A stretch of 64,000 nucleotides of DNA. It comes from a virus (lineage: Duplodnaviria > Heunggongvirae > Uroviricota > Caudoviricetes). Shown piece after piece: positions 1 to 64,000 of the stretch. The number at the start of each line of letters is the position of its first letter. Position 1 is the stretch's first letter. Where the stretch lies: positions 120,791 through 184,790 of the IMG/VR virus record IMGVR_UViG_3300021400_000048; one strand, 5' to 3'. The notes beneath the pieces are model-generated. The model had not been told where the DNA came from, did no database searches, and worked only from the letters and a program-made list of their open reading frames with translations. The position numbers and the translations under genes were made by a program.

Positions 1-54
1 CCAGTAGTCTCTAAGTGTTAAAATATTATCAATAAAATTTTCATCTCTTTCCAT
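1..54 (-). CDS. partial hypothetical protein (runs off window edge)
   Basis: ATG at 52-54 downstream of promoter 173-227; open to edge (MERDENFIDNILTLRDYW). Confidence 0.4.
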   Translation of the reverse strand, partial: MERDENFIDNILTLRDYW

Positions 55-172
55 AAATTGTTTCTCTCTCATTTATTTTCTAATTATAAACCCGAAATTT
101 GCTCTGTGTCGCATTTTTATTTCAGGCCTATTAATTTATTAGTCTTCATTTATATAAACATTTTACATTAAT

Positions 173-227
173 ATTATATCACAAACTATTTTAAAAGTAA
201 ATAGTTTCTACAATGAAAACGTTTTCA
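173..227 (-). promoter_or_regulatory. sigma70 promoter plus cre-like operator
   Basis: TATAAT 173-178, TTTACT 196-201 (17-bp spacer), TGAAAACGTTTTCA 214-227. Confidence 0.8.
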
Positions 228-249
228 GTTTTTACAAGTCGAGACGATT

Positions 250-666
250 TTAAAAATCGCCTCGAACTGAATTTTGTTTTTTTAATTGATCTAATTTATC
301 TTTATAAGCATTAACTGCTGCTTTGCATTTGCTGCCGATATAATTTCTATCTTCAAAAATTATACAATTAGTATTAGAAGTATTATCTATATATCTAATA
401 ACATTTACTGTGCCGCCACCATCGTAATTTTCAAATTCAAAATAAAATGTAGGAACAGGCTCTGCAACATATTGACCAGTTGTATAACTATAATTAGATT
501 TATAATAAATAGATAAATAATTTATTCCATCATTATTTAAATATCTGCATTTTGTATAAAGCTTATCTAAAGCTTGCTCTAATGTTTCTCCGGTAAAATT
601 ATATTTAACATCTCTACCGCAACCAACCCAACTACTTGTACTAATACTTGCTTCAATTTTATACAT
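250..666 (-). CDS. hypothetical early protein (138 aa)
   Basis: ORF directly downstream of promoter 706-760; TAA stop. Confidence 0.75.
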   Translation of the reverse strand: MYKIEASISTSSWVGCGRDVKYNFTGETLEQALDKLYTKCRYLNNDGINYLSIYYKSNYSYTTGQYVAEPVPTFYFEFENYDGGGTVNVIRYIDNTSNTNCIIFEDRNYIGSKCKAAVNAYKDKLDQLKKQNSVRGDF

Positions 667-705
667 AATATACTTCTCTCTTTCTGTATTCTTAAATACA
701 ATAAT

Positions 706-762
706 ATTATATCGTAAAACTGCAAAAAAGTAAATAGTTTATATAGTGAAAACGTTTTCACT
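706..762 (-). promoter_or_regulatory. sigma70 promoter plus cre-like operator
   Basis: TATAAT 706-711, TTTACT 729-734, TGAAAACGTTTTCA 747-760 within an 18-bp palindrome 745-762. Confidence 0.8.
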
Positions 763-1006
763 AATTTTCATTATGCATAAAACAATCACTCTTGTGAAGC
801 CAATAATTGTATTGATCAACATCATCGATCACTTCTGGTGATACAGTATATTCCAAGTCTTCTATTTGCTCTCTAGTAAGCTTGCCAACTTCTTCGATTA
901 AAAACTCTTTTGTAATTGCTTTATTGTTATCAACTAACAACACTTTCTTTTCTGGCAAACCTTCTGCATGTACTTTGTATTTAATATTAAATACTTTAAC
1001 TAACAT
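761..1006 (-). CDS. hypothetical early protein (81 aa)
   Basis: ORF with AAGGA RBS. Confidence 0.75.
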   Translation of the reverse strand: MLVKVFNIKYKVHAEGLPEKKVLLVDNNKAITKEFLIEEVGKLTREQIEDLEYTVSPEVIDDVDQYNYWLHKSDCFMHNEN

Positions 1007-1024
1007 ATAAAAATCACTTCCTTT

Positions 1025-1216
1025 TTAGTCAGCAAGATTATATGCCTTTCTTAATTCCATTATTGCTGCATAGCAAAGATCTAGCTCAGCTTTAATAATA
1101 ATTTCAGGCATATTCTCTTGAATTTGTTTATCAAGTCTTTCAACTCTTCTAACTAATTGCTTAAGTGTTTGAAACTTATCTACGGCTTTTTTTACTTTTA
1201 CTTTTTTTACTGGCAT
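1025..1216 (-). CDS. hypothetical early protein (63 aa)
   Basis: ATG at 1214-1216 one base after upstream TAA; track start at 1276 overlaps the 52-aa gene. Confidence 0.65.
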   Translation of the reverse strand: MPVKKVKVKKAVDKFQTLKQLVRRVERLDKQIQENMPEIIIKAELDLCYAAIMELRKAYNLAD

Positions 1217-1217
1217 A

Positions 1218-1376
1218 TTATTTTCTCTTCTTTCTTTTCTTATCTTTCTTTTTATTTTGCTTAGACGTATCCACAATATCCTTTGCAGGAATTATTTTAC
1301 CATTATTGATAACATCAACATTAGTATATCATAGATTATATAAAGCTTGGACTAATTCTTTTGTACTTTCTTTCAT
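1218..1376 (-). CDS. small Lys-rich-tailed protein, 52 aa under code 4
   Basis: TAATG-coupled to upstream gene; in-frame TGA at 1329-1331; fills the gap exactly; missing from track. Confidence 0.65.
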
Positions 1377-1702
1377 TATTCTTCTACCTCCTCTAAAGAT
1401 AATTTTGTTCCTATATATTTATTTTTTAAACTTTGATAATCACCTTCATAAAACATAGGACAAGTATCCTCATAAAAGACAATATCCTTAATAATCATAT
1501 CTTTATCAACAACAATATGACCATTTGTAGCACCTGGATGTCTAAAAGCTATAGGAACAATATCTCCTTTAAGACAACTTTCAACTTCGGCTTTCCATAA
1601 ATAAGAATGAACACTGAAATCTAAATCTCTATAGTTATTTTTAATATCAGCTTTAAGATAATTATCTAAGTCGATCATTAAGTTATTTACTATTCCATTC
1701 AT
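1376..1702 (-). CDS. hypothetical early protein (108 aa)
   Basis: ORF with GAGGT RBS. Confidence 0.75.
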   Translation of the reverse strand: MNGIVNNLMIDLDNYLKADIKNNYRDLDFSVHSYLWKAEVESCLKGDIVPIAFRHPGATNGHIVVDKDMIIKDIVFYEDTCPMFYEGDYQSLKNKYIGTKLSLEEVEE

Positions 1703-1713
1703 TATTTTTACCT

Positions 1714-1917
1714 CTATTCATTTCTAATAATTAGTGCATCGCCGTTTTGAAGTCTCCAAACATTTTCTTTTTCACTTCTTGCTTCTTGTCTATTCTCTCG
1801 AACTATTCGAAGTGCAGTTGTTTTAGATTCACTATAATATTTAGCATCATCGATAACGCGCTCAACATATTCTTTACTTGAAATTTCAGTATTGTTAAGA
1901 TAATATTTTAATTTCAT
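1714..1917 (-). CDS. hypothetical early protein (67 aa)
   Basis: ATG 1915-1917 after GGTGG RBS, downstream of promoter 1948-2013. Confidence 0.7.
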   Translation of the reverse strand: MKLKYYLNNTEISSKEYVERVIDDAKYYSESKTTALRIVRENRQEARSEKENVWRLQNGDALIIRNE

Positions 1918-1947
1918 AAACAACCACCACACTTATCTTACGGCTAT

Positions 1948-2013
1948 ATTATATCATGAAAAATAAAATTTGTAAATAGTTTTCAAAGAAAATTTTATAT
2001 GAAAACGCTTTCA
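1948..2013 (-). promoter_or_regulatory. sigma70 promoter plus cre-like operator (long spacing)
   Basis: TATAAT 1948-1953, TTTACA 1971-1976, TGAAAACGCTTTCA 2000-2013. Confidence 0.8.
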
Positions 2014-2016
2014 TAT

Positions 2017-2048
2017 AAAAAAAGATCTTATATTAAATAAGATCTTTT
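2017..2048 (-). terminator. intrinsic terminator
   Basis: AAAAGATCTTA..TAAGATCTTTT inverted repeat with T-tract on minus strand. Confidence 0.6.
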
Positions 2049-2302
2049 AAGTCTTCAAACTCTTTCTTTAAGTCTACAATAAAATCATAATCTTTAATTA
2101 CTGCAACTTTAACAGTTTTAAAATCTTCATCAAACTCATCACAGAAAACTTCTATAAGTTTATTATACCACTCTTCAAAACTTATATTAGAGTTTTGCAC
2201 AAGTAGGTCAGTTTTTGCATTTTGAGTTTTTGTTTCATAATCATGAAAGTCTGTTGAAAATAATGCTTCATAAAATTTGTTAACAACTTTGTTCTTATAC
2301 AT
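2033..2302 (-). CDS. hypothetical early protein (89 aa)
   Basis: ORF downstream of promoter 2341-2406. Confidence 0.75.
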   Translation of the reverse strand: MYKNKVVNKFYEALFSTDFHDYETKTQNAKTDLLVQNSNISFEEWYNKLIEVFCDEFDEDFKTVKVAVIKDYDFIVDLKKEFEDLKDLI

Positions 2303-2340
2303 AATTAAAGCTCTCTTTCTGTATTTTTAAATACATAAAT

Positions 2341-2406
2341 ATTATATCATGTTTTTATTAATTTGTAAATAGTTTTCATTTAGAAAAAAGAATGAAAGCG
2401 TTTTCA
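2341..2406 (-). promoter_or_regulatory. sigma70 promoter plus cre-like operator (long spacing)
   Basis: TATAAT 2341-2346, TTTACA 2364-2369, TGAAAGCGTTTTCA 2393-2406. Confidence 0.8.
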
Positions 2407-2441
2407 GGTGCCTACATTCTTGTGTAATTCTTACCTTACTA

Positions 2442-2735
2442 TTAAAACATTCTATTAATCACATCCACAAGTTCACGTTCACGATCATAGCTTAACTCAT
2501 CAAAATCGTCTAAACTAAAATCACCATCATCAATTAAATTTTTAATTCTTACTACAACTTCTTCTGCTTTTGCTTCTGATGACTGAATCCAATCATAAAC
2601 AAAATCACAAATTGTTTCAAATTGAGCTTCATTTAAACGATTACCAAAGTAATAATCTACTTCCGATGCAACAACAACTTTATATAATGATAATCCTGTC
2701 GCATCGAAGTTTCTAAGCATTTCTTTATAATACAT
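2442..2735 (-). CDS. hypothetical early protein (97 aa)
   Basis: ORF coupled to KTSC gene. Confidence 0.75.
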   Translation of the reverse strand: MYYKEMLRNFDATGLSLYKVVVASEVDYYFGNRLNEAQFETICDFVYDWIQSSEAKAEEVVVRIKNLIDDGDFSLDDFDELSYDRERELVDVINRMF

Positions 2736-2736
2736 T

Positions 2737-2949
2737 TTACTTCACCTCACAAAGTCTTTCATATTTAAAATTATATTTGATATTCTCATTCATAAAACGA
2801 CCTTTAGATGGTGCATTTTTTAAATCTTCAAATAACTCTTTACTAACACCGATATAACGATAAGTTCCTGATGCATACTTAACATAAAGATCCTTGCCAT
2901 CATAACCAATTGATTCAACATTACTAGATTGTACTTTAATCATTTCCAT
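2737..2949 (-). CDS. KTSC domain protein
   Basis: VQSSNVESIGYD..LYVKYASG.Y.Y.GV...F..L.NAPSKGRF matches the KTSC pattern; GGAGG RBS. Confidence 0.85.
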   Translation of the reverse strand: MEMIKVQSSNVESIGYDGKDLYVKYASGTYRYIGVSKELFEDLKNAPSKGRFMNENIKYNFKYERLCEVK

Positions 2950-2980
2950 AATATTACCTCCAATTTTTATTTACATAAAT

Positions 2981-3035
2981 ATTATATCATATTCTTATTA
3001 AAAAGTAAATAGTTTTCATAGTGAAAGCGTTTTCG
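2981..3035 (-). promoter_or_regulatory. sigma70 promoter plus cre-like operator
   Basis: TATAAT 2981-2986, TTTACT 3004-3009, TGAAAGCGTTTTCG 3022-3035. Confidence 0.8.
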
Positions 3036-3093
3036 TAAAAGCTAAATAATAATTGGGTCAAAATAAGCTTTTAACCCAATTGCAATATTTATA

Positions 3094-3393
3094 TTATTTA
3101 TTACGATGTCTAACAATAGAAACTTTACCATCTTTAATATCTCTACTAAGTTTTAATAGTTCTTTAAAGTCTTCAAAAGTTCCAACAAAATCGTGTGAGT
3201 TCCAATCAGTTGAACAACTTGATCCGTCATTAGTTCCAACTCTAACTATTAATTGTTCTTTATCATTATAATGCATTGTTGCAATTATACTACCATTCCA
3301 ACTTTGACAACTTGATCTAAATCCACTATTCTTACTACCGCCACGAGTTGCTGCTCCACGATTTCCACAAATACTTCCATAAAATGCTGACAT
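3094..3393 (-). CDS. hypothetical early protein (MSAFYG...RGGSK..SWNG)
   Basis: ORF with AAGGA RBS; start may be 3393 or 3429. Confidence 0.7.
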   Translation of the reverse strand: MSAFYGSICGNRGAATRGGSKNSGFRSSCQSWNGSIIATMHYNDKEQLIVRVGTNDGSSCSTDWNSHDFVGTFEDFKELLKLSRDIKDGKVSIVRHRNK

Positions 3394-3447
3394 ATTATTT
3401 TTCCTTTCCTGTTTTATAGTGTTGTTCATTCACTTATTTACACTTAT

Positions 3448-3513
3448 ATTATATCACATATTTAATTATTTGTAAATAGTTTTTAAAGAAAATTTTTTAT
3501 GAAAACGTTTACA
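3448..3513 (-). promoter_or_regulatory. sigma70 promoter plus cre-like operator (long spacing)
   Basis: TATAAT 3448-3453, TTTACA 3471-3476, TGAAAACGTTTACA 3500-3513. Confidence 0.8.
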
Positions 3514-3741
3514 TTATTCTTCTACTTCTTTTAATTCAACCTCAACAAGTTTATAAGTTATTTTAAAAGTTTTCTGTGATAGAAAATCTACAAACCTATC
3601 ATGCTTTAGTACCCACTCTGCTTGTTCAGTTGCACGCTTAGAATCTACATAAATTTGAGCATGTCTAAGTTCTTTACTAAATTTACTATTACCACACCAA
3701 TAATATTCATTGTTAAATTTAATTACATAAAGTTTCTTCAT
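3514..3741 (-). CDS. hypothetical early protein (75 aa)
   Basis: ORF in early operon. Confidence 0.7.
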   Translation of the reverse strand: MKKLYVIKFNNEYYWCGNSKFSKELRHAQIYVDSKRATEQAEWVLKHDRFVDFLSQKTFKITYKLVEVELKEVEE

Positions 3742-3763
3742 AATTACTATATTTTCTTTATAC

Positions 3764-4135
3764 TTATATTAACAAGTACTTTTTTGCATTATTATATACT
3801 TGATCAGATATTTGACTTTCACAATCAATAATATATTCTTTCATTATATCAATCGGCTTTTTATCACTGTTTTCAAAGTCTTCAACCATATTTAAGCACT
3901 CATCAACCATTGTTTCAATATCATTTGCTCCAAAAATATAATCTAACATACCAACATAGCCAATACCATCTATAGCTATTGCAACCATTACCATATTACT
4001 TGTAGCAGATCCTTCATAGCTTTTCATTTCTAATAACTCATATTTAAAACCTGTCTTTACACTTGTAATTGAAAAACCTTCTCTTTGATCATAATGTACT
4101 GTTAAATCATTTCTTGTTTTTTCTAAGTGTTCCAT
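3764..4135 (-). CDS. hypothetical early protein (123 aa)
   Basis: ORF with AAGGAGG RBS. Confidence 0.8.
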   Translation of the reverse strand: MEHLEKTRNDLTVHYDQREGFSITSVKTGFKYELLEMKSYEGSATSNMVMVAIAIDGIGYVGMLDYIFGANDIETMVDECLNMVEDFENSDKKPIDIMKEYIIDCESQISDQVYNNAKKYLLI

Positions 4136-4163
4136 AGTAGCCTCCTTAATTTATTCTATTAAT

Positions 4164-4218
4164 ATTATATCATAAACAAGTCAAAAAGTAAATATTTTCT
4201 ATAATGAAAGCGCTTTCA
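4164..4218 (-). promoter_or_regulatory. sigma70 promoter plus cre-like operator
   Basis: TATAAT 4164-4169, TTTACT 4187-4192, TGAAAGCGCTTTCA 4205-4218. Confidence 0.85.
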
Positions 4219-4229
4219 TTTTAATTTAT

Positions 4230-4259
4230 AAAAAAAGATCTTACTTAAGTAAGGTCTTT
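4230..4259 (-). terminator. intrinsic terminator
   Basis: AAAGATCTTACT/AGTAAGGTCTTT hairpin plus T-tract. Confidence 0.55.
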
Positions 4260-4584
4260 ATATCTCTACTTCTTCTACTCGATAAGTTTCTGAAAAAATG
4301 CACTCTGCTGCTGAATCATACCAATCAATACATATGTCTGGAATTGTTTTAAAATTACTATTTAATTCACTGATTTCATAGCTATATCCTTCTTCTTGTG
4401 GATATGATCCGTCTTCACTATTTTGAATCTTTGCCTCTTCCTCAACCGAAATCTTAAGATCATTAAATGCTTCTTTGGCAGACTTATATAGTTTATTAGA
4501 ATATAAACCACCATTAGCGCATTCAATTACATTATCACAACAACTATCAGTATTATAATAAGTAATTACATAAAATTTTTCCAT
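4258..4584 (-). CDS. hypothetical acidic early protein (108 aa)
   Basis: ORF with GGAGG RBS. Confidence 0.75.
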   Translation of the reverse strand: MEKFYVITYYNTDSCCDNVIECANGGLYSNKLYKSAKEAFNDLKISVEEEAKIQNSEDGSYPQEEGYSYEISELNSNFKTIPDICIDWYDSAAECIFSETYRVEEVEI

Positions 4585-4586
4585 AG

Positions 4587-4790
4587 TTAGTCCTCCTCCT
4601 CTTCTTCATATCTATCGACTTCTTCATAGTCATTATTTAAAGTTTCAATACTAACATTTCCTAAATCACCACGGCCAGACTTATCCTCTGTATCAAATAA
4701 TCTAACAATCTTCTCAGTTGCATCAACTTCAAATCTAATATAAACTCTTCCAGTTTTTTTGTTCTTATAAAGAATATTTAGTGTTTTCAT
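4587..4790 (-). CDS. hypothetical early protein (67 aa)
   Basis: ORF with AAGGAG RBS. Confidence 0.75.
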   Translation of the reverse strand: MKTLNILYKNKKTGRVYIRFEVDATEKIVRLFDTEDKSGRGDLGNVSIETLNNDYEEVDRYEEEEED

Positions 4791-4818
4791 ATTTACTCTC
4801 CTTATTTTTTATATAATA

Positions 4819-4873
4819 ATTATATCATGTTTCTTTTAAAAAGTAAATAGTTTTTAAACTGAAAGCGCTTTCA
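4819..4873 (-). promoter_or_regulatory. sigma70 promoter plus cre-like operator
   Basis: TATAAT 4819-4824, TTTACT 4842-4847, TGAAAGCGCTTTCA 4860-4873. Confidence 0.85.
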
Positions 4874-4878
4874 TATAA

Positions 4879-5223
4879 TTAAAACCTTCTAGCTATCTCT
4901 AAAGCAGTTCCTTTTAAAACTTCATAGTCTTTATTAATCTCCCAATTAACATTTTTTGAAGTTAAAGATAAATAGTCTTTTTTACCAAAATTAATTTTAT
5001 TTAAAAAAATAACTGAGCCACCAAAATTAACTAAAACTTTATCTTCTAGTGTTGCAAATTTTTTTCCATTATCTGCATCTCTAACATCATAAGCATAGAC
5101 ATTATTTGGAAGCGTCTTACGATCTACATGATATTCATTATAAATACCGTTATAGACTTTGCCATTAATTTCTAAAGAAAAAGCTACTGCATCTTTTAAA
5201 AATGTTTTAAAATCAACTAACAT
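4879..5223 (-). CDS. LPD28 (large polyvalent protein-associated) domain protein
   Basis: VDRKTLPNNVYAYDVRDAD....ATLEDKVLVNFGGSVI resembles LPD28; GAGGA RBS before ATG 5221-5223. Confidence 0.7.
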   Translation of the reverse strand: MLVDFKTFLKDAVAFSLEINGKVYNGIYNEYHVDRKTLPNNVYAYDVRDADNGKKFATLEDKVLVNFGGSVIFLNKINFGKKDYLSLTSKNVNWEINKDYEVLKGTALEIARRF

Positions 5224-5252
5224 AAATATATTCCTCACTTTCTTATATTTAT

Positions 5253-5307
5253 ATTATATCACTTTTTAAATAATTTGTAAACAATTTTTATAATGAAAGC
5301 GCTTTCA
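5253..5307 (-). promoter_or_regulatory. sigma70 promoter plus cre-like operator
   Basis: TATAAT 5253-5258, TTTACA 5276-5281, TGAAAGCGCTTTCA 5294-5307. Confidence 0.85.
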
Positions 5308-5421
5308 TAACTTGTAAAGAATCTGGTAAGATCATGAGTCTAATGTGAGGCTAACTTGTGAAATTACAGGCAAAGATCAGGCGCATCGAAGCTTTGACGG
5401 GCGCATCGGACTTTATGAAAT

Positions 5422-5454
5422 AAAAAAGATAATGTTAGACAACTAACATTATCT
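5422..5454 (-). terminator. intrinsic terminator
   Basis: perfect 12-bp stem AGATAATGTTAG/CTAACATTATCT, 4-nt loop, T-tract. Confidence 0.75.
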
Positions 5455-5474
5455 CTCTAAAAGCAATATTATTT

Positions 5475-6326
5475 TTAATCAAAATCTAAGTTTAGTGGAT
5501 TTTTATCACCAAAATCATGCTCATAACTTGAACCATCATAGTCGTCAGTTAGCATACGTTTTAAGTCATCATAAGTTATATCTAAAACTATATGTATATC
5601 ACCGTCTGGATTAATCTCAAAATGATCTGCTGGGAATTCTTCACAATAAGACCAATAGTCTTGATATCTATCATAATGATCAAAATAATTATAATCGTCT
5701 GTTGTTAGTGGCTCGCCATTATCATAATGTAATGTTCTCATAATTTCATCAATACAAGAATAAATATCAGTATCAGTTTTACCATCAGTTCTATCCATTA
5801 AGAAAATGCCTCCCATCGTAGATGTAGCATCTTCTAGTTTATCAAGTAGTCCAGTAATCTTAGATGAGTCTTTATATTCAGAATTTTCATCATATATTGT
5901 CTCAATAGCGTCACGAATCTCAAAACAAGTAAGCCCTACAAATTCATTATTAAGAATTTTTTGTTGACCCTCTCTTGTAGAACAATCACCATAATGTTCT
6001 AAGACATAAGCTTCACATGTATTAATAAGTTTAGTAACTATTGAAAGCTCAATTTTATCTGATATTGGAAAATCAAATTCAGCATCATCAAAAATATTAT
6101 CGCCTAGTAAATTGTAATAGTTACCCGCATACTCAAATTTATTTGTTTCTTTATCAAAATAAATAGAAATAAATAATGTGTTAAGTAATTTTTCATTTTC
6201 ATAATCTATCATAATTTCATCAATTAAATCTGAAAATGCCTCACTTGTATAATCAGCAAAAACAACACCTGGAATTTTTTCAAGTTGTGTTATTATATTT
6301 TTAATTTGTTCTTCTGTATATTGCAT
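5475..6326 (-). CDS. acidic hypothetical protein (283 aa)
   Basis: long ORF with AAGGAG RBS; second gene behind late motif 6771. Confidence 0.85.
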   Translation of the reverse strand: MQYTEEQIKNIITQLEKIPGVVFADYTSEAFSDLIDEIMIDYENEKLLNTLFISIYFDKETNKFEYAGNYYNLLGDNIFDDAEFDFPISDKIELSIVTKLINTCEAYVLEHYGDCSTREGQQKILNNEFVGLTCFEIRDAIETIYDENSEYKDSSKITGLLDKLEDATSTMGGIFLMDRTDGKTDTDIYSCIDEIMRTLHYDNGEPLTTDDYNYFDHYDRYQDYWSYCEEFPADHFEINPDGDIHIVLDITYDDLKRMLTDDYDGSSYEHDFGDKNPLNLDFD

Positions 6327-6348
6327 AGTAGTGCTCCTTAATTATAAT

Positions 6349-6750
6349 TTATTTTTCTTCTATTACATCAAATTTAAAACCTGTTGGAAAGATTCCATAT
6401 TCATCATAAATTAAACTGTCTAGCTCGCTGCCAAGCACATCTTCTACATCATCATCTTTTCCAACATATTCTACAGTTATTGTTACTTCATCAGGAAGAT
6501 CATCTGCACCGATGCTAAGCTCTGCAACATCTTCTGGATCATAGCTAATATCATAGCATTTTGCCACTATATCTCTTTCAATGATTTCTGTATCCACATT
6601 ATCAACTGTAAAGTCTTTAACATATCCTTCATTAACTAGATCTGCTAAATCCATGTTTATAAGTTTAGCTTTTGCTTCTTCTTCAGTGGCTGCATCAATC
6701 TCTACATTCTGTATCCATGCATCAACACTAAAATCAAATTTAAATTTCAT
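6349..6750 (-). CDS. acidic hypothetical protein (133 aa)
   Basis: AAGGAG RBS before ATG 6748-6750. Confidence 0.8.
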   Translation of the reverse strand: MKFKFDFSVDAWIQNVEIDAATEEEAKAKLINMDLADLVNEGYVKDFTVDNVDTEIIERDIVAKCYDISYDPEDVAELSIGADDLPDEVTITVEYVGKDDDVEDVLGSELDSLIYDEYGIFPTGFKFDVIEEK

Positions 6751-6770
6751 AAGCAAACTCCTTTTACTAT

Positions 6771-6779
6771 TAATTTAGC
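6771..6779 (-). promoter_or_regulatory. putative late promoter GCTAAATTA
   Basis: motif recurs in 12 intergenic sites just upstream of RBS/starts. Confidence 0.65.
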
Positions 6780-6798
6780 GAATTTAAAATAAGCGAAT

Positions 6799-7521
6799 TT
6801 AAAATACTTGATCACTAATACCAACAGACATTTTTTGATTCTTTAGTGGATTATAATCCTGCTTAGCTCGCCAAATGATCGCATCTAAATCCTTAACGCC
6901 ACTTTGAGTAGATCTTCTAAGTATCTCGATCTTTAATCCTTCATCAGTAGTTGCTCTTTCCACTGAATTTATCTTAGCTTGGATCATCGCATCAGTCTGC
7001 CAACCGAAGCTATACCAAACACTGAAAGCATCGGCATAAGCTTTTAGTAGTTCTGGCGATCCTGTAACCCACTGTTTCCACCTAGCGATCATTGCGTTCT
7101 TCTTAGCTTGACCTTTTTGTTCTTTGATCGTAGCTTTCCCACTGCTAAGCGCTAAGTTAAACGTAGCTTTCTTCTCTGTAGTCTTTACATCTGAAGTTAG
7201 AAAATTTAGCATGACTCCGTTATCCACATAAAGCGCATCTGGATCATCTTCACTAATTAGCACTGCACCAATTTTCATAAATGCACGATCATAAGCTCTT
7301 TGTTGCTCAGTAGAAATTCCTGTGCGCTCTTTTACATATTTACGATCGATAGTAAAGTATCCTTTAGTATTTAGTGTTTCTTTTCTTTCACACTTACTGT
7401 AAGCTAAATCAGAAATCGAATATAGCTGTTCCCAGTAGACTGCAGCTTCTAATCCAATTAATTGCACTAAATAAATATTGTATCTGCCAAATGCATGAGG
7501 TGACATTACATCTTTATACAT
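6799..7521 (-). CDS. putative replication initiator / replisome organizer (N-terminal winged helix)
   Basis: LVQLIGLEAAVYWEQL...GYFTIDRKYVKERTGISTEQQRAYDRAFMKIG resembles phage replisome-organizer N-termini. Confidence 0.5.
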   Translation of the reverse strand: MYKDVMSPHAFGRYNIYLVQLIGLEAAVYWEQLYSISDLAYSKCERKETLNTKGYFTIDRKYVKERTGISTEQQRAYDRAFMKIGAVLISEDDPDALYVDNGVMLNFLTSDVKTTEKKATFNLALSSGKATIKEQKGQAKKNAMIARWKQWVTGSPELLKAYADAFSVWYSFGWQTDAMIQAKINSVERATTDEGLKIEILRRSTQSGVKDLDAIIWRAKQDYNPLKNQKMSVGISDQVF

Positions 7522-7535
7522 AAATCCTCCAAAAT

Positions 7536-7570
7536 GAAATTAATGAAATTACCGAAATTACGGAAATTAC
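7536..7570. repeat. 4x GAAATTA(C) direct repeats, 9-bp period
   Basis: gaaatta at 7536, 7545, 7554, 7563, between promoter and RBS of the initiator-like gene. Confidence 0.75.
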
Positions 7571-7580
7571 CTTTATACCT

Positions 7581-7593
7581 TATTATACAATAA
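7581..7593 (-). promoter_or_regulatory. class II promoter motif TTATTGTATAATA
   Basis: recurrent motif with no consensus -35 seen. Confidence 0.55.
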
Positions 7594-7604
7594 AAATATA
7601 AGCA

Positions 7605-8459
7605 CTATAATGTAGCTCTTAAATAATTTTGTGTACCTTCTAGGAAATCATATAGCTTTGGATTTGAAGTAGTTCTTATTTTTTGTAAACTAACTTCAAA
7701 TTTCTTTTTATCTACTGAAAATTTATTAGTAAAGTAATCTGCATAATTTGCAGGTAAATTAGATAAAATTTGTACAACTCTATAAGGCCAGAAAGAAGAA
7801 GAAATACTTTTATATTTTTTTAGATTGCCTTCATCATCTGTTTCTTTTACAGTTTTACTTTCAACTTTCATACAATCATTAAATGCAATTGTTTCAACAA
7901 TAATTGCCTCAATAATTTTATTTTCATTTAATAGCTTTTGAATTATAGCAACAACATTATTATATTGATCTGCAGGATTTTCAAAAGTACTTTCTAGCAA
8001 GTCCAATCTTGTATCATCAGTCTCAGAATCAAGTGTAGCATCTAAACTAACTGTAGCGAAGTTAGCTTTATGAATAGCTAAATTTGATTCATAATAAGCT
8101 GCAGCCAAATATCTAGTATTGACAATTTGTGTAATTACAGTTCCTGCATTGCAATTCTTGCTATTATCTTGCCAGCTTTTATTTTCTACTGCTTGCATAA
8201 TAGCACCTTGAAACCAATCAATAAAATCAATTAGTTCTAGCTTTAAAGCAAGATGATGTTGCTTATATAGCTTCATAATCATAGGCTTATAATTTAGCAT
8301 AACAGAAGAAAACCAAGCATTTTCCATTACATCATCACCTGCTTTTCTTGCTTTACATAAATTGTCCATTCTTTCTGTAATTGTATATTCAAAATAAGGC
8401 TTTGGTAGAATTTCTACTGCTGCCTTAAAATCATTCCATAGCATTTCTATTGTATTCAT
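7605..8459 (-). CDS. divergent sigma70-family RNA polymerase sigma factor
   Basis: region 2-like LNYKPMIMKLYKQH..IDFIDWFQGAIMQAVENK..NAGTVITQIVN and region 3-like VSLDATLDSETDDTRLDLLE; AAGGAGG RBS. Confidence 0.55.
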   Translation of the reverse strand: MNTIEMLWNDFKAAVEILPKPYFEYTITERMDNLCKARKAGDDVMENAWFSSVMLNYKPMIMKLYKQHHLALKLELIDFIDWFQGAIMQAVENKSWQDNSKNCNAGTVITQIVNTRYLAAAYYESNLAIHKANFATVSLDATLDSETDDTRLDLLESTFENPADQYNNVVAIIQKLLNENKIIEAIIVETIAFNDCMKVESKTVKETDDEGNLKKYKSISSSFWPYRVVQILSNLPANYADYFTNKFSVDKKKFEVSLQKIRTTSNPKLYDFLEGTQNYLRATL

Positions 8460-8485
8460 AAACGAAACCTCCTTAATTTCGTATT

Positions 8486-9085
8486 TTACTTACAAGATTT
8501 AGCTTCACTCCAGGTGTACCACGATGTGTTTCTATAAGTATTAATATTTTTCTTTCTAAGATCTTCTTTATGCTCAAGAATATCTTCAATAGTTAAATAA
8601 CTTGTAGCAAGCTTTTTCATTGTCTTACTTGTAATTGAAATTGTCTTAGTTGCATTGTTTTCTGCATCTCTACTTAAATTAAAACGATAATTATTATAAG
8701 AAGTCTTACTAACTCTTACAACTGTCCATACTTGACCTTCTGAATTTAAAAACTTTAAACCTAAATACTTACTGTTAACATTTTTAGCTTTTTTCATTTC
8801 TTGATTCCTTTCTTCTAATAATAAAATGTTTTCAGGCAACTTGTACATTGTAATACAAGTTTTACTAGTCTTATTAAAGATAAATACAGTGTCTTTATAT
8901 AGTCTTACTTTCTTTCTAAGACTTTTACGCATTAAATAATCTTTAAGCGGACCATCTTCTAAATCTTCAGCGGCTTTACCTGCTGACCATGCTTCATTTA
9001 CTAATCGATAGGCCTCGTCTCTATAGAGGCCTAATCGCTGTGCCGCTCGTTGGTAAGCGTGTAGCTTAGGCTTTCTCTTCCTCAT
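8486..9085 (-). CDS. hypothetical protein with N-terminal HA.QR...RLG (RelE/BECR-like) motif
   Basis: LHAYQRAAQRLG...VRLYKDTVFIF...CITMY; start reassigned to ATG 9083-9085. Confidence 0.55.
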   Translation of the reverse strand: MRKRKPKLHAYQRAAQRLGLYRDEAYRLVNEAWSAGKAAEDLEDGPLKDYLMRKSLRKKVRLYKDTVFIFNKTSKTCITMYKLPENILLLEERNQEMKKAKNVNSKYLGLKFLNSEGQVWTVVRVSKTSYNNYRFNLSRDAENNATKTISITSKTMKKLATSYLTIEDILEHKEDLRKKNINTYRNTSWYTWSEAKSCK

Positions 9086-9464
9086 TGTCTTTACCAACAA
9101 TAATGTGCTCATCTACAATATTTGTTTCTAATTCTTCACCATCAGAATCAAATATTACTTCTTCAATAACTAATTGAAGTTTCTTTACATCTTCAGGAAT
9201 ACTAAAGTTTTCATCTTTGTTCTTAATTACATCTACAGGATTTTCAGTAAAGAAAGTAAAACACTTTTCTGCTTCTACTAAATCATCATAGTTGTCAATC
9301 ATGTATTCAAAATCATTGACAGTGTCATCTGCATTAAGTCCCAGTAACCAAACTTGATATTCAACTCTAGCAACATTATCATTGCTAGCATCTAAATCTT
9401 CAAAATCATCTTCGATAGTATTTTCAGAAGTGTCTAATAAATCAAACTCATCTTGATTATACAT
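9066..9464 (-). CDS. acidic hypothetical protein (132 aa)
   Basis: ORF with GGAG RBS. Confidence 0.75.
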   Translation of the reverse strand: MYNQDEFDLLDTSENTIEDDFEDLDASNDNVARVEYQVWLLGLNADDTVNDFEYMIDNYDDLVEAEKCFTFFTENPVDVIKNKDENFSIPEDVKKLQLVIEEVIFDSDGEELETNIVDEHIIVGKDNEEEKA

Positions 9465-9465
9465 A

Positions 9466-10176
9466 TTAACGCTCCTCCAAACTTAAATAATTATTTTCAA
9501 TTTTAACATTATAATCACCATTGAATCTTCTAAGAAAAGCATCGCTTAAACATTGCAACTTGCTAATCTCACGTATATCAACTTGGCCATTCTTAACTTC
9601 TAATTTTTTATAGTTAAGTTTCTTCAAGTCACTATAATAATCTTCATTAAAATTTTCAACAGCATCTTTTAGATATTCTGTCTTTAAATCTCTTTTAGAA
9701 AGCTCATTAACATAGTCACGAATCTCATCACACAACTTATCAAAATCTTGCACTAACTTAGTATATTCTCTAAGTTCATACTTAGCATCTTTCATAGTAC
9801 CATAATACTTATAGTCTTCTTTAAAAGCTTCATAAGAATCATAACCAATTAGTCTATCAGGAATTGCACAACGATTATCATTAGCATTATATAATACTAA
9901 ATAACCACCAGATCTACCATTAAATCCAACTCTATAACCTTTGTGATCATATTCCCAATCTTCGATCATATAATTAACTTCGTTATAATTATCACGTTCT
10001 AAAGCTGCTAAAGCTTCCCATTCATCGCCTTCTAAATTTAAATTATAAACCTTAACATTATTAGCAATTGACTTTAAACCATTCCAACTATTCATTGTAT
10101 CATACATAAAATGTTCATTTAAAAAATTAAACATTGATTTTGTATTGCTAATATCTACACCTTTTTGATAAAACAT
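9466..10176 (-). CDS. hypothetical phage protein (GFNGRSGGYLVLY motif)
   Basis: AAGGAGG RBS; first gene after promoter 10209. Confidence 0.8.
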   Translation of the reverse strand: MFYQKGVDISNTKSMFNFLNEHFMYDTMNSWNGLKSIANNVKVYNLNLEGDEWEALAALERDNYNEVNYMIEDWEYDHKGYRVGFNGRSGGYLVLYNANDNRCAIPDRLIGYDSYEAFKEDYKYYGTMKDAKYELREYTKLVQDFDKLCDEIRDYVNELSKRDLKTEYLKDAVENFNEDYYSDLKKLNYKKLEVKNGQVDIREISKLQCLSDAFLRRFNGDYNVKIENNYLSLEER

Positions 10177-10208
10177 ATTATATTCCTCCTTTGTTTTATT
10201 CTATATGT

Positions 10209-10263
10209 ATTATATCATATTAGATGCAAATTGTAAATAGTTTTCATAATGAAAACGCTTTCA
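10209..10263 (-). promoter_or_regulatory. sigma70 promoter plus cre-like operator (drives operon ending in sigma gene)
   Basis: TATAAT 10209-10214, TTTACA 10232-10237, TGAAAACGCTTTCA 10250-10263. Confidence 0.85.
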
Positions 10264-10446
10264 TTATTCTTCTTCTTTATTCTTGTGCTTGCGCTTTCGT
10301 GTAAATGATCCTTTGCCGCGCTTAGGACGGAATATAATAGCTTTGTGCCTCTTCTGTGCTTCTAAGTGATCTTTAGCAGGAATTTCAATAGTGCCAACTA
10401 TATCCTTGCCAGTTATTTCATCATGAATATGTATCCTTTGTTTCAT
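10264..10446 (-). CDS. ArfA-like small basic protein
   Basis: C-terminal IFRPKRGKGSFTRKRKH resembles the ArfA KKGKGSYxRKxKH motif. Confidence 0.6.
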   Translation of the reverse strand: MKQRIHIHDEITGKDIVGTIEIPAKDHLEAQKRHKAIIFRPKRGKGSFTRKRKHKNKEEE

Positions 10447-10448
10447 AA

Positions 10449-10832
10449 TTAATCCTCTCTGTCTTTTCCTAGAAATGCATCAATTACGTGCCCACACTGC
10501 AAGTATTCTAAATATTCATCAATAGTCTCTTGAATCATATTAGCTTCCTCTGTATAAAAATCTGCATAGTCTGACATCTTATTTGCATCAACTAATAGTG
10601 TGAGATCTCTCTTAGCTGGCCTAGCTATTAGGCTATCTACATACTCTTGTAATAAAGTCTTAGCAACTTTGTAAAAGCACTTAGCCCATAACTTTGTTGT
10701 TTTTAGGCTAAGTTTTGCTTCTTTATATTCAGTTAAGTTATTGATGCGCAGCATATTAAGATGCCTCTTTTCTGCTGCGCGCATAATTAATTCAATAACA
10801 TCATCACTTAAATAATCTTCTATTTTATTCAT
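10449..10832 (-). CDS. hypothetical early protein
   Basis: ORF overlapping the upstream stop (ATG 10830-10832). Confidence 0.7.
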   Translation of the reverse strand: MNKIEDYLSDDVIELIMRAAEKRHLNMLRINNLTEYKEAKLSLKTTKLWAKCFYKVAKTLLQEYVDSLIARPAKRDLTLLVDANKMSDYADFYTEEANMIQETIDEYLEYLQCGHVIDAFLGKDRED

Positions 10833-11148
10833 CAGCTTCAATATACTCCAGCACTTCAAAAGTTTCTGTATCTGCTAATTTATTTTCTAAATAAGATGTT
10901 TCATCATAATATCCAGAATTTAAATACTTAGATATTTCAATAAAGATAGCTGAGCAAGAATTGCCTGTACAAGTTCTAACTGTTTTAGCTCCACCTTTAT
11001 AATTAATTACTAAGTATTCTGAAACACAATCAAAATCCTTATTTCTAAGTACAATATAATCAATGCTCTCAACATTGTCTTGGACTTTAGTAATTGCTTT
11101 ACTAATACTGTGTACAAAATTAACTTTTTTATTTAAATATTCTTTCAT
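10825..11148 (-). CDS. hypothetical early protein
   Basis: TAATG-coupled start. Confidence 0.75.
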   Translation of the reverse strand: MKEYLNKKVNFVHSISKAITKVQDNVESIDYIVLRNKDFDCVSEYLVINYKGGAKTVRTCTGNSCSAIFIEISKYLNSGYYDETSYLENKLADTETFEVLEYIEADE

Positions 11149-11681
11149 TAGCATAGTTTGTCTCCTGTAATTAAATTGACTATTGTATTTAAATCTTCTT
11201 CAGGAATAGCTCTATATAGCCAGCCTGTTCCATAAGTATATTCAGTACCATCAGATAATTTTACAGTTAATAAATTATTTTCCTCTAAAGCTTTCTTTGC
11301 TTCTGAATAATCATATCTTATATTTTCTGCTTTGAAGTAGTCATCAAGAAAAGCTTCTTGCTCTTCAGTGCCGGCATGCATACTATTTAAATGATATTTT
11401 TTCCATAATGTATAAATAGCTTTAAATTCTGGTGTATCTACATATTTTGCAATCTCATCTAGACATTGACCACCACAATAAATATCCGAATGAATATGAT
11501 TCCAAATACGACCGCTAGCAGTAAATTCAATTTTATTACCTTCTCTTAAATACAAGTTAATTGTAACGTCTACAAGATTAGCTTTTCTTTTTGATCGATA
11601 AGCAATTTTACCAAATTTAAAAGTCTTACTAATTCGACCACCGCTTACTAATAATAAGTTTAAAACTTCTGATTGTGTCAT
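11148..11681 (-). CDS. hypothetical phage protein (GQCLDEI..LWKKYHLNSMHAG..YGTGW)
   Basis: AAGGAGG RBS; first gene after promoter 11712. Confidence 0.8.
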   Translation of the reverse strand: MTQSEVLNLLLVSGGRISKTFKFGKIAYRSKRKANLVDVTINLYLREGNKIEFTASGRIWNHIHSDIYCGGQCLDEIAKYVDTPEFKAIYTLWKKYHLNSMHAGTEEQEAFLDDYFKAENIRYDYSEAKKALEENNLLTVKLSDGTEYTYGTGWLYRAIPEEDLNTIVNLITGDKLC

Positions 11682-11711
11682 AAATATTGCCTCCTTAATT
11701 TTTACAGTTAT

Positions 11712-11766
11712 ATTATATCACAAAATAAATAAAAAGTAAATAGAAAACGCAATGAAAGCGTTTTCT
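11712..11766 (-). promoter_or_regulatory. sigma70 promoter plus cre-like operator
   Basis: TATAAT 11712-11717, TTTACT 11735-11740, TGAAAGCGTTTTCT 11753-11766. Confidence 0.8.
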
Positions 11767-12212
11767 TAAAGCATATTAGCTGCTTTCATTGCTTCTTCTA
11801 GCATTTTAGGTGTCTTTAAAGAATTATACTCATCCTGTGCTGGATACCAAACTTCATCTTTATCACAAAAACCATAATAAGTATAATCAGGTGTAAATGA
11901 TCTATAAATTGCTTCACCTTCTGGACTATGCCCATTTTTGCTTTCTTCTTTATGCGCCCACATACCATTAGCACAGCCAGAGGCACCAACTTTAAAACAT
12001 ACATAGCCAGTATAACCTAACTTAATTGCTTCCTTTAAAAATGTTCTCATTTGTTTCATATGGCTAATTGTTAATCTTTCAGGCCACCAATCAAAAATTG
12101 ATAGATCATCATAAACCACGCTAATAGGTCTTGCACAGCCACTTTCAATCATTTGTTCTAGTCTTTCTAATACAGGTTTTGCATTATATTCATTTAAAGG
12201 TCTGTTGTTCAT
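11766..12212 (-). CDS. hypothetical early protein (148 aa)
   Basis: AAGGAGG RBS. Confidence 0.8.
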   Translation of the reverse strand: MNNRPLNEYNAKPVLERLEQMIESGCARPISVVYDDLSIFDWWPERLTISHMKQMRTFLKEAIKLGYTGYVCFKVGASGCANGMWAHKEESKNGHSPEGEAIYRSFTPDYTYYGFCDKDEVWYPAQDEYNSLKTPKMLEEAMKAANML

Positions 12213-12247
12213 ATTATATTCCTCCTTATTGATTATTTCTATATATA

Positions 12248-12493
12248 TTATATTTCTACTTCGTCAATATGAGCATAATTTCTAATTTCAATATCTTCAT
12301 TTTCACAAATATCAAAACTCTTGTCGCCATCTTCATAACTATCGTCTGGATCTTCAAAATATTCAATAGTGTTATCATGAAGTTTTTTCAACTCATCAAT
12401 TGCTTCTTGTTCTGTTTTGTGAACTGAATGAACTTGACTATAAAAATTGTAATCGTCGTCTGATATTGCTTCTGTAATAATAAATAATTTCAT
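12248..12493 (-). CDS. acidic hypothetical early protein (81 aa)
   Basis: AAGGAGG RBS. Confidence 0.75.
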   Translation of the reverse strand: MKLFIITEAISDDDYNFYSQVHSVHKTEQEAIDELKKLHDNTIEYFEDPDDSYEDGDKSFDICENEDIEIRNYAHIDEVEI

Positions 12494-12522
12494 AATTATC
12501 CTCCTTAATTATTTATATAAAT

Positions 12523-12577
12523 ATTATAACGCAAATAAGACAAAAAGTAAATAGTTTCTATAATGAAAGCGTTTACA
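12523..12577 (-). promoter_or_regulatory. sigma70 promoter plus cre-like operator
   Basis: TATAAT 12523-12528, TTTACT 12546-12551, TGAAAGCGTTTACA 12564-12577. Confidence 0.8.
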
Positions 12578-12821
12578 GTTTTCTTTCATTCCATTTGTCA
12601 GTTGCTTTTTGTTTAAACAGCTCATCTTTTTCTACTTCATGACGAATTAATCCACCAGAGCTAAGCTGCTTACCACTAACCAGCACTCGTGGCCCATAAG
12701 TATGACATTTTTTACAATACATCTGTACATGATAATTTATATTTCTTGATCTACCAGTTGTTTTAATTGAATAATCAATATTAGTTGATCCGCAAAAAGG
12801 ACAAGGCTTAATTTCTTGCAT
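12573..12821 (-). CDS. Lar-family restriction alleviation zinc-ribbon protein
   Basis: IKPCPFCG...YCKKCHTYGP...KWNER matches the Lar family pattern. Confidence 0.7.
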   Translation of the reverse strand: MQEIKPCPFCGSTNIDYSIKTTGRSRNINYHVQMYCKKCHTYGPRVLVSGKQLSSGGLIRHEVEKDELFKQKATDKWNERKL

Positions 12822-13020
12822 TATTTGTCTCCATTTCTTTTATAATATAAGATACATGGTCTCGCTTTATATTATACTTGCATTCACTAGCAATTTTCTT
12901 TTTTGTAGCACGCGCATGTTTTAGCATTTGAGTTTTATTTTTAAACTCTTTTTCTTCGTATAATACATGTTCGTTTAGTCCACCACAAACCGATCTAAAA
13001 TATTGAATTTCAACTTTCAT
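12808..13020 (-). CDS. hypothetical early protein (70 aa)
   Basis: ORF in operon. Confidence 0.7.
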   Translation of the reverse strand: MKVEIQYFRSVCGGLNEHVLYEEKEFKNKTQMLKHARATKKKIASECKYNIKRDHVSYIIKEMETNNARN

Positions 13021-13022
13021 AA

Positions 13023-13187
13023 TTAAAGTAGTCCTTTCAATGCTTTAAATTCTTTAAGTTCTTCTTTAGTAAAACCATTATCTAAAAGATTATCTACTAA
13101 GTCAGACATATCACTATTTTCATCATAAGCGTCCAATAGATCATCTAATAAAAATTCTATTAATTTTTTTAATCTTGATTCTTTCAT
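13023..13187 (-). CDS. small hypothetical protein (54 aa)
   Basis: open ORF MKESRLKKLIEFLLDD... directly after promoter 13215; below track cutoff. Confidence 0.65.
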   Translation of the reverse strand: MKESRLKKLIEFLLDDLLDAYDENSDMSDLVDNLLDNGFTKEELKEFKALKGLL

Positions 13188-13214
13188 AAATATTCACTCA
13201 CTTTCTATATCTGT

Positions 13215-13284
13215 ATTATATCATATTTTAGACAAAAAGTAAATAGTTTTTAAAAAAAGATTTTACGAAAACGTTTTCGTAAAA
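13215..13284 (-). promoter_or_regulatory. sigma70 promoter plus cre-like operator within a 24-bp perfect palindrome
   Basis: TATAAT 13215-13220, TTTACT 13238-13243, TTTTACGAAAACGTTTTCGTAAAA 13261-13284. Confidence 0.8.
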
Positions 13285-13293
13285 CCTATTATT

Positions 13294-13818
13294 CTATTTT
13301 TCTTCTTTTTTAATTAAGTCTTCAATTGTCCAATAATGCTTATTTAAATATTCAATAACATAATGCGCATTTTCACCAAACTTTTCTTGTGCAACTTTTA
13401 GTAAATCTGCTGCATCCTTCTTCATTTTTGTTTCAGCATCTTCTTTAGCAACGATTCTTTGCTTAGCTTGAACAACTGCTGTGGCAAAATCTTTTGCATA
13501 AAATACTACACCTAAATTTTTAAATGTCCAATCATTATAATGATGACCATAAAAATAATGACGTTCACCTTTTTGTTTCTTTGCTTCTATATAGCCAACT
13601 TCTTGATTACCTTTGTAAATAATATAAGCAGTTTGATTGCTAGGTCTATAACGATTAACACCATAGCGTGAAACTGAAAAATCATTTTCATTTAAACCTT
13701 GCTCATTAATAAAAGCTTTAAATACTTGTGCAACATCCATGTCCCAACAATAGCCAAAGTTTTTTCCTACTAGTTGTTTTTGTAAATAAGATCTTAGATC
13801 TACTTCTGAAAAGTTCAT
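13294..13818 (-). CDS. hypothetical early protein (174 aa)
   Basis: AAGGAGG RBS. Confidence 0.8.
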   Translation of the reverse strand: MNFSEVDLRSYLQKQLVGKNFGYCWDMDVAQVFKAFINEQGLNENDFSVSRYGVNRYRPSNQTAYIIYKGNQEVGYIEAKKQKGERHYFYGHHYNDWTFKNLGVVFYAKDFATAVVQAKQRIVAKEDAETKMKKDAADLLKVAQEKFGENAHYVIEYLNKHYWTIEDLIKKEEK

Positions 13819-13846
13819 AATATTCCTCCTTAATTTCTATACTTGT

Positions 13847-13901
13847 ATTATATCATATTTCAAATAATTTGTAAATGATTTTTAAAGTGAAAGCGCTTTC
13901 A
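13847..13901 (-). promoter_or_regulatory. sigma70 promoter plus cre-like operator
   Basis: TATAAT 13847-13852, TTTACA 13870-13875, TGAAAGCGCTTTCA 13888-13901. Confidence 0.85.
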
Positions 13902-13914
13902 TAATTGTATAATT

Positions 13915-13944
13915 AAAAAATGCTAGGAATTAACCCAGCATTTT
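13915..13944 (-). terminator. intrinsic terminator
   Basis: AAAATGCT..AGCATTTT hairpin plus T-tract. Confidence 0.55.
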
Positions 13945-13968
13945 ATTCAGCAGTTTTTACCTATTTAA

Positions 13969-14457
13969 CTAAAACCAAAGTTTCTTTAGTAGTTCTGTAA
14001 ATTGATTGAAGTTATCAAAGACATCATAACGATTTTTATAGTAATTATATTCTCTAACTACTTTTCCATCATCTGATTTGTAAGTATAGTGGAATCCTTC
14101 TGGATGATCAGCTAAGAATTTATCCAAAGCTTCGCTAGCAGTTTTTTCGATTTCTGCTAAAGCTTTTTCAGCTTCTGCTACTTTATCCTTGTATTCCTTA
14201 TAAGCATTAGCAATTACATCATTAGCTTTTACTTTAGCTACTTCATAATTGTCAATAGCTTTTTGTACAACAGCAGCTTCTTCTTTTCTAGCAAGCTTAG
14301 CTTCTTCTTTTTTAACAAGCTCAGCCTTATGATCAGCTTCTGCTTTCTTTAATTCCTCTAGATCAGTAAATTCCTTATTTAGTAACTTTGATCTGTAAAC
14401 AACATCATAACTTTCTTCTTCTTTTACTTCTTTTAATTCATCTTTAACATTACTCAT
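13969..14457 (-). CDS. coiled-coil hypothetical protein (162 aa)
   Basis: K/E/A-rich helical ORF with AGGAG RBS. Confidence 0.8.
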   Translation of the reverse strand: MSNVKDELKEVKEEESYDVVYRSKLLNKEFTDLEELKKAEADHKAELVKKEEAKLARKEEAAVVQKAIDNYEVAKVKANDVIANAYKEYKDKVAEAEKALAEIEKTASEALDKFLADHPEGFHYTYKSDDGKVVREYNYYKNRYDVFDNFNQFTELLKKLWF

Positions 14458-14590
14458 TTTAAACTCTCCTATTAGTCTTCGTAAATTTCCTGGCGTTGTC
14501 CTATCTTGCCAGGATATATACTAAAATGATTAATATTTTAGTTAACCTGCTTAGCATTAATTAAGATACTAACCATGTTAATATCTGAAA

Positions 14591-15436
14591 TTAGTCTAAT
14601 TTCGCTGCTTCTTCTTCCATTACTTTAAGAAGCTCTTTATCTTTAACATTGCCATGCTCTGTACTAAATTTTACTAAATCAGCGCCAGTTTTAATTCCTA
14701 GTTTATCAGCAGCAGCCATATAACGTCTTAGTTCATCTGTATTATATGATTCTGTAAATGATTCATCAACTAATTTTTCTTTAGCAATTTCTTTTTTATA
14801 GTCGACTGGCTCACCAAGCACATGAACATTTCCTTGAATAGGTGTTCTGTCATCTGCTAAGTCTTCTGGCACAGTTTCTTCTAGTGATTCTTCAATACCT
14901 AAATCATAGGCACATTTCTTACATATATATCTTTGGTCATCACCCTTAATTAGATCACTTTTAGCAAACTCTTCATGACAACATTGACACTCACCAAAAT
15001 TTTCATCGGCTTCATTTAATGCAGTTAATGCTTCATCAAAACTGAAATCGAACAAATTTCGGCCTCCATATGGATCAGCTGGTAATGGTGCTTCTTCTTC
15101 GTCTTCAGAATCATCTACAATAAAATTATCATAGATTTCAAAGTCATTATCTGCTAACTTACCATCATAGTCACTATCATCAAATAGTTTAGGTTGGCGA
15201 AGATTTGGTTTTTGATTTTGATTGTCCCAACTAAATACACAGACATCATTGCCTGTAGGAACAGGATTACCATTCTCATCATCTACCAATTCGATTTCAT
15301 TAACAAAAGGTGAAACATAATTAGGATCTGTTAAATCCCACTTTTGTTGGATAAAATCTTTAGCTTGATCAAATGTTTCAAATGTATCTTCATCTGGACA
15401 CTCATTCCAAGTTACTTTATAAACATAATTTAACAT
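14591..15436 (-). CDS. acidic protein with zinc ribbon and L-x-E motifs (possible head internal protein)
   Basis: CQCC..CKKC; ALNEA, EESLEE, ESFTES; preceded by late motif 15456. Confidence 0.7.
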   Translation of the reverse strand: MLNYVYKVTWNECPDEDTFETFDQAKDFIQQKWDLTDPNYVSPFVNEIELVDDENGNPVPTGNDVCVFSWDNQNQKPNLRQPKLFDDSDYDGKLADNDFEIYDNFIVDDSEDEEEAPLPADPYGGRNLFDFSFDEALTALNEADENFGECQCCHEEFAKSDLIKGDDQRYICKKCAYDLGIEESLEETVPEDLADDRTPIQGNVHVLGEPVDYKKEIAKEKLVDESFTESYNTDELRRYMAAADKLGIKTGADLVKFSTEHGNVKDKELLKVMEEEAAKLD

Positions 15437-15455
15437 AATCATTCTCCTGTACAAA

Positions 15456-15464
15456 TAATTTAGC
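15456..15464 (-). promoter_or_regulatory. putative late promoter GCTAAATTA
   Basis: motif just upstream of AGGAG RBS. Confidence 0.65.
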
Positions 15465-15469
15465 AATAA

Positions 15470-17167
15470 TTATAGATCAAAAATTATATTTTTTAATAAT
15501 TGCATAAATGCTGGCGACATTTTGCCATCTACAAGGAAATCTGATAAATCTCGTTTATTCTCAACAATCTCTTTAACTCTTTCATCTATAGTATCAGCAC
15601 AGCAAAGGATTTTAACAAAGATTGGTTGATCACTAGTAATACGATAAATTCTATCTATAGACTGTTGCAATGTAGCATCAGTCCAAGGAGTATCTATAAT
15701 TATACTATAGTGACATTCAGGCATACTAAATCCTGTTCCAAGCTTTCCATGTGTTCCAATCAGTAAATTGAAATTGTCTGAATTTCGGAATTTAGAAATA
15801 TTCTCACTAACTACTGGATCTGGAATTTCTCCTGTAGCTAGCATCGGATTATACTTTGCTAATTTAATAGCAAGTACTTCGCATGGCTCTACGAATGTGC
15901 TAAAGATCACTACTTTCTCTCCCGACTCTAGTAAGTCTTCTGCTAGTTCCACTGCGCGTAGCACTTTACTCGACTCTATTGGATTACTAGTTAGTACAGA
16001 AGGTGCTGCAGTAGCCTGGCGAAGTCTAGTAGTTAAAGCGAGTAGGTTACCAGGGTGCAAATCCACTAAATCTGCTTCCTCTTTAACACCATCCTTAACC
16101 GCTTCATAAAATTTACGATGCTCGTCTGACATTTCTACAATTTCGTATTCAACTGTTTTTAGTGGCATGTCTGCTCTGACCATATCAAATGTTCTCCTTA
16201 AGCTACATGAATCTAATTCATCTTTTAGTAAATCTAAATCTCTATATCCAATGATCTGTTTGCCTCCGAAACCTCCGAAGTTACAGAAAGTAGATTTGAA
16301 ATTAGTTAATGTTGACTGATCATTATCTGTCCAGCTAAGCATTAGATAAGCTGATAGTGGACTGTTAGTGATCGGAGTTCCCGATGCAGCTACTTGATAG
16401 TCTGCTTTTAGCTTTAGTAGGTTATCACCTTGTTGACTCTGCTTAGTAGCTCTATGCGCTTCGTCAAAGCAGATCATTCCAATTTTGTTCTTACTCTTTT
16501 TGAAAGCCTCTATAATCTTATCATTACGGATCGTAGAGATATTCACTATAATGAAGAATTCTGAAATTTGATTAATTAGCTGCTCAGCTCTTTCTGCTAC
16601 TGTCTTGTATCTAACTGTTCCAGTTTTAGTAATGTATTCCCCAAGGACTACACAGTCTAAATTTGAAAACTTCTGAATTTCGGATTTTCAATTGGTTCTT
16701 AGTGAATCTACACCGCAAATAATCATGCAATGATCAAGCTTACCTCGGTTATGTAGGGTCTCCGCTAAATACATCATCTCTAAGCTCTTACCTAGGCCCA
16801 TGCCGTCTAAAAGCAACCACTTGTTCTTATTGCATAGCCCATAGTTAATTGCATCTATCTGATGTGAGAATGGTTTATACTTAAAGCTTTTAATTTCTTC
16901 CTCACTAAGTGGTGATTCTGAAATTGACGAAATTTCGGTATCAGGCGCCAAGTGAAGCTCTATATCAGCAGCCATAGTTAATGTATCTAAAGCAGTTGCT
17001 AGGCTTGAGGCAGGAATTTCCCAGAACTTCTGAGTCTTATGCCAGCAAGCTCCATGAACAGATTTTACTAATTCTACTAATTGTGGATTATAGGGAAAGT
17101 CGATTCTAAAGCTGGATAAGCCTGGCATCTTAAATGGTGGCTTTAATTCCGTAATCAAAATTGACAT
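15470..17167 (-). CDS. SNF2-family (SF2) helicase, 565 aa under code 4
   Basis: DGMGLGKS Walker A, DEAH, SGTP, helicase-C Q..DRIYRI; TGA 16688-16690 gives the conserved NW..EI.KF; joins two track ORFs in frame. Confidence 0.92.
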
Positions 17168-17194
17168 ATCTGAAATCTCCCAAATTTCGTTTAA

Positions 17195-17491
17195 TTAAAA
17201 TAGACTTGTTGTAGTATTACTAAAATCCAAAGCTTCATCTTCTTTAGTAGCAGTTGCTGTGATCTTTAAATCCACATTAAATGGTTTATCACAGAAGTCG
17301 CAAATAAACTTAGTAGCATAAGTTGGCTCAGCATCTTTCTTGTAGCCACAATAAATTATTTTGTTTAGAGGATCTCTGACAATATCTTCTGGTCAGCCAA
17401 GAATATCTCCGGCTTCAAAAAGTTCCTCTAAAGTAAATTGCGCGCCACAGTGTGGACAGGTAATAATAATCTTTGGTAAATTATTTTCCAT
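17195..17491 (-). CDS. zinc-finger protein (CPHC..CDFC), 98 aa under code 4
   Basis: AGGAG RBS; one in-frame TGA at 17393-17395; missing from track. Confidence 0.75.
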
Positions 17492-17517
17492 AAATGAAAT
17501 CTCCTAAATTACATTTT

Positions 17518-17760
17518 TTATTTTTTTGCTTTTCTTGGTTTGCCAGCTGCTCCATAAGTCCAGCCAGCTTTTAAATAGTCGGGTAAAAATATAGTATAGA
17601 TATTTTTATAAACTCCATCTTTATGAACATGACAACGCTTAGAGTCTTTACTGCCAAGCTTCCAACCAGCTTTTAAATAATCACTAAGTTGCTCTGGCGA
17701 AATTAACATAATTTCGTTTTGCCTGTGAATATAAATTTTACCTGATTGAAAGTTAGCCAT
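17518..17760 (-). CDS. small basic protein with two DYLKAGWxxG repeats
   Basis: GGAGG RBS before ATG 17758-17760; tandem internal repeat. Confidence 0.7.
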   Translation of the reverse strand: MANFQSGKIYIHRQNEIMLISPEQLSDYLKAGWKLGSKDSKRCHVHKDGVYKNIYTIFLPDYLKAGWTYGAAGKPRKAKK

Positions 17761-17897
17761 GTATTTGCCTCCAAGTGTGCGCGCCATTAGACTTATACTA
17801 TTATAATATATTATACTATATATAAGCATATGACTATAACTATATATTACTATATAATTACTACGTAATTATATAGTGGGAAAATTTCCCTTCTATA

Positions 17898-17910
17898 TAT
17901 TATACAATAA
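17898..17910 (-). promoter_or_regulatory. class II promoter motif TTATTGTATAATA
   Basis: exact motif upstream of 17760/17491/17167 operon. Confidence 0.55.
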
Positions 17911-18143
17911 TTTATAGTAAAATATTAATAATTTTGTAAATTATTTTTTTAGTATTTTATTTTTTAGTATTATATGAAATTTACCAAATCTCAGAATTTA
18001 ATATTTTTAGTATTTAATAGTTTAATACTATAAGCTTTTAATAAATTATTGAATTAATAAATTAATGAAATTAGATAAATTACATGCCAGTTCTGAAATT
18101 GATCAAATTACAGGTCTATATATAGCAAAGCTTCGCCCCATTA

Positions 18144-18207
18144 ATTATATCATAAATTTTATAGTTTGTAAATAGTTTTTAATAAGAAATTTACGAAAGC
18201 GCTTTCA
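18144..18207 (-). promoter_or_regulatory. sigma70 promoter plus cre-like operator (long spacing)
   Basis: TATAAT 18144-18149, TTTACA 18167-18172, CGAAAGCGCTTTCA 18194-18207. Confidence 0.75.
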
Positions 18208-18243
18208 TAAATAAAAAATAAAAAAATATATCTCGCCATTATA

Positions 18244-18298
18244 ATTGTATCATATTTGACACGTTTTGTAAATAGTTTTTAAGACGAAAGCGTTTTCA
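18244..18298 (-). promoter_or_regulatory. sigma70 promoter plus cre-like operator
   Basis: TACAAT 18244-18249, TTTACA 18267-18272, CGAAAGCGTTTTCA 18285-18298. Confidence 0.7.
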
Positions 18299-18481
18299 AG
18301 CGAAATTGATCAAATTACAGAAAAAATATTTGAAATTTAAAAAGTTTCATTGTATAATAATTTGTTGGTGCAAATAAAGCTTCTGCTCAACACTATATAT
18401 AGTAGTGGAAGTAACTGTGCATTTATCATGCTCAACTTCATACAATAAATTTTTTGAAGCCTTAAAATATTGTTGAAAAAT

Positions 18482-18494
18482 TTATTGTATAATA
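18482..18494 (+). promoter_or_regulatory. class II promoter motif on plus strand
   Basis: TTATTGTATAATA; weaker copy at 18349-18360. Confidence 0.45.
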
Positions 18495-18497
18495 ATA

Positions 18498-18634
18498 TGT
18501 AAGCATATATTAAAACATTTTATTTACCTCCTTTCATTAATATATTCCAAAAAGCAAAAAGATATATGCTTACAAAAATCCTCCTTAATGTGTAGCTAAG
18601 CTTTGTATAGTTTAAATACTTACTTAGCTTAGCT
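18498..18634 (+). ncRNA. candidate small RNA with two anti-Shine-Dalgarno motifs
   Basis: 13-bp inverted repeat 18498-18510/18562-18574; ACCTCCTTTC 18526-18535 in loop; CCTCCTT 18580-18586; second hairpin 18594-18634. Confidence 0.35.
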
Positions 18635-18753
18635 GCTCTTAAAAAGAAACCTAATAATTTTTTTGTTAATAATAATATCCTTCTTAAAAAGTATTGTTTA
18701 GTTAATAGCGAGCAATACTTTTTTCTATATATAGAGCAAAAGGTAAAAAATGA

Positions 18754-18863
18754 AATTTCAGCAATTAGCTAAAAGGCAATTAAACCAATTTCGGCAATTT
18801 CGCCAATCTGCCAAATTTTGCTGAGCTAAATAAGCTAATTTCGGCAATTTCGGCAATTTCAGT
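18754..18863. repeat. AATTTCGGC-type 9-bp iteron-like repeats
   Basis: copies at 18787, 18796, 18837, 18846, 18855 plus degenerate ones. Confidence 0.7.
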
Positions 18864-19937
18864 TAATAATTTAATAGCTTAATAAAAAAACGCGATTCTA
18901 AGCCTAAAATTTGGCCCAGGTCGCGTTTTTATTTTGCCCCCTATAAAGTATTAGTTTATATAGTTAGAAATCGAAATAGAAAAAATTTTAAACTCAAATT
19001 ATAAATTAGTAAACTAAAGCATATTATATTTAGCATAAGCAGAGCTCTATAATAGCCTAAAGCCAAAAGCTTTTTCTTCGCCTCTGCCTCTGCCTATATA
19101 TAGAAAAAGTATTTTAGTCTACTATATATAAGCAAAGCACAGCATAAGGCAACAGCTCTATATAGCGAAGCAAGGCAAGAGCTTGGAGGCAAAATCTTAT
19201 TGCTTTAGCTTATGGCTTTAGCTTAGGTGGAAGCTGATTGGCGGAAGCATGGGCAGAAGCAAAATAAAAGCCCAGCTTAGTTGCTGAGCCTTGCCTTGAT
19301 CTGTCTTCATAGAGCACCTTTGCCAGTGAACCCGCCTGTGCTTTCACTTGTCTCTGAAGTGTCTTTGCGCAAATGCCTTAAAGCTTTATATAAAGTTGTA
19401 TAAAGCCTTGTAGAGCTTTTTAGGTGCCTTCGCTTATTTTAGCTAATTTCTGTCTAATTTTTTTAAAAGTTGCAAGCTTTTCGGGTCGCCTAGCCCTACT
19501 TATCCCTACTTAGCCTCTACTCGCTATCTGCCCAGCCTCTCCTCGCGACAGTGATAGTATTATTAAATTATTAAATTATTAAATCATTAAGTAAGCTTAT
19601 CACTGACCCACCAGCTATTCCAGCCAAGCCATACCTGTCTATATATAGTATATCAGCCAGAGTCTGCCTCAGACTCACGCCATATTTCTACTATATATAT
19701 ATAGTATTAATTCCCTGTCTATATATAGTTCCTTGCTTGTATATAAGTCTACATATAGTTTCTCTTTTATGTCTATTACCTTATGGTCTATATATAGTTC
19801 TTACTATATATTATATACTATATATAGATATATTTCTTATACTATATTTTTTAACTGGAGCAAAATAAAAAAAGAAGCTATATTTTTTATAGTCTCTTTA
19901 TTCTTTATTGTACACCAACAAATATTTCTTTGTATTT

Positions 19938-20138
19938 TTAATAGCCTCTTTCTTCATAAGCCTCCAATAACTCAATTGCATTTTCGATATAAACTTTTAA
20001 TGCATATGGAAAAGTATTAGGCTCTAAATCTTTATCTAATCTTCCTAAATTGAAAGAGCACCATTTTAAAGATTTAATAGTCTTTTCAATGTTTTCTTTA
20101 GTAATAATTTGATTATTTTTCATTTTTAAATTATCCAT
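19938..20138 (-). CDS. hypothetical protein (66 aa)
   Basis: TAATG-coupled ORF. Confidence 0.7.
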   Translation of the reverse strand: MDNLKMKNNQIITKENIEKTIKSLKWCSFNLGRLDKDLEPNTFPYALKVYIENAIELLEAYEERGY

Positions 20139-20431
20139 TATTTTCTTCCTTTTGACATTTTATAAAGTTTGTCATAAAGAATTTTATTTAATCTGTCATT
20201 TTCTTCATATTCTTTATTTGTTGGAAATGGAAGTGAGCTTTTCTCATAAACTTCAATATAATTTTCAGCGTGTTTATCATTTACAGTATATCTTGGTGTT
20301 AAACCTATAGAAAAACTAAATTTATTATTTACTAAAAATCTAATTATTCTCTTAGAAACTTTATTATATCTTTTTGATTCATATTTTCCATTGCTATCAA
20401 TAATTTGTTTAACTTTAACTGTATATTTCAT
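20138..20431 (-). CDS. hypothetical protein (97 aa)
   Basis: AGGAG RBS. Confidence 0.75.
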   Translation of the reverse strand: MKYTVKVKQIIDSNGKYESKRYNKVSKRIIRFLVNNKFSFSIGLTPRYTVNDKHAENYIEVYEKSSLPFPTNKEYEENDRLNKILYDKLYKMSKGRK

Positions 20432-20453
20432 TTTTTAGTCTCCTGTATTTTAA

Positions 20454-20783
20454 TTATTTATTAAAGAAAGAGTTCTTTTTTAATCGTCTCCAATTTTTAA
20501 GAATATAGCGAGCTCTAGATCTAAACTCATCATACCAAAGATATGGTGTTCTTCTCATTTGTTTTCTATAGACATCTTTAATGAATTTTATTGGATACTT
20601 GTCTCGCTCTTCAATAAGTTCTTTAATAAAATTAATCTTACTTTGTTCATAGCTCCAATCAAAATCACTATTAAGATTTAATATGCCGCCATTAATACCA
20701 ACTAAGCAAAAATGTTCATTAACCACTTTGGCAAACTCATTATTTTTTAAAGCTTTATACAACATTCTTTTAACTGCATTCAT
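20454..20783 (-). CDS. hypothetical protein (109 aa)
   Basis: ORF in operon. Confidence 0.75.
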   Translation of the reverse strand: MNAVKRMLYKALKNNEFAKVVNEHFCLVGINGGILNLNSDFDWSYEQSKINFIKELIEERDKYPIKFIKDVYRKQMRRTPYLWYDEFRSRARYILKNWRRLKKNSFFNK

Positions 20784-20785
20784 TA

Positions 20786-21016
20786 TTATTTTTCTCCATA
20801 CTTTTCTTTAAGATATTCATAATTAACAGTGTTCCCACACATTATTCTTCCTTGCAGAAAGTCACCTAGCTCTTCATATTCTGCATATACTAGGTCTGCC
20901 TCACAGCAAAAAAGACCATATAGAGATTTTTCTAAATCTTCATCATCTTCTGCTTGAGTAACAAAGACACAAGATATTGGTCCTTTATTAACTCTGTTAA
21001 CGATATATTTCTTCAT
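20786..21016 (-). CDS. hypothetical protein (76 aa)
   Basis: GAGGT RBS. Confidence 0.75.
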   Translation of the reverse strand: MKKYIVNRVNKGPISCVFVTQAEDDEDLEKSLYGLFCCEADLVYAEYEELGDFLQGRIMCGNTVNYEYLKEKYGEK

Positions 21017-21083
21017 TTTTTACCTCGATTTCTTTTTTATATTATTAAGAAGATATAAATTGTTAAACAATTTCTCCCTATAT

Positions 21084-21095
21084 TATTATACAATA
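21084..21095 (-). promoter_or_regulatory. class II promoter motif (TATTGTATAATA)
   Basis: motif upstream of the 19.9-21.0 kb operon. Confidence 0.5.
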
Positions 21096-21156
21096 GACTT
21101 TTATATTTTTACAATATTTTAGTAAAATAAAAAAGCCACAAGTTTTACTTATAGCT

Positions 21157-21873
21157 TTATATTTGTGCTGTTATTTGTCTTATAAGCTCTGATGGTAAGT
21201 CTTTAAGACTTGTTATTATTTCTACAATTGTTTTACCAAAGATTGATATGGCGACTTCGATATTAGCATTATTTATCAATTCTTCTATACTGCTAGATGC
21301 TATATTCTTATTTATTCATCAATTACAAATATTTAACATAATATTTCTTGCACTTACTACATGATTGTTTTTATATTTAGCAATATGGGCGCCAATAGCA
21401 AAAGCATTGGTACAAAATTCTTTTTCCTCTGTGCTAGTTATAAAACTTTTTAGTCATATATCAAAGTCTCCACTAACATAAGTGTATTGATTATCATTAT
21501 AATTTTTCATTTTATTAATAACTTTTTCAAGTGCCCTAGAAACTATTACAGTAGTAATAAAATTTGCTTTAATACACTTTATAGCATTTGCAATAGAAAT
21601 TGTATTATCTAATTGTCCATTCGTATAAGCCAGATCAAGTATAATAGTCATTAAGTTTTGAGCAGAAGTTGCAAGTAACTTAGAATACCCTAAAAGTCTT
21701 TGATTACTATATACAAAATGTTTTCCTACAATATCTTTAAGTATAGAGGTATCAAGTAATTTTTGTAATTCTTTATCTGCTATTCAAACTTCATTATAAA
21801 CTAAGTCTTCATAATCTTTTATTTTTATCATTGGCCAAGACATGTTTTTAAGCTGTTCTGTTGTTATTGCCAT
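21157..21873 (-). CDS. paralog-array protein 8 (238 aa, code 4)
   Basis: open with TGA=W (including TGA TGA); N-terminus MAITTEQLKNMSWPMIK..EVWIADKEL. Confidence 0.8.
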
Positions 21874-21899
21874 AATAATCTCCCATTTTAAATTATTTA

Positions 21900-22553
21900 T
21901 TAAGATAAAAGTGTTTCTATTTGATTCTCCATAATATCTTCCATATTAGGCTTTATCTCATCTAAAAAAATTCTTAGGCACACTGTTTTACGTAATACGC
22001 TACCATTAATTTTTTGAAATAGAATACTAATATGTGCACGTATGTCAGATATTGCTTCCTTTAAGTCTGCCTTAAAATTATCATTTGTTATATCATAATA
22101 AGGTAGCCTTGCATCAGCACTCAAGCTAATTTCTATAGCAAAAGATCTATTGTATCTATCAATAAATATATAAGTAAATTTATTGTTAAAAGCATCTTTG
22201 CTTGCTGTTTGAATTGTAAAAATATTACCATCACTATTTTTTCAGTCATAAGTAAATATTTTATAAAATAGCTCAGCTACTACAATTTTTTTAGCCATTA
22301 TTATTTTTAGTATATTTATAACATTTTCTTCAGTAAGACTATAATATAAATCATTGTTATTTATTTGACTTTTTAAACTAGTAGTTAAAATATTAAATAT
22401 ATCTGCAGTGCACTCTGATTGAGAGTTGTATAATGTAACTAATTTTCCAGATTTATTATAGTATTGTTTTTCTAGACATAAATACGCTAAATCTTTATTA
22501 GTGGCTAAAAATGTATTTATATCCGCTAGTGTTAAGTCTATTAATCTTTTCAT
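21900..22553 (-). CDS. paralog-array protein 7 (217 aa, code 4)
   Basis: joins track ORFs 22242-22565 and 21900-22124 via TGA 22242. Confidence 0.8.
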
Positions 22554-22580
22554 AGATATCTCCAATTATTATTAATTTAT

Positions 22581-23321
22581 TTAGATCATTTCTAATATAG
22601 TTAAATCAGCTATAAAATTATTTATAATTTGTTTTAAATTGGTATCATTAAAATCTGTGTGTTTATTAAATGCAAGTTTGTGACTTGCACCAGCACTATT
22701 TTTTTCACAACACGTATTAATGATAAGTGAATTTACTGTTTTTAAATTAAAAAGATCATAAAAAGTATGAGCTGTATTATGAAGTAAATCAGTTAATGCA
22801 ATTGTTTGAAATGGAATAAATATACTTAAAGTTATTTCTATTTGCTTAGCCCAGTCTACTGCTCCCTTAATTGTATATAAAGCAAAACTACTTTCCTCAA
22901 GTACCTTAGTATTGAAATCTACACTATTAATAATAAAGGTTCCATCATCTGGTACTGTTATGCCAGTTGATACCTTAGAAAATCTATCTTTACTTTTTTT
23001 AAAATTCACTTTAAAGTTATTTAAATTTTGAACTAATTTTGATGCAAGTATAATTTGCAGTCATTTTAATTTTAAGTATTCTGCTATTTGTTCTTCAGTA
23101 TAATTTTCTTTGTTTAGGCTTCTACCTATACAATCATTTACCCAATAATTTAATTGCTCAATTATTGATGAAGGTCCTCAAAGCTTTAGTTCACCACCAA
23201 GTGCGGCATCAATAGTATAAGTAGTAGTACCTTTTAAAATACATGTAATAATTTTTTTATTAAGTAATTCACGACATTCTTGGTCTTTAGAAATTATCTG
23301 TTCCAATCTTTCTAAATTCAT
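22581..23321 (-). CDS. paralog-array protein 6 (246 aa, code 4)
   Basis: AGGAG RBS, ATG 23319-23321, two in-frame TGA. Confidence 0.8.
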
Positions 23322-23335
23322 AATAGTCTCCTGTC

Positions 23336-24103
23336 CTAAATTTTTTGTATTGATTTAGTTACTAAATTTTTAAATATAGGTATTATTGTTTTAAGATCAG
23401 CTTCATCATTAGATAGAAGAAGTCTGTAGTGTCTATCACTATAATCATAATAATATACAGTTATTCTAAAAGTTACCTTAGGTAAATTATATTTAATAAA
23501 ATCAAGTAGTGGGTATTTAATATGACAGTCTAAATCAAATAAGTCATATGTGCATACTATTATTGATAAAAAACCACCAGTCTCTAAATGTTTGTCTTGT
23601 CCTGTACAAGCAATACTATAATTAATATCAAGTCTATCATCTCTATCATTAGGGTCACTTCCATCAGGAATTCCTGGTGTATGCTCAAAAAAATGCACTT
23701 TAAACGTATAATCATTATTAAGGCTATTAAATTCCAACACATTTGTAAAAAGCTTTGAAATTGTAAGAATTCTACAAAATACAGCACTAATATATATTAT
23801 TAAGTCTTCTATAGTAATTTGATTACCATTAGCATCAAAATAAGATTTTTTTGTGTCATAGAGCTTTATAATAATATCACTGATTATATTTTTAGTGTTG
23901 CTATTAAAAATAAAACCATAAACTTTATTTAATGTATTATTTCCTATGCTAAGAGCTCTAGTACCACGTCTTAGTATTCTTTTATTAAGCAACTCTTTTA
24001 TAGTAGGATTAGTATAGATAAAATTAATGGCTTCTTCAGTTATTATACTGTCTGAAGAATACTTATCTATAATAGAATTTCAAGTTGTGCTTAAAGTTAT
24101 CAT
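23336..24103 (-). CDS. paralog-array protein 5 (255 aa, code 4)
   Basis: AGGAG RBS, ATG 24101-24103, one TGA. Confidence 0.8.
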
Positions 24104-24114
24104 TAAAGTTTCTC

Positions 24115-24852
24115 CTAAATTAATCCTTTAAATAGAGCTTGTTTAATAGCTTGATTCATATCTTTTAGTTTAAAATCACCATCTAAAGGCTTTTCTGATA
24201 TACCACTATGATAGCCACCAGGTCCAGCATAGGTATAAATAGATATATGTACTAAACATTCATTTAAAGCATTTTCTATATATTCAGATAAAGATGCTCC
24301 GTTGTCAAGCATAAAATCAAAAATCTTTGAGGCTGTTATTACAATATTATAATTTCCTTGCTTACGTTGATGCGTATTATTATCTATAACTTCAAAGTCA
24401 AGATAATCTAATACATCAGCAGGATCTTCTTTTAATGATATATTGTGGTAACAAGTTAGAGCATATATTCTATATGTTTTTGTATGATCAATATTAGTAA
24501 ATACTGCAAATTTTCTAATAAGTTTGTCTATCGTAATATAAGTACTTAATACAATACAGATATAAGCTAGTAAATCATTATAATGAATAAATTGCGCATA
24601 GCCTTGAAAATATTTAGCATGTCTATCCATAACTTTTATAATAATTTTACGAATTAGTTGTGTTGCTGATAGCTGACCATAGCCTAACAATGTTTCTTCT
24701 ACATTTTGTGGATAGTCATCACTATGTATTAATAATGCATTATTTTTTCATAGATTTAAAAAACTTTGTTCTCGGGCAAGGCTTTCGATAACAATATCAT
24801 ATATACTTTTATCATTTTCCATATCTCGCAAAGTATAGTCCTTAATGTTCAT
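24115..24852 (-). CDS. paralog-array protein 4 (245 aa, code 4)
   Basis: AAGGAG RBS, ATG 24850-24852, one TGA. Confidence 0.8.
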
Positions 24853-24865
24853 TAATATGACTCCT

Positions 24866-25615
24866 TTAGTTTATTATAAAAATAAAATGTTCAGAAATTT
24901 TGTCCTTAATATCTTTTACAAAATCTTTTATTATACAGACTTCATCAGCTATGCTATTAACAACAGTATATGAAGCTTGACCAATATTTTTCAAATACTT
25001 TATTTTATATCTTATTTTAAAGTTAGCTAAATTTTTTTCTATCAGTGAAATATCTTGTGGTCCTACGAGATCAAGTTTTCACAAATCAACTACATAAGCT
25101 GTAATCCTATATGTACAACCTGCAGCACTGATATCAAGGTCAATAGTTAAACTATCACTTGCAGTTATTTGATAGACAGGCGTGATTAGATCAATAGCAT
25201 TTTGCATGTCAACTGCCTTTACATAATATTTTCCACCCGGGTATTTTGAATAATTATCTATTATTGTAAAAGAATTTAAGTTTTTTGCAACTAATTTATT
25301 TAATAAGACAGCCCTAGCTAAAATAGCTTTTATATACAAACTTAGATCATCAATAGTAATAACAGATTCATATATATCAAAATAATCTTTATTAAAAAAA
25401 TAAATGTTATCTATCATATTTTTACAAAGTTTACTAATAGATAGCCCATTATCTTCTAATAAGTTTTTGTATACAGACTTCCCTTTATTAATTGTGAGAA
25501 TTTGTGTAGGATTTAGCAAATCTAATAAGTCTGTATTATTTGCTATATTAAAGGCAGCAGCATCTTTAGCAGTTTCATTATCCTTAATTTGTACTCAAGT
25601 ATTTTGTACTCTCAT
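24866..25615 (-). CDS. paralog-array protein 3 (249 aa, code 4)
   Basis: AAGGA RBS, ATG 25613-25615, two TGA. Confidence 0.8.
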
Positions 25616-25635
25616 AATTATTCAATTCCTTTATA

Positions 25636-26334
25636 TTAGTCAACATATTTTTTAAGTGCTTTTTTAATTTCTTGTGGAAAATTTCCTATAGTACTTTGTA
25701 ATAAATTACCTTTGTTTCCAACAAATACCCCTGCTTCGACTAAAACATTATTATTAATTAAATTTTGTAGTGATTCATACTTTATATTTTCTATATCATG
25801 AGTATTTAGCCTTTGTATACTGCACATTTTTATAATAGTTGTAGCTCATGTTCCATAATCTAAAGAAATACCATAATGTAATAATGTCTCATCTCCATAA
25901 GGGGAAGCTGTAAAAGTTGCAGAGCTTATTTGGCTAAGCTCAAAGTGATACTTATTATTAGAATAGTCAGTAAGTTGAAAATCTTCAAAAGCTTTTTCTA
26001 ATGAGTTAGACAGAATTAAGGCTGCAGCTAGCTCTGTTTTTACAGCCTTAATAGCAATATCTACATGTACATATGTTGGTAAATATTTATAAATATGATC
26101 TAATAGTGCTGCCATTAAATTAACACTTGTGTCTGCACCAGCTAAATCAAAAAATGAAGTTTTTTCAAAAAGTTTTTTCTCTTTATTATAATAAAAAATA
26201 AACTTAGGCTGATTGACCAAATACTCTATATCTTTATCTGTTAGTCAAACTTCATAGCACAAGTCCCTCATATATTTATAACGTTTTATTTCACCTCAAG
26301 ACATTGATTTTAAAACATCTATAGTTTTAGTCAT
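25636..26334 (-). CDS. paralog-array protein 2 (232 aa, code 4)
   Basis: AGGAG RBS; MTKTIDVLKSMSWGEIK..EVWLTDKDI; three TGA. Confidence 0.8.
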
Positions 26335-26377
26335 ATTGTAATTACTCCTATAACTTTTTAAATTTCTAATTTATTTT

Positions 26378-27133
26378 TTATCATTCTTTTGAAAGAACAT
26401 ATTTTACATGTTTGGCTAGATCCTCTACTCTTATATAAGTGTTATTTTCATTTATATTAATAAATATTGGAGCATCCTCTATTATTTCATTTAATGTTTT
26501 ATTCTTTATATCATCTAACTTTGCTCATTTTATTGGCATTCATGGATTACTTATTTCAATTGTAAATGTTGTAAATTCATCTAAGCTTTTAGGAATTTTA
26601 TTAAACTTGTCAACAACTAGCTGAAAAGTATAATAAATGATGTTACCTACTGGTGGGTCTTCATCAAGAACGCTTCAAGACAAATTTTTTGGCAGTTTTC
26701 CTTGTAAGTAAGTATTGCTTGTAATGTCAAAACTAATATTTGAAAATATTTGTGTAAGTGATTTTGAAACAAGTAAAGCAGTAATTAAGTTAGCTTTTAT
26801 ATATTTTATTATGCATTCAACAGTAGCATCTTTGTGCTTTGTAAAAACTTTATTAAATAAAAAGCCCATAAATAATTTTTTATCTGTAAAATTACTGTAC
26901 TTTTCACACATTGTTCAAAAGCTGATCATTTTATTAGTCACATTATCTGTAGCATCAGAAGCTTTGTCTGGTGAAATATTAAATTTATTTCTATACAATA
27001 GCTCATTAAGCATAGTATCATTACATCAAACTGTTGTAAATAAATCATCAATTAAATTCTGATTTATAATATCATATCAAGTCATCTGTAATAACTTATT
27101 AGCGGATATTTGATTTCCTTCTTCTATTTTCAT
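26378..27133 (-). CDS. paralog-array protein 1 (251 aa, code 4)
   Basis: GGAG RBS; LLQMTWYDII..TVWCNDT; about seven TGA; ends TGA TAA. Confidence 0.8.
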
Positions 27134-27162
27134 ATTCTACTCCATAAAATCTAATAATCATA

Positions 27163-27171
27163 TAATTTAGC
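27163..27171 (-). promoter_or_regulatory. putative late promoter GCTAAATTA heading the paralog array
   Basis: motif about 30 bp upstream of the first array gene. Confidence 0.65.
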
Positions 27172-27175
27172 AAAT

Positions 27176-27206
27176 AAAAAGACCTGTTAAAAATAACAGA
27201 TCTTTT
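27176..27206 (-). terminator. intrinsic terminator
   Basis: AAAAGACCTGTT/AACAGATCTTTT hairpin. Confidence 0.6.
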
Positions 27207-27219
27207 ATAAAAATAAATA

Positions 27220-27558
27220 TTAAGCCAGTCTTAAGCCGAGCCTTAATCTAAAGACATCATCTGGACAATCATTATTCCAATCAATTAACCAAACATAAGT
27301 AAATCTTGTCATTAATTTTTTAACCAATTTTGCAACATCTTCTAAATAAAATAATAATTTACCGCGACCATTTAATCCGCCATCAACTGTTAAGATAAAA
27401 TATCTTCCACCATCTTCATTTTCTTCGTCTGAATTATCAACTAATTCAAAGTTTGCAAAGACTAAGTTAGTAAAGTCTCCATGATATGTGTTAACAGCTT
27501 CTTTACAGTAAAGTTCTAAGTCTTTTTCTAATTTTGTTCTTTCCATATAAGTCTCCAT
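27220..27558 (-). CDS. hypothetical protein (112 aa)
   Basis: ORF in operon. Confidence 0.75.
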   Translation of the reverse strand: METYMERTKLEKDLELYCKEAVNTYHGDFTNLVFANFELVDNSDEENEDGGRYFILTVDGGLNGRGKLLFYLEDVAKLVKKLMTRFTYVWLIDWNNDCPDDVFRLRLGLRLA

Positions 27559-27708
27559 TTATTTATTATCTTTAATTATTTTTTCTACTTTAATGTTTAA
27601 TTTTGGAAACATTAATTTATATTTTTGTATTAAAATTTCTCTATTAATGTCTGACATGTCTTCATCAATTATTAATATTAAATTATTTCCTTCAAGCTTT
27701 ATTTCCAT
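27559..27708 (-). CDS. small hypothetical protein (49 aa)
   Basis: GGAG RBS; TAAATG coupling to next gene; below track cutoff. Confidence 0.6.
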   Translation of the reverse strand: MEIKLEGNNLILIIDEDMSDINREILIQKYKLMFPKLNIKVEKIIKDNK

Positions 27709-27726
27709 ATATTTTCTCCAATACAA

Positions 27727-28317
27727 TTAATCTATACATTCTGACACCCAATCAAGAAAATCTACGTCATCAACAGTATCTATAACTGCTGCCCCAGATA
27801 TTGTTTCATTATCTGTTATATTATTTTCTTTATTAGATTCAGCGTCTGTAATTAAACTGTTCAAATCATAATCTTCATCTTTAATCCAAATAACTTTTAA
27901 ACCATTCTTTTCATCTTCTTTTATTTCAGCATAAGTTTCTTCAAAATGACTTCCAGCGTTTTGATATGCTCGCCAATTCTTTCTTGATATTGGGTGTTCT
28001 TGTCCGTATTCTTCACAAGATTTTTCAAAACGTTCTGCTAATTTATCTAAACAATATACCTCTAAATTGATATCATACATTATCATAGCATAGTCATTTT
28101 TATTTTCTATATGCTGCAATAAATAATCACGTACTACTTTATGTGAAGAAATAAAAACAGTGTAGCCTTGTTTATATAAATTAATAGCAGTGTTTACATA
28201 ATCTTTAAATCAATTAGGGTTTGTTTTATCGTAACATGATGACTCTAAGTCAATTATTCTAAAATCTTTTTTTGCAAGAGTTGACTTGCCAATTCCTTGA
28301 TATGCACTAAAAATCAT
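27727..28317 (-). CDS. P-loop NTPase / nucleotide-kinase-like protein (196 aa, code 4)
   Basis: MIFSAYQGIGKST Walker A, IIDLESS, NW(TGA)FKDY, VFISSH..VR. Confidence 0.75.
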
Positions 28318-28520
28318 TAATTATTTACCCCATATTTTATATTTTTCTTCTTTAATTCTTTCTTAAACATTTTAAATGCTTTTTTATCAGTAAAGCATTT
28401 AATGCCTTCAACTCTTGAATAAAAATCAACTGCTTTGTCTAAAGCTTCTTTGGTAAGACAAGTATCTTTGTCAGTGGTCTTATCAATAATATCAATTATA
28501 TATAGTTTATACTTTTTCAT
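28317..28520 (-). CDS. hypothetical protein (67 aa)
   Basis: ORF in operon. Confidence 0.7.
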   Translation of the reverse strand: MKKYKLYIIDIIDKTTDKDTCLTKEALDKAVDFYSRVEGIKCFTDKKAFKMFKKELKKKNIKYGVNN

Positions 28521-28524
28521 TATT

Positions 28525-28797
28525 TTAATTTCTCCTTATATGAAAAATTATATAAAATAATCTATATATCCATACAATTGGAAGTACTATAAATAGAAAT
28601 ATTGAAACAATAACACAACCAACCATATTCATATCTGTACGTTCATATAAATCATGTGGTAAAATATGGCTAGGTTTTTTACAATCAGGTGGTGGGAACG
28701 GAAGCTTTATAAAATCTTCAGATATAATTATAATACTAATTGCCAATTCAATTATACTTACAACAGCAATTATAGCTATTAAAATAACATTATTCAT
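28525..28797 (-). CDS. small membrane protein (two hydrophobic segments)
   Basis: hydrophobic N- and C-terminal stretches. Confidence 0.7.
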   Translation of the reverse strand: MNNVILIAIIAVVSIIELAISIIIISEDFIKLPFPPPDCKKPSHILPHDLYERTDMNMVGCVIVSIFLFIVLPIVWIYRLFYIIFHIRRN

Positions 28798-28837
28798 TAT
28801 ATTATTCTCTTTCCCTTAATATATTTTAAAGTCATAA

Positions 28838-29545
28838 TTAGTCCCACCATTCACGAATATGCTTAGAAACATATAAAAAGAATTTATCTAAAGCTTTTTG
28901 TTCATTTTTTTCAGCTTGTTTAAATAATTCTTTTGCTTTTTTATGATTTTCTTCACTGTCCCACTCAGCTCCAAATGCTTTAGTTAAATTTTTATCATAG
29001 AGCACTTCTATAGGAATACCTGCTTTGATAGCATATTGTTCAGCTTTCTTTCTAAATATATCACAGCCTAAATCATAAAAAATTAAATTATCTTTTTCAG
29101 TTGAAAGTATATATTTATATTCTTTTTCTTTTAAATCTTTTAATTTTTCAGAAAAATAAATATAATTGCAAGTATGTTCTTTTGTAAAAGCTTGTTCTTC
29201 CTCTAAGAAATTTGTTTCTTGAAATACTTTGTATAGTCTAATTGCTTCTTCCATTTCAGCAATTTGTTTATTACGTTCTTCATCAATAGTATTGCCAAAA
29301 TGTTTAATGTATACTTTAACAAGTTCTATCTTATATTGTAGCATATCAGTAATGAAAGTCCAATCCCAGTCATGATCCCATTTAACATATGGCATCCAAA
29401 TTTTTTTAGCTTTCTTATTAATAGATCTATTAAACTTTTCTGGCATATATTTCTTTTGTAAAGCTTTTAAATCAGCATTATAACTTTTTTTATTTTGTTT
29501 ATGCTCTTTTTTTATTTGTTTCTTTTCTTGTCTTGTTAAGCTCAT
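28838..29545 (-). CDS. hypothetical phage protein (ends IREWWD)
   Basis: 235-aa ORF with GGAGG RBS. Confidence 0.8.
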   Translation of the reverse strand: MSLTRQEKKQIKKEHKQNKKSYNADLKALQKKYMPEKFNRSINKKAKKIWMPYVKWDHDWDWTFITDMLQYKIELVKVYIKHFGNTIDEERNKQIAEMEEAIRLYKVFQETNFLEEEQAFTKEHTCNYIYFSEKLKDLKEKEYKYILSTEKDNLIFYDLGCDIFRKKAEQYAIKAGIPIEVLYDKNLTKAFGAEWDSEENHKKAKELFKQAEKNEQKALDKFFLYVSKHIREWWD

Positions 29546-29729
29546 TATTTGCCTCCATAATATTAACAGTAGTTGAAGTAGTAGTTATAGTTTCTAAATC
29601 TATCGCTTCATAATAAGAACAATTTTTATTACAACAATTTGGATAATCTTTTAATTGCTTTTCACACCAATGAATTCCTTGATTAATTAAATGACCTTGA
29701 TGTTTACAATATTCAAAAGTTTTATTCAT
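29499..29729 (-). CDS. Cys-rich hypothetical protein (76 aa)
   Basis: AGGAG RBS after class II motif 29751. Confidence 0.65.
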   Translation of the reverse strand: MNKTFEYCKHQGHLINQGIHWCEKQLKDYPNCCNKNCSYYEAIDLETITTTSTTVNIMEANNELNKTRKETNKKRA

Positions 29730-29750
29730 TATTGAGTCTCCTATACTATA

Positions 29751-29763
29751 TATTATACAATAA
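29751..29763 (-). promoter_or_regulatory. class II promoter motif TTATTGTATAATA
   Basis: exact motif. Confidence 0.55.
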
Positions 29764-29782
29764 AAGTATAATAATTTAAAAT

Positions 29783-29809
29783 AAAAAGACTCAAAATTGA
29801 GTCTTTTTT
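29783..29809 (-). terminator. intrinsic terminator ending the tail operon
   Basis: AAAAAGACTC-AAAATT-GAGTCTTTTT. Confidence 0.75.
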
Positions 29810-31568
29810 ATTCATGTTTGCTTCAACTACAACAAATATGCACTGTTTCACCATCTTTACTTCAGCCAGTTCCGCCAATTCTAAAATAGAAAAAAGAGCC
29901 AGATTTTTCTGTGTAGGCAGTAACAGTATATAAGCTATCTCCATTTTCTCTACATAGTGAAACATTTCCACCATCACATATGCGTATATCACTATAGACG
30001 AGTAATTCAGGTGGTAATGGAATTCGGCAAGCATTACTATTTTTAATATTTTTTATTTCACCTATAAAAATACAACCTTTATCAATTTTAATTAAAGTTC
30101 CACTAGCAGTTTTATCTTCACCACTAGTATAATTAATTGTAGTTAAATTATCTGTAGTATTATTAATCATTTTTGTAGTAAATGTAATATGCTTACCAAT
30201 AAGGCCTGAGCATTCTGTAAATTCACCATCTTTTAAATAGATTGGCGAATTAGCATTTCCTACATTACCATAGCTTTCAGTAAATTGTCCATCATCTATA
30301 AATACTAAACGCTTAGTACTTCCAAGATTTAAATTAGTATTATCACTTTGTTTAATTTTAATACCTGTATAACTATAATTTGTTATATTACCTGCATAAA
30401 AGTTAGTTGTTGCTCTAACATCTAAAATATCATTTACAAGACCTATATTATCTACGTTTGAAGGCAATGAACTAGCAAAGCCTTTTATAGAAAGACACTT
30501 ATCATTTACTATAATTCTTTCACTATCTATAATAACATCATTTATATTTGTTCTACCGCGCATTATAATTTTAGGATCAGTACCTGTAGCAGTAGGATCA
30601 ACTAGTAATGTTGCTGTTGTATTTGGTTCACTTTCATAATCTTGCCAGAAGTTGCTATCATCAACATTTGCATCAACTAATAATTTATAGATAGCTGCAG
30701 CACGATTATTTTTACTAATAGATATTGCACTATTATTACTGTCATCTTTAATATCAAATTGTCCAACAAGATCAGTTTTTCCATCAGTACCAATGCTAAA
30801 TAAATCTTTTCTTTGTGAACTTGTTCCACCACCTACTTCAAATAATTTTCCACCAATATTATATTTACCGACTGCAAAACTTCCTTCAATGGTTGCCTTA
30901 GTTCCTATTCCAATAGCAATACTATTTGCACCAGATGCTTCATCTGCACTAATAGCTTTTATAGCTCCAGTACCAGTACCATTTATTAATCTATTTGTAA
31001 TAGGAATACCATTTTCTTCACTCTCTATATGAGTAGCAGTTTCTGTAAGTAAAGAAGCATTAACTGTTAGACAATCTGGCATATGAACTGTTCAAATAGG
31101 TAGGCTAATTATATTTACATTGCTACCACTTGGTGCCTCATTAGATAAGATTAATGCTTGGAAATAATAGTCACTACTATTTTTAGTATCATAGTCAGTT
31201 CCTGTAAAAGGAATAAGCTTTTTTGTTAAAAAATCATCACTGTCTGTCAATATTGATACATAGTCTATTTTAATCTTAGCATAAATAGTGTCACCATCAT
31301 CAAAATTATTTAAAAGTGTAGACTTAGCAATAGAAAAGTTAAAATAATAACCATGAATTACACACTCTACATAATACTTAGTATTTTTTAGTACACTACT
31401 AATAATATAAGAATCTTTTCCTTTAATGCTGCCTCCACTATGAGAAATATTAAATTCAGTGTTAAGTCGAGCTTCTGGATCAATTCATATATTTGGTTCT
31501 GGATTGTTAGTTCTAAAACCACTTGGATAAACTTTTATATCATTACTTAAAATTGTTATATATGACAT
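29808..31568 (-). CDS. tail fiber / receptor-binding protein with YadA-head-like repeat (586 aa, code 4)
   Basis: ASGANSIAIGIGTKATIEGSFAVGKYN..LFEVGGG; last gene of baseplate operon; four TGA. Confidence 0.7.
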
Positions 31569-31570
31569 TT

Positions 31571-32149
31571 TTATTCTCCTATATTATTTGAAATTTCCAT
31601 TGTTCAATCTATTATTAAAGTGTAAGAGGCTTTTGCACTTGTTACAGATAAAATATTTTTTCAGTCATCTTCTTCGGCATTTAGAAATAGGAAGTATGCA
31701 CAAGGCTCATCTTTACTATTATAAATAATAGCTTCATTTACACCAGAGTTATCCCCAGATGTTATAGTAGTATTAATAAAAGCATAAGGTATTCTAAAAT
31801 GTAATGTTGTAGAGCAAGTAGCATTATCAACGGTTTCTTCTGTGCTTTCAACAACAGCATCTGTATTTGTTGTTATAAATGGAGAAGCTTCTACTATTAA
31901 ATTATTATCGGCTGATGGTAAAAACTTTTTATTTGTAGTAACTTCATTATAACTATATCCATTACAAAATAATTTTATTTTATAAGGTCTTAATACTTTT
32001 GCTGCTTCAAATTCGCCAGCTAAGCAATACCCAAGAAACTTAAATAAACTAAGACAGCCACTGTTATGATAAATTTTAGTTGATAGTATACGATTATTTT
32101 GTATAATACTTGTTTTAATAATTCCTTTGTAGCCTAAATTATTAATCAT
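31571..32149 (-). CDS. baseplate/tail-fiber attachment protein (192 aa, code 4)
   Basis: AAGGAG RBS; HNSG..LFKFL; read-through gives IIDWTMEISN. Confidence 0.7.
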
Positions 32150-32150
32150 A

Positions 32151-32846
32151 TTATTCTCCTTGCTCTGTTTCATTATTCTCTATATCAGTCTTACCATCTC
32201 AAATAGTAGAATTAATAATAGTGCCTGGTGTATCTCCCAAAGGCTTTTCACTTAAAACACTCTTTTCATCAACAACATTAGTAGGATTAAATACAAATGA
32301 TACCTTATTTGCATTTGTTGTCTCTGCTGTAACTTTTTGTAAAATACCAACATTTGTATTTGATTTTTCACCAAATCTAAATTCTCTTACTATATTACAA
32401 AGCATTCCAGCCGGTAATAAATAATCTAATAAGTCAATTAGTAATTGTAAATCTGATATTTCTTGTGGCATATACACAGTAAGCTCTAAATTGTCTGCTG
32501 ATATATCATAGCCAATAGATGTTAATATACCTTCTATATTAACTACAGCTTGGCAAGCATCTAAAATTGCTTGTATTGTCCCTTTTTTACGAAGTACTTC
32601 AGATAAAATACTACATAATGCTATTAAGTGCTTTGTATTATATTTATGTTTTGGCTTAAAACCAAGTGTCAATGTTAATAGATCTAAGTACTCTTCATTA
32701 ATATTATCACTAAATGGTAAACTATTAATTAGCTTTGTATTCGTCATTATAGAGTTTAATACAACATCATAGAGACGCCCAATAAATTGGAAGTCCCTAG
32801 ATTGTTTATAATAAACCTCTGGTGTCAAGTGTTCTAATTTAATCAT
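32151..32846 (-). CDS. baseplate wedge protein, P2 gpI-like (231 aa, code 4)
   Basis: YLDLLTLTLGF...LRKKGTIQAI; follows the gp6-like gene. Confidence 0.75.
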
Positions 32847-32848
32847 AA

Positions 32849-35800
32849 TTAATATCTCCTTAATTTAGAAGCTTGATTAATAATAACACCCCTTGTCAAA
32901 TATTTAGCGTCTATTTCTGTAGCTGTAAACTTATTATTTAGATTATTTGGATCATAGAATAAATGACCATCTAGCATACCTTGTTGATTAATTTCAGATT
33001 TTATATTTATAGCTATTGTATTATCAATTGGACAGTTGTAATAGAAACCATTATCTGTACCAAAATGATTTTCAACATAACCAACAATAGCTGCTTCATT
33101 TAAATCAAGACATAAGTCTTTATTAATAGGTGTGCCATCAATTATTTTAATAATACTTGGCTTACTAAAATAAATTATATCTGTACTTGTACCACTTGTG
33201 CTAATTGTTATAGTACTACTTGTTGTAATTTTAGTTACTAGTAATAATTGTTGAGGAAGTGCATAAGGTGTGTTAGCACTAATCTGTATTAAATTACCAT
33301 TATTAATTTTATATACAGTCGCATTATTATTAAATGTTATTTGTGCATGATAGTTAGTTCCGCCTTGAACAAGATATCAAGCAATATAGCCAACACAATC
33401 AGTTGGTAGATTTAAATTCAATGTTATACTATTTTGAGCAGCATTGTTATTAAATGTATATTTAGTAAATAACCCATTATTAAAGTTATTTAATGCAACA
33501 GTTTCATCATTATTCTTAATAACACTTTCTTGATAAACTTTAATTGTTAAATTTGGAGCATCAATGCCTTCTTCTTCATATATTTGTGTTTGTGCTTCTA
33601 CATCAAATGTACCACTTCCTGATATACAATAACGATTTGTAGTTGCCATAAAAGTTTGAGTATCTGCAGTATAATTAATTGCATTTGCTCAGCTACCGCC
33701 TGCTTTAAGGTATTGCAAATTAGTAGTAACTGTATATGTATCATCACCAATAGTTAAGCTTTCTTTACGGAAGGCTTGTGCTATATCTGGTCCAATATTT
33801 AATAGTAGTTTACTTCGTACTTGTCAAGTATCCCCAGGAATAGTTATTTTTGGTAGATCTTCAGGGCTACTCTTATCTTTAAATTGATATTTTGCAGTAC
33901 CAACAGTAGTTCAACTACTACTACTAATTGCAATTGAAGTAGGATCAGTTGCACCATCTGTTGCATTAATAAAGATGTCACCACTTGTTAAATTAATATA
34001 TTTATATTCTTTTATTTGTAAATAATTAGTAGTATTAAATTCTTTATAAACTCAATAATCATCACTAGTATATCCATTAAAGCCAGCAGAAATAATATCT
34101 TCACTTGCAGGCATTTCAGTAATTTCAAAAGCAGTTGTTGGATCATCGCCATAGCCATTAAAGATGATTTCAGTACCACTACCATAAATAGCAAAGTCAG
34201 ATTTATCAATATCAGTAATATAGAAATATTCATTATCGTCTAAGATATAGCTATTTGCTGTAGTTAAAGATTTAATTTTATACTTATTACCAACTTTTTC
34301 AATATTGGCGCTATTTAATGTTCAGCTTATATTTCTATTACAATTTTTAACATCAACTACTACTGGGGCAACAATTTCAATTTGCTCATTAGCACTAAGT
34401 GTAAACATTTTCAATGCTTGTGTTAAGTAAGTTTTTTCTTTAAAAGTTCTGCCAATATATTCTTTAATTTCTGTACCATTAGGCAAAGACTTAGTATATG
34501 ATTTTCCAGTTACACTTTCACTATTCATTAAATTAAAGTTTGGTCTAATAATAGTTCCTGCAGTATAACAAATACTTACTTCTTGAGGTGTTGTATTTTC
34601 ATTTGTACTTGCTGGTGTATAATTAAAATAAATCTTATCACCAACATCTAAAAGATATTCTGTTCCAGCCATTACTACAGTACTAGGATCTGCAAATTTA
34701 ACTGTATAATTAACATATGCAGGGTAAGTAAGAAAGGCACTATAATTTGGTTTTCTAAATTGAATAACTTCATTATCTTTTAAAGTAAGACCCTCATAGC
34801 CTGCTGCAATAGTAAAGTCTGTTCTTAGTTCATTAATTACTCCAGTATTAGGTAAATAAGCAATATTAGTTTCATTATAATTTGCAACAAATTCTGATTG
34901 TTCATTAAATAGTGAAACACGCCCAGCTAGCACATTACGTAAAATAAGTTTATTTGTTAACTCTTCACCTGCTCCATTTGTTGCAAAGTCATATTCTGTG
35001 CCATTAGCAGTTTCAATCTTTGTATAGATTGTAAAATTATTTGTTTTACTAACTTGTTTGATACGAGTATCTGCATTTAAAATACAATCTAAAATTTCTT
35101 GCTCAGGAATTTCTTCACCAAAATCTAATTGTCTTAGATTAAAGTTTTTATAAATAGCAGTTTTAACATTCTTTAATATATCGTCTTCTTCAGCAGTATT
35201 AACTTTTTTAGTAGTTGTAATTTCCGCATTAACTTGCAAATAATTTTTAATACAAACAATTTCATTACTTTTTGGTAGTATAAAATTATGAGAAATAGTT
35301 TTACTTTCTTCTAAGTCAGCTTTGATTTCATTATAATTTTCAGGATTATAAGTAAAAGATTTTTCATACTCATCTTTTGTATTTAAGCCATAAACTGTTT
35401 TGAAAGGATATAGCATTAAATCAAAGTGATTTATACTGACTTCACTATTTTCTAAAATAGGCTTAGTAATATATTTAATGCCATTATCACCAAAAGTGCA
35501 TAATATAGATGATCTATTAATGTCATCTCTGATATCAGATACGATAATATTAGATACTAAAGGCGTTGTATCTACATCACTAACAGTTAATTGATAAATT
35601 TTATTCATATAGTCACGACAAGTAACTAATGTATCAAATGTACCAATTGTCTTTTTATAATTATTATAAGCTTGATTTATTGTTTCAATATTTGTACCAT
35701 TAGTTGCAGCTAAGCTATTTTTAATAGACCATTCATCAGAAGTTATAGAAATTTGTTCTGAGCCGTTATTAATTGATAGCTCTTCCATAACTGTTAAATT

Positions 35801-36619
35801 ATTTGCAGAAATGTTACCATTAATACCATTAGTTCTAATATAATAAATATATAATCCATCTTCAATTAGTTGTCCAATATCTTCTGGGAATTGTACATAT
35901 GGTAAACGTCTATTTGAGTCATAGCCAAATTTAAATACTTTTTCACCTAAGCTTACTGTATTTAAATTTTTACAAATATGTCATTCTTCAAGGTCTTCAT
36001 TATTTAAATTATAAATAAATAAGCCATTTTCAGCAATTTGAGTTTCTGGTAAATAGTATCTATTATTATCATCTAATTGACTTAATGATATAATATCATT
36101 ATTATCACTTTCACAGCTGCATAGCTGACCTTCAATACAAGGAATTTCTACACTTTCATATTTATTATAAATTGTTTTGCTTTCAGTGGTAATATAATTT
36201 ATATCATCATCTTCGTTTTTAATATTAGTAAACTTAGGAATATTAATACCAGTACTGCCAGAAATTACTCCATCTTCAAACTTTGTTCCAATATATTTTA
36301 CAAGTACTTTTGTAGTAGCCGATCTGTAATATTTAATATTATATCCCATCATTTCACAAAGTTTCCTCATAGATTCCATTTGTGTTGCAGATGGCATAAA
36401 GGCTTCCAAAATATTCTTATCAATATTATAGTTTAGTTTATCAGCAATAGCAGTTAAAACTTTTAATAAAACAATACCTGGGTCTGATTCATTTGTTGAT
36501 AATGGATCTCAGCGTTCGCTAATTTTAGCAGCTGTTTCTAATAGCTCATTTCAAATTTGATAAAAATCTTTTTTAGTAGTAGATAATTGAACAGCTTGTA
36601 GTTCATTATTTGTAATCAT
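32849..36619 (-). CDS. large baseplate wedge protein, T4 gp6 / P2 gpJ-like (1256 aa, code 4)
   Basis: ERW(TGA)DPLSTNESDPGIVLLKVLTAIADKLNYNID..EAFMPSATQ..GY; TLVTCRDY; about nine TGA join several track fragments in frame. Confidence 0.85.
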
Positions 36620-36639
36620 TAGTAATAGCTCCTTTTATC

Positions 36640-37026
36640 TTAATTATCGCTCTCTTGGAATAATAATAAATTATATGTATTAATTGAATAATCTATTTGA
36701 TTTACTCCACGGAATTTGCAGTATAGTTTACCACGTTCTTTATCTTGAATAATATCAATATTTTTTCTTTCAACAGTTATTTGTGGAATAAATAAAGCTA
36801 GTTGTGTATAAATCATATCAATAATAGTATCCTTTAAAATAATGCTATTTTGACTAAATAAATAACGTTTAAAAAGTAGTCCAAAATAAGGATCACCAAA
36901 TAATTCACCACGTTCACACTGTAATAATAAAATACTATTTTGTTTAGTTGCTTCCAAATGTTCTGTAGACTTTCAAACATTTGTGCTATTAGTATTAAAC
37001 ATGTTAGGGAAACGAATACTGCGCAT
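36640..37026 (-). CDS. baseplate protein, T4 gp25-like (128 aa, code 4)
   Basis: LLLQCERGELFGDPYFG; GGAGG RBS; one TGA. Confidence 0.85.
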
Positions 37027-37079
37027 AATAAGCCCTCCGTATTTATAGCTATAATAGCTTTATAAAAATTTTAATCATA

Positions 37080-37088
37080 TAATTTAGC
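37080..37088 (-). promoter_or_regulatory. putative late promoter GCTAAATTA
   Basis: upstream of gp25-like gene. Confidence 0.65.
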
Positions 37089-37092
37089 AAAT

Positions 37093-37130
37093 AAAAATAC
37101 TTTTATTAAATATTTAATAAAAGTATTTTT
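37093..37130. repeat. 38-bp perfect palindrome
   Basis: AAAAATACTTTTATTAAAT/ATTTAATAAAAGTATTTTT with no spacer. Confidence 0.85.
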
Positions 37131-37137
37131 ATTTTTA

Positions 37138-37596
37138 TTATTCTTCTTCTTCAAGCTTTAATTTCATAGCATTGACTTCCGCCTCGAGGCTAGAAATTCT
37201 ATTTAATAAATCTTGCATAGTCTGATAACTTATCACAACTGGCTCAGACTTATCATTTTGAGTTTCAATAGCAATACGCGTATTAGCTGGTAAAGTAACA
37301 TTATTAAATACTTTTAATGAATCTGCTGCAATAGCACCTCTATTAGTATTTTCATTTTCAATCTCTGTGCCAAGAAACAGCTTTCCAATTACTACAGGAT
37401 ATTCCATTTTATTATTTTCAAATGCTACTGCTACAACGTCATTTGCTTTATAGCCATTAAATATACCAGGTGGTATTAAAATATGTGCAGTACAAATTGC
37501 TTTAGTAGAATCACCTGCATTTTCAAATAATGGTATGCGCACTGAGCAAGTATTTGAGCTATAGTCTACACTTTGAATTTCTGCTTTAGTTATCAT
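37138..37596 (-). CDS. baseplate central spike, gp5/gpV OB-fold-like
   Basis: CSVRIPL...NDVVAVAFENNKMEYPVVIG; position after hub gene. Confidence 0.7.
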   Translation of the reverse strand: MITKAEIQSVDYSSNTCSVRIPLFENAGDSTKAICTAHILIPPGIFNGYKANDVVAVAFENNKMEYPVVIGKLFLGTEIENENTNRGAIAADSLKVFNNVTLPANTRIAIETQNDKSEPVVISYQTMQDLLNRISSLEAEVNAMKLKLEEEE

Positions 37597-37703
37597 AAGG
37601 TTCTCCTCTTAAAACTTGATTTTAGGCTTAAAATTTGGCTTGTATCGCACTTTAGCTAAAAAAGCTTAATCTTAACAGCTTGTGAATAAGAGCTTGTTAT
37701 AAC

Positions 37704-39014
37704 TTACATAACTCCTCAGCTGTCATTATCACCAGCAATACGTGTTAAAGATAAAGTTGTTTTATATCCACGCTCATCAATAGTATCACGTTGTTGTGTA
37801 ACAATATATAAACCAGAATGAATATGCCTATGGCCACCAGGGAATATTACATTTAGTCTAACAAATGTCATTAGTTGAGCAGGCCTTAAAAGGCCTTGTA
37901 TAGTTAGAGTTGCTTTAATTGGATATTTTGTTATCTTTGTTCATCAAGTAATATTATCAGTCTCTGTAACATTTGCACTATTATCTTTCGCTGATATAGC
38001 AGGCGCAAAAGCATCTTCTCATTGTCCCCTATTATTTAAAATTCTTTTATATTGTTGTGGATGCAATTTTGTTTGATAATCATATAATATAGAGTAGCCT
38101 TCATTTTGTTCTACTGAAAAGTTTGTAACAATTGCTGATGTATTATAGCCTAAGTCTATAGTATAAGCATCAGCATGTTCAGTTTTTAAACTTGTTTTTG
38201 TAACTCTAAAATAAGGACCACCTAAACTAACTGTATCATTATAAAGCTTATCATAAGTAGTATCGTCATGTAAAGTTAAAACATAAAGCTCATTGCTTGT
38301 ACCTTGCAAAGTACTACTACCTGGAACCATACAGCTTACTAAATAGTTAATATAGTCTAATACAGATATATTTACTTTTGCGTCAATATGAACTTCTTTG
38401 TCGCCGCCTTCTATTAGTGCATCTAGATTATTCAAGGACATGCCTGTAAAGATATCTTGTAAGCCATAAGTCTTATTTTTAAATAATTCTTTAATAATAT
38501 CACTTGGCTTTCTATCTCGGGATTCAATAAATGTATAGCTACCACTTTTACATAAGTTTGCGCTAGAAATAGCTGTTACAGTATAGTTAATAATAGCAGA
38601 CATTTCACCGCCATTTCCAAAACTAAATGAAGGATCGACTTTTATAATTAAAGCTTCTTCGTCTTTGTATACATATGTCGGCTGAGTAGCATCGCCATAG
38701 CTAAATACAATTTTACGTGTACTACTAACAGAGCTAAACACTTTTTCAAAGAAGTTTGGGTCATCTGTCGGTGTAACTGGATATACAATATTTAGTGTAT
38801 ATTTATTTACTTGTCCATTAATTTTAATTACATCTAAGCTCCTAATATAATTAGGGTACTGTACATTATAAGCTGTATAAAAACCAGCACTGTTTTTAGT
38901 TGTTTCTTTTGTACGACTAAATACTCCAAATGTATAATCACCAATAGTTACTTTAATTCAAGGAACTTGCACACGTGCTTGAGAAGATAATAAGTTTCTA
39001 TTATTATCAGCCAT
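37704..39014 (-). CDS. baseplate hub protein, gp27/gpD-like (436 aa, code 4)
   Basis: C-terminal SGLYIVTQQRDTIDERGYKTTLSLTR; five TGA. Confidence 0.75.
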
Positions 39015-39020
39015 ATGCTA

Positions 39021-39347
39021 CTACCTCTCATTACCAAAAGTAATACTAGATATACTTGGTATTTTAATAATATCGAAATATTCAGTTAAATTTATAAAAG
39101 CATCTTGTATATCATTAAAGTATGCTATAATTCATCAGTATGTTGGATTGTTATAATAATTTAAGGCTAGTGAATCGAGTGTATCTTCTTGCTTTACTTT
39201 ATGTGCAACTCATGATGTATTTTTAAATAAGTTTGAGCCTAAGCCGTAAATATCTTTTTTATCTTCTTGATTATAATAATATGGAACGCCTGTGTAGCGA
39301 GATATATAGTCAAAGTTTTCATATCTTTTATTTTTTAACTCATCCAT
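39021..39347 (-). CDS. LysM / gp53 / P2 gpX-like baseplate protein (108 aa, code 4)
   Basis: DTLDSLALNYYNNPTYWWIIAYFN with WW encoded TGA TGA (39132-39137); missing from track. Confidence 0.85.
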
Positions 39348-39350
39348 AGA

Positions 39351-39944
39351 CTATTCCTCCGTCATATTCATTCCCTTTTTAAGTGTACTTACCATACCTC
39401 TGAAACCACCATTTTTATAAACTGTTGTTGCATCATATGGATCAACTTCAGAAATAGTTATACTTAATGAAACTTGTGCATATTTATTATTGGATAATAT
39501 AGGCTTTTCATAAGTTAAACCTATTTCACTTGTAAGTACACCTTTACAAAAAATTTCTTCTCCAATTTTTACTGCTATAAGAGGTGGCTCAACAGCTTTA
39601 TTTGATAAATTATATTTAGGTACAGCTATCGCACGAAGAGCTCTAATTAATGCATCAATATAATCTTCCCCTTCTTCAAGCTTAACATTACTTCAACCAG
39701 TATTTAAGTCATCAACAAAGTCTCTATGTAGCTTGATTTGGAATTGTACAGTTCTTGGTCCGGAATAACTATAAGTATAAACAGGTGCGGATCTACCTAA
39801 AGAATTCATTGATGTAAAATTTGATTGCATAGTATCACTAATACTATCTGGCCAGAAAGGCAAACGCCAAAACTGTAAACCTTCATCTAAGTGTGAAATA
39901 TATAAATAATTGTCTGGTGATTGGAAATTACTTTTAAATGACAT
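39351..39944 (-). CDS. tail tube initiator, gp48/gp54-like (197 aa, code 4)
   Basis: P.SISD..Q.NF....LGRSAPVYTYSYSGPRTVQFQIKL; EPPLIAVKIG. Confidence 0.75.
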
Positions 39945-39946
39945 AA

Positions 39947-41371
39947 TTAGTTATTCTCCCTTGACTTAACCTTAGATGCTAAATAAATATCTGGGTAGAT
40001 GTCTATATTGGCAATAGTTTCTTTATTTTTATTTGCATAAGATTTTTCAATATCCTTATCAATATAACCTAAACAATCAGTAAATGTTTTATCTTCTTTC
40101 TCACTAGCATAAGCATAGGCATAAGCTCTAATTAAATTATCTCAGAAGCCAAATTGTTCAAACTTAGCGCCATTTACTTGCATCACAGTCTGTACTCTTT
40201 TTACATTATCATTATTGTCGTCTACTGGTGTGATTACATTGCCAACTAAATATTCAATAAGTCTATCTGCAAAAGGATAGCTTTTACCAGTATTTATAGA
40301 TAGTAATTGTAGAGGTGAAATTAATTTATCAAGTCTACTATTTATATCAATTTCTGAGCCTTGACTATTATTAGCTAGATTAATAACTGCCTTATTTTTT
40401 AGTATTTTTATACTTCTACGTTCTGATTCTGGCTCAGTTGTAGTATCTACAAGAATACTTTGATTATATGCAGCATAATTACCTTCTAATATAACAATAG
40501 AAGACTCAGTATTTTTTGATACCTTTAAAAACATTACTAAGTTTTGCTCAACATTTGCCAAGTCAGATTCCTCTGCATAGTTTATTAAATCTTTAATTTT
40601 TGTATATACAATAGGTGAGCTAAAAGTTAGACTTGAATAATATTGATAAGTTTTTTCAGGTAAGCTAGCATATTTAGTACGGGCATCAAGATATTTGTCA
40701 TAAACTGCACAACAAACTTCTACTGAATTTATACTATCAATTGCAATAGTATATTCTTTAAATAGCTTAACAGGAATCATATAAATTCTATAATCTGTAG
40801 CGTCTGTAGAAAAAACTGCCTGTCATTGCTTAGTAACATTATTTGTTGTTTCATTTACATCTATCTTTAAATTTAAATTTTGTACTATATTATTATTAAA
40901 ACAATTATATAAAGACATTAAATTAATATCACTATAGTCTCTTAAAAATCTTAAATAATCACCAAGATAGTTGTGAGTATAAGTATCATAATAATTATTT
41001 TTTATTTGTAAGTTTTTTGTAAAGTTTCTTTCTCTTATATTATATAAATATTTAGTATTATAACTATTTATATCTTTTGCTTTATCTCTAATTTTACTAT
41101 AATTTTTTAGTATATTTCCAGTAATTCAACTGCCTTTGCCTGTTTCACTAGATTTAATATAATATTGTATTATATTGTCTTTAATATAAGGAATACTTTT
41201 AATATGATTACCTGAAACTACAGTAGCAATTATTTCAGGAGATTCAACACCATTTTTAGCAAAATACTCTGCAAACTCTCTAGTATATACTCTATACTTA
41301 GGAAGATTGAAGTCAGCTAATAATTGTTTAATATAACCTGTTATAATATGATTATTATTAAATTCAAGCAT
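39947..41371 (-). CDS. virion structural protein (474 aa, code 4)
   Basis: AGGAG RBS; joins track ORFs 41126-41371 and 40142-40780 via three TGA; lies between tape measure and tube initiator. Confidence 0.75.
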
Positions 41372-41384
41372 ATATTTCTCCTAA

Positions 41385-43574
41385 CTAAAAATGACTATTC
41401 ATATTTGTTAAATTATCAGCGAAGCTTCCTTCTACACGAACATTAACATGTCCAGCAGAAATAACATCTTTTAATAAGTTAGCAATTTCTACAATATGAT
41501 TATCTACTGTTGATAGCTTTGTTTCATTATTTTCTTCCTGTGCTGTTATAAGTTGCTTATTTCCTTCATCACGGGCTTCACTAATAATTGAATTTTTAAT
41601 CTCGCTACCTGCAGCATTTCCAATATAAGCAGATTCTGAGGTACTTTCACCACTTTCAATAGTATGTGCTCCTGAGCCTCTTGTTAGCACTGAGATTGAG
41701 TTTTTATTAATTCCTAATGCTGAAAGCATTTTGCTACTAAATAAGCCTCCACCAGCACCACCGGCAAAAATATTACCAATTAAGCCAAGGGCACTGCCGC
41801 CTAATGCAGTTGCACGCATTAAGTCTGCAACAGTAGTATTAAAGTTAACGCCAGTACCCATTACAAAAGGTGATGCAATACTTATACCACCAGTTAAATC
41901 TTCTAATAAGTTACCAGCTTTTAATATTGCATATAATGCAGGATTACTTGCTATATTAGCTGCAAGTGAATATTTAGCATTTGCAAAGCTATTACTCATT
42001 AATTCGCCAATACTAGTACGTTGATACATACTATTAGCCATGCTATATAATCTTCCTAAAGCAGAATTATAACTTAAATTATTAGCAGAAATATTTTTTA
42101 GTGAGCCTGATAAATTACTAGCAGCAGTTAAATCAGATCCTCTCATACCAAAGATGTTTGCTAATTGTTGTTTAACAACATGATTATCTGCAGTATCATT
42201 TGAAATCTTTATTAAGTAATTTACAACAGCATTTAATAAAGTATTTGTCTTAGAATCATTAATACCAGATTGCAATATTTCGCCTATTGATAGACCAGCT
42301 TGATTAGCTGCCATAATTAATAAATTACCATAGCCGCCTTCAGTTAAGCCTGAAATATCACCAGCAGCTAGTTTACCAAAAGCACTCGCAATTCCTTGAA
42401 CTGCTTCATTACTCATACCTACGGAAGATAATGAGCCCATTCATTTTTGAACTTGATATTCAAATCCAACAGAAGAAGTAGCATCCATTAATGACATTGC
42501 TTCTGCTAAGCTGCCTCTAACAGAATCTGCAACACCTCTTAAATATTCAGTATTTTCATACATATTATTTAAGAACGCAGTCATAGCAGATTCCATACCT
42601 AAACGAGCAGCAGTTGAGTCAGCTTGTTGTAATTTAATTAGCTTTAATAGTGTTGAATCTGTTGCATTAAATGTAGTTGCAATTTTATCCCTAATTGTTG
42701 CTAAGAATGCACGTTGTTCTACATTAAAAGAAATACCTGCAGCAATCATTGATTGAATATTTTTAACAGTATCTTCTTGTCTAACTAGTGGTGAAATAGC
42801 AGCTATATTTGTAATATCTTTTTGCATTTGAGCTCAATATGAACCATTTGCAGTATTATTTATAGTTGATCCTTGTAAAGCAGTATCAATAGAACTTTTA
42901 ATACTAGCAATACTATCGACAGTATTTGTCATGTTTTTGCCAATATTGCCAAGAGCATTAATGCTTGCACTTACAGCTCTTAATACACCACCGGCAACGC
43001 CACCATTGCTAACACCAGATTGATATATTTCACTAAGATTTTTAATACGACTAACAAGGCTGCCAGTAGTTAAATTTCTGCTATCAGCTTCTCGTTCTCT
43101 CTTTAAGTAGTCATTTATTTCTTTGCTATTCTTTTTTACAGCCTTAACTTCAAGCGCATGCTTTTCTTTTAACTGTTTTTCATAAGCATCAATCTCTTCT
43201 TTATTTTGCTTAGTAATATTTTGCTTTAATGTTTTTAAATTGTCAGTGCCATATTTTTGTTTTAACTTATTAGCTTTATCTTCAAGGCTTTTTTTCAATG
43301 CGTCTAATTTTCGCTCTTCTTGAGAATGCTTGTTAAAATAGTCAGTTTTAGCTGCAGCAATTAGTTCTTCAACTTTTAATGATCTTTTTCTATAATCATC
43401 TAAATCTTTGTTGACTCTATTGACAAACTCTAAATGTTTTTCCATTCTATAAGCGCTAGCTTTATCAATATTCTCAGCTTCAATTGCAGCCGTATTTTGT
43501 TCAGCAACTATGAGCTTCTTTAAATTATCTTCATAACCTGAGCCATAGCCAACTACCTCTAGCTTATTAGCCAT
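41385..43574 (-). CDS. tape measure protein (729 aa, code 4)
   Basis: helical A/G/S-rich; three track ORFs abut exactly at TGA 42834 and 42441. Confidence 0.8.
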
Positions 43575-43588
43575 AAAAATCTCCTATT

Positions 43589-43841
43589 CTATAACTTATT
43601 TCCTTTCTGGGCTGATGCATCATCAATTGCTTTCTTTGTATCTTCTAATTTATTATTAATTAAATTAATTAAGTATATACGTTCTGAAATTGACATATCA
43701 AGTGCTTCATTATAACCTATGTTTAAATTATCACAAATAAATCAACATTCCTTAATTAATTCTTTAATTCTTATTGGAGCGTAAGGTTTCCCATTACTAG
43801 ATATTTGTGGGTCTAAAAAACTCTGATTCGAAGCGAAAAAA
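43589..43841 (-). CDS. gp51-like / GT-type chaperone extension, start-less +1 frame
   Basis: SFLDPQISSNGKPYAPIRIKELIKECWFIC..LDMSISERIYLINLI; no early start codon; overlaps the end of the chaperone gene. Confidence 0.6.
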
Positions 43842-44567
43842 GGTTTTTACCTCATTTTTACAGTGCGGACACTCTGCAATAAATTGTGTATCAATACCAA
43901 TACAAGTACTTAATTGTGCAAAATTATTTTGAATTTTAATAAAGTCCTTTGAGGATAAATTATTAATAAATTTTTCTAATTCAATTTGACTTAATTTTTC
44001 ACCATCAACTGTATCAATTGCTTCTTGTACTAATATAAATGTTCTAAAATCAATCTCTGAGTCTTTAAAACGTTTTTCTAAATCTCTTGTTCGATTATCA
44101 ATATTATCTAAGATATGTGGTGTTTGAATTTTAATTGTAACTAATCTTTTGCAATCTGGTAGCGTAAATGTACGTAGACTGTCAAAAGTTTCTTGATCAA
44201 ACTCTTTAACTTCTAATTCATCTAAATGCACAATTGTATTTAACACTGATCCACAGAATGGACAAGTAACAGTCATTTTATATTCATCGCCATAAGATAC
44301 AATTCTTAATTTATGTAATAAAAATTCATAATCACCAAATGCCATATCATAAACAGGTATAGCAGGTTTTTCTAACATACAGTTTTCAATTAATGTTGCT
44401 AATGTTTTAAAAGGTGTTGTAGAGCTATTTAATCTTTTCATTTCATCTCTAGCTGTCATACTTCTAAGTTCTACGTGTGGATTAACAGATACACCTTCAT
44501 AAATAAGTCCCTTAGAAGGTAGCTCATAACCTTCTGCGATTGTATAATTTTGTTGTCTTTCTTCCAT
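43797..44567 (-). CDS. baseplate hub / tail assembly chaperone, T4 gp26-like
   Basis: ELPSKGLIY..VELRSMTARDE; CPFCG and CPHCK zinc motifs; between tube and tape measure. Confidence 0.8.
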   Translation of the reverse strand: MEERQQNYTIAEGYELPSKGLIYEGVSVNPHVELRSMTARDEMKRLNSSTTPFKTLATLIENCMLEKPAIPVYDMAFGDYEFLLHKLRIVSYGDEYKMTVTCPFCGSVLNTIVHLDELEVKEFDQETFDSLRTFTLPDCKRLVTIKIQTPHILDNIDNRTRDLEKRFKDSEIDFRTFILVQEAIDTVDGEKLSQIELEKFINNLSSKDFIKIQNNFAQLSTCIGIDTQFIAECPHCKNEVKTFFRFESEFFRPTNI

Positions 44568-44582
44568 GATTAATTCCTTTCT

Positions 44583-44744
44583 TTATTCACGATTTTCAAA
44601 ATGTTTTTCCAAAATTTCTCTAATAAGTGCTGATACGGTTATATTTCTCTTTTTAGCTTGTGTCTCTAAACGTTTTTTTAGTGGCTTAGTCGCTTCAAAG
44701 GTTTGCATAATCTTATCACTTCTATCTAATTTTTTTCGTCCCAT
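44583..44744 (-). CDS. ribbon-helix-helix (CopG/Arc-like) protein (53 aa)
   Basis: IMQTFEATKPLKKRLETQAKKRNITVSALIREILEKHF; AAAGGA RBS; below track cutoff. Confidence 0.75.
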   Translation of the reverse strand: MGRKKLDRSDKIMQTFEATKPLKKRLETQAKKRNITVSALIREILEKHFENRE

Positions 44745-44774
44745 AATTTTATTCCTTTCAATAAGACTTCTATT

Positions 44775-44783
44775 TAATTTAGC
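44775..44783 (-). promoter_or_regulatory. putative late promoter GCTAAATTA
   Basis: upstream of RHH gene. Confidence 0.65.
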
Positions 44784-44871
44784 AAATAATAAAAATATAT
44801 TTATTAAATTTTTATTAAATCTATTTTAGTAAAATAAAAAACTGCTATTATGCAGTCCTTTATTTTTTATA

Positions 44872-45474
44872 TTAAACAGTTCTGTCTGCTTCAGACATTT
44901 CAGCTCTATCATATTGAATAGTAGCACCTGCTTGACGCTTGCCATCATTTTCTTTATCAAAATCAGCATCATCTACATCACTACATCAACTACCTTTTAA
45001 AGTCCATGTTCTAACAATTTCATAGTCTTGTGTATACTCTACTAAAGTAGTATCATACTTATAGTCAGCCATGCGACCACCTTTTCTTGTCTTAGTATCA
45101 TAAGCTAATTCTTTTCAAGCTAATAAAACTGCTTTTGTATCCATTCCAATAACATCATCGACAGTAATGCTTCCATCTTTCCAAGTAGGAACACCTGCAA
45201 ATTTGATTTTTTCATTACCACGACTGTAAACTAAAGGCTCTAATGAATAGCCTGGAACTGTTGTTCTTACAACATTTAAACGAATAGCATCTGTAGGATT
45301 AACAGGAAGCTCAGTTAAACGATTAAATGTACTTGCAACTTTCTCTAAAATTTTTTGATTCAATTCTTCAGGAAGTAATAATGTAAAGAAACCAGTTCTG
45401 GCTGCTTCATATTGTTGAAGATTAGCACTAATATGTTCGGCATTTAAACCAAGATTATTTATTTTATTTGGCAT
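44872..45474 (-). CDS. tail tube protein, T4 gp19-like (200 aa, code 4)
   Basis: KIKFAGVPTWKDGSITVDD..W(TGA)KELAYD..RTWTLKGSW(TGA)..IQYDRA. Confidence 0.88.
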
Positions 45475-45490
45475 AATTTATTCTCCTTTA

Positions 45491-47086
45491 TTATTCATCA
45501 TCTTCATCAAATGATACAAGAGTTCCTGTAATTCCATCTTCTAATGTAAGGCTAATATCGAAATCTTCTACAGCTTCAACTGGAACAATTCTAACAATAG
45601 CTTTAATTTCAGCTTTTCTTTCAGTTGCTACTTTTAAGATTCTATAATCTTCTATTCCTTGATTTGCTTGAGCTTTTTCAAGAATAGGTCTAATTTTATT
45701 ACAGAAATTATTTCATAAAATAATATTATTAGGTTCAAATTTTAAGTCACAGCAAGCATCATAAATAGCATTTTTAATACCACAGCATAAATGTCTAATA
45801 TTTAAGAAATGACTTGCTTTTAAATCAGTTGCTTCTTTTGGACAATAAGCTGTTCTATTACCTCAAATATAATAGCTATAAGTATAATTACTATTTTTAA
45901 TACGAATAATTGTATTTACACTTGGGCACTCATGTGTGTCTCTTGGTTGAAGAGCATCTGCAGCACTTTCGCCAAAATTATAGCCAAAGCCCTTAATTTT
46001 ATAGAAACTATTTGTTCCACGAGTTTTACCAGCAATAGCAAACCACTCATCATAGTTATTTAGCTCAGCTTCTTTAGCACTTGCTAAATAATAAACATAA
46101 GCAGGAAGAGTAGTATATGTATAAGGATAGTCATTATCTTGTGGAATAAATGTAAATTCTGGCTCAAAAATTCCAAGATATTTACTTTCTGTAATCTTAA
46201 TATTATTCTCATCATCTGTTACAAAAGCTTTAGCATATGCTTTAGACTTTGTAATAACAGTAGCAGGTACTGAAATATCTTTATAAGCATCAGTAGGAAC
46301 ATCAACTAAAGCAATACAATCACCCCTACCATTTTCTGTAACTTCAGTATTATACTTGCTAGCAATCTTTAAAATTAATTTTTCTGCTGTACTAACAGTT
46401 ATAATATCACTAATAGTTGTAGCATCATTCTTTAAACCAGTTACGATATAACGGAATACATAGTTATTACGATCTACTAAGCAACTAAAATTGTCTCAAG
46501 TATAGTCAGTACTAATGTTTTCAATTTTCTTATAAAGTACAGTATAACCAATACCTAATAATTCATAAGCAACTTGATTACCAATACTATTTGTAGCTTC
46601 TGCAGCGTTAGAACCAACATTTGTTAATTCATAATAATCAGTTGAGCTAGGGAATTGGCCATATCCATCACTTGTAAATACATAAGTGTATTTATAGCCA
46701 TTTGTATCTACTAAATAACCAGGTGTATATGTAGATTCAGCACTTTTTGTATATACTTTTGTTCCTGCTGAAATAGTATAATATTCAGTAGTTCCAGCTA
46801 ATGTTTGAGCTACAGCTGGTACTGCAGGAATAGCTGTAGAAGTACTTTCTACACAACCAATATACTTTTTAAACCATTGTTGAGCAGTTTTAGAAGCATC
46901 GCCAGCTGTACGACCTTTTCAAGTATTAGAATCTAGTGGATTTATTTCACAAATACCATTTTCATCTCAGATAGTGTCATCAACAGTTTCTGGTTGAACT
47001 AAACCTGGAACAACGACAGCAAAAATATTATTTTCTACATTATTAATACTTGTTAAATCGTATTCTTTAATTATATTTTTTGGCAT
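45491..47086 (-). CDS. tail sheath protein, T4 gp18-like (531 aa, code 4)
   Basis: GRGDCIALVD, YIW(TGA)GNRTAY, LNIRHL, FEPN...W; absent from the code-11 track. Confidence 0.92.
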
Positions 47087-47140
47087 AATATTTTTTCTCC
47101 TTATATTTTAACAATTGTAATAAATAACTATACAATCAAT

Positions 47141-47149
47141 TAATTTAGC
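47141..47149 (-). promoter_or_regulatory. putative late promoter GCTAAATTA
   Basis: upstream of sheath gene. Confidence 0.65.
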
Positions 47150-47182
47150 AAATAATGTTTAATAATTATTTATTTTTAGTTT

Positions 47183-47869
47183 TTATTGTGTCGATATTTT
47201 ATTAATATCTTCTGAACTAACAACTACTTCAAAATCATCTTCATCAATTTTTCCTGTAGCTGGCTCTGTTTTATTAAAAGTAGACTCTAAATCAACATCA
47301 ATAAGTTTTCAGCCTTTTCTGTAAGGAATATTAAAGTAAAAAGCATCTTGTATTTCTAACTTTATACTTCAACGAGTAAATTGACCTGGGAATAGATGTT
47401 GTGAAATATCACTAGTATCTGATATTGGACTTAATATTCTAATGTTAGCAATATGTTCAATATTTACTCCCTGATAAGGAATAAGAACTTTGATTACTGG
47501 GTTATTTATTAGCTTAAATAAGAAGCTCCTAACATATTCATCGCCTTCTTCATATGTTTTTGTATAAATATCTAATTGATAACCAAGTCTAATAGGAATA
47601 ACATTTAATTGTAAAGAATTGCTACCAGCTGAAATTAATTTTATACCATCATAAGATTTACTATTCTTAATAGTAGACAATAGTTCAATATCAGGGTCCC
47701 TAGATATTGCTATAAAAGGCAGTTTAACAGGAGCATCATTAGAGTCATCTGCCAGTACTTCAAATAACCTTGTAGTTTCATCCGGCTTTAAAACTCTTAA
47801 ATTAGATGACTCCGGTATTCATTTTAAAATTTTATATGATAATACACTATCATAGTATCTTGTTGCCAT
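47183..47869 (-). CDS. tail terminator, T4 gp15-like (228 aa, code 4)
   Basis: PIRLGYQLDIYTKTYEEGDEYVRSFL; three TGA; upstream of sheath. Confidence 0.6.
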
Positions 47870-47883
47870 ATTAATATCCTTTC

Positions 47884-48207
47884 TTATCTAAATACATAAG
47901 CTATAATATTACTTCCATGAATATTACCAATACCATTTGCAATTATATGAAATAATTTATTACAATCTGGGCTCATTCAAAATATTTCAATAGCATTAGA
48001 ATAAATTTCACCAACTCTACATGTATTTAAAAGTAATCTACAAGCACCAATTAGTGAAATCTTATAATTTTGTAATAAATAAGTATTTATGCTATGTTCT
48101 GCTGCGCCAAATCTATACTTATATAATAGTGTTAGTGCAGTTCTTTTTCAAGCTAACAAAGCAGCTTGTTTAGAATAAATTTGACGTTTAGGCATGGTAA
48201 TAATCAT
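47884..48207 (-). CDS. hypothetical late protein (107 aa, code 4)
   Basis: AGGAG RBS; two TGA; fills the gap exactly. Confidence 0.7.
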
Positions 48208-48220
48208 AGATAGCTATCTC

Positions 48221-49780
48221 CTATTGTTTGTTTACCAAATATTTTTTAGTAAGTTCAATTATTTTAGCAGGATTTGATAAATTATATAATTTACCAACGC
48301 GTTCAATAAGACTATTTAATTTTTTCATATTTTCTGCTGAAATATTATTATTGATTTGTACCTTATCTATTAAGTTTGTGCCACTTTTTGCAATATTAAC
48401 TGTATCAAGCCACCATAAAAATAATTTTATAAGATTTACATCATTTTGTTCATTATAGATTTTACTTAAACTATCTTGGGTTATAGTTTTACGAGTATCT
48501 GTTTTTTCTTCTTCTTCCTCTATTGTAACATCAAATAAGTCTTCTATATTTTCTTCAATATTTCCACTTGAACGTAATGTAGCATTTTCTTCTCTCACAG
48601 TTGAACCAGTAAAAATGAACAATCTTAATGCAGTACCTTGATTGTCAATTTCACCAGAAGTAGGATTTATTGCATATAATTTACTAATTTTAGTAGGGTC
48701 ATCTGTTTGAATATATTTTAAAACATTCATATCAATAGCCTGTTCAACTATAGAACTATTATTTGGTTCCCATTTTGCTTTTTCGCTTTGTCGTTGTTTT
48801 AGATAGCTATTAAAATCACTCTGTAACATTAAATAATTATAAGCTTTGTTTGCCTCTACTAAATATAAGTCTTTTAAAGCAATAATGTCTTTATCATATG
48901 TTTTTGGACTGTTATTAAAAGCTATTATAGAGTTAATACTAAGCTTTTTGCTAGCTACGGCATTATGTATAGCAGTGTAGGTATTATGTTTTATAGGATA
49001 ACCTAAATCTAATAAAGTATGCACAAAACCAATAAATGGATTCTTCGAGCGTCTAAAACCAAAGTTCACAACTTCTTGTTGAAAAGCTTCGCCTAAAGCT
49101 GCCACAGTTTCAACATTTTCTGCACCAAATTCTGCTTCATAGAAGTTTAGTCAAGCGCCACTTATTAAACCGTTCTTAGCAGCTGCTTCAAATCTATCTT
49201 TCCAAGTCTCTGCCTCTGGTTCATCTTTAATGTTATCTAAAAGATCTTTACCTTGGCTAGTATTTAATTTTTCTTCTAAATTAATAATATTGTTTATTAC
49301 TTTAGCTCTCTTCGCACTATTAACAAGCTTATCAATTTGTTTCAATGTGTCAGTATTAATATTACGTACTTTAGCCAATAATTTTTCCAGTCTCAAAACA
49401 TTTGGGATATCTTTTTCTGTTGCAGCTTTTTTAGCAATTCTAAGTGTATTTATGCAAGCTGCTGTTTTTTGAAATGTATTTTTATTGTCATTAATATATT
49501 CACTAATGTCTTGACCGTTAATAATTGTTGTATTATATTTTGCGCAATAGTTTTTAATTGTGTTAGCAAAGTCCTTAAGTGCTGCAGCTTTATTACTAGT
49601 ACTAGCTGAATTATTTTTAAAAGTATCTTTAATTTTTTTAGCTAACTCTGGCAATTGTATATCTAATAATTTTAGCTCACCAATATCTTTTAACAATGCT
49701 TTTGTTAAGTCTATATTACTTTCTTCTGTTAAAATATATCTTTGATTTGGAATATCTACTTCTTGTAATATATATCTCAT
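48221..49780 (-). CDS. hypothetical late protein (519 aa, code 4)
   Basis: two track ORFs joined in frame by TGA 49151. Confidence 0.8.
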
Positions 49781-49781
49781 A

Positions 49782-50291
49782 TTAATCGTCGTCCTCCAAA
49801 TCTACTAGTAAATTATTAGTTGAGCTATCAAAATTATGAATAGTTGAAAGTTCATCAGTATCTTCATATTCAGGTGCAATTTCACAGGCAATAGATGCTG
49901 GATAAATCATAATATTTTGCATACTAATTACTCTAAATCTTCTTGCTTTGCCATCATCAAGTCCACTTGGAACATCAAATAAACAGCCTACTTGCAAATC
50001 TTCTAAATCATAAGGAACATGAATCATACTAGAATTTTCTTGTAGCTCAGCAACCCAGCCACGCTTTTTTAAAGTTTTTTGATCTGGGTGTTCTTCAAAA
50101 ATAACAAATACTTCAATTGGATCAGCATAATTTGCTTCTAAATCACCATGTATATTAAAGTTTTTTCCATTTAGTGGCTTTCTATAAAGCATTTTTATAC
50201 CAAGAAGCTTGCACATTTGTTTAAATTCTCAGCGATGTAATTTCGCGTCTTTATTCAGCAATAATCCATAATCTTTTGGTTTATCTGACAT
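49782..50291 (-). CDS. putative neck / head-closure protein, gp14-like (169 aa, code 4)
   Basis: AAGGAG RBS, ATG 50289-50291; one TGA; function inferred from position and weak motif. Confidence 0.5.
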
Positions 50292-50312
50292 AAAAAATTC
50301 ATCTCCTTTAAG

Positions 50313-50352
50313 AAAAAAGATTAGTTGGCCTTAATGACCAGCCAATCTTTTA
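50313..50352 (-). terminator. intrinsic terminator
   Basis: AAAGATTAGTTGG..CCAGCCAATCTTT hairpin with T-tract. Confidence 0.6.
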
Positions 50353-50353
50353 T

Positions 50354-53300
50354 TTATTTTCTAGTTGCTAATCCTTCAACTAAATGTTCACCAATAGTGT
50401 ATTTATAGCTCATACTTTGTGGTACTAAGCAAGATTCTTTTAATACACAGTTAATTCTAAAGTTTCCATCTTCAGAAAGTGCTTTATTATAACCTTCTAA
50501 AATTGCTTTGCCTTCTGTTTTAGCTGCGCTTTCAAATACATATTGAGTTTTTCTTGTTTTGCCAGAATTAAAGTTAATAGTTCCTTCAACAATAAACTTA
50601 TTATCTTTTAATACACATTCATCTAATGTAAAGCTTTTAACATTTTCATATGTCTTACATAATGCTTCTGTAATGCATCCTTCAAATGCTTTTTCATCTG
50701 CTTCATCAACATTTTCAAATACTTTATTAATATTACATTCTGCTAAAGCATTTGGATCATTTAACATATCATCAAATGCTTTACTGTCAACTAATTTATC
50801 AAATTCTGCATCAGAAACTTCATTAGATGTATTATCAGCTTCTTTTAAAGATTCATCAAAATCTTCATCTTCTTCATCTTCTTCTTCAGCAAGACCAAGA
50901 TAACTTAAAATATCTTCACTATCAAACCAAAGAATGTCATTAAGTTGAACCATTTGAAGTCCTTCTGGATAGCATTCTTCAAGGTATTCTTCAAGTTGGT
51001 CTAACTTACCTGCATCTTTAATTTTATTAAAAGTATCAACAGCACCAGACCAAGGTGTATAATCACTAATATCTGCAATAATCTTTAAAGCTTCATCTAA
51101 TTCAGCTGGTTCTTCAACAGGTTCTTCAATAACTTCTGTTTCATCAACAGCTTCTTCATCAGCTACAGGTTCTTCAACTGGCGCTTCTTCTTCAGTTGTT
51201 TGTTCTTCAGTTTCAACTTTTTCTTCTACTGCATCAGCAACTTTTTCATCAACTACTTCAGCAATTTCTTCAGCTTGTTTTTCAGCTTCTTCTTCATTTT
51301 CAACTGGAGTGGATAGAGCTTGAGCAACGTCAGTAGCGACTTCTTTAACTTCAGATGTAGTAAAATCTACTTCAGGAAGTTCTTCTTTTTCTTCAGTTTC
51401 TTCAACATCAGTTTCTACAGGTTCTTCAACTACTTCATCAGCTACTTCTTCAGTTTCAGCAGCAGCTTCTTTTAAACTTTCATCTAAACCAAATTGTTTT
51501 CTTGAAAAACCATATTTTGAAGAATCCGCATCACTAACAAATTTTTCTCTATAGAATTCTTCCATATTATCTACTGTACCTCTAAATACATAAACAGGTA
51601 AATTTGAGTCCTCATTTTCTACAGAGACAATTTCAATGTTATATTCTTTAGGGTCATAATCTAAGCCGCCGGCACAAGTAATTGGTTGAGTTGTAATTAT
51701 GCGAGCAGATTCTTCTAAAGCAGCTTCGTTTAAAGTTAAGTTTTCAGAATCATTTTCTGCACAATGTTTTTTATCAACATCTTTTTGAACATCAGCTTTA
51801 TTTAAAGATTCTTCTACTTCAGCTGTTTCTTTAACTAAAAATGTTGCAGGATCAACTTGCTTTAAGTTTTCTCTAGAATATTTATCAAATAAATAATCTA
51901 TTGCATCTTCCGGTTTTAAGAAATCATAATATCCTTGTGCTCAGTAACCAGTTGTTAAATCATAACCGGCACCTAATGCATAGTCATTTGATTTAGGTCT
52001 ATATACAACTACGTATAATCTACCTTTATCATTTTGATATAAGTTTTTAACTTCAAAGCCCATTTTTGAAGTAGTTAAGAAATCTCTATTAATCCCCTCA
52101 GTTAAAGATTCATTAATAGCTTTCTTTGTAGTAGTTTCTTTAGATTCTACTTTTTCAGTTGTTTCTTCATCATCTGCTACTTCAATTTCATAACCAGGTT
52201 TAAATTTTTCATATTTATCAAGAGCAACTTCATAAGTTTTGTTGTCTTCTTTATTTTTAAATACTCTACTTACATAAACACCGATTACATCATCATTGTT
52301 AGCTAAAAGTTCATCTCTAATTGTTTTAACTTTTTCAGGAATAGCAGCAGCTTCAACTTCTTTTGTAATAATTGTATTATATAATTTATCTATACCAAAT
52401 AACTTATATTTGCCGCCAGCATATGGACAATTTTTACCAGCCTTCTTTGCATCTAAACAAGCTTTCTTAATATCTTCATAATTGATAAGAATTGTATCAT
52501 CATCTACAGCTTCTGTAATACCTATAGCAGGTTTAGTTTTTGCAGTTGTAGTATTATTTTCACCGCCTCAATTTTTTACAAAATTATCAAAGGTTTTATC
52601 AATTTCTTTAGGGTCAATGTCTTTATTGCCTTTATTTAGTAAATCTTTAATTTCACTTAGTGTTAAGGCTCTTAACTGATCAGCAAGTTTTTTATCACCA
52701 TGAGCTCTTAAAGCTTTAATAAGTGCTAGTTTTTCTTTTTGCTCAGCAGCTGTTTCCACTCCTGCTGGTAGTTTTTTATCGTCAGCTACATTAACATCTT
52801 CATTTAGTCCTCAAGAATTAATAACTGAATTAATAATATCATCGATTTCTGATTCTTTTAATTCTTGTTTACCACATTCACAGATTTTTTTTCCGCATTT
52901 TTCACAAACTGTATTTTCCTCTTTAATAGGTGTTTCATGCTCAGCTTGTAATTCATCTTGCTTAGCAGCTTCACCTTGTTCCTCTTTTAAAGATATATCT
53001 CTATCTAAATAAGGGAGTACCCTAAGAATAGGTTCAACAAAACTGCCTATATTATATTTTTTAGCTATTGAATCTACTTCTGATAGCTTAGGAACAATAC
53101 CCTCTTTTGCATATTTTATAGCTAATTGAGCAAGTTCTTTTTGAGCTTTCTTATAATTATCATAATAGCTATTATCATTAGCAAAATCTTTATTGGTTCA
53201 ATTTGCCCAGTCGTATACAGGAGACTTTTCAAAGATTAGTAAATCCTCATATGGCTCTACAGTTTTAGCTAAATCTTCATTTAAAGTGATATTTTCAGAG

Positions 53301-54007
53301 TCGTTTTCAGAGCAGTGTTTCTTATCAACATCTTTTTGAATTTCTGCTTTATTTAAAGATTCATTTGTTTCTTCTTCTTTCTTTTCTTCAGGTTCTTCTT
53401 CAAAGTCTAAGTCTAAAACATCAAGGTCATCAATATTTTCATCTTCTTCTGTTTTTTCAGTTTCTTCAACTTCTTCAGTTTCTTCCTCTGGTTTTTCTTC
53501 GAAGTCCTCAGTGTCAAAGTTATTTAATTCAGCTTCATCAACTGGTGCAACTTTACCGATTACCATATAGCCTGAAGTATTTCCACAGTGTTGACAAGTT
53601 TCATTAATATTAACAACATCTGGATTGTTTTCATCAACTTCTAAATCTTTTTCATCTTTATAGAATAAAGTCATACATTGAGGACATTGAATAATAACTT
53701 TACCTTCATAAGAAGTTAATAGGTCATCTTCAGAGTCTGCATCTAAATCAACAATTTTTTCAATCCTTGCTAATTTTGCTTTAGCAATTTCAGCTTCTCT
53801 TTCATCAGCTGCAGCTTCTAAATCATTAGTATCATTAACGTCATAATAGTCTTCAATTAAAACATCAGTTCTTAATTTTCTGTTGCCAAAACTTTCTCTT
53901 AGGTCAATTCTGTTTGGTAAAATTCCGCCTTCGACTTTTGGATATTCCATTTCGTCTAGTGCTTTAAATGCTGCACTTAAATCAAATTGTGTTACAGATT
54001 TTTTCAT
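50354..54007 (-). CDS. very large acidic head-associated protein (1217 aa, code 4)
   Basis: four TGA join track ORFs 53198-54037, 52568-52759 and 50354-51565; many (I/L)-x-E motifs; duplicated 29-aa segment. Confidence 0.8.
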
Positions 54008-54026
54008 ATTTTTATTTCTCCTTATT

Positions 54027-54755
54027 TTAATCAACATAAGCTATTAAATTGCTATTAGCAATAAGCATATCTTCTAATTCTTTTTTCTCTGTATTTCCTT
54101 CATTTAATAATGTTTCACCATCCATTGTTCACAAAGCATTTGATTGTGTAAATCTTGTTCTAATTCTTCCTAAAACTATTTTAGTTCTAGCAAGAGCAAG
54201 TCTTTGTAAAACATCTGTTCAATATTCATCTTTGATTTGTTCTACTTGTAAAAGTTTAGGTACATATTCAACAGTAACCATATCAGGTTTACTTAAAACA
54301 CTATTTATATATAATTTATTATTTGTTTTGTCTAGCTTAAAAGATAAGTCAGTAGATATTGTATTTTTAATTCTATTTAACTCGGCATAGGCAGCATAAT
54401 TCATAACATAATCTTTTAAAGAATACATTGAACCATTTCCACTACTGAAGATCATTCATTGTTGCATATAAAGTGGGTCATTATAAGCATTTTCTCCAGT
54501 AGCAGCACCCATAGCTTCTGTTCTATAAAGTTTTACAATATGATTTACTTTTTCTTTCAAATCTAGTTCTGAATCTGATAAATCAATACAAGAACTAAAT
54601 GGTATTGTAACTAAAGTTGTTTCATCATAATACTTATCAAGCTCCCTTAAACATTGTTTAATAATTAGCTCAATAGTAGCATCTTCTATTTCAAGTTCAA
54701 GCACGCCACCTGTTAATTCAAGTTTGATTTCATCAAGTAGATCAACCATTGTCAT
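54027..54755 (-). CDS. neck protein, T4 gp13-like (242 aa, code 4)
   Basis: W(TGA)TDVLQRLALARTKIVLGRIRTRF..MDGETLLNEG..EKKELE; GGAGG RBS. Confidence 0.8.
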
Positions 54756-54782
54756 ATAGTTTAATACCTCCGACTAATCAAT

Positions 54783-54870
54783 TAATTTAGCAAATATAAA
54801 GTAGCAATTTGAAAGAAAATGAAAAAACTTTCAATTTTTTCAAAAAACTATTTTTTACGTATAATTTAGC
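54783..54870 (-). promoter_or_regulatory. two tandem putative late promoters GCTAAATTA
   Basis: 54783-54791 and 54862-54870. Confidence 0.65.
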
Positions 54871-54979
54871 AAATAAATAATTAAGAAATTTTAATATTAA
54901 ATTAATAAACTATTAAGTTTATATAAAGTAAATAAAAATGCGATATAGGCTAAATTTTAAGCCTAAAATCGCATTTTTA

Positions 54980-55768
54980 TTATAAGCCAATATATTGGCT
55001 ACCAATATAAGAATTTTGTTTTTTATCTTGTTCCTCTAAAGTTTTTTGTATAAGTTCTTGGGGATTTGCTGGCATATCTTTATTTTTTACAATATATGCC
55101 TGAATAATATTTGTATCTCTAATCATTCTATTAAATGGTCTGACACATTGTCGTGCTCAAGTCGATGGTGCTTGTTCTTTAGCATTCAAAAATTGTGTAC
55201 ATTTAATACCAACAGGTGGCTTAAATTCAAGTTCACTATATTTATGATGTAATAGACAAGCAAAAATACTATCTTCAAATCCTTCATTTTTTTGTGGATC
55301 AATATTTACCATTGGCTCTTTTTTATAGATGTACTTAGAAATAGCACATAAGTTTAATTGTGCTGCGCAATAAGGGTGATATTGACTATTTTTTCCCGGC
55401 ATAAAACAGAAGCCATTTGGATTTTTATCTAATAAATTCATATACTCTATATGAGCATTATTTGTTGTTTCAATAATAGCATCATCATCAAACATAATAA
55501 TATAATCATAATCCAGTTTTAGAAATTCTTCTCTTAAAGTTTGACGAGCTTTTAAAATTCCAAGTTCTGGATAGATTTTTATTATTTGTTTATTTGCAGT
55601 TTCAATTGGCTTAAAGTCTTTTCAATTTTGTGCAATAACTAAAATATCAATATCTGGTCATAAATCATTTAATTGTTTAAATAATCTATTAATTCTTTCT
55701 TTTCTTTGTGTTCTAGCTGGTTCTTTATCTGGTAACCAACTAGGTATTCCAAAACATTTCTTTAACAT
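54980..55768 (-). CDS. GT-A fold (family 2-like) glycosyltransferase (262 aa, code 4)
   Basis: LGILKARQTLREEFLKLDYDYIIMFDDDA DxD-type motif; three TGA. Confidence 0.8.
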
Positions 55769-55794
55769 ATTCTTTAACCTAGTAAAATTCCTTT

Positions 55795-56850
55795 CTAATA
55801 AGATCAAAAATTACCTGTATAGTAATTTTGTGAATTTTTTGTTTTATTATTCTTGTGCTCATGAATATTAATATAATTCAATTTTTTATATGGTAAGTCT
55901 ATTAGTTCAAAACTAGACTTATTTGGAAGTTTTTGTTGTAAAAAAGTTAATAAATTATTTTTACACACTTCAAAATTATCAACAGCTGCTGTATCATTAA
56001 AACAAATCATTTCACAATTATTATATTGTGTAAAATCTGTTCAAGAGCTAATCGCTACATAAGCAGAATTCTGATAAATTCTATTATTAAGCTCACCATA
56101 ATTTGTATATTTCATAGCATCAATATAAAGTAAAGATGGAATTAAATTTTTTGGGTGTCTAAATCTTGATATACTCATAGCTGTGTAAATATCATTATAG
56201 TATTTATTCATAAAGTCTTGTTCAAAGCTTTTTAGCTCACCATCAGGCAAATGGCTATAATGATAAAATTTATCTACTGGCTTTTTAATTATTTTTGATT
56301 CTAAAAATTGATTATTATTACTAATAATAGTTTCTCAAATTCTATTACCACAGCTTCAATTTTTAGCTCTATATCCACTAAAGCCTTGTTGTATTTTACC
56401 ATTTTTATTAAAAAATAAATTTTCTGGAATATTATTTATAAAATAAAAATCATCATTAGAAACAATAAAATGCTCGCTTAAATCAGGTATTCTATAATAA
56501 AATGCTTCAATTATTAATGTACTAAAAACTGGCAATAATTCAGTTGGAATAAATTCTTCGTGTAATACTATACGAAGCTTTGGATTTGTTTGGTCTAATC
56601 ATGTGGGAATTTGACTTTTTCTTTGTACTACTAAAAATACTTTATTTACTCATGGGCAATTTTGTTCAACACCCCTAAACCAATATCTAAAAGCTTCTCA
56701 ATCTCTAACGCGTTCTTTTGCAAAAGCTTGAGCATTTGTATTTTGCTGAATTCCTAACGCTATTTCTTGTTGTTTATATTTATTAAAGTCAGCCTGTCAA
56801 GCTTTATCATTTTCATCTACATATGGTACAATAATATCAATAGGAAACAT
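55795..56850 (-). CDS. Stealth-family sugar-phosphate transferase (351 aa, code 4)
   Basis: IDIIVPYVD..D..W; RVRDW..FRYWFRGVEQNCPWVNKVF; IPTWL; IPDLSEHFIVSNDDFYF; most Trp are TGA. Confidence 0.88.
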
Positions 56851-56852
56851 AT

Positions 56853-57566
56853 TTACTCCTCAAAATTTAAAAATTCTTGTATTGACATTGCTTTATCATC
56901 AACATAAAAATCTGCATTTTCTTTACCAAATAATAATTTTGTATATTTAACATTATATTTTTTAAGTCATGTTTCAGTAATAGCTCTATATTTGTGCTCA
57001 CGAGCAGCTAATGTTTTACAACTTTTAGCTCCACGTGCAGTATATAAAATAATAGTTCAACCATTATCATATAGTGTATTTATTTTATTAATTACATCAA
57101 GATGTGGAGTTGAATTCTCAAAATCACGGTTATATGTAGTTAAAATAGTATCATCAATATCAATAACAAAAGTTTTAAACTCATAGTTATCTATTAATTT
57201 TGTTTTAAGATCTGTTGTAGAAATACCAGCTGTTCGTTCAATAAAAATTACTTTAGCATATTTTTCGATATCAACAATGTCTTTATAACCTTTATAATCA
57301 CTACCAATTGCAAATATATCTATATTATTATTTTTTAGGTAGTCTATTTTATCTTCTTGGCTATTTAATAATATAACTTCATCAACATATTTTATAGCTT
57401 CGAGAATAGTTTTTCTTTCATTTGCTGAATTTATTGGAGTTTTTCCTTCAGGAGCTACATTTACGCCGACAATTAAATAATCGCCAAGAGCTCTAGCCTT
57501 TTTTAGAAGATTAATGTGGCCGTAGTGTAGCAAATCAAATGTTCCAGTTGTAAATACTTTGATCAT
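56853..57566 (-). CDS. TagD-like cytidylyltransferase fused to HAD phosphatase (237 aa, code 4)
   Basis: GTFDLLHYGHINLL (HxGH); DIDDTI, GW(TGA)TIILYTARG, W(TGA)LKKYNV, YVDDKA. Confidence 0.9.
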
Positions 57567-57594
57567 GTACTATTCTCCTTCTTTATCTACTGTA

Positions 57595-57603
57595 TAATTT
57601 AGC
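57595..57603 (-). promoter_or_regulatory. putative late promoter GCTAAATTA heading the glycan cassette
   Basis: upstream of AAGGAG RBS. Confidence 0.65.
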
Positions 57604-57701
57604 AAATAAAAATACGACCTGGATTAAATTTCAAGCCGTATTTGTCAAATTAAGTAATTGGGTTAAATTATTATTTTGACCAGATTGTTATATTCGTTAG
57701 A

Positions 57702-58388
57702 TTAAAATAATTCACAAATGTACTCCCAAGCATCCATATAATGCATATTTTCAAAGTCTGACTCTTTTAATCTATCACTATTATAAAATTTTTTAAAGTT
57801 TTCTTCCTTGGTTAATACTTCATTTGTAATATTTTTGTTACCTTTATAAATCTCAACATTATTATCATCAAAAGATATACAAGTATATGCTTCTGCTAAA
57901 GCATCTTCAAATGACTCAAAAGTATTTTCCATATATGTATCGACACCGGGAAGACCATTTTCATCAAAACATCCAAAGTCTTTATAATAATAACTAACAG
58001 TATAAATATCATCAGGAACTTTTTCTACTAATTTATCCTGTAAAAATTCAAATAGCTCATCAATATCTTTACTAACTTCTTTTTTGGCTTTTTTAATAAG
58101 CTCAATAAAGGCATCAATTTCATCTGCAGGATCATTAAATTCATATGATTTTACTCATAAACCGCCAAATTCAGTATTGCACTCTAGTTTAGCATTTAAA
58201 TAAAAATCAATAACTTGACAAAGACATAGACTATCATTAACTTCTTCTTCATCATCTTCAGCTTCTACTATCTTATACCAAGATATATTACTATCAAAAT
58301 CGTCTGCTCTTTTATAGCCTCTTGGTAATAAAAATTTTTCTATAAGTTTAATTCCAAGTTCTTTATCATATTCAAATTCATTAATCAT
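57702..58388 (-). CDS. acidic hypothetical protein (228 aa, code 4)
   Basis: two track ORFs joined in frame by TGA 58155. Confidence 0.75.
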
Positions 58389-58412
58389 TAGTTATTATCT
58401 CCTTTTATATAT

Positions 58413-58425
58413 TATTATACAATAA
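58413..58425 (-). promoter_or_regulatory. class II promoter motif TTATTGTATAATA
   Basis: exact motif. Confidence 0.55.
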
Positions 58426-58520
58426 AAGTTTTTAAAAAAGAAGTTATTTTTCAAACTTCTTTTATTTTTGATAAATTAATTTTAACTGATTTTTCACTTA
58501 CAGTACCAAAAGATGTATTT

Positions 58521-59933
58521 TTATCTATTCCAAACATATGTTGCTTGGCCACAGTCGTATATTTCAACAAAACCTGCTTGGATCATTAAGTCTCTATTAT
58601 TAGATATAGCTAAATTATCATCTTTTGCATCACAATGATGAATTAATCTTGAAAATCCTTGCTGACGTAATAAAGCATCTGTATAATGTTCTTTTGTTTG
58701 TACATTATACCAGTGTTTAGATGGTGCAGTTTTTCTTAAAAGCTTAAAATTAAGTTTATTATAAGTATTACCAGAAAACTTACTTAGATCACAATAACTT
58801 ATAACTGAATTTGGTTTATATGTTTCAATAAAATATTTAAAAAGCTTTTCTGCACCGCCAATAACTTTTGCATTTGAACAATATCTAATTAATTCATACT
58901 CATAATTTTTATTATAACGAGGCTTACCAAAAGTCATTACAGATACTAGTTCATTTTTATAAAATAAACCAATTTTAATTGTAGACTTTGCAGTTCCTTG
59001 TAAATGATATTTAATTAAAAACTCATCACTTGTTTTCTTATCAAGTTCTTTTATATTACATAATCTACCATAAATAGTTTTTTGATTATTAGCAAGTAAA
59101 TTAATAATTTTATTCTTATCATCCCAGTCAAATATATGAATACATTTAAAATTATGATTATTAGCAATTTCTGTTTTTGTTTTATGATATATTTTTGAAA
59201 GTGGCGTATTATATTCAAAAGGTGTAAAAGTAGAATTATGTGTAAAAGTAGGGTTAATTTCTACAAGAATTTCACCAATCTTAAAATCAAAGAATTTTTT
59301 ATCTAAACAATATTCTCTTTCAAAATTAATCTTATAGTCTTCTAATAATTTTTTAAATTGTAAATTTGGTTGACTATCTTTTTGATTGTAACTTTGGCCA
59401 TCTTTAAAACGATTTTTTAATACTTCATTTTTTTCATCTTCAGATAAGCTATTCCACCAAGCCTTCATTGATTCACTTCTCATAGCATCTTGTTTTGCTT
59501 TTTCTTCTGGTGATAAAGAGGCTCTATAAGCTTTATTAGAAGCTGCTTTTGTTTTAGCATATGTTGGATTTAAATGTGCTAAAGATTGCTTAATTGACCA
59601 AGCTTCTTTTTCTTCAATAGATTTATTTTTCCAAGACTCTTTTTGTGTTTCAGCTGATTTTTTTCCGCCTGCTATATAACTTTCATGAGTTCTTGCAGCT
59701 GGTTTACCTTTATACTTTGATGGCTTTTGTTTTGAGAAATCATAATTAAATAATTTTAATACTTTAGTAAGTTGTTTAACTGTTCTTAAGCCAAAGTGGT
59801 TCATAGTTTCTTTTTGATTATGATAAAGATAAAAATTAATAAAATCTTCAGCTGATATAGTTGCAGTTATATTATTAATAATCTCTTTATTTAATTTTTC
59901 AATTTCTAGTTGCTTTACATATTTATCTGTCAT
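58521..59933 (-). mobile_element. free-standing Hef-like homing endonuclease gene
   Basis: NUMOD3-like helical repeats; FEREY..FDFKIGEILVEIN (PD-(D/E)xK-like); IYGRLCNIKE..HLQG..ELVSVMTFGKPR..YELIRYC. Confidence 0.75.
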
Positions 59934-59949
59934 AATTTTATCCTCTATT

Positions 59950-60009
59950 TAATTTAGCTAATTATTCACAAGAAGCTTTGAATTAGTCCACTATTATATT
60001 ATACAATAA
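59950..60009 (-). promoter_or_regulatory. late motif (59950-59958) plus class II motif (59997-60009)
   Basis: both motifs upstream of the endonuclease gene. Confidence 0.55.
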
Positions 60010-60035
60010 ATTTAATTAAAATTTAAAAAGCAAAT

Positions 60036-60068
60036 AAAAAAAAGACATATCATAAGATATGCCTTTTT
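60036..60068 (-). terminator. intrinsic terminator after major capsid gene
   Basis: AAAAGACATATC-ATAA-GATATGCCTTTT. Confidence 0.7.
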
Positions 60069-60093
60069 ATAAACTTTGTATTACTTAGATTAA

Positions 60094-61395
60094 TTAGTCA
60101 ACGATCTTACCAGCAACTAATAGACTCTTGTTTAATAGAGCTTTAGCATACCAAGTACTGAAACCTTGCATTAATCCACCATCAGGTGTACCAAGTAATT
60201 GAGTTGGAACGATTGCCATGTAAGGTGCATATACACCAGCAGAGCTCATCATATCATTTCCGTTTAAGCCTAGGAAGAATTCGCCTTTACCTAGTTCTGG
60301 AGAAACGTATACAGCTACGCCATCAATTTCACCAACTTTGTAAGGACCATTCATCTTAGCGTTCTTAACTGGAGTCCAGCCATTAACGAAACGTAATACT
60401 TGTAAGCAGTCAGCAGCAACTACCATGTAGTTAGGATGGAATTTCTTAGTTCTAGTATAGATGATAGCTTTAGCAGCTTCAAATACTTCTAAGAAACCAT
60501 TGTAATGTTCGAATTTAGAAACGCCGACAGGAAGAGTCTTAGAGAATGTTAATTCAGGAAGAGCTTCACCAGCACCTTCTTTTAACATATTAACGATTTC
60601 AGAGTCAATTTCAAATGCTAATTCACCACAAGCTTGTTCAGCGATTTGTTTGTCTAATGAGAAACCATAATCTGTTTTAGCTTGGAATGCACTGATTTGG
60701 TCATATTTAACAGCAATTCTTCTTGGTTCAGCAACTAATGCGATGTGTTCCATCTTTGGACCAATTGAAGGAATATCTTGAGCTGGAACATAGTTCATTT
60801 GGAATTGTTTTGCAACATATGCAACTTTTACAGCAGCAGCATCAATTTCATCACCATAAACATATGTACCATCAGCTTTAATTGATTTGTAAGTAGCAGT
60901 TTTGATTGCACCATTTTCTTCATAAGTTAAACCATTTGGTTCAGCTTCGAAAGCTAATCCAGAACCAACAGCTTCAACGATAATTTGAGAAGTGTAGTTT
61001 CTACGAGCTTCACCAACTTCGCCTAATCCGAATACACTGTTGAATTCATCACCTTGAGTAATTCCACCTTTATTAGTAGTAGCAACATACTTTAAGTATG
61101 CAACTGATCCACTGTAAGAAGTCATTGGGTGTACAATTACTAAATCATTAGCGATTAATGATGGAACAGCAATATTAGTTAAGTTTAAGCAGAATTTCTT
61201 CCATGCACCTAAATCACTTCTTTGAGTTGCAACTGTATCTAATGCTTCAGTAATCCATCTGTTTGTATTATCTAGTAATACAGCAGTAGTTAATTTAGCG
61301 TTATCTGAAACAACTTTGCCATCAAAGTTTTTAGCAACGTATGCTTCAGCAACTTTAATTTGTCTTGAATAAGTTTCAAGTAAATTTTGTCTCAT
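60094..61395 (-). CDS. major capsid protein, T4 gp23-like
   Basis: VHPMTSYSGSVAYLKY, AEPRRIAVKY, ELAFEIDSEIV, GVYAPYMA; AGGAG RBS. Confidence 0.92.
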   Translation of the reverse strand: MRQNLLETYSRQIKVAEAYVAKNFDGKVVSDNAKLTTAVLLDNTNRWITEALDTVATQRSDLGAWKKFCLNLTNIAVPSLIANDLVIVHPMTSYSGSVAYLKYVATTNKGGITQGDEFNSVFGLGEVGEARRNYTSQIIVEAVGSGLAFEAEPNGLTYEENGAIKTATYKSIKADGTYVYGDEIDAAAVKVAYVAKQFQMNYVPAQDIPSIGPKMEHIALVAEPRRIAVKYDQISAFQAKTDYGFSLDKQIAEQACGELAFEIDSEIVNMLKEGAGEALPELTFSKTLPVGVSKFEHYNGFLEVFEAAKAIIYTRTKKFHPNYMVVAADCLQVLRFVNGWTPVKNAKMNGPYKVGEIDGVAVYVSPELGKGEFFLGLNGNDMMSSAGVYAPYMAIVPTQLLGTPDGGLMQGFSTWYAKALLNKSLLVAGKIVD

Positions 61396-61432
61396 TGTTT
61401 TTTCTCCTATTAAATTTTTTGTTTATATTATT

Positions 61433-63226
61433 TTATTTTTTTAATCCCGCTAAAATTAATAAATCATCATCAATTTCATAGCCATTATCAGGATCATTAG
61501 ATCTTGCTTTAGGTTGTCTTGATTCAACTATTCTAACTTTAGCATCACGAGCCAAGCCATAAGTTGGCTTTGCACTTTCTAACATTCTTTCACAAACTTT
61601 GTCAACATCATCAAAAGTTCAACCTTCATTAAGTCTACCAGTAATTTCACTAGTATTGACACCTAGCATTGATGCTTTCATTTCTACATATTTATAAGCA
61701 GCTTCAAGATATTTAGCTTTATAATTTTTAGCAACACGTGAGTATTTAGCTAATTCAGCTTGATGTTTATCAGCAGCTTCTTTTAATGCAGCTTGAGCAT
61801 TTTCAAGTTCAGATGTTCTTGTAGCTAATTTTTCAGCTAGAACTTTTGACTTATTAGCTTGCTCATTAACGCTTTCTGTAAGTGCTTTTGCATTTGCTTG
61901 GTTAGTTTTTAATGTTTTAATTGTTTGTTCTTTAATGTTTAATTGTTCAGTAAGTTTTTGAACTTCTTTCTTTGCTTCTTTTGATTCAGCAGCTAATGTA
62001 CTTAGTCTTGCAAATGAATTCTTATACTGATTAAGTTCTTCTTCAAGTTTCTTAACTTTAGCATCGCTAACTGCCGCACTCTCTTTAAGAGCTTTTGCAT
62101 CAGTTTCAAGAGCTTCTTTTTGGCGAATCATTTCCTTTAAACTTGCAATAAGTTCTGTTGCCCCGTCATCAACGGCATCTTCAGCAGGAATTTCTTCGTC
62201 TGCAAGAACAGGCTCATCAATTACTGTTTCATCAGTAACATTTTCTGGTTGTTCAGCAACCTCTTCAACATCTATATCATCTGCTTTTGCAGGAATGATA
62301 TCTAAGTTAATATTTAGCTTCTCATCATCAGCTAAATAATTTCAAGCATCAACTTTATATTCAACACCATCAATATTAATAGGTGCAAATTCAACTGGCG
62401 CTTCTTTATTAAAATCATCTAAATGATCAATTAATTCACCAACTGTAATATTAGGAAGTACTGCAGGTTCTTCTAGCTCTACAGAAGCTTCTACTGGTTC
62501 TTCTTCAACTGCTACTTCAGTTTCTTCTGGAGCAACAATTTCAGGTTCACCTACTGTAGTGTCTTCAAATGGTTCATCTTGAACATCTTCATCTAAAGTA
62601 ATTTTTAAATTATTTAACGCTTCTTTAACAATTACTTTATCTTCATCTTTTTCTTCATTTAAAGATTCTTTTAAAGCTTTCTTTAATTTTATATTATTAG
62701 TGTCTAAAGATTCACAAACTGCTAAACGTGCCTTTTTAACAGCAGGAATACCTACAATATCAAATGTTTCTAAGAAGAATGTTTCTGGGTCAACTTCATT
62801 ATTTATATCAACATCGCCAGAACCACGTGAGCTAATACCAGGTTGGAATCCATAATCACATAATGTTTTTAAAATACGACCATTAGGTGTATCAAGAATA
62901 TCAACATAAGCATATAAGTCACCATTTACAATTTTAGGTACTTCTGGAATACATGCACATGCTTTAGACATATCAATTTCTTCTCTATCTGTTGGATGAC
63001 CCAATTCTAAGAATAAACTTTTTGTTGCAACTTTTTCTAAGAAGATTTCATCTTTTAATGCAGATTCTCATAATTGTGCATTATAAAATCTACCATTACG
63101 TGTACTATCTTTTGTTGTTGCGATAGGTCCAAAAAGTCTTCCTAAGATATGACGCTTACTTTTTTCTTCTTCTGTAAGAGGCATCATTTTAAAGGCTTCC
63201 ATAATATTTCTATAATCTTTAGCCAT
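61433..63226 (-). CDS. prohead protease (gp21-like) fused to coiled-coil scaffold (597 aa, code 4)
   Basis: STRNGRFYNAQLW(TGA), LELGHP, GISSRGSG, TFDIVGIPA; three TGA join two track ORFs in frame. Confidence 0.88.
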
Positions 63227-63249
63227 TTGGAATATCTCCTTTTTACTAT

Positions 63250-63258
63250 TAATTTAGC
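63250..63258 (-). promoter_or_regulatory. putative late promoter GCTAAATTA
   Basis: upstream of protease RBS. Confidence 0.65.
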
Positions 63259-63299
63259 AAATTATTATTTATTATTTTAATAAATTATTAGCTTACTTA

Positions 63300-63578
63300 T
63301 TATTCTCCATCATTTCCAGGTGTCTCTTCATTAACAACACCTTCTAAAGCAGCACGGTCTAAAACTTTTATATCATTAGCATTAACCACACCAGTTGTGC
63401 TAATATAAATACCACTAACACTATCAACTTTTTTTTCATATACTTTTTTAATATCAGTATCAGCATAATCTTTGAGATCAATAATTTCAGTATCATTTGC
63501 TGCAGTAGGAATTCCTGTCAATGAACCCTTAATAACCTTATTTCCAGCATTATAAACTAATTTGTACTTATTTGCCAT
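63300..63578 (-). CDS. hypothetical late protein (92 aa)
   Basis: GAGGAG RBS after late motif 63636. Confidence 0.75.
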   Translation of the reverse strand: MANKYKLVYNAGNKVIKGSLTGIPTAANDTEIIDLKDYADTDIKKVYEKKVDSVSGIYISTTGVVNANDIKVLDRAALEGVVNEETPGNDGE

Positions 63579-63635
63579 ATTTTTCTCCTCAATTTAATAT
63601 TTAAAGTAAAATAAATTAGCTATTAACTAATCAAT

Positions 63636-63644
63636 TAATTTAGC
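63636..63644 (-). promoter_or_regulatory. putative late promoter GCTAAATTA
   Basis: upstream of 63578 start. Confidence 0.6.
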
Positions 63645-63715
63645 AGAAAATTATTTAGTATTTTATAAAAAATGAAAAAAGGCTGAAAATTTTCATTTTC
63701 AACCTTTCGCTCAAT

Positions 63716-64000
63716 TTAATTATTTAATTTATCAGCTAATGCTGCAGTTGCAGAACGTTCTGATTTTACTAAATATACATAACCAAAAAGTTCGTTACCT
63801 TTTAGTCTGTCTATTAAGGTTTCAATACCTTTTGACTTTTCAAATACATTTTTATCACGTTGATTTAAGTCAGCGTCAAATCAAACTTCACTGCCTTCAG
63901 CGGCACGAGCAATAATTAATTGTATATGTTCTTTAGTTAAGTTTTCTGATTCAGAGCATATAATTAATGAATTTTTAAAATTACGTCCTCTTAAAGATTG
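63716..64000 (-). CDS. phoH: PhoH-family ATPase, C-terminal part
   Basis: SLRGRNFKNS..SENLT..IIARAAEGS..D..Q.D..ERS..A.LA; one TGA; truncated by window edge. Confidence 0.8.

Follow-up and report, generated by a model that had tools for sequence, protein, structure and literature searches.

Cre-type palindromes phased upstream of the early promoters of a rumen phage: a probable link to host carbon status

All of the strict host-type promoters in the 223,464 bp genome of the rumen phage studied here (designated G000) carry a 14-nt palindrome upstream of the -35 box. We put at roughly 60% the probability that this palindrome serves as the operator for a dimeric LacI-family regulator absent from the phage, most likely the CcpA protein of the host acting with HPr-Ser-P. 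The palindrome matches the cre sequence, its placement relative to the promoter follows a strict geometry with signs of selection on helical phase, the phage has no LacI gene and the same arrangement recurs in an unrelated phage lineage; from these observations we infer which protein binds, in which direction it acts and what kind of host is involved. Because a cre-type site stands on every host-type early promoter, always on one face of the helix, it is probable that the phage ties the start of infection to the nutritional state of the cell that it enters.

The early promoter modules

The stretch of DNA analysed in detail (the window) is 64,000 nucleotides long. Scanning it with the pattern YGAAARCGYTTWCD gives 16 matches, exactly the modules of the original prediction, each starting at the first palindrome coordinate in the list below; the shuffled window gives none. 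All lie on the minus strand, and no palindrome is found by the pattern scan in the rest of the window past 18298, in line with the earlier statement that no such site was seen in the structural module.

173-227, minus strand: module 1, -10 box 173-178, -35 box 196-201, 12-nt spacer, palindrome TGAAAACGTTTTCA 214-227
706-760, minus strand: module 2, -10 box 706-711, -35 box 729-734, 12-nt spacer, palindrome 747-760
1948-2013, minus strand: module 3, promoter 1948-1976, 23-nt T/A-tract spacer, palindrome 2000-2013
2341-2406, minus strand: module 4, promoter 2341-2369, 23-nt spacer, palindrome 2393-2406
2981-3035, minus strand: module 5, promoter 2981-3009, 12-nt spacer, palindrome 3022-3035 (CGAAAACGCTTTCA, minus strand)
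3448-3513, minus strand: module 6, promoter 3448-3476, 23-nt spacer, palindrome 3500-3513 (TGTAAACGTTTTCA, minus strand)
4164-4218, minus strand: module 7, promoter 4164-4192, 12-nt spacer, palindrome TGAAAGCGCTTTCA 4205-4218
4819-4873, minus strand: module 8, promoter 4819-4847, 12-nt spacer, palindrome TGAAAGCGCTTTCA 4860-4873
5253-5307, minus strand: module 9, promoter 5253-5281, 12-nt spacer, palindrome TGAAAGCGCTTTCA 5294-5307
10209-10263, minus strand: module 10, promoter 10209-10237, 12-nt spacer, palindrome 10250-10263
11712-11766, minus strand: module 11, promoter 11712-11740, 12-nt spacer, palindrome 11753-11766 (AGAAAACGCTTTCA, minus strand)
12523-12577, minus strand: module 12, promoter 12523-12551, 12-nt spacer, palindrome 12564-12577
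13215-13279, minus strand: module 13, promoter 13215-13243, 22-nt spacer, palindrome CGAAAACGTTTTCG 13266-13279
13847-13901, minus strand: module 14, promoter 13847-13875, 12-nt spacer, palindrome TGAAAGCGCTTTCA 13888-13901
18144-18207, minus strand: module 15, promoter 18144-18172, 21-nt spacer, palindrome 18194-18207
18244-18298, minus strand: module 16, promoter 18244-18272 (-10 box TACAAT), 12-nt spacer, palindrome 18285-18298
250-17829, minus strand: early gene block under the modules, about 36 ORFs, mostly orphan

Read along the minus strand, every module has the same order: palindrome, spacer, (AAA)CTATTTAC[A/T], 17 nt, TGnTATAAT and ATnnnT-GTAAA, the -10 box being TATAAT in all window copies save the one at 18285. 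Eleven copies have 12 nt between palindrome and -35 box and the other five have 21-23 nt, and TGAAAGCGCTTTCA occurs four times in the window; on recounting, both figures are as first reported. Two more sites lie outside the window at genome positions 119073 and 7095, making 18 palindrome-plus-promoter modules in the full genome where chance would give none. The palindrome has the same information content as the -35 and -10 boxes, that of its flanks being near zero. The spacer consists of A-tract or full UP-like sequence, and A/T-tract character is limited to it; a reading of the palindrome itself as an UP element (alpha-CTD site) is ruled out by its invariant G, C and CG centre. Other promoter-regex matches in the genome were set aside, being isolated and without the shared CTA-TTTAC context.

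Among the early ORFs, a KTSC protein, an LPD28 protein, a Lar-like protein, a weak ArfA-like match and an SNF2 helicase were recognised. The ArfA-like ORF belongs to the operon headed by module 10, together with conserved genes of 236, 284 and 240 aa, and the Lar-like restriction-alleviation gene is driven by the module 12 promoter.

Terminators adjoin many of the modules. Just past the module 3 palindrome stands the hairpin that terminates the preceding gene, a terminator-like hairpin (3051-3081) adjoins module 5 and a terminator (13917-13944) adjoins module 14. In two copies the palindrome sits inside a longer terminator-like hairpin; the module 13 site forms the middle of a 30-nt palindrome with a T run after it and is thus also terminator-like.

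Resemblance to cre and helical phasing

The fit to the cre consensus claimed at the outset is borne out: 11 of the 18 sites in G000 match the 14-mer TGWAANCGNTNWCA exactly, and the other seven deviate at one outermost base only, where the preferred outer T or A is missing. The 16-mer with W flanks is also fitted by 5/18 modules in G000 and 10/17 in the sister phage G001, with 0.8 sites for this consensus in shuffled G000. The central CG, G2 and C13 are invariant, and in the two phages inner variation is confined to position 6 (R) and position 9 (Y), matching the RCGY degeneracy seen in the cre consensus WTGNNARCGNWWWCAW. These two positions vary independently (AT 12, GT 8, AC 7, GC 7), and since they do not covary the palindrome is best read as a protein site, not a hairpin. 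The sequence comparison thus supports its assignment as a cre-type site, varying only where cre varies. The cre boxes of Bacillus subtilis ackA, pta and ilvB have the same central CG, outer TG..CA and RCGY centre. Natural cre boxes are degenerate, however, whereas the phage sites are near-perfect palindromes and, unlike the B. subtilis examples, stand on all 18 early promoters, with near-consensus core promoters. A GCGC centre and strong palindromy are hallmarks of cre boxes with high affinity (PMC3463425).

Across the 35 modules of G000 and G001 the spacer is only ever 12, 13, 21, 22, 23 or 32 nt, so that the centre of the site falls upstream of the -35 box near -54.5, -64.5 or -74.5. The permitted distances differ by whole helical turns, as for a class I-type activator site. 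In G001, the promoter orthologous to that of module 10 has a 22-nt spacer, an exact 10-bp insertion, and the orthologue of the module 16 promoter has a 21-nt spacer, a 9-bp insertion. Insertions of this size between orthologous promoters indicate that the helical face is under selection, which strengthens the initial claim that the face is preserved.

In Escherichia coli, class I CRP-dependent promoters have sites at -61.5, -71.5 and -82.5. There, as in the phage modules, a dimeric regulator of carbon status would bind upstream on one face and whole-turn shifts are tolerated, but the proposed CcpA case differs in protein family, cofactor and preferred distances, so the likeness is one of working principle only. 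The -54.5 centre is 1-2 bp closer to the promoter than the pta and ackA values. The ackA2 cre, an activating site, has its centre some 22 bp upstream of the -35 box (PMC3074128); ackA, pta and ilvB are all activated from upstream cre sites (PMC3074128, PMC3463425), and a cre upstream of the promoter goes with activation (PMC3463425). The phage sites fall in this known upstream-of--35 class, an assignment of geometry only that does not imply an effect.

Recurrence in other phages

What is new here is that the same cre module, with 12/22-nt spacing, is present in an unrelated phage lineage. Scanning beyond G000 and G001 revealed cre sites in G014, G015 and G016, large siphovirus-like phages that have no gene set in common with G000 and whose terminase is closest to those of Geobacillus virus E3 and big Bacillus siphophages. 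In 13 of 16 modules the site is separated by 12 or 22 nt from a downstream TTGACA-17-TGnTATAAT promoter, whose -35 box is of the consensus type, and the half-sites include both TGAAA and TGTAA, corresponding to the W of the consensus; position 3/12 varies A/T in G014-G019. That an unrelated lineage shares both site and spacing strengthens the case for a host factor. The cre-bearing lineages have a single protein family in common, a GIY-YIG homing endonuclease, also found in relatives without cre.

Closely spaced cre pairs or tandem arrays were found in about 18 IMG/VR contigs, with some sites equal to the canonical TGTAAGCGCTTACA. Consensus sites number only 0-1 per genome in 14 cultured large phages that infect Bacillota. 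Relatives with the same core promoter bear other upstream elements, which in G004, G005 and G006 are true hairpins of variable sequence at the equivalent place, and in metagenome contigs different early genes are joined at the modules.

Candidate regulators and hosts

The original prediction, made from the window, saw no LacI-family gene, and this now extends to the whole of G000, where six-frame searches gave no LacI-type HTH at E<=1. The LacI HTH is also absent from the six frames of G001, G014-G019, G004, G006 and G007. The search for a phage binder found no HTH_3 domain, no DNA-binding family or recognisable DNA-binding regulator was seen among the 36 early ORFs, and no CcpA, HPr or HprK is encoded in the G000 genome.

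The extended -10 promoters and AGGAGG ribosome-binding sites of G000, a capsid protein closest to those of phages of Bacillus and Listeria, and a TrpRS closest to those of Erysipelotrichia, RF39 and other gut Bacilli make a Bacillota-type host plausible. Two genomes of such gut Bacilli have a gene for a CcpA-like protein whose DNA-reading head is conserved, and in them 7-9 sites differ from the phage palindrome by no more than one mismatch (0-1 for the reversed-pattern control). The candidate host lineages have 1-8 LacI-family proteins, and the best of these matches do not reach the cut-off of the curated ccpA equivalog. Some Clostridia have a different CcpA site, in which the central CG is dispensable (C. 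difficile, PMC3510511).

In such a host, CcpA with HPr-Ser-P would occupy the palindrome upstream of every sigma-A-type early promoter. The phase-locked distance and the tract-filled gap to the -35 box would place the bound regulator on the RNA polymerase face of the helix, with contact probably made via the alpha C-terminal domain, and early transcription, including that of a tRNA array, would be coupled to host carbon and energy status. By analogy with ackA and pta, activation is the most probable direction of control. The near-consensus core promoters (TTTACA, 17 nt, TGnTATAAT) may need no activator, and factors bound upstream are able to repress strong promoters too; at the lev operon CcpA represses from upstream (PMC3463425). 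Of the earlier proposal that the early programme responds to CcpA, then, the cre type, the geometry, the helical face and the lack of a phage LacI gene have stood, and the binder and activation we infer. As side effects, regulator bound between operons may stop read-through transcription, and CcpA may be soaked up as genomes that each bear 18 strong sites replicate. Titration of this kind is possible, and more attractive given that other phage contigs carry cre sites in tandem arrays.

Sites for host global regulators are known from other phages. The virulent Bacillus phages phi29 and Nf have Spo0A boxes at early promoters (PMC2731898), so that there, as proposed for G000, infection follows host physiology. 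In phi29 and Nf, Spo0A brings about repression in sporulating cells, whereas G000 has a cre-type site, upstream on one helical face, on its entire early promoter set. The Staphylococcus aureus prophage PhiSa3XN has a CcpA site in its cI promoter (PMC12607152), and CcpA on phage DNA there links glucose to a phage decision. That case differs in being one degenerate site in a temperate phage, by which a repressor gene is repressed; G000, an apparently lytic, large phage, has an array of perfect sites on early promoters. We would tentatively suggest, at somewhat less than even odds, that the early control DNA of Bacillota phages widely incorporates operators for host metabolic regulators, both as phase-locked CcpA switches and as CcpA-soaking tandem arrays, the upstream element being a swappable, host-specific socket. 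If so, tandem perfect cre arrays would lift catabolite repression in the infected cell, and related phages would fill the socket with sites for different host factors according to the host infected.

It is unlikely, though worth weighing, that the palindrome is instead bound by a phage-encoded regulator outside the LacI family, made early or carried in the virion, and acting as auto-activator or shut-off repressor. Protein p4 of phi29, for example, holds RNA polymerase at the strong early promoter A2c. Repeated operators on one temporal class of promoters are usually served by a phage protein, near-consensus core promoters suit repression better than activation, and the differing upstream elements of same-core relatives could match phage-specific factors. 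The early block is moreover rich in orphans, and the presence of about 100 genes without known function common only to G000 and G001 makes a phage-made or virion-delivered binder possible. Against this, promoters on freshly injected DNA cannot await a protein not yet made, and by our estimate an unrelated operator would mimic both the cre consensus and its degeneracy in about 1 case in 1000. The searches for LacI, HTH_3 and other DNA-binding families found no candidate, and the unrelated lineage with the same site and spacing has only the GIY-YIG endonuclease in common with G000 and G001.

Binding by a host protein other than CcpA, either a sugar-specific LacI/GalR paralogue or a CcpB-like second regulator, is less probable again. 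The core AANCGNTT is common to many LacI-family operators and the candidate lineages have up to eight proteins to choose from, but the half-site TG(A/T)AAR-C is of the CcpA type, and local repressors, being scarce and inducer-released, would be swamped by at least 18 strong sites per genome copy. Small-genome gut Bacilli with one or two LacI-family proteins still have the motif genome-wide.

That no dedicated protein is involved, the palindrome being what is left, or the tip, of a terminator hairpin, or else a junction at which recombination shuffles early cassettes, is very improbable: the adjoining terminators, the two palindromes within longer hairpins, the hairpins of G004-G006 and the joining of different early genes at modules all favour it, but the sequence itself is constant and not just its pairing, positions 6 and 9 do not covary, a perfect 14-nt palindrome has no loop, quantised spacing from the -35 box is useless for termination or recombination, and the same sequence appears again in unrelated phages. 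The model for such an arrangement would be the PeSL (promoter-early stem-loop) cassettes of T4-type phages, reportedly described by Arbiol et al. in 2010, which resemble the G000 modules in repeating a terminator and early promoter between small early genes with signs of shuffling. In PeSL stems the sequence varies and pairing is kept, whereas in G000 the sequence is kept; a cassette of this type was rejected for G000, as A..C and G..T at positions 6/9 are as frequent as the pairing combinations. True PeSL-like hairpins belong instead to the relatives G004, G005 and G006.

Promoters with putative operators in the phage genome

The original prediction described sixteen early promoters in the window, each carrying a cre-type operator (the binding site of the Bacillota catabolite control protein CcpA) at activator spacing, and proposed that they allow the phage to sense host carbon status. 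All sixteen palindrome starts are matched exactly by a pattern search that finds none in 100 shuffles of the window, and the spacers between palindrome and -35 box are as described (12 nt in 11 copies, 21-23 nt in five). The whole record (G000; 223,464 bp, with direct terminal repeats and nearly all genes on the minus strand) contains 18 sites, the two beyond the window lying at genome positions 119,073 and 7,095. Each module reads, on the minus strand, palindrome, spacer, (AAA)CTATTTAC[A/T], 17 nt and TGnTATAAT, followed by ATnnnT-GTAAA. The window modules are the 16 top-ranked hits of a simple promoter scan of the region and, across the genome, the palindrome is present at all strict host-type promoters and is never found away from them. 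It is as well conserved as the -35 and -10 boxes, with flanks almost devoid of information.

The match to the cre consensus is close. An exact match to the 14-nt consensus TGWAANCGNTNWCA is seen in 11 sites out of 18; the remaining seven deviate at the first or last base only. The inner G, the inner C and the central CG are invariant in all sites, the sole inner variation being a purine at position 6 and a pyrimidine at position 9, which corresponds to RCGY in the published consensus WTGNNARCGNWWWCAW; sites with GCGC centres and strong palindromy are of high affinity (PMC3463425; PMC3074128).

Downstream of the modules lie around 36 genes, small and mostly orphan; the recognisable early products are KTSC, LPD28, a Lar-like protein, a weak ArfA-like match and an SNF2 helicase. 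One of the two promoters beyond the window, the copy at genome 7,082, drives tRNA genes (Gln, Lys, Lys, Arg, Gly, Val, Leu, Phe, Ser and Pro):

Genome 7054-7108 (DNA record L001, 1367-1514): eighteenth cre-type promoter, heading an array of at least 10 tRNA genes

The SNF2 helicase gene (window 15470-17167, minus strand) forms a single 565-codon frame only if one TGA (W160) is read as tryptophan and the protein is full-length in relatives; it is therefore a recoded gene within an otherwise TGA-free early block. In two modules (window 13258-13287 and 11742-11766), the palindrome sits inside a longer, terminator-like hairpin. That at 13258-13287 has 13 pairs and a 4-nt loop followed by a T run, and the palindrome here may double as a terminator.

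When 40 kb of the window was compared with cultured phages by Megablast there were zero matches, BLAST of one module against the same group matched the core promoter and nothing else, and the strict module pattern had zero matches across 185,579 species genomes; the exact cassette is therefore absent from bacteria.

Spacing, helical face and the upstream socket

The 18 spacers in G000 are of 12 nt (twelve copies), 13 nt (one), 21 nt (one), 22 nt (one) and 23 nt (three). A sister phage, G001 (IMGVR_UViG_3300028797_000094; 237,392 bp), whose capsid protein is 87% identical and whose GC content is likewise 29%, bears 17 modules, whose spacers measure 12, 13, 21, 22 and 32 nt, such that all 35 modules in the pair fall solely at 12-13, 21-23 or 32 nt. 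In two pairs of orthologous promoters, the members differ by insertions of exactly 10 bp and of 9 bp between the palindrome and the -35 box, with palindrome and core promoter unmoved. Selection therefore fixes the helical face on which the palindrome lies with respect to RNA polymerase. The additional 10 bp are made up of T and A tracts resembling a full UP element; the 12-nt spacer has just an A tract adjoining the -35 box.

If transcription starts at the conserved G located 7 nt beyond the -10 box, the palindromes are centred at about -54.5, -64.5 and -74.5. At the CcpA-activated ackA and pta promoters, the cre centre lies at -55.5 or -56.5, and the helical face at ackA was reportedly examined by Turinsky and colleagues in 1998 using 5- versus 10-bp insertions. 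The rule that an upstream cre leads to activation has an exception in the lev operon (PMC3074128; PMC3463425).

Four further relatives (G004-G007, DNA records L186-L192; capsid identity 70-75%, GC 34-38%) lack cre and have the core promoter unchanged, as TTTACAAA-17-TGnTATAAT-ATATATGTAA. Upstream of it, G007 has phased A/T tracts and the other three have hairpins of variable sequence with compensatory stems, followed by TTTGTCAG. A second class in G005 and G006 comprises two direct repeats of TTGTRAAYA with an 11-bp period plus AAAAGGGG, and is similar to the TGTWAH-N5-TGTWAH boxes known for OmpR-family regulators such as WalR. With different upstream elements placed on one core promoter, the region upstream of the -35 box thus acts as a swappable socket, the cre version of which is confined, among these relatives, to the low-GC pair G000 and G001.

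Recurrence in other phages and the nature of the binder

A search of IMG/VR in which the palindrome had to precede an extended -10 box, and the -35 box was unconstrained, identified three contigs (G014, 15 kb; G015, 40 kb; G016, 18 kb) that are related to each other and have no gene set in common with G000; their terminase is nearest to those of Geobacillus virus E3 and large Bacillus siphophages. At the early promoters of these contigs the -35 box is a consensus TTGACA and, in 13 of 16 modules, a cre lies 12 or 22 nt upstream, often with a second cre 32-36 bp further upstream; some cre sites fall at around +10 of the preceding promoter. Consensus sites number 33 in 7 kb of G014 and 19 in about 4 kb of G015, with both TGAAA and TGTAA half-sites, exactly the W of the cre consensus. 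The only protein family common to the cre-bearing lineages is a GIY-YIG homing endonuclease, also found in the relatives without cre. That two unrelated phage lineages possess the same operator, with the same degeneracy and spacing and without a common candidate binder, is as a host factor predicts.

In G014 (DNA record L348), at about 6030-6260, four tandem strong promoters run into a cre at around +10, a road-block position, and a second cre occupies the -54.5 position of the next promoter; from this layout, one type of site seems to be used at both repressing and activating positions. Across 7900-12200 of G016 (L352), most TTGACA promoters have a non-palindromic conserved upstream box, GGCAGACGGAA, at a fixed distance and few have cre, and a second factor seems to serve the same upstream socket there.

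Scans of IMG/VR for two cre sites 10-40 nt apart returned around 18 viral contigs, compared with a chance expectation that we estimate at about 0.04, assuming some 10^11 bases in the database. Among them, G018 has 13 sites and G019 has eight, and in some contigs a cre abuts the -35 box. Tandem arrays of perfect or near-perfect canonical cre with 24-27-bp periods occur at the positions below, one of them in the complete 123.6-kb genome G017:

Tandem cre arrays in viral contigs (record coordinates)
G017, L365 3605-3738: six canonical TGTAAGCGCTTACA copies, 24-bp period, before a promoter
L366 421-515: canonical TGTAAGCGCTTACA array, just upstream of a promoter
L359 848-973: canonical TGTAAGCGCTTACA array, just upstream of a promoter
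G018, C1 4653-5115: TGTAAACGCTTACA array, just upstream of a promoter

The layout of these arrays suggests a CcpA decoy or a platform on which CcpA would act cooperatively. Fourteen cultured large phages of Bacillota (SP-15, LIS04, HSE3, Geobacillus E3, KKP_3916, Sophrita, Sundance, Phass-1, phiEF24C, EFDG1, EFLK1, K, A511 and SPO1) have no more than one consensus site each, with zero in phiEF24C, EFDG1 and EFLK1.

Taken together, the sequence evidence gives good support to a cre-type operator at activator spacing that is served by a host factor, and we would put the probability of this reading at roughly 0.6. Activation is the likeliest direction of control, judging from the position of the sites; the core promoters are near consensus, and strong promoters can also be repressed by a contact from upstream. 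Such an arrangement could plausibly have the additional effects of titrating CcpA and of road-blocking between operons. The main rival, a binder made by the phage itself and belonging to a family other than LacI, appears unlikely. The original prediction recognised no LacI-family gene in the window and the same is true of the rest of the genome, with zero LacI-type HTH domains in any frame at E<=1; none is present in G001 or any other cre-bearing contig examined, nor was an Xre-type HTH found in the cre-bearing phages examined. Pfam and PHROGs searches with the 36 early ORFs and the conserved early proteins identified zero regulators. Phylogenetic profiling of G000 genes against G001, G004, G006 and G007 could not pinpoint a binder, as too many genes proved specific to the G000-G001 pair. 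The notion of a phage-made binder is weakened both by the precision of the cre match and by the recurrence of the site in unrelated phages. A PeSL-type hairpin fails the covariation test: the combinations at positions 6 and 9 (AT 12, GT 8, AC 7, GC 7) are close to independence, without covariation, and the element is therefore one that a symmetric protein reads in double-stranded DNA, rather than one conserved as a hairpin.

The nearest precedents for a host-served operator of this kind are phi29 with Spo0A (PMC2731898) and a staphylococcal prophage with a single CcpA site (PMC12607152); activation by CcpA at ackA is a known system of the same kind. The novelty lies in an entire set of early promoters wired to cre-type sites at phase-locked distances, together with phage-borne cre arrays; our literature search found no report of cre sites on lytic-phage early promoters or of such arrays.

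Candidate hosts and possible consequences of CcpA docking

If CcpA docks at these sites, a large lytic phage would read the sugar and energy state of its host at the first step of infection, via the host's master regulator and with no phage-encoded sensor; no gene for HPr (which, phosphorylated at Ser46, partners CcpA) or its kinase HprK was found in any cre-bearing phage examined. This would provide a concrete mechanism by which rumen and gut phage infection could track feeding, and could account for dormant infections that restart once sugar is available again. Host catabolite control could also be rewired by perfect cre arrays carried on a replicating genome, and the modules would, should the CcpA reading be true, represent compact, strong, carbon-responsive promoter parts for Gram-positive engineering.

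Several features point to a host among the Bacillota: the extended -10 promoters, the AGGAGG ribosome-binding sites and a capsid protein nearest to those of Bacillus and Listeria phages. Host predictions for TGA-recoded gut phages also point to Bacillota (bioRxiv 10.1101/2021.08.26.457843). The phage TrpRS (genome 7623-8621; DNA record L193, 1336-2334) has its nearest bacterial relatives, at 50-56% identity, in Erysipelotrichia, Allobaculum, RF39-type and other gut Bacilli MAGs, a weak, class-level hint to the host lineage. In two of these neighbouring genomes there is a gene whose product has CcpA structures as its best solved relatives and a conserved DNA-reading head; these genomes contain 7-9 sites that differ from the phage palindrome by one mismatch at most (0-1 for a reversed-pattern control). 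None of the candidate genomes reaches the curated ccpA equivalog cut-off and perfect-promoter counts in them were uninformative. These genome comparisons show that regulator and motif exist in the right bacterial neighbourhood, no more than that. One of the two, the sheep-rumen MAG G009, is unlikely to be the host itself and was dropped because of its GC content (47% versus 29% for the phage).

Near-identical DNA is present in contigs assembled from public sequencing runs labelled sheep, goat and bovine gut. Compared with window 1-19000, sheep and bovine gut contigs have different early genes joined at the promoter modules, and some gut-run contigs have the 22-nt-spacer form of a module where G000 has the 12-nt form. 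Such contigs could have arisen as related phages shuffled cassettes, or the repeats could have affected the assembly.

Follow-up and report, generated by a model that had tools for sequence, protein, structure and literature searches.

A Candidate ArfA-Type Ribosome Rescue Factor with a Predicted Hairpin Head in a Phage That Reads TGA as Tryptophan

The Gene and Its Operon

The window analyzed here, a 64,000-nucleotide stretch of DNA, comprises bases 120791-184790 of a 223,464-bp virus record (G000), that of a rumen phage, with direct terminal repeats. On its minus strand lie four genes that overlap or abut, the small ArfA-like gene studied here being the fourth and last. The genes, their signals and the parts of the encoded protein are listed below.

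11742-11766, minus strand: terminator-like hairpin ahead of the operon promoter-like site
11712-11740, minus strand: promoter-like sequence TTTACT-17-TATAAT with an upstream TG, a consensus match only
11148-11681, minus strand: upstream operon gene of 177 residues, no in-frame TGA, no Pfam or PHROG family
10825-11154, minus strand: upstream operon gene of 109 residues, no in-frame TGA, no Pfam or PHROG family, syntenic in the related locus L002
10449-10859, minus strand: upstream operon gene of 136 residues, no in-frame TGA, no Pfam or PHROG family, syntenic in L002
10454-10459, minus strand: ribosome-binding site GAGAGG within the end of the preceding gene, by direct reading of the letters
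10264-10446, minus strand: ArfA-like gene, ATG at 10446, 60 codons and a TAA stop (10264-10266)
10378-10446, minus strand: residues 1-23, N-terminal head, a predicted beta-hairpin (strands 2-8 and 15-21; from AlphaFold2, the family alignment and hhalign)
10333-10377, minus strand: residues 24-38, predicted helix (25-33) and linker with the motif D-H-[LF]-x-A-Q-x-K-[YF], aligning to ArfA residues ~16-29
10279-10332, minus strand: residues 39-56, basic tail K-R-G-K-G-S-F-x-R-K-x-K-H, aligning to ArfA residues 30-47
10246-10267, minus strand: 9-bp A/U-rich hairpin that begins 1 nt before the stop codon and holds the stop codon in its 5' arm
10209-10237, minus strand: next promoter-like site, -35 at 10232-10237 and -10 ending at 10209, 11 of 12 matches

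The 60-codon frame is a real gene, with its own ribosome-binding site and a conserved family of relatives. It holds no in-frame TGA, and the codon right after its TAA stop is TGA. The TAA of the preceding gene (10449-10451) ends only 2 nt before the ATG, which suggests that the ArfA-like gene is translationally coupled to the 136-residue gene upstream. The tail motif K-G-K-G-S-[YF]-x-R-K-x-K-H is found at residues 42-54, and residues 37-56 read exactly as the first-pass annotation had given them, with four further residues, KEEE, ending the protein.

The sequence at 11712-11740 likely drives the four-gene operon. The palindrome and promoter at 10209-10267, which follow the ArfA-like gene, would serve the downstream gene of 236 residues, and the description of the ArfA-like gene as "cre-driven" in the first-pass annotation therefore fits this neighbor and not the gene itself. 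From the promoter type and the absence of TGA we infer that the ArfA-like gene is expressed early. Palindromes of the T-G-A-A-A-G-C-G-T-T-T-T-C-A type stand before promoter-like sites (10246-10267 and 11742-11766) and fold as short hairpins right after the preceding gene; such elements may be terminators or processing sites besides, or instead of, operators. One sheep-gut metatranscriptome yielded two 151-nt contigs within 11187-11462, in the first operon gene, and none over the ArfA-like gene, and two RNA runs from the likely source sample yielded no contigs, by which neither transcription nor its absence is shown. A scan of ten neighboring genes found a single curated family, an SNF2 helicase at 15470-17167.

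Bacterial arfA is transcribed into a stop-less mRNA, by RNase III cleavage of an internal hairpin or by a terminator, so that tmRNA represses ArfA synthesis. This hallmark is absent from the phage gene, which ends in an ordinary TAA and has no hairpin within its frame, and which would therefore be free of the stop-less mRNA control of ArfA. The hairpin at the stop codon was considered as a source of stop-less mRNA and rejected, being a short, generic pre-promoter palindrome that keeps the stop codon in the transcript; the same element recurs after the syntenic ortholog in L002. Seven of eight family genes examined stop at TAA and one at TGA.

A Family of Small Phage Proteins

Relatives were collected by an exhaustive HMMER search with a five-sequence profile (E <= 1e-3), which returned 76 cluster representatives at 50% identity, nearly all of 50-65 residues; a word-indexed search returned just a few. 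All cluster members examined are metagenomic, and the family comes almost entirely from uncultivated phages. The syntenic ortholog in a 237-kb relative is 68% identical to the window protein. As regards the methods, the whole-family alignment was too diverse for a locus scan and a small alignment found only the known relative, while the motif scan of genome contigs covered the GKGS tail form only, not the K-T-K-Y form (see below); the motif pattern alone has about 600 or more matching stretches in IMG/VR.

Members share an N-terminal segment M-K-x-K-I-x-I-x-D...G-K, followed by the motif D-H-[LF]-x-A-Q-x-K-[YF] and one of two basic tails. In 42 of the 59 aligned members the tail reads K-T-K-Y-T-R-K-x-K-H-K, without the GKG of the ArfA motif; the other form, K-K-G-K-G-S-[FY]-x-R-K-x-K-H-K with a three-residue insert, is found in 17, the window protein among them. 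The best-conserved positions are H27, L/F28, Q31, K42, [YF]48, R50, K51, K53 and H/Y54. AlphaFold2 with the family alignment predicts strands at 2-8 and 15-21, a helix at 25-33 and an extended tail (mean pLDDT 78), and Foldseek of the 60-residue model against the PDB gave no match at E <= 0.001. Among 50,697 deposited phage genomes, BLAST likewise matched neither the region nor the protein; NCBIfam gave no relevant match, and PHROGs a weak match to a family of unknown function. Look-alikes in the protein atlas comprise unnamed clusters only and one viral cluster with ArfA in 11% of its members, which is a lead and not evidence. The JGI name for member P0032 is "stalled ribosome alternative rescue factor ArfA".

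Recurrent neighbors in the relatives are genes for peptide deformylase, ribosomal protein bS21 and RNA ligase, and tRNA arrays, and these translation-related surroundings would fit a role in translation support. Peptide deformylase lies within a few kb of the family gene at L015:8242-8931, L087:3173-3877 and L089:5603-6334, and bS21 lies near it in L015 (16701-16907) and L087 (4904-5113). The stretch L015 1035-13087 is syntenic with 205.9-216 kb of G000, the ArfA-like gene of G000 being elsewhere, at ~131 kb. Member P0042 (L086:15516-19961, the same as L014) is found on an 81-kb Firmicute-like chromosome contig, after two FtsH-like genes and before a metallophosphatase gene; the FtsH-like genes encode AAA and peptidase M41 domains in 419 and 463 residues, as against a 672-residue FtsH 10 kb off, and the surroundings could represent an island or a rescue-plus-protease module.

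ArfA-like segments are also embedded in longer proteins. In a relative known from a 34-kb IMG/VR contig (L028:9137-12646), such a segment, consisting of the mid-region and a tail K-K-G-K-G-S-F-T-R-R-A-K-H-K, occurs ~290 residues into an acidic protein of 1169 residues, the downstream part of which shares 62% identity, over 182 residues, with a 1103-codon frame at G000 192518-195829; this G000 homolog has no ArfA match. Four further long proteins (608-1165 residues; P0261, P0263, P0264 and P0265) hold an embedded ArfA-like segment.

Likeness to ArfA

Pfam ArfA (PF03889, gathering cut-off 25.5 bits) is the only Pfam match of the window protein, at 20.1 bits and E 4.4e-4 over HMM positions 28-44, the last 17 of the profile, and across the 223-kb genome the frame of this protein alone matches ArfA (E 2.2e-4). 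For the syntenic ortholog the score is 24.3 bits (HMM 23-44), and two of ten members scored pass the cut-off (P0059 32.3 bits, P0042 27.6 bits, HMM 14-44); with the window protein below it, the family thus straddles the ArfA cut-off. Over the 59 members, 17 match Pfam ArfA and 18 match DUF7230. Of 177,635 PDB sequences, that of E. coli ArfA matches best, if weakly (E 0.67).

For profile comparison, ArfA sequences were taken from Pseudomonadota, where the ArfA model was found in 30 of 301 genomes sampled. The independent set was drawn from 29 of these and its alignment comprises 28 ORFs, one locus from our own family search and one truncated ORF being omitted. Hhalign aligns residues 26-57 of the GKGS subfamily to ArfA 17-48 (Prob 96.8%, E 2.6e-10, score 51.9) and residues 24-58 of the whole family to ArfA 16-53 (Prob 81%, E 1.2e-5, score 30.4), against scores of at most 13.8 for 40 column shuffles of the ArfA alignment and 16.4 for the reversed alignment. 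Beyond the basic tail, the family motif L-x-A-Q-x-K-[YF] falls in register with L-V-A-Q-P-L-F of Pseudomonas-type ArfA. By this measure the resemblance to ArfA exceeds chance, and we take the window protein to be a genuine, divergent relative of ArfA in its tail and A-site mid-region, that is, a putative homolog of the ArfA sensor half joined to a different effector half. The ArfA-like character asserted in the first-pass annotation thus holds as homology of tail and mid-region, and not as a Pfam assignment of the window protein itself, for which the PF03889 search that had been proposed remains sub-threshold with P0059 and P0042 above the cut-off.

How far the likeness extends can be read from the structures of ArfA (YhdL), the RF2-dependent alternative rescue factor of beta- and gamma-proteobacteria (5U4I, 5MDV, 5H5U; PMC5378476). 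In these, ArfA residues 31-48 fill the empty mRNA tunnel, and a cut after Met40 abolishes function (PMC5378476). The basic tail motif K-K-G-K-G-S-[YF]-x-R-K-x-K-H is common to ArfA and the family, in which it would be the tunnel filler, and the tail positions important in ArfA are the most conserved ones of the family (K42, [YF]48, R50, K51, K53 and H/Y54). ArfA residues His21-Glu30 lie in the A site and pair with an RF2 beta-sheet, and Leu19, Leu24 and Phe25 form a hydrophobic patch that touches RF2 Trp319 (PMC5378476). This mid-region (17-30) aligns to family residues 26-39, with L, A-Q, the aromatic and V/I in register with Pseudomonas-type ArfA and Pro23 and Leu24 not kept. Every one of the 59 members has a Leu or Phe (L/F28) at the place of ArfA L19, and 44 have Tyr or Phe (Y/F34) at that of F25; the window protein is an exception, with His in position 34. 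The N-terminal minidomain of E. coli ArfA (residues 1-20, with Ile11 and Ala18 in its core) orders and opens RF2, and the A18T exchange blocks RF2 activation, not binding (PMC5378476). Here the two part: ArfA residues 1-15 have no counterpart in the family, where the alignment starts at residues 24-26 and a beta-hairpin and helix head stands instead, and Ala18 is replaced by a bulky, near-invariant His27 (55 of 59 members). A predicted complex between the family and B. subtilis RF2 scored 0.19, the mark being 0.32, and, made without controls, speaks neither for nor against binding.

The Genetic Code of the Phage and of Other Carriers

Reading TGA as Trp joins fragments into long open frames at 21-63 kb of the window (for example frames of 1256 and of 1227 codons), and none of ~90 genes ends in TGA. 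Genes for a T4-type major capsid protein (60094-61395) and a prohead protease (61433-63226) lie in the recoded part, and in the 3.5-15.5 kb block with the ArfA-like gene the main genes are without in-frame TGA. Over the whole of G000, a single stop codon separating two long open stretches is TGA in 51 cases, TAG in 5 and TAA in 11; a tRNA with anticodon UCA is encoded at G000 11081-11155, and the genome holds no release-factor gene. The use of UGA as Trp in late genes, as proposed in the first-pass annotation, is borne out by the 51 TGA joins, the UCA tRNA and the absence of TGA-ended genes. The GGAGG-type ribosome-binding sites and the promoters point to low-GC Firmicutes as the likely hosts.

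Six-frame ORF coverage did not discriminate recoding in AT-rich loci, and the flanks of the gene are free of TGA even in recoded genomes; the other carriers were therefore typed from complete records, by TGA codons at conserved Trp or domain positions and by stop usage. Five family-carrying phage genomes or contigs read TGA as Trp: G000, G002/L010, G006, L015 and L011. In the 20-kb locus L010 of G002, a close relative of G000, four single TGAs join long open stretches and three TGA-stopped frames stay open for 172-339 further codons; G006 has 70 TGA joins. In L015 a TGA takes the place of the conserved Trp of a GIY-YIG enzyme, the gene calls of the depositor include 18 TGAs in frame, TGA terminates none of the genes, and a UCA tRNA is encoded; L011 has a TGA at residue 23 within a complete glycosyltransferase-8 domain. 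Many genes are common to G000, G002, G006 and L015, so that the recoded cases count as about two independent lineages.

In other carriers TGA is a stop codon. The 110-kb contig L089 shows synteny with recoded L015, the peptide deformylase gene included, and encodes a family protein that scores above the ArfA cut-off. TGA terminates 9 of the 38 genes of L089, in ATGA overlaps with the next start and with short read-through frames, and occurs in frame in none. In the Firmicute-like contig with P0042, 4 of 11 genes end in TGA, and the genes include a two-component system, diadenylate cyclase, IspDF, FtsH, HPRT, TilS, Maf, Hsp33 and Dus (tilS-hprT-ftsH). L087 has two TGA stops of the L089 kind, and an ArfA-like peptide lies among TGA-ended genes in the viral fragment G003; for L087 and L088, as for the fragments G003 and G004, the code is uncertain. 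Two 175-kb TAG-recoded genomes, G001 and G005, carry a classical-looking mini-ArfA of 45-51 residues inside tRNA arrays. This gene (L003:4929-5084 and L029:3861-4064) ends 4 nt before a tRNA-Glu gene, and both genomes have a tRNA with anticodon CUA and 43-48 TAG-joined ORF pairs.

The 130-kb ENA contig L011 shows a peculiarity of its own. Its family gene (L011:10001-10195) stops at a TGA after residue 57 and, with TGA as Trp, continues as W-F-A-L-L-V to a TAG. The 63-residue alleles of its 90% cluster likewise end in A-L-L-V, with E-H for W-F. In L011 the product length would change with the state of the code. Around this gene, 31 tRNA genes lie within 15 kb (L011:2899-17276), and ARAGORN calls at 17205-17276 a tRNA with anticodon UUA, which would read the stop UAA.

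All carriers typed as recoded thus read TGA as Trp, two TAG-recoded phages have a mini-ArfA in their tRNA arrays, the window phage lacks a release factor of its own, and stop read-through should raise stalling at message 3' ends (compare the available excerpt of PMC6207430). These points favor a role in recoding; against them stand the L089 member with its 9 of 38 TGA-ended genes, the bacterial contig with 4 of 11, the G003 peptide in its uncertain code, and the descent of the recoded carriers from about two lineages. The co-occurrence with TGA recoding expected in the first-pass annotation is therefore not upheld as a specific one: the family appears frequent, but not exclusive, in recoded phages. 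As carriers with TGA as an ordinary stop include both a phage and a bacterium, the protein is probably a general rescue helper and not a part of the code switch. An indirect link, by which read-through raises the load of stalled ribosomes, is possible. Sequestration of RF2, also suggested at first pass, finds nothing in the sequence that points to it; furthermore, an ArfA-type tail needs an empty mRNA tunnel (PMC5378476) and so should not act at a UGA inside a message.

Interpretation

We favor, with moderate confidence, the reading that the window gene encodes a constitutively made phage rescue factor of the ArfA type, the head of which recruits a host release factor. The basic tail (~39-56) would enter the mRNA tunnel of a ribosome that has stalled where a broken or stop-less message ends, the segment ~24-38 would sit in the A site, and the N-terminal hairpin/helix head, in the place of the ArfA minidomain, would hold a host class I release factor active, after which the nascent chain would be released and the ribosome recycled. 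With an ordinary TAA and no hairpin in the frame, the peptide would be made whenever the TGA-free, sigma-70-type operon is transcribed, free of tmRNA-dependent control. The likely benefit to the phage would be more free ribosomes when host mRNA decay or suppressor-tRNA read-through overloads tmRNA. Ribosome binding, recruitment of RF2, RF1 or either, early timing and phage benefit are all predictions from sequence.

The same docking could also serve an opposite end, with the tail entering the ribosome and no rescue following. Such a ribosome plug or anti-tmRNA factor would block the A site and mRNA tunnel of ribosomes that are vacant or stalled, and would thereby either silence host translation or protect ribosomes needed by the phage from tmRNA-SmpB, with its tagging and degradation. 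The conserved tail under an unrelated head in place of the RF2-activating minidomain would suit a plug, as would the bulky His27 at the site where A18T uncouples RF2 binding from activation and an ordinary stop that leaves expression unregulated by tmRNA. We nevertheless consider a plug unlikely, given that the family retains the A-site mid-region along with two of three RF2-patch positions, that a blocker of all ribosomes would also harm the phage, and that one member resides in a bacterial chromosome contig beside housekeeping genes, where a translation poison is less expected.

Rather improbable is a generic nucleic-acid-binding tail of convergent ArfA likeness, which would bind phage or host DNA or RNA (tRNAs, for example) and not the ribosome. 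The peptide is indeed short and rich in lysine and arginine, the window protein stays below the Pfam threshold, several members are encoded within tRNA arrays, and six-frame searches at E <= 10 find sub-threshold ArfA matches in 10 of 14 control genomes. At E <= 0.01, however, E. coli is the only control genome that matches, the match of G-K-G-S-[FY]-x-R-K-x-K-H is position-specific and extends into the non-basic L-x-A-Q-x-x-[YF], and the shuffles that stay at or below 13.8, against 30.4 and 51.9, preserve composition.

We see a slim chance that the hairpin-headed family serves as an accessory to stop-codon recoding in large phages of the gut and rumen. Ribosomes would then stall at the 3' ends of host and early phage messages as the suppressor tRNA reads UGA stops, the peptide would clear them, possibly via RF1 and not RF2, or would hold RF2 inactive there, and the presence of the family in five TGA-recoded carriers and of the sister mini-ArfA in TAG-recoded phages would reflect selection and not only descent. 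Very unlikely, in view of the TGA-using carriers and of a tail that requires an empty tunnel, is the first-pass proposal that the protein engages or ties up RF2 or has a role specific to the UGA=Trp switch, linking an early gene to late recoding.

Returning to the favored rescue factor, the variant would keep the empty-tunnel sensor of ArfA under a different head. If release is triggered, it would constitute a second route of release-factor activation on the ArfA scaffold; if not, it would be a candidate ribosome plug. The partial association with recoded phages offers the testable idea that code switching raises the load of stalled ribosomes, specificity not being supported here. We know of no ArfA in Firmicutes. 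New in this work are the putative hairpin-headed subfamily, which appears to bridge Pfam ArfA and DUF7230, and its frequent, non-exclusive presence in recoded phages; the annotation of ArfA in phages was already known (RXM g10, PMC8953757, and the JGI name of P0032).

Comparison with Known Systems

Compared with ArfA, the family is alike in size, the active truncated form of ArfA having ~55 residues. The two differ in control, the ArfA gene having a stop-less mRNA cut by RNase III and the family genes an ordinary stop, and in host range: ArfA proper was found here in Pseudomonadota samples only, whereas the family is phage-borne, with likely Firmicute hosts. Many Pseudomonas-type ArfA frames (L076-L084) end in L-L-A-A or F-L-A-A, resembling the end of the tmRNA tag.

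The uncharacterized DUF7230 (PF23876) is matched at or just below its cut-off (27 bits) by members with the K-T-K-Y-T-R-K-x-K-H-K tail. For P0002 and P0205 the match (27.4 bits) is limited to profile positions 15-36 of 42, and the heads therefore differ; the window protein, with its G-K-G insert, and its genome have no DUF7230 match. A full-text literature search returned no paper that mentions DUF7230.

Closest in setting are phage RXM g10, annotated as ArfA (PMC8953757), and the mini-ArfA genes of L027 and of L003/L029, which are, like the family, small phage genes with an ArfA tail and an ordinary stop; the L027 protein scores 29.7 bits against Pfam ArfA (HMM 22-44). These have a classical, ArfA-like helical N-terminus, whereas the family has the hairpin head and D-H-L-x-A-Q. 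BrfA of Bacillus subtilis is described in the available excerpt of PMC6881298 as a small factor in a Gram-positive host through which a release factor acts on nonstop ribosomes, and ArfT of Francisella, in that of PMC6299226, as a nonstop-ribosome factor that works with RF1 or RF2. As far as these descriptions go, both are functional analogues by description only, and they provide models for the recruitment of a release factor by a head other than that of ArfA.

Follow-up and report, generated by a model that had tools for sequence, protein, structure and literature searches.

An orphan family of tandem, TGA-recoded paralogs carried in promoter-terminator cassettes of a rumen-type jumbo phage

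Jumbo phages characteristically carry paralog families whose copy number varies. In SPN3US and phiKZ, such late families were found to be virion head proteins (PMC5694885). Head paralog family B of Salmonella phage SPN3US and phiKZ-like phages, with the members gp83, 138-154, 161 and 237, was defined by PSI-BLAST, and its virion location was determined by mass spectrometry (PMC5694885). Another precedent is provided by Ip1-3 of T4, which are injected proteins with specific anti-restriction activity (PMC12373910), and polymorphic ip loci have been described for T-even phages (Repoila et al. 1994, as cited in PMC12373910). In phages using TGA as a sense codon, recoding typically affects genes for structure or lysis (bioRxiv 10.1101/2021.08.26.457843).

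When TGA is read as Trp (ORF calling with code 4), exactly eight back-to-back ORFs of 217-255 aa are found on the minus strand at positions 21157-27133 of a 64,000-nucleotide stretch (hereafter the window) from a 223-kb rumen-type phage, bearing out the eight contiguous genes proposed by the first-pass annotation; translation with code 11 breaks the array into fragments. Every gene starts with ATG, preceded at 6-9 nt by a Shine-Dalgarno (SD) sequence (GGAG, AGGAG or GGA), and stops with TAA or TAG, the gaps between them measure 11-43 nt, and the in-frame TGA codons number 21 in total. Gene 1 (P0001; 26378-27133; 251 aa, seven TGA), gene 2 (P0002; 25636-26334; 232 aa, three TGA) and gene 8 (P0008; 21157-21873; 238 aa, four TGA) belong to type A, gene 2 being the orthologue of gene 1 in the five-gene array of a 237-kb relative. 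Gene 3 (P0003; 24866-25615; 249 aa, two TGA) represents type B1, gene 4 (P0004; 24115-24852; 245 aa, one TGA) type B2 and gene 5 (P0005; 23336-24103; 255 aa, one TGA) type B2', while gene 6 (P0006; 22581-23321; 246 aa, two TGA) and gene 7 (P0007/P0027; 21900-22553; 217 aa, one TGA) each form an old type of their own. The length of gene 7 is counted from the SD-led ATG at 22553; an alternative TTG start at 22565 lacks an SD sequence.

A terminator-like hairpin on the same strand (27177-27206; 13 pairs and a T run) closes an upstream gene of 112 aa and abuts the promoter box GCTAAATTA (27163-27171, minus strand; extended form TTTATTTGCTAAATTATATGATTATTA), a late-class element located 38 nt before gene 1. 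This is the only copy in the region, so that the array is indeed headed by a single box. A second hairpin (21132-21158, minus strand; 12 pairs and a T run) overlaps the stop codon of gene 8, and its sequence also ends the five-gene array of the 237-kb relative. The eight SD-led genes, enclosed by promoter box and terminators, are therefore organized as one predicted transcription unit.

Across the genome, the GCTAAATTA box occurs 35 times on the coding strand and three times on the other, 31 of the 35 coding-strand copies lie between genes, and the sheath and prohead-protease genes are also led by it. Of the 27 genes led by the box, 18 contain TGA, as compared with 71 of the 215 others (p = 0.001). 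Within the family, Trp is encoded by 36 TGA and four TGG codons (90 % TGA), compared with 367 to 121 in the other recoded genes, and 153 genes of the genome contain no TGA at all. The array forms a TGA-rich island whose adjoining genes are TGA-free. The phage genome encodes a tRNA(UCA) whose anticodon loop and discriminator base resemble those of the phage's own tRNA-Trp, and the predominance of TGA at the Trp codons implies that translation of the family would need this tRNA. The features of the late recoded class, i.e. in-frame TGA at Trp, a phage suppressor tRNA and standard-code early genes, were all found for the array. Since its promoter class is common to structural genes and TGA accounts for 90 % of the Trp codons in the family, we infer that the array genes are made only late in infection, in agreement with the timing first suggested for them. 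This arrangement resembles the TGA-recoded gut and rumen phages of the Jade, Agate and Sapphire clades (bioRxiv 10.1101/2021.08.26.457843), which share genomes of about 200 kb, in-frame TGA confined to scattered late modules, a suppressor tRNA and standard-code genes between the recoded modules. However, that work deals with how structural and lysis genes are coded, not with the present family or its cassettes.

The mutual homology claimed for the array was confirmed by profile alignment. BLAST and phmmer link array members, six genes are clearly homologous, with types A and B aligning over their full length (hhalign 92.8 %, E 4e-7), and gene 7 (93.4 %) and gene 6 (84.7 %, E 7e-6) join the family by hhalign, shuffled controls scoring at or below 0.4 %. 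For gene 6, the homology is limited to the N-terminal half, including the central helix. The N-terminal motif L..M(S/T)W..I...VW..D, noted earlier in three members, is present in genes 1, 2 and 8, and the strings taken to mark a shared central helix were all found. Three more family copies, possibly four, lie about 60 kb from the array, each behind its own GCTAAATTA box, where they stand out as TGA-rich islands from the surrounding nrdDG and methylase genes, which lack TGA; the two at this second locus termed X1 (type A) and X2 (type B2', the sister of gene 5) were duplicated as a pair. A possible twelfth member at genome positions 87479-88153 was not counted, its hhalign probability being just 5 %.

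The family is lineage-specific, being found only in close relatives of this phage, where its copy number ranges from two to 11-12, so that the expanded and diversified family suspected at first is indeed seen. The relatives carry cassettes of five, two and two genes behind a matching hairpin-plus-box, and every other family cassette, both in the phage's own genome and in the relatives, is likewise headed by the GCTAAATTA box. The tree yields five orthologue pairs with the 237-kb relative, with gene order kept, although the array genes of these two phages sharing five types are only 26-39 % identical; in two further relatives, the minimal cassette consists of a B2' plus type-6 pair. The cassettes of three relatives, as well as the second locus of the phage itself, are flanked by standard-code non-structural genes. 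Orthologues in a close relative show dN/dS values of 0.14-0.50, i.e. purifying selection, and the TGA codons of the array align with TGG Trp codons in paralogs. Therefore, the array genes are real. Gene birth and death drive the evolution of the family: the five old types are conserved in matching order in a distant relative, and this phage has gained duplicates inside the array as well as three to four copies elsewhere, each of the latter with its own promoter copy. On a broader scale, 17 matches were found among 1.84 billion representative proteins, whereas no match was obtained when one member was compared by tblastn with 50,697 GenBank phages, a single-member search for related loci found no relative and the partial relative L002 contained no family match. 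The sheath protein of the phage is about 25 % identical to that of its nearest cultured relatives.

The proteins are soluble and about 28 kDa in size. The AlphaFold2 monomer model is compact (pTM 0.78) and consists of a helical N-terminal half, a long central helix modelled at residues 105-132, in keeping with the helix first read from the shared strings, and a C-terminal half formed by an antiparallel beta-sheet with flanking helices. The N-terminal half and the central helix are fairly conserved; the most variable segment comprises the first strands and loops of the C-terminal half, about residues 136-200. Since the conserved columns are hydrophobic core positions only, binding rather than catalysis is their probable mode of action, i.e. 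they are probably not enzymes. The conserved N-terminal (S/T)W..(I/M) motif, with eight of its nine genome matches within the family, is modelled inside a folded helix (pLDDT around 96), and the alignment contains no conserved Glu following the motif as a possible prohead-protease site. Membrane proteins were considered due to the Kyte-Doolittle value of the central helix (1.4-1.9), yet charged residues occur within this helix, which the model places against the sheet; DNA mimics were likewise discarded, the pI of 5.3-8.7 being ordinary within the phage proteome.

As already stated by the first-pass annotation, the proteins belong to no recognized family: Pfam (all eight genes, E up to 1, including pfam12699), PHROGs, PADLOC and PDB sequence-profile searches gave no family match, and a PADLOC hit to PDC-S05 in gene 8 (20 residues, E 0.0012) was treated as a chance match. 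Foldseek against PDB, BFVD and AFDB clusters returned nothing at E below 0.05, and no fold match was found among viral protein models. A wide VIA-align search gave weak matches with Z scores of 3.5-6.0, a range which the tool calls common, including kinetochore RWD proteins, actin capping protein and, as the best one, Mediator Med17C (Z 6.0, C-terminal half only); the C-domain also weakly resembled frataxin (Z 5.2), the TriTu immunity protein (Z 4.9) and type III secretion chaperones (Z 3.5-3.6). A complex prediction for the type A, B1 and B2 proteins of the 237-kb relative scored 0.00 and carries no weight either way.

The likeness to jumbo-phage head paralog families noted at the outset holds as a fair analogy, but homology to SPN3US family B was not found, the family profile scoring at or below 0.4 % by hhalign and E >= 0.8 by hmmsearch against gp144-154, both as an alignment and singly. 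Each family forms an extended tandem row of diverged paralogs, about 30 kDa in size, in a jumbo myophage that has a T4-type prohead protease; they also share a plastic copy number (two to 20 there, two to 11-12 here) and the lack of an assigned function or enzymatic motif. In contrast to family B, for which the virion location was determined by mass spectrometry, the present family is a candidate for such a location; its cassettes of promoter and terminator are movable, and it cannot be read without TGA recoding. The T4-type Ip1-3 proteins are similar in being encoded by non-essential-looking, late (in our case presumably so), fast-diverging genes at variable loci, each phage having several specific versions, and set a precedent for packaged proteins each blocking one variant of a defence system. 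However, they are small and mutually unrelated except for a cleaved capsid-targeting sequence of about ten residues, whereas the present family shares a whole 240-aa fold in which a cleavable tag is not evident.

We favour the view, at a rough probability of 0.45, that the family comprises accessory proteins associated with the virion, for which the head paralog families of the phiKZ/SPN3US type are analogues rather than homologues. Of the two forms that this could take, packaging into the head with ejection alongside the DNA is the likelier one, though doubtful, and decoration of the capsid or tail appears less likely still. The variable face of the sheet would contact host or defence molecules. 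Several observations were counted against a place in the virion, namely that three relatives and the phage's second locus have their cassettes amid standard-code non-structural genes, the lack of any indication of a T4-like capsid-targeting tag, the motif being confined to the family and lying in a folded domain, and the viral protein models without a fold match. The same genomic setting outside structural modules and the absence of a targeting tag in common with other proteins would suit late-made proteins that remain cytoplasmic without becoming part of the particle, such as assembly chaperones or scaffolds serving the many large fibre proteins of the phage, regulators of late processes (lysis timing, packaging) or shields against superinfection or abortive defence. 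This is a possible though rather doubtful alternative, to which the missing resemblance to known virion proteins in the PHROG and BFVD searches and the weak likeness of the C-domain to small alpha/beta binding or chaperone-like folds also point. Nevertheless, those structural matches lie within the range of common arrangements, fibre chaperones are normally single and located beside the fibre gene rather than eight in a row, and the jumbo phages analysed by mass spectrometry had their large late paralog families in the virion (PMC5694885).

The five types in matching order in two phages at such low identity raise the question of whether they are subunits of one hetero-oligomeric assembly, structural or not, with the extra copies as interchangeable isoforms; stoichiometric co-assembly, not an arms race, would in that case explain why the order is conserved and the orthology one-to-one. 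The B2' plus type-6 pair as minimal cassette, the joint duplication of X1 and X2, and the fact that Med17C, RWD and actin capping proteins pair through a helix-plus-sheet module fit this idea, but two relatives have just two types, the monomer model is compact by itself and the fold matches are weak, making it unlikely. Even less probable are host-recognition modules attached to the tail or baseplate, in which the N-terminal half would dock and the variable C-terminal half bind receptors for a multivalent host range. The higher conservation of the N-terminal half and central helix over the sheet region would be expected in that case, and the array follows fibre-like genes, including one for a YadA-head repeat protein at 29808-31568. 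However, this adjacency is incidental, because the neighbourhood is kept neither in the relatives nor at the second locus, the fold differs from that of known receptor-binding proteins, which are trimeric and rich in beta structure, and neither PHROG tail families nor BFVD gave a match.

Also counted against the favoured virion-associated role was the one-to-one retention of the five types across phages, which suits constant, non-redundant functions better than an arsenal with rapid turnover. It may be speculated, as an improbable extension, that the proteins represent a new fold class, packaged and delivered to the host, with the five types directed against different defences or barriers, or else a clade-specific virion substructure. 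If delivered, the duplicates would track variants of host defences or surface barriers, and synthesis would be gated twice, i.e. by the late promoter and by the near-total dependence on UGA suppression.

To our knowledge, no variable-copy paralog family of a jumbo phage has a firmly established function. The array described here is an orphan family that is unusually well delimited, with a fixed promoter-terminator cassette of two to eight genes, five old types and a predicted fold of two domains that is compact and has one clearly variable face, in a phage whose late genes become readable only after the code is switched. It therefore offers a test case for the purpose of such families in jumbo phages, for whether late recoded cassettes are a route by which accessory genes spread within a genome, and for whether heavy TGA use may serve as an expression lock.

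When translated with table 4, the minus strand of window 21157-27133 resolves into eight back-to-back ORFs (genes 1 to 8, numbered from the 27133 end), while table 11 breaks the same region up. All eight have a GGAG-type Shine-Dalgarno (SD) sequence 6-9 nt ahead of an ATG and stop at TAA or TAG, with intergenic gaps of 11-43 nt, and they contain 7, 3, 2, 1, 1, 2, 1 and 4 TGA codons, respectively, i.e. 21 in total. Gene 7 starts at the SD-led ATG at 22553, giving 217 aa, and not at the upstream TTG. A single GCTAAATTA box, the putative late-class promoter element of the phage, is located at 27163-27171 (-); immediately before it, a 13-bp terminator-like hairpin ends the gene upstream of the array, and a second terminator-like hairpin (21158-21132, -) overlaps the stop codon of the last array gene. 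Since these were the only two terminator-like sites in the 8.5 kb scanned (20000-28500), the unit is cleanly delimited. The first-pass annotation had described eight contiguous RBS-led genes with about 21 TGA behind a single box, which was confirmed in every particular, and every motif it quoted is present in the array proteins.

Directly upstream of the array lies a 112-aa TGA-free gene without family match (window 27220-27558, -), which is 78.5% identical in a complete 237-kb relative and directly precedes the array there as well; a functional link between this gene and the cassette is possible. Immediately past the array terminator, a TATTGTATAATA-type promoter-like element (window 21081-21093, -) stands ahead of several consecutive small genes without TGA (76, 109, 97 and 66 aa); code and promoter class thus both switch within ~60 nt.

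Pairwise BLAST and phmmer comparisons gave two solid groups, type A (genes 1, 2 and 8) and type B (genes 3, 4 and 5); extended to every code-4 ORF in the genome, they added three members outside the window, i.e. X1 (genome 82294-83052, type A), X2 (81539-82279, type B) and X3 (77539-78309, type A). The A and B profiles match over their full length (hhalign 92.8%, E 4e-7). With orthologues from public data added to the profiles, the gene-7 group matched the A+B profile at full length (93.4%, E 2.5e-7), and the gene-6 group (seven sequences) matched over the N-terminal half and central helix (84.7%, E 7e-6); column-shuffled and reversed alignments scored no higher than 0.4%. When 69 genome ORFs of similar size were ranked, genes 7 and 6 came immediately behind the nine training members. 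The AlphaFold2 model of gene 6, although of low confidence (pLDDT 57), repeats the element order of the better gene 1 model: N-terminal helices, long helix, three strands, two short helices, two strands and C-terminal helix. Taken together, the profile matches, their controls and this common order establish that all eight array genes are homologous, gene 6 being the least certain, and the divergent paralogs proposed earlier thus stand. A box-led ORF at genome 87479-88153 (224 aa, 6 TGA; 17479-18153 of L001, the locus holding X1-X3) has a central-helix string resembling the type-B consensus and may be a very diverged twelfth member; at an hhalign probability of ~5% it was not counted.

The gene 1 model, built from the nine-member alignment (pLDDT 76, pTM 0.78), shows a bundle of short helices with a small hairpin (residues 10-100), a 28-residue helix (105-132) and an antiparallel five-stranded sheet with two short helices, followed by a C-terminal helix. 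Foldseek returned no significant match in the PDB, BFVD or the AFDB clusters. An exhaustive structure aligner matched the C-terminal half only, to Med17C, frataxin, RWD-type kinetochore proteins, actin capping protein and an Rhs immunity protein, at Z scores of at most 6, a range flagged as common arrangements. Conserved columns of the family hold hydrophobic or aromatic residues almost throughout, together with a T/S-W pair, a D/N, an N and a K, and conservation is lowest at residues 136-200; the proteins share the mild acidity of the proteome at large, and neither a membrane segment nor any other export feature was seen in them. This combination would fit a stable scaffold presenting a variable surface rather than an enzyme.

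The virus record (223,464 bp, 29% G+C, 88-bp overlap of its ends), of which the window covers bases 120791-184790, carries nearly all genes on the minus strand and encodes 29 tRNAs, one of them with anticodon UCA and with the same anticodon-loop context and G discriminator base as the phage's own tRNA-Trp. In the family alignment, conservation is highest at a Trp that is encoded by TGA in six members and by TGG in two, a second TGA column has TGG in gene 6, and the other TGA positions mostly align with hydrophobic or aromatic residues. By codon alignment, TGA is evidently read as Trp in this phage.

A head-to-tail structural module identified by PHROG and Pfam matches occupies ~28-64 kb of the window (S77-type prohead protease, tail sheath, baseplate wedge protein and a fibre-like protein with a YadA-head repeat), and an SNF2 helicase is encoded in the standard-code region below 18 kb. 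Boxes (extended form TTTATTTGCTAAATTA) number 35 on the coding strand of the whole genome and three on the opposite strand; 31 of the 35 are intergenic, and sheath, protease and other structural genes are preceded by one. TGA occurs in 18 of 27 genes immediately after a box versus 71 of 215 others (Fisher p = 0.001). Among Trp codons, TGA accounts for 36/40 in the family and 367/488 in other TGA-containing genes, while 153 genes have none. The dispersed copies fall in two TGA-rich islands ~60 kb from the array (genome 77539-83052, L001 7539-13052), each with its own GCTAAATTA box, among TGA-free nrdD, nrdG and methyltransferase genes; X1-X2 are accompanied by a 441-aa gene and X3 by a 180-aa gene, both TGA-rich and without Pfam or PHROG match. 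Across ~30 nt, X1 and gene 1 have near-identical promoters and 5' leaders, so the promoter was copied together with the gene. These observations agree with the pattern published for TGA-recoded phages (bioRxiv 10.1101/2021.08.26.457843), and the family does appear to fall within their class of recoded late genes.

DNA of the stretch is found in goat, bovine and sheep gut metagenomes, and there is no close cultured phage, the best GenBank match of the sheath being ~25% identical. The nine-member profile, searched against 1.84 billion representative proteins of any length, matched only 17 proteins of 70-253 aa, encoded on a few related phage contigs of gut or rumen origin, none of them a fused form. 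The 237-kb relative has one five-gene array and no dispersed copy was detected in it. Its genes correspond, in the same order, to genes 2, 3, 4/X2, 6 and 7 at 26-39% identity, and are paired one-to-one with them in a maximum-likelihood tree (support 82-100). Its array opens with the same hairpin, box and leader and ends in an identical terminator sequence, while the coding sequence between has greatly diverged; some other genes common to both phages are 55-89% identical. The wider surroundings differ, as that cassette lies among standard-code genes and not beside fibre genes. Just past it, a second GCTAAATTA box (L003, the 237-kb relative, 13660-14917) drives a 404-aa TGA-containing gene with no homologue in this phage. 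Two more contigs carry two-gene cassettes (an X2-like and a type-6 gene) with the same hairpin and box in TGA islands. With three further copies here and cassettes of five, two and two genes in relatives, the family is indeed expanded and diversified. In a close relative (88-90% DNA identity), genes 5-8 keep their order, with dN/dS of 0.32, 0.50, 0.14 and 0.26, respectively, compared with 0.07 for the helicase and 0.06-0.30 for small flanking genes. On these comparisons, an old set of five types evidently experiences purifying selection, genes having been gained and lost in individual lineages, and the family evolves faster than core genes. A partial relative, IMGVR_UViG_3300021399_000119 (115.5 kb), has 76% identity to the 235-aa gene of window 28838-29545; it has no family copy and shows few in-frame TGA in the 20 kb inspected, and is perhaps a cousin with less recoding or with the standard code.

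Where jumbo phages have been examined by mass spectrometry, late, non-enzymatic, multi-copy families of plastic copy number are head proteins, e.g. family B, with 20 members in SPN3US and 2 in phiKZ, and family A (pfam12699), with 2 to 7 members (PMC5694885). The likeness to such families drawn by the first-pass annotation holds for genomic behaviour but not for homology, which was found neither to SPN3US gp144-154 nor to pfam12699. Because the late paralogs of SPN3US and phiKZ are head proteins, and several specific packaged, injected proteins of T4 can each disable one defence-system variant (PMC12373910), we put virion association of the family at a probability of about 0.5. Within that, packaging followed by ejection is the likelier but tentative reading, and a position at the virion surface or tail the less likely one.

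Against virion association, the cassettes of relatives are independent of structural modules, no viral structural protein resembles the family model, and the conserved motif at the N-terminus is restricted to this family and seems to form part of its fold, giving no sign of a common capsid-targeting tag or protease site. A late role in the cytoplasm is a serious rival, possible although we would not favour it. The one-to-one retention of the five types could also reflect a fixed hetero-assembly, which we consider improbable.

Relative to the first-pass annotation, the present analysis adds the extra genomic copies, the descent from five types, the conservation of the cassette boundaries, the scarcity of the family among known proteins and a description of its fold. 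We classify the family as a new orphan one, an instance of a jumbo-phage phenomenon already known, in a recoded phage of known type.

Follow-up and report, generated by a model that had tools for sequence, protein, structure and literature searches.

TGA recoding in the late genes of a T4-like ruminant gut phage

Introduction

The locus described here raises the question of how a phage can carry TGA as a sense codon in one part of its genome while avoiding it in another, which amino acid the codon specifies, and what separates the two sets of genes. The window, that is, the whole stretch of 64,000 nucleotides that was analysed, derives from a complete 223-kb phage genome with direct terminal repeats and a GC content of 29%, and the phage occurs in ruminant gut metagenomes. 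It is a T4-like myovirus with a contractile tail, encoding a Gp23-type major capsid protein (MCP), an S77 prohead protease, a gp19-like tail tube, a sheath and a T4 baseplate protein; profile matches were obtained to PF07068 (E 2.5e-24), PF03420 (E 8.6e-11) and PF12322 (E 2.3e-21), and the tube and sheath matches were weak. Many late ORFs had no match in Pfam or PHROGs, including those for proteins of 1256 and 1227 aa and a tandem family of 240-aa proteins.

Complete recoded and unrecoded genomes of this phage family have a common gene order. The genomes compared below are the phage under study (G000), the recoded G001 and G011, and the unrecoded G003 (96% complete) and G004 (100% complete).

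Results

The window contains three regions that are described by their use of TGA and TGG:

29808–64000, minus strand: late TGA-recoded region (70 in-frame TGA, 31 TGG; TGA present in 24 of the 29 genes, all of which are on the minus strand)
27220–29729, minus strand: TGA-poor island that forms its own transcription unit (1 TGA, 14 TGG)
173–18172, minus strand: early region of ~35 small TGA-free, TGG-only genes with 15 sigma-A-type promoters (TTTACW-N17-TGATATAAT)

The 70 in-frame TGA codons of the late region, or 75 when the gene extending to position 64612 is counted whole, agree exactly with the figure of about 70 given in an earlier sequence-only reading of this DNA, which had also stated that none of the genes it checked ends in TGA. 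The latter observation extends to the whole genome, where the 248 minus-strand ORFs stop at TAA (201) or TAG (47) and TGA is needed by none. ORFs fuse when read in code 4, and the minus-strand ORF coverage of 29.8–64 kb rises from 0.635 in code 11 to 0.936 in code 4; the corresponding values for 1–18.3 kb are 0.82 and 0.86. The recoding of TGA in the late region is thus confirmed. All of the motifs in which the same reading had placed TGA at Trp positions were found among the following genes (lower-case w marks TGA; the late box is the conserved TATTTGCTAAATTA element described below):

15470–17167, minus strand: SNF2-family helicase with one sense TGA at codon 160 (TNwKSE)
21157–27133, minus strand: eight tandem genes of ~240 aa each, some of them distant paralogues (21 TGA, 3 TGG; late box at 27163)
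39021–39347, minus strand: LysM-like baseplate wedge protein with a TGA-TGA pair (YwwIIA; phrog_7145)
43797–44567, minus strand: T4-type baseplate protein without a Trp codon (PF12322, E 2e-21)
44872–45474, minus strand: gp19-like tail tube protein (weak match to PF06841; 2 TGA, 2 TGG)
45491–47086, minus strand: tail sheath, YYIwGNRT (5 TGA, 2 TGG; late box at 47141)
48221–49780, minus strand: late gene with TGG TGG to TGA TGA strain variants in three ruminant-gut studies
55795–56850, minus strand: Stealth-family phosphotransferase (8 TGA)
56853–57566, minus strand: fusion of a glycerol-3-phosphate cytidylyltransferase-like domain and a HAD phosphatase domain, with GwTIILYTAR in the HAD part (2 TGA; late box at 57595)
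58521–59933, minus strand: HNH homing endonuclease, TGA-free with 7 TGG (phrog_3339, E 8e-56)
61433–63226, minus strand: fusion of the S77 prohead protease and a coiled-coil scaffold (3 TGA, 0 TGG; late box at 63250)

The early genes exhibit the opposite usage. Between 0.25 and 14.5 kb, 50 TGG codons were counted; the true number of in-frame TGA codons is zero because the seven apparent ones sit in spurious 5′ ORF extensions, mostly as a TGA within the promoter −10 element 'TGATATAAT'. The assignment of early Trp codons to TGG by the sequence-only reading therefore stands, and the one exception that it allowed does not. Off-frame TGA is frequent in the early genes (376 per 8,098 codons), so the in-frame absence is not compositional. 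Trp codon choice is over-dispersed among genes both in the window (χ2 113, 37 df, P 1e-9) and genome-wide (χ2 393, 105 df, P 7e-35), and ~150 genes use TGG only despite the GC content of 29%, among them all early genes, the replication genes, trpS, lon and the MCP gene.

Comparison with related phages was used to assign the amino acid. Codons of 57 MCP-linked relatives opposite the TGA sites of the window (~1,000 aligned) were TGG 556 times, TAT 119, TGA 104 and TTT 65, which is the spectrum found opposite the genome's own TGG codons (TGG, then Tyr and Phe codons). When TGA sites of the whole genome were aligned with the unrecoded G003 and G004, TGG stood opposite them 66 and 62 times, respectively, and TGA never did. 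Sites 67 and 84 of the Stealth gene align to invariant Trp residues of the human GlcNAc-1-phosphotransferase (GNPTAB), and codon 160 of the SNF2 gene is W in three relatives. At one late-gene site this phage has TGG TGG, and strains sampled in three other ruminant-gut studies have TGA TGA instead (plus-strand C>T at 48410 and 48413). The codon comparison with unrecoded relatives, the human Stealth homologue and these natural TGG-to-TGA variants show, by alignment, that TGA corresponds to Trp, as had been proposed from the letters of this DNA.

Whether a gene carries TGA follows its promoter. The early-promoter pattern had 17 matches against 1.05 expected, with 15 of 15 minus-strand matches in 173–18172. 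TGA-free genes are associated with these sigma-A-type promoters and TGA-bearing genes with the TATTTGCTAAATTA late box; Trp codons are largely TGA in genes behind this box of the phage's own and TGG only behind host-type promoters. The TGA-poor island is flanked by terminator hairpins at 29783–29808 and 27177–27206 and has a sigma-70-like promoter at 29752–29780. The sequence-only reading had described TGA as concentrated in late structural genes; 'late' is borne out, and 'structural' is too narrow, since the Stealth phosphotransferase, the cytidylyltransferase/HAD enzyme and the SNF2 helicase carry TGA as well. The transcription unit (late box or host-type promoter) is the better predictor of TGA. 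Between G000 and G001, TGA-free status is the same for 90 of 98 genes. Expression of the late genes is thus already provided with a promoter of its own. In the metatranscriptome run X20, a few short contigs match late genes, and they say nothing on expression level or timing.

A tRNA with the anticodon UCA is encoded at genome position 11081–11155, outside the window, as had been predicted, with trpS close by (~2.5 kb downstream) and lon, for the Lon protease, in between; within the window, ARAGORN detected no tRNA and Rfam gave nothing at gathering scores. The tRNA(UCA) folds into a 75-nt cloverleaf with G73 and the Trp-like loop CUUCAAA. Bacterial tRNA-Trp is recognised by G73, a Trp-type anticodon loop and A1-U72 in Escherichia coli and Bacillus subtilis. 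All three recoded genomes, G000, G001 and G011, have G73 and the CUUCAAA loop; A1-U72 is found in G001 but is replaced by G1-C72 in G000. The product of trpS is a bona fide tryptophanyl-tRNA synthetase (TrpRS; TIGR00233, 304 bits against a cut-off of 177). The tRNA(UCA), lon and trpS genes are all TGA-free and lie behind host-type extended −10 promoters; TGTATAAT promoters precede tRNA(UCA) and lon and are kept in G001.

The presence of tRNA(UCA) and trpS was compared among relatives. Both are present in the recoded G001 and absent from the unrecoded G003 and G004. The recoded G011 has trpS and a tRNA(UCA) that is split by a 290-nt insert; ARAGORN with relaxed intron settings returned mostly junk calls in this genome and a clean cloverleaf only at the trpS-adjoining locus with the insert removed, and Rfam had no match in the split-tRNA region. 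No trpS was found in five fragmentary relatives (34–55% complete), which are too partial to be informative.

The sequence-only reading had expected a tRNA-Trp(UCA), an RF2 antagonist or both outside the window. The tRNA was found there; for the antagonist, the search yielded a single sub-threshold candidate, and this lies inside the window:

10267–10446, minus strand: 60-aa early protein with an ArfA-like C-terminal tail (KRGKGSFTRKRKHK; PF03889, E 4.4e-4, 20.1 bits, cut-off 25.5)

This ArfA-like protein, which is present in the recoded G001 and also in the unrecoded relative L059, is possibly an RF2-linked factor. No release factor (PF00472) was matched in the complete genome by a search that was positive in 11 of 14 control genomes.

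One late gene departs from the pattern:

60094–61395, minus strand: Gp23-type MCP (0 TGA, 4 TGG)

The protease gene, which does carry TGA, lies 37 nt upstream of the MCP gene, whose counterparts in recoded relatives, where aligned, contain 0 TGA and 52 TGG codons. This resistance to conversion in every recoded relative aligned indicates that selection acts on TGA use. The gene may have kept TGG because decoding UGA against RF2 would cost too much for the protein made in the largest amount; this expression-cost reading is not airtight, as TGA does occur in the genes of the sheath and the tube, two further abundant proteins. The adjoining HNH homing endonuclease gene has a late-type box 17 nt upstream and is sporadic in relatives (six loci). 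Recent import of the MCP gene from an unrecoded phage by way of this endonuclease was considered and rejected as the main cause because the closest MCP (87–88% identity) comes from another recoded phage and because recoded relatives without the endonuclease likewise have an MCP gene free of TGA.

Discussion

Our preferred reading, which we hold with considerable confidence, is that the host of this phage uses the standard code and probably belongs to the Bacillota, and that infection changes the meaning of TGA in the cell to Trp. The genes for tRNA(UCA) and TrpRS would be transcribed early by host RNA polymerase, and the phage synthetase would charge tRNA(UCA) with Trp, a step that the CCA-tuned host enzyme may perform poorly. 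The charged tRNA(UCA) would then outcompete host RF2 and render the TGA-bearing late messages translatable, with AT mutation pressure presumably driving TGG to TGA wherever this is tolerated. Timing would be set by the promoters, and recoding would act as an added translational lock that makes late proteins dependent on the early code-change module. The sequence-only reading had proposed that recoding times late expression. Judging by their promoters, however, the tRNA and trpS are expressed early, and TGA is perhaps readable well before late transcription, which would weaken a role of the codon as a 'timer'.

The most serious competitor, to which we assign somewhat less than even credence, holds that recoding is a by-product and not a regulator: with a suppressor tRNA aboard, AT-biased mutation would convert TGG to TGA, the early/late split would reflect constraint, and promoters alone would set timing. 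The late genes have a conserved promoter box of their own and the tRNA and trpS lie behind host-type promoters, as this account would have it; GC content is lower in recoded relatives (29–35%) than in unrecoded ones (33–40%), and late-gene Trp is mostly TGA in this phage and its closest relative L047, with a smaller share in other recoded relatives, which resembles gradual drift. Against it stand the gene-by-gene partition, which is kept over ~30% protein divergence, the unconverted MCP gene with its sign of selection, and the placement of recoded phages in at least two positions on the tree, which suggests a repeated advantage. These three points do not separate a lock from drift under constraint.

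A second alternative, that the host itself is a code-4, Mycoplasmatota-like organism which the phage merely matches, is very unlikely. The low GC content (29%), the complete absence of TGA stops and the affinity of trpS to Bacilli and Erysipelotrichaceae metagenome-assembled genomes, a neighbourhood with code-4 lineages, would fit such a host. However, it would leave the ~150 TGG-only genes of a 29% GC genome unaccounted for, and in such a host the phage would not need a tRNA(UCA) and TrpRS of its own; moreover, the closest bacterial trpS genes have no in-frame TGA, and sister phages whose structural proteins are 50–77% identical to those of this phage follow the standard code and do terminate genes at TGA. 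Indirect support for a standard-code host, which the sequence-only reading had inferred, comes from the strict absence of TGA from the early and code-change genes, from TGA stops in unrecoded relatives (16 of 214 ORFs), from early promoters of the sigma-A type with an extended −10, and from the affinities of trpS, whose closest genes are from low-GC Bacilli and Erysipelotrichaceae (51–54% identity), and of the nearest cultured phages, which infect Bacillus and Listeria. Of these features, the promoters, which are of Bacillota type, trpS and the cultured phages suggest that the host probably belongs to the Bacillota.

That TGA encodes another residue (Gly as in code 25, Cys or selenocysteine), or that the frames are pseudogenes or assembly errors, is so improbable that it can be set aside: ARAGORN does call the tRNA 'SeC', from the anticodon alone, but the molecule is a normal cloverleaf with a short variable arm and not of the SeC type, GGN and TGY codons are negligible at aligned TGA sites and give no Gly or Cys signal, and the TGA-bearing frames are conserved at full length in over 50 related contigs, which come from many samples.

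For the family as a whole, we tentatively propose, with appreciably more doubt than belief, that the TGA = Trp state was gained, lost or transferred on two or more occasions, that it travels with the tRNA(UCA)-trpS cassette, that the 290-nt insert in the anticodon would gate this cassette in one lineage, and that costly decoding would leave the MCP gene alone TGA-free among the late virion genes in every recoded lineage. If this is true, the family forms a natural gradation along which the way a code changes and its cost could be followed, its late genes being unrecoded, partly converted or almost wholly converted. It is in any case clean material for the study of code change: the cassette is defined, codon use can be predicted from two classes of promoter, and one abundant gene withstands conversion. 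There is also a practical consequence: annotation in code 11 breaks most virion genes of the phage and its relatives, and, as it leaves 64% of the late region covered, it overlooks hallmark genes, fibres and enzymes.

Recoding of TGA to Trp in phages is already published, and the present case, in which it is very cleanly displayed, opens no new question in that respect. The Jade phages, the closest parallel, reportedly have large genomes of roughly 200 kb and come from animal guts. By gene arrangement, our phage appears to match these TGA-recoded 'Jade'-type phages (Borges et al.), which use TGA = Trp in structural and lysis modules across the genome (bioRxiv 10.1101/2021.08.26.457843; Nat Microbiol 2022). 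They have predicted Firmicutes hosts with the standard code, unrecoded close relatives and a standard-code 'code-change module' of a suppressor tRNA and TrpRS, which in two genomes is a full module that includes RF1 (bioRxiv 10.1101/2021.08.26.457843). Both are thus large gut phages with TGA = Trp, a tRNA and TrpRS module in the standard code and unrecoded close relatives; unlike the two Jade genomes with RF1, no release factor was found here, and a Lon gene lies between the tRNA and trpS.

For a TGA-free MCP gene amid recoded late genes, no precedent was found in the recoded-phage literature searched: the literature on recoded phages yielded no mention of a TGA-free capsid gene, and the term 'major capsid' is absent from the text of the Borges preprint.

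Agate phages and Zeta crAss-like phages (Borges et al.; PMC10136315) likewise interleave recoded and standard-code members at short distances and build up TGA in late and not in replication genes, but they differ in virion type, genome size and predicted hosts from this phage with its T4-like contractile tail. The nearest cultured phages, Bacillus phage SP-15 and Listeria phage LIS04, share a Gp23-type MCP (~31% identical), and SP-15 also has a genome of ~220 kb and an endonuclease gene associated with its capsid gene; both are very distant, and their record annotations mention no recoding. In Mycoplasma and Spiroplasma (NCBI table 4), a tRNA-Trp(UCA) similarly reads UGA under AT pressure, whereas the change there concerns the whole organism with loss of RF2 and here a gene subset on which it is imposed by a phage, the host presumably keeping RF2. 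Of the features of code-4 recoded phages (Borges et al. 2022), this phage displays TGA at the Trp positions of homologues, the gain in coding density, the UCA tRNA and the late enrichment, with the MCP gene as the exception.

Genome organization and gene content

The window covers positions 120791–184790 of the virus record, which comprises 223,464 bp with direct terminal repeats and a completeness rating of 100%; its GC content is 29%, and the minus strand carries 248 of the 263 called ORFs. By its Pfam and PHROGs matches, the phage is T4-like with a contractile tail; these matches assign the following genes in the window:

15470–17167, minus: SNF2 helicase
39021–39347, minus: LysM-like baseplate wedge protein
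39351–39944: second tube-like protein
43797–44567, minus: T4 baseplate protein
44872–45474, minus: tube-like protein
45491–47086, minus: sheath
55795–56850, minus: Stealth phosphotransferase
56853–57566, minus: glycerol-3-phosphate cytidylyltransferase-like domain fused to a HAD phosphatase domain
60094–61395, minus: Gp23-type major capsid protein
61433–63226, minus: fusion of S77 prohead protease and coiled-coil scaffold

Among cultured phages, Bacillus phage SP-15 and Listeria phage LIS04 come closest (~31% identity in the capsid). Close variants of the window DNA occur across several studies of goat, cattle and sheep gut metagenomes. Among the late genes (54980–57566), the Stealth phosphotransferase adjoins the TagD-like cytidylyltransferase/HAD phosphatase fusion, a pairing that suggests the phage makes a phosphate-linked glycan or polyol polymer for virion or DNA decoration or for action on a Gram-positive wall.

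Eight TGA-rich genes of ~240 aa lie in tandem at 21157–27133 behind one late box (the phage's own promoter-like box); they have no family match, and five of them are connected via four BLASTP pairs at 26–30% identity. The stretch 18400–20000 contains few ORFs and a GC-rich island (~19200–19400, 45% GC against a background of 27%); no tRNA or Rfam match was found there, and it is possibly a noncoding RNA. At 50700–51600 and 53100–53700, both inside a 1227-aa gene, contigs from metagenomes and metatranscriptomes accumulate with numerous false joints; this is a low-complexity, repeat-like coding stretch common to other organisms. Outside the window, a single ORF of 6,300 codons (genome 51584–70486) contains 100 in-frame TGA and 39 TGG codons.

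TGA codons are probably read as tryptophan

Reading TGA as Trp (code 4) fuses many ORFs of the standard code (code 11) into long frames and raises ORF coverage of 29808–64000 from 0.635 to 0.936. The sequence-only reading had estimated about 70 in-frame TGA codons in this region; there are exactly 70, with at least one in 24 of the 29 genes, and every motif in which it had placed TGA at a Trp position was recovered as described. Its observation that no gene ends in TGA extends to the whole genome, where TAA or TAG terminates all 248 minus-strand ORFs. For 0.25–14.5 kb, it had reported about 40 TGG codons and one exception. The counts are 50 TGG and zero real TGA, because the seven apparent in-frame TGA codons fall in false 5′ extensions, where most are part of the promoter element TGATATAAT. 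Off-frame TGA is common in these genes. Per-gene Trp codon choice is bimodal, both in the window (P = 1e-9) and genome-wide (P = 7e-35).

A capsid-protein search yielded 57 related IMG/VR loci (capsid identity 49–87%; several on contigs of 220–237 kb), of which about one-third are recoded and the remainder use the standard code. Codon-resolved tblastn placed TGG (556), TAT (119), TGA (104) and TTT (65) opposite the window's TGA codons. Against two nearly complete unrecoded genomes, TGA sites stood opposite TGG 66 and 62 times and never opposite TGA; the codon spectrum equalled that opposite the genome's own TGG and gave no sign of Gly or Cys. Of three TGA sites in the conserved part of Stealth, two match invariant Trp residues of human GlcNAc-1-phosphotransferase, and TGG TGG at 48410 and 48413 is TGA TGA in 95–99% identical contigs from three other ruminant-gut studies. 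Four lines of evidence from sequence comparison thus point to Trp as the residue encoded by TGA.

TGA use follows transcription units

The late enrichment of TGA noted earlier was confirmed. The Stealth, cytidylyltransferase/HAD and SNF2 enzymes also carry TGA; the transcription unit, rather than structural function, predicts TGA use. All 15 minus-strand matches to TTTACW-N17-TGATATAAT fall within the TGA-free region 173–18172, and in TGA-bearing genes the box TATTTGCTAAATTA is found 15–58 nt upstream of start codons. A TGA-poor island (27220–29729), flanked by two TGA-rich blocks, has terminator hairpins at both bounds and its own sigma-70-like promoter. TGA-free status is concordant with that in the closest recoded relative, G001, in 90 of 98 comparable genes.

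Code-change machinery and its distribution

A tRNA-Trp(UCA) and/or an RF2 antagonist had been expected outside the window. ARAGORN located the tRNA(UCA) at genome 11081–11155 among 29 tRNAs, which include tRNA-Trp(CCA). No release-factor domain was found in the complete genome. The tRNA(UCA) is a 75-nt cloverleaf that encodes its CCA end and has a CUUCAAA loop and G73 as discriminator. Genes for Lon (790 aa) and tryptophanyl-tRNA synthetase (trpS; 304 bits on TIGR00233), both without TGA, lie ~2.5 kb downstream, and extended −10 promoters (TTGTATAAT) upstream of tRNA(UCA) and lon are kept in the closest relative. Both tRNA(UCA) and trpS are found in G001 and are missing from the unrecoded relatives G003 (96% complete) and G004 (100% complete). 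The complete recoded relative G011 carries trpS adjoining a tRNA(UCA) (G011:C1:174676–175039; locus L206, 14676–15039) split between U34 and C35 by a 290-nt insert, which matches no intron family in Rfam; standard ARAGORN missed this tRNA, yet without the insert it is a perfect cloverleaf.

The ArfA tail recruits RF2. A 60-aa early protein (10267–10446) has a similar C-terminus, KRGKGSFTRKRKHK, with a PF03889 match below cut-off (E = 4e-4); it is kept in recoded G001, and L059, a distant relative that is not recoded, has it as well.

On trees of the capsid and of a five-gene concatenate (2,722 columns), recoded phages fall in at least two places. The AU test rejects recoded monophyly (delta lnL 133.9) for a group defined post hoc and with recombination possible. 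These positions may reflect independent gain, cassette transfer or reversal, which are indistinguishable because the tRNA–trpS cassette is homologous across recoded lineages (G011 trpS, 58% identical).

Host code and the capsid exception

A code-4 host would offer another explanation of TGA use. In unrecoded relatives, however, TGA is a genuine stop in 16 of 214 ORFs and code 11 and code 4 densities are equal, whereas recoded relatives have densities of 0.46–0.79 under code 11 and 0.78–0.94 under code 4, and a lower GC content. The closest bacterial trpS sequences (51–54% identity) come from low-GC Bacilli and Erysipelotrichaceae MAGs, several from ruminants. Together with the strictly TGG-only early genes, these findings are indirect evidence that makes a code-4 host very unlikely.

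The TGA-bearing protease gene ends 37 nt before the start of the major capsid gene, which has no TGA and four TGG codons, unlike its operon neighbours. Its aligned orthologues in recoded relatives total 0 TGA and 52 TGG, whereas neighbouring genes in the same phages use 40–90% TGA. We interpret this exception, which was not found in the literature searched, as the result of selection on the most abundant product to avoid a costly codon, a reading that in turn favours continued activity of host RF2. The gene immediately downstream encodes an HNH homing endonuclease (58521–59933; 0 TGA, 7 TGG); it has a late-type box 17 nt upstream and is sporadic, occurring in only 6 of the 57 related loci. The capsid gene of SP-15 is likewise associated with an endonuclease.

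Comparison with Jade phages

Genomes of the Jade phages are reportedly large, at about 200 kb. Borges et al. described these phages as TGA-recoded, with predicted Firmicutes hosts, close relatives in the standard code, recoded structural and lysis modules dispersed over the genome, and a module, itself in the standard code, that comprises suppressor tRNA, TrpRS and RF1. The phage analysed here matches this description, with only RF1 missing. The original observation and most of its interpretation hold, with the proposed timing role of recoding a possibility, and the genome is a very clean case of an already described kind of TGA-recoded phage.

Follow-up and report, generated by a model that had tools for sequence, protein, structure and literature searches.

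What glycan-type enzymes are doing among the genes for a virus's own head and neck is the question raised by one locus of a large rumen phage, found in the 64,000-nucleotide window analysed here (positions 120,791 to 184,790 of IMG/VR record IMGVR_UViG_3300021400_000048). The phage genome is complete (223 kb), reads TGA as tryptophan and contains a tRNA-Trp(UCA) gene. The original prediction described three contiguous TGA-rich genes behind one late motif, placed inside the head-neck cluster, and suggested that they could coat the capsid or tail, or remodel the host surface, with a teichoic- or capsule-like phospho-glycan. Their location is as described. On the left, the locus is bordered by a gp23-like major capsid protein gene (60094..61395, minus strand; PF07068, 2.5e-24), whose nearest isolated relatives, at about 30% identity, are those of Bacillus phage SP-15, Listeria phage LIS04 and Bacillus phage HSE3. 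On the right lies a gp13-like neck or head-tail adaptor gene (54027..54755, minus strand; phrog_211, 1e-16), the ortholog of which in locus L001 carries PF26809 (Phage_T4_gp13). In the source sample, RNA contigs extend over no more than part of the capsid gene and are uninformative on cassette expression. In a goat-gut run, both flanks were covered and the cassette hardly at all; the joints were short-sided, so this was not taken as evidence.

Translation table 4 (TGA = Trp) was used for the cassette ORFs and yields three contiguous minus-strand ORFs spanning 54980-57566, whereas table 11 fragments the same region into pieces of only 44-169 aa, in agreement with the shredding reported earlier. 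TGA accounts for 13 of the 15 tryptophan codons of the cassette, compared with none in the capsid gene, which has four TGG codons, and two TGA codons of the second gene align with conserved tryptophans of GNPTAB. Because of this predominance of TGA, the cassette should be translatable only late in infection. It has been reported that the recoded genes of such phages are structural and lysis genes, while their TGA-free class includes replication genes (Borges et al., bioRxiv 10.1101/2021.08.26.457843). The cassette belongs to the late, TGA-recoded class and not to the TGA-free class with host-type promoters.

The same class is indicated by the promoter. The late-class motif TATTTGCTAAATTA is located at 57595..57608 on the minus strand, 29 nt upstream of the ATG of gene 1, in support of the single late motif originally proposed. 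Seven exact copies were found. All lie in intergenic DNA of the TGA-recoded part of the window, at 27 to 58 kb and in the orientation of the coding strand; at up to two mismatches, the observed count was matched in 0 of 100 shuffles. Two others of the seven (54783-54796 and 54862-54875, minus strand) precede and drive the downstream gp13-like gene, so that the cassette can be regarded as its own transcription unit. Directly after the stop codon of gene 3, a hairpin with a T run (54930..54979, minus strand; inverted repeat AAATGCGAT ... ATCGCATTT) is a probable terminator, read from the sequence by eye and not listed by a simple terminator scan. None of the three cassette proteins contains a transmembrane-like segment, the highest 19-residue hydropathy being 1.35. 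Judged from these sequence features, the three genes are a self-contained, late, TGA-dependent operon of predicted soluble enzymes.

Gene 1 (56853..57566, minus strand; 237 aa, 2 TGA) encodes two fused domains, a TagD-like CTP:phospho-alcohol cytidylyltransferase (CT; residues 1-125) and a capless HAD phosphatase formed by the C-terminal 110 aa (residues 128-237). Residues 6-122 match PF01467 (1.5e-23), and the nucleotidyltransferase motifs HYGH (residues 14-17) and RTAGISTT (residues 111-118) are present, with H14, G16 and H17 of the HxGH motif and R111-T112 invariant in 40 homologues. The HAD domain matches TIGR01689 (1.5e-14) as well as PDB entries 9iqw and 1xpj, and contains motifs I-IV, including the nucleophile motif DIDDT (residues 136-140); D136, D138, T140, T176, K215, D223 and D224 are invariant in the same 40 homologues. 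Its score of 54 bits lies below the subfamily cut-off of 162 for TIGR01689, the EcbF-BcbF capsule biosynthesis phosphatases. A protein search with the fusion matched 6,192 metagenomic proteins, all unnamed.

The best solved relative of the CT domain is Bacillus subtilis TagD (1coz, 2.4e-26), but ethanolamine-phosphate cytidylyltransferase (3elb, 1.1e-23) scores nearly as well, and the glycerol-3-phosphate cytidylyltransferase model TIGR01518 gives 112.1 bits against an equivalog cut-off of 165.4. CDP-glycerol, cited in the original prediction as what TagD makes, is consequently not upheld by this model. The domain is filed here as TagD-like without substrate assignment, with CDP-glycerol as the leading candidate and CDP-ethanolamine or a related donor possible. 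PHROG names pointed to an HldE/GmhB (ADP-heptose) enzyme, a reading that was rejected: TagD scores 112 bits against 73 for rfaE domain II, and the hits include no GmhB model. TagD-like genes have been noted in cyanophages and roseophages, where papers only catalogue them as auxiliary genes without an assigned role.

Both domains of gene 1 point to a similar bacterial setting. Among bacteria, the CT domain is closest to TagD genes of Lachnospiraceae flagellin-glycosylation islands (47-50% identity), and the HAD domain is closest to the C-terminal domains of NeuA-like Lachnospiraceae proteins (36-45% identity), whose loci often belong to the same islands. These islands (L190, L191, L204, L230, L235 and L253) contain flagellin, Maf, NeuA-HAD, NeuB, TagF-like and TagD genes, and are a possible source of the CT-HAD module. 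Given this link of the gene-1 domains, the host family is probably Lachnospiraceae.

Gene 2 (55795..56850, minus strand; 351 aa, 8 TGA versus 1 TGG) begins with an ATG 2 nt past the gene-1 stop and has a GAGGAG ribosome-binding site within the end of gene 1. Searched with the Stealth family models PF11380, PF17101, PF17102 and PF17103, the protein shows a strong CR2 (PF11380; 112.4 bits against a cut-off of 39.4) and a weak CR4 (20.8 bits, under its cut-off of 27.4). Pfam reports neither CR1 nor CR3, although the phmmer alignment to GNPTAB spans the CR3 histidine. The protein matches human GNPTAB (9bgg, 1.2e-18) and Mycobacterium tuberculosis CpsY (8j2n, 3e-16), and its NDD motif aligns with that of GNPTAB. 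Across 41 homologues, the residues D133, D134, H200, R231, N285 and D286 do not vary, and the N-terminal D5, Y10 and W18 are conserved. The earlier assignments of a TagD-like-HAD fusion and a Stealth phosphotransferase thus both stand. No tblastn match to gene 2 was obtained in 50,697 isolate phage records, and a literature search found no study of phage Stealth proteins.

Gene 3 (54980..55768, minus strand; 262 aa, 3 TGA) lies in an ORF spanning 54980-55807; translation most likely begins at the ATG at 55768, where homologues have their start. No Pfam, PHROG or NCBIfam hit was found at E <= 0.01, nor any PDB sequence hit; its 188 metagenomic homologues are all unnamed, and the family has so far been seen only on phage-like contigs. 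The AlphaFold model (pLDDT 92.5) has 192 PDB matches at E <= 0.001, and those listed are mostly GT-A enzymes, with a few nucleotidyltransferases that share the fold. By Foldseek, the GT-A enzymes WrtF, EXTL2, TarP and RfbF are matched with probability 1.0 and a TM score of about 0.5. In addition, D94-D95-D96 is invariant among the homologues and directly follows the beta strand 89-92. The predicted fold combined with this DDD motif confirms gene 3 as a GT-A glycosyltransferase; the GT2 label given to it originally is not matched by sequence.

The interval between the capsid and neck genes is a hypervariable hot spot, and the cassette is accessory cargo with no core assembly function. No glycan genes occur within 10 kb of the capsid gene in 24 of the 30 capsid-sampled relatives, and in many relatives the gp13-like gene directly follows the capsid gene; the same interval of SP-15 holds one hypothetical gene. 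Other relatives have filled the hot spot with varied glycosyltransferases, a pyruvyl transferase, a TagF-like enzyme or Stealth fusions. Since it also receives homing endonucleases, LRR proteins and a DNA methylase, the position of the cassette may reflect only a permissive site and no functional link with the head. In relatives, the gene-3 family has a conserved place at the end of the island, and it adjoins the capsid or prohead protease gene in most of the loci found with it. True CT-HAD-Stealth fusions exist in close relatives, with a linker free of stop codons and TGA, and Stealth-GT-A fusions are found in relatives at 56-71% identity; the three genes therefore work together. A 214-aa gene that follows CT-HAD in L043 was considered as a small Stealth protein and rejected, as it shows no similarity and is weakly MobA-like.

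One target for such a set of enzymes would be the phage DNA. Stealth and glycosyltransferase would then place a sugar- or glycerol-phosphate on a hydroxylated base as a defence against host nucleases, an outcome that the original prediction had named as counting against itself. There is a precedent in the DNA of Bacillus phage SP-15, which carries phosphoglucuronate on dihydroxypentyl-uracil; SP-15 is also the nearest isolated capsid relative (31.6% identity), and the transfer of an X-1-phosphate to a hydroxyl, typical of Stealth chemistry, would suit such an adduct. Furthermore, distant homologues lie beside genes for DNA polymerase A, dUTPase, gyrase and nucleoside deoxyribosyltransferase: a Stealth and GT2 homologue pair is coupled to DNA polymerase A in one neighbourhood, and the neighbours of one CT-HAD-Stealth fusion are dUTPase, UvrD and gyrase genes. 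However, SP-15 itself has no Stealth match at E <= 1, and gene 2 is matched by no phage of the isolate collection. The sole thymidylate-synthase-family gene of the genome scores as an ordinary thymidylate synthase (TIGR03284, 177 bits against a cut-off of 108), so no source of a hydroxymethyl base was found. The cassette is also late and TGA-recoded, outside the class of the replication genes. Finally, as many as eight or nine glycosyltransferase domains, together with a pyruvyl transferase, occur in islands of relatives, which makes an exposed, diversifying glycan a better fit than a DNA base adduct. DNA modification is weakened by these data and is considered very unlikely.

A different target is suggested by unrelated small phages. 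Their CT-HAD homologues, about 60-65% identical, are encoded in the head module. Their positions there are the gap from terminase to portal, the site following a P22-like portal, or the stretch immediately ahead of the scaffold and major head genes, and at least four capsid types are represented. A Ser-Val or Ser-Leu ending is present on the capsid protein in all six of these small-phage loci, and in five of them also on two further connector- or tail-size proteins. Such ends are found in 16 of the 92 genes of the six loci, compared with 1 of 147 in other CT-HAD loci. The tag on capsid and tail-size proteins is a concrete acceptor candidate in small phages. In the phage studied here, the capsid protein ends in KIVD, and a Ser-Val or Ser-Leu ending is absent from all structural proteins of the genome. 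A Ser tail at the capsid C-terminus was accordingly rejected as the acceptor here. Capsid C-termini do not distinguish relatives that have the island from those that lack it; the gp13-like protein and a 169-aa protein, examined for the same purpose, showed no such C-terminal difference either.

The best reading of the cassette is late cytoplasmic phospho-glycosylation of phage virion proteins, to which we give a probability of about one half. It has to be weighed against remodelling of the host surface, in which glycerol- or sugar-phosphate would be added to wall teichoic acid, capsule or a flagellin glycan of the host by means of the host's own carrier and export, blocking superinfection or keeping progeny from sticking to debris. 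TagD, TagF, LicD and Stealth enzymes act on bacterial envelope polymers, and, as far as we know, bacterial Stealth capsule polymerases are likewise without membrane spans. Moreover, Stealth homologues in Lachnospiraceae (28 of 301 genomes, about 30% identity) lie beside GT2 and TagF-like genes, and both domains of gene 1 have relatives in flagellin-glycosylation islands. On the other hand, with a late motif in front and 13 TGA codons in frame, expression is restricted to the end of the lytic cycle, leaving little time for export and assembly at the surface. The complete genome has no match to PF00953 or PF02397 (lipid-carrier initiation) or to PF01943 (Wzx-type flippase, the kind of exporter covered by the search), and none to TagF (PF04464) or LicD (PF04991) as users of a CDP donor. 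The GT-A family was not found in the 301 Lachnospiraceae genomes.

Between the capsid or tail coat and the host surface, the two options left side by side by the original prediction, the coat is the better supported, with soluble enzymes and neither carrier initiation nor a flippase. It is favoured by the TGA-limited late translation and by the occurrence of CT-HAD genes within small-phage head modules whose virion proteins share a C-terminal tag. Remodelling of the host surface is judged unlikely, and the purposes put forward originally, immune camouflage and superinfection exclusion, are speculative. The teichoic- or capsule-like phospho-glycan foreseen for the product is a fair account of the chemistry that the enzymes imply, apart from the specific CDP-glycerol product.

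From this gene content we infer an acceptor, donors and an order of steps for virion phospho-glycosylation. A small glycan containing phosphodiesters would be built on a phage structural protein in the cytoplasm during particle assembly. The TagD-like domain would activate a phospho-alcohol with CTP, and the fused capless HAD domain would strip a phosphate either from a precursor or from the product as it grows. The GT-A enzyme would add a sugar, which may be the residue linking the glycan to the protein. The Stealth enzyme would create the phosphodiester link, transferring either hexose-1-phosphate from a UDP-sugar or a phospho-alcohol from the CDP donor supplied by the neighbouring CT domain.

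Known Stealth enzymes transfer hexose-1-phosphate from a UDP-sugar. A CDP-linked alcohol may be an alternative donor for gene 2, as suggested by gene context: the CT domain is partnered by a TagF-like enzyme in L006, by LicD in L134 and by Stealth in this phage, in L016 and in the fusions, and a CDP-alcohol donor is possible because Stealth fills the place of TagF-like or LicD enzymes in sister cassettes. A more specific form of this idea is that the phage Stealth is a CDP-alcohol-dependent phosphotransferase, using what its fusion partner in relatives, the CT domain, produces and placing teichoic-acid-like glycerol-phosphate units on a virion sugar attached by the GT-A enzyme, with a resulting coat that resembles flagellin or wall glycans of the host. 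This version is speculative and, in our estimate, doubtful. If it were true, three enzyme types (Stealth, TagF-like and LicD) would be equivalent solutions for a single step in a virion-decoration pathway that is widespread and has not been described.

To our knowledge, virion glycosylation has been demonstrated experimentally only for a few mycobacteriophages. Freeman et al. reportedly described it in 2023 for Che8, Corndog and Myrna, C-terminally on capsid and tail tube proteins. Both systems would rely on phage-encoded soluble glycosyltransferases that are accessory and present in some relatives only, and on a presumed decoration of structural proteins in the cytoplasm. The C-terminal position also resembles the small-phage CT-HAD loci with their common C-terminal Ser tag. 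The cassette differs in adding a CT-phosphatase fusion and a Stealth phosphotransferase, so that phosphodiester links are expected in the product; the host is probably a member of the Lachnospiraceae, and the capsid has no C-terminal Ser tag.

Compared with the Stealth family (GNPTAB, CpsY and the meningococcal capsule polymerases), gene 2 shares the strong CR2 and the aligned NDD motif and histidine, but it is only about 30% identical to cellular members and compact at 351 aa, and phage relatives fuse or couple Stealth to a CTP-dependent nucleotidyltransferase. The Lachnospiraceae flagellin islands, which hold the nearest cellular relatives of both gene-1 domains, glycosylate a self-assembling protein in the cytoplasm and join this to a CDP-glycerol branch. 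Unlike them, the phage has no Maf, NeuB or NeuA; its HAD domain is joined to a TagD-type instead of a NeuA-type domain, and its transferases are a Stealth and a phage-only GT-A enzyme.

Wall teichoic acid synthesis, in which TagD acts with TagF or TagB, has a comparable supply of CDP-alcohol beside a phosphotransferase. Haemophilus influenzae type b Bcs3, with its CrpP phosphatase, provides a precedent for a HAD phosphatase within a glycopolymer assembly line (PMC10299916). Unlike the phage HAD domain, which at 110 aa is capless, CrpP carries a cap domain; it also gives no sequence hit to the phage domain and is treated as an analogy only, not as a relative. In contrast to teichoic acid and capsule synthesis, no lipid-linked primer, Wzx-type export system or TagF was found here, and a protein acceptor is probable.

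What the present analysis contributes is the CT-HAD module, with its ancestry and the alternative enzymes that it is paired with. If virion phospho-glycosylation is correct, phages of Firmicutes in gut and rumen, both large and small, would decorate their particles with phosphate-linked units, with effects on how the phages are perceived by their hosts, by animal immunity and by mucus. It would also give an assayable function to the cytidylyltransferase-phosphatase fusion, and offer a test of whether Stealth enzymes accept CDP-linked donors.

The phage record is a complete rumen genome of 223,464 bp with direct terminal repeats; the window spans genome positions 120791–184790, has a GC content of around 28% and holds almost all of its genes on the minus strand. 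Reading the target region with translation table 11 yields only fragments of 44–169 aa, while table 4 resolves it into three contiguous minus-strand genes, in agreement with the original observation that code 11 shreds the last two: gene 1 (56853–57566; 237 aa), gene 2 (55795–56850; 351 aa) and gene 3, whose ORF spans 54980–55807 and encodes 262 aa from the ATG at 55768, the start used in its homologues. The assignment of TGA to Trp in this phage is well founded on three grounds. In the alignment of gene 2 with human GNPTAB, two TGA codons fall at conserved Trp positions; outside the window, among the phage's tRNA genes (genome 11081–11155), lies a tRNA-Trp gene (anticodon UCA) that probably supplies the TGA suppressor; and the codon counts agree. 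Trp is encoded by 13 TGA and 2 TGG codons in the cassette, by 0 and 4 in the capsid gene, and by 0 and 7 in the neighbouring homing-endonuclease gene. The major capsid gene (60094–61395, minus strand) is TGA-free here and in every relative examined, yet the late genes on either side are rich in TGA. Avoidance of the recoded codon seems to be a feature of highly expressed late genes.

The N-terminal domain of the gene 1 product is a cytidylyltransferase (CT) matching PF01467 (1.5e-23) and the structures of TagD (1coz, 2.4e-26) and ethanolamine-phosphate cytidylyltransferase (3elb, 1.1e-23), with intact HxGH and RTxGISTT motifs. Its score against the NCBI TagD model is 112 bits, under the cut-off of 165, and the protein is therefore assigned as TagD-like rather than to a particular substrate. 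The C-terminal 110 aa constitute a HAD phosphatase in which motifs I–IV are complete and which is too short for a cap domain; its closest matches are the 'capsule biosynthesis phosphatase' subfamily and structures 9iqw and 1xpj. The product of gene 2 belongs to the Stealth family: its conserved region 2 reaches 112 bits, where the cut-off is 39, and it retains the Asp-Asp and histidine positions. The label GT2, previously given to gene 3, was not supported: the sequence-family search returned no match, and the enzyme belongs to the GT-A glycosyltransferases by the fold of its predicted model (pLDDT 92.5), with a DDD motif invariant across 32 homologues. None of the three proteins contains a hydrophobic segment.

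The three genes form one pathway. In close metagenomic relatives, single-chain fusions join CT-HAD to Stealth (567–576 aa, 56–62% identity to gene 2) and Stealth to GT-A (577–590 aa, 63–71% identity to gene 2). The CT-HAD–Stealth junction, read from DNA in three loci, is a linker of about 20–40 residues containing neither a stop codon nor a TGA, and these fusions are therefore real.

The 14-mer TATTTGCTAAATTA occurs in seven exact copies in the window, all intergenic, on the coding strand and between 27 and 58 kb. Of these late-motif copies, one lies 29 nt 5′ of the gene 1 start and a further two stand ahead of the gene that follows the cassette. Gene 2 starts 2 nt past the gene 1 stop, and its GAGGAG site falls within the 3′ end of gene 1; the start of gene 3 comes 26 nt past the gene 2 stop, and beyond gene 3 lies a hairpin with a T run. 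The cassette as first described thus stands, in its table 4 gene structures, its CT-HAD, Stealth and GT-A domains and its upstream late motif. Neither of the two upstream genes belongs to the late unit; each is preceded by a terminator-like hairpin and a host promoter of the TTGTATAAT type. One, an orphan 228-aa gene (57702–58388, minus strand), contains a single TGA and has no match in Pfam, PHROG or NCBIfam, nor does any of the related loci fetched hold a homologue. The other, between the capsid gene and the cassette, encodes a 470-aa HNH-type homing endonuclease (58521–59933, minus strand), with no TGA and a weak Mom-like stretch; homologues occupy the same interval in related loci L017, L044, L047, L061 and L115.

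Loci were fetched in two separate samplings, around relatives of the GT-A gene and around relatives of the capsid gene. The order protease, capsid, variable interval, gp13-like neck gene (54027–54755 here), long variable protein and 169-aa protein is kept. The interval is empty in many relatives, leaving about 130 nt between the capsid and gp13-like genes, and glycan genes are absent within 10 kb in 24 of the 30 capsid-sampled loci with enough flank. Where filled, its content varies from phage to phage: one to four GT-A paralogs, GT2–Stealth fusions, GT8 and GT92-like enzymes, a pyruvyl-transferase–glycosyltransferase fusion, a stand-alone TagD-like gene with a TagF-like glycerophosphotransferase (L006), CT-HAD with Stealth (L016), BspA-type LRR proteins, homing endonucleases and one DNA methylase. 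In a second subclade, a GT-A gene lies immediately 5′ of the prohead protease gene. Because the interval is often empty and otherwise variably filled, the cassette is accessory cargo in a facultative hot spot, and its location alone does not prove a head function.

BspA-type LRR proteins adjoin glycosyltransferase genes in the hot spots of L011 (5556–7399), L049, L061, L103, L107 and L113, and elsewhere in the present genome (genome 99632–102426) an LRR protein with a Gly-Ser tail adjoins a GT92-like gene. Directly 3′ of the gp13-like gene, a 1227-aa protein (50354–54037, minus strand) keeps its first ~170 and last ~120 residues, while its middle is swapped from phage to phage, which would fit a neck or collar fibre with an exchangeable centre.

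Hypermodification of DNA, though improbable as the role of the cassette, has some points in its favour. Distant homologues adjoin DNA polymerase A or sit among dUTPase, UvrD and gyrase genes, and among isolated phages the closest by capsid is SP-15, which has a phospho-sugar in its DNA; however, a Stealth search of SP-15 gave no match, the sole thymidylate-synthase-family gene of the present genome scores as an ordinary thymidylate synthase, and the glycosyltransferase-rich islands of relatives are unlike base-modification sets.

With 6,192 proteins matched at E ≤ 0.001, the CT-HAD fusion is very widespread, and in small standard-code phages it lies within the head module. The order is terminase, GT2, CT-HAD, MobA-like gene, portal, protease and HK97-type capsid in L043 (and in the portion covered by L132); GT2, CT-HAD, MobA-like gene, scaffold and major head protein in L129 by family search and in L125 by gene sizes; CT-HAD, MobA-like gene, GT8 and then major head protein in L127; and P22-like portal, CT-HAD and LicD in L134. 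All six loci encode a major capsid protein whose last two residues are Ser-Val or Ser-Leu (L043:7434–8609, L129:10477–11340, L127:4307–5224, L132:6229–7416, L125:6557–7414 and L134:5521–6546), and in five of them two more proteins of connector and tail size, encoded further downstream, end likewise. Such ends are found in 16 of 92 genes in these loci versus 1 of 147 in other CT-HAD loci, making the tag a candidate acceptor for virion glycosylation in the small phages. It is absent from the capsid and structural proteins of the present phage. The partner of the cytidylyltransferase varies across cassettes between TagF-like, LicD and Stealth proteins. TagF-like and LicD enzymes use CDP-alcohols and, since they interchange with Stealth, this Stealth subfamily might possibly take a CDP donor too.

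Remodelling of the host surface, also proposed originally, is unlikely: the cassette is expressed late and needs the suppressor tRNA for its translation, searches of the complete genome for the initiating transferase, Wzx-type flippase, TagF and LicD families found nothing, and the head-module settings in other phages point elsewhere.

In a cellular search covering one genome per prokaryote species, matches came almost only from Lachnospiraceae and other Bacillota. Of 58 loci of at least 12 kb, 57 carry the HAD domain at the C-terminal end of a NeuA-like cytidylyltransferase, and within 8 kb were Maf flagellin glycosyltransferases (35/58), flagellin (25/58), NeuB (25/58) and a TagF-like gene (26/58). 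Furthermore, in five genomes a TagD gene with 47–50% identity to the phage CT domain lies 3′ of the TagF-like gene in the flagellin island. The nearest cellular relatives of both gene 1 halves thus lie in flagellin-glycosylation islands, a kinship that points to a Lachnospiraceae host and ties these domains to glycosylation, in the cytoplasm, of a self-assembling protein. Such Lachnospiraceae islands (L253:3674–13235, and also L190, L191, L204, L230 and L235) comprise flagellin, two Maf genes, a NeuA-like–HAD fusion, NeuB with a cupin domain, a TagF-like glycerophosphotransferase and TagD, suggesting that Lachnospiraceae flagellin glycans may bear glycerol phosphate. Stealth homologues (~30% identity) are present in 28 of 301 sampled Lachnospiraceae genomes, outside the flagellin islands, adjoining GT2 and sometimes TagF-like genes; the GT-A family of gene 3 was not found in these 301 genomes.

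The original interpretation survives in part, with virion coating favoured and GT2 unsupported. Late phospho-glycosylation of a virion protein in the cytoplasm is given a probability of about one half, and some of the remainder goes to neither rival. What is new here is the CT-HAD module with its fusions and the phosphotransferase partners that replace one another beside it, the Ser-Val/Ser-Leu tag of sister phages, the kinship with flagellin-glycosylation islands, and the recognition of the locus as a facultative hot spot.
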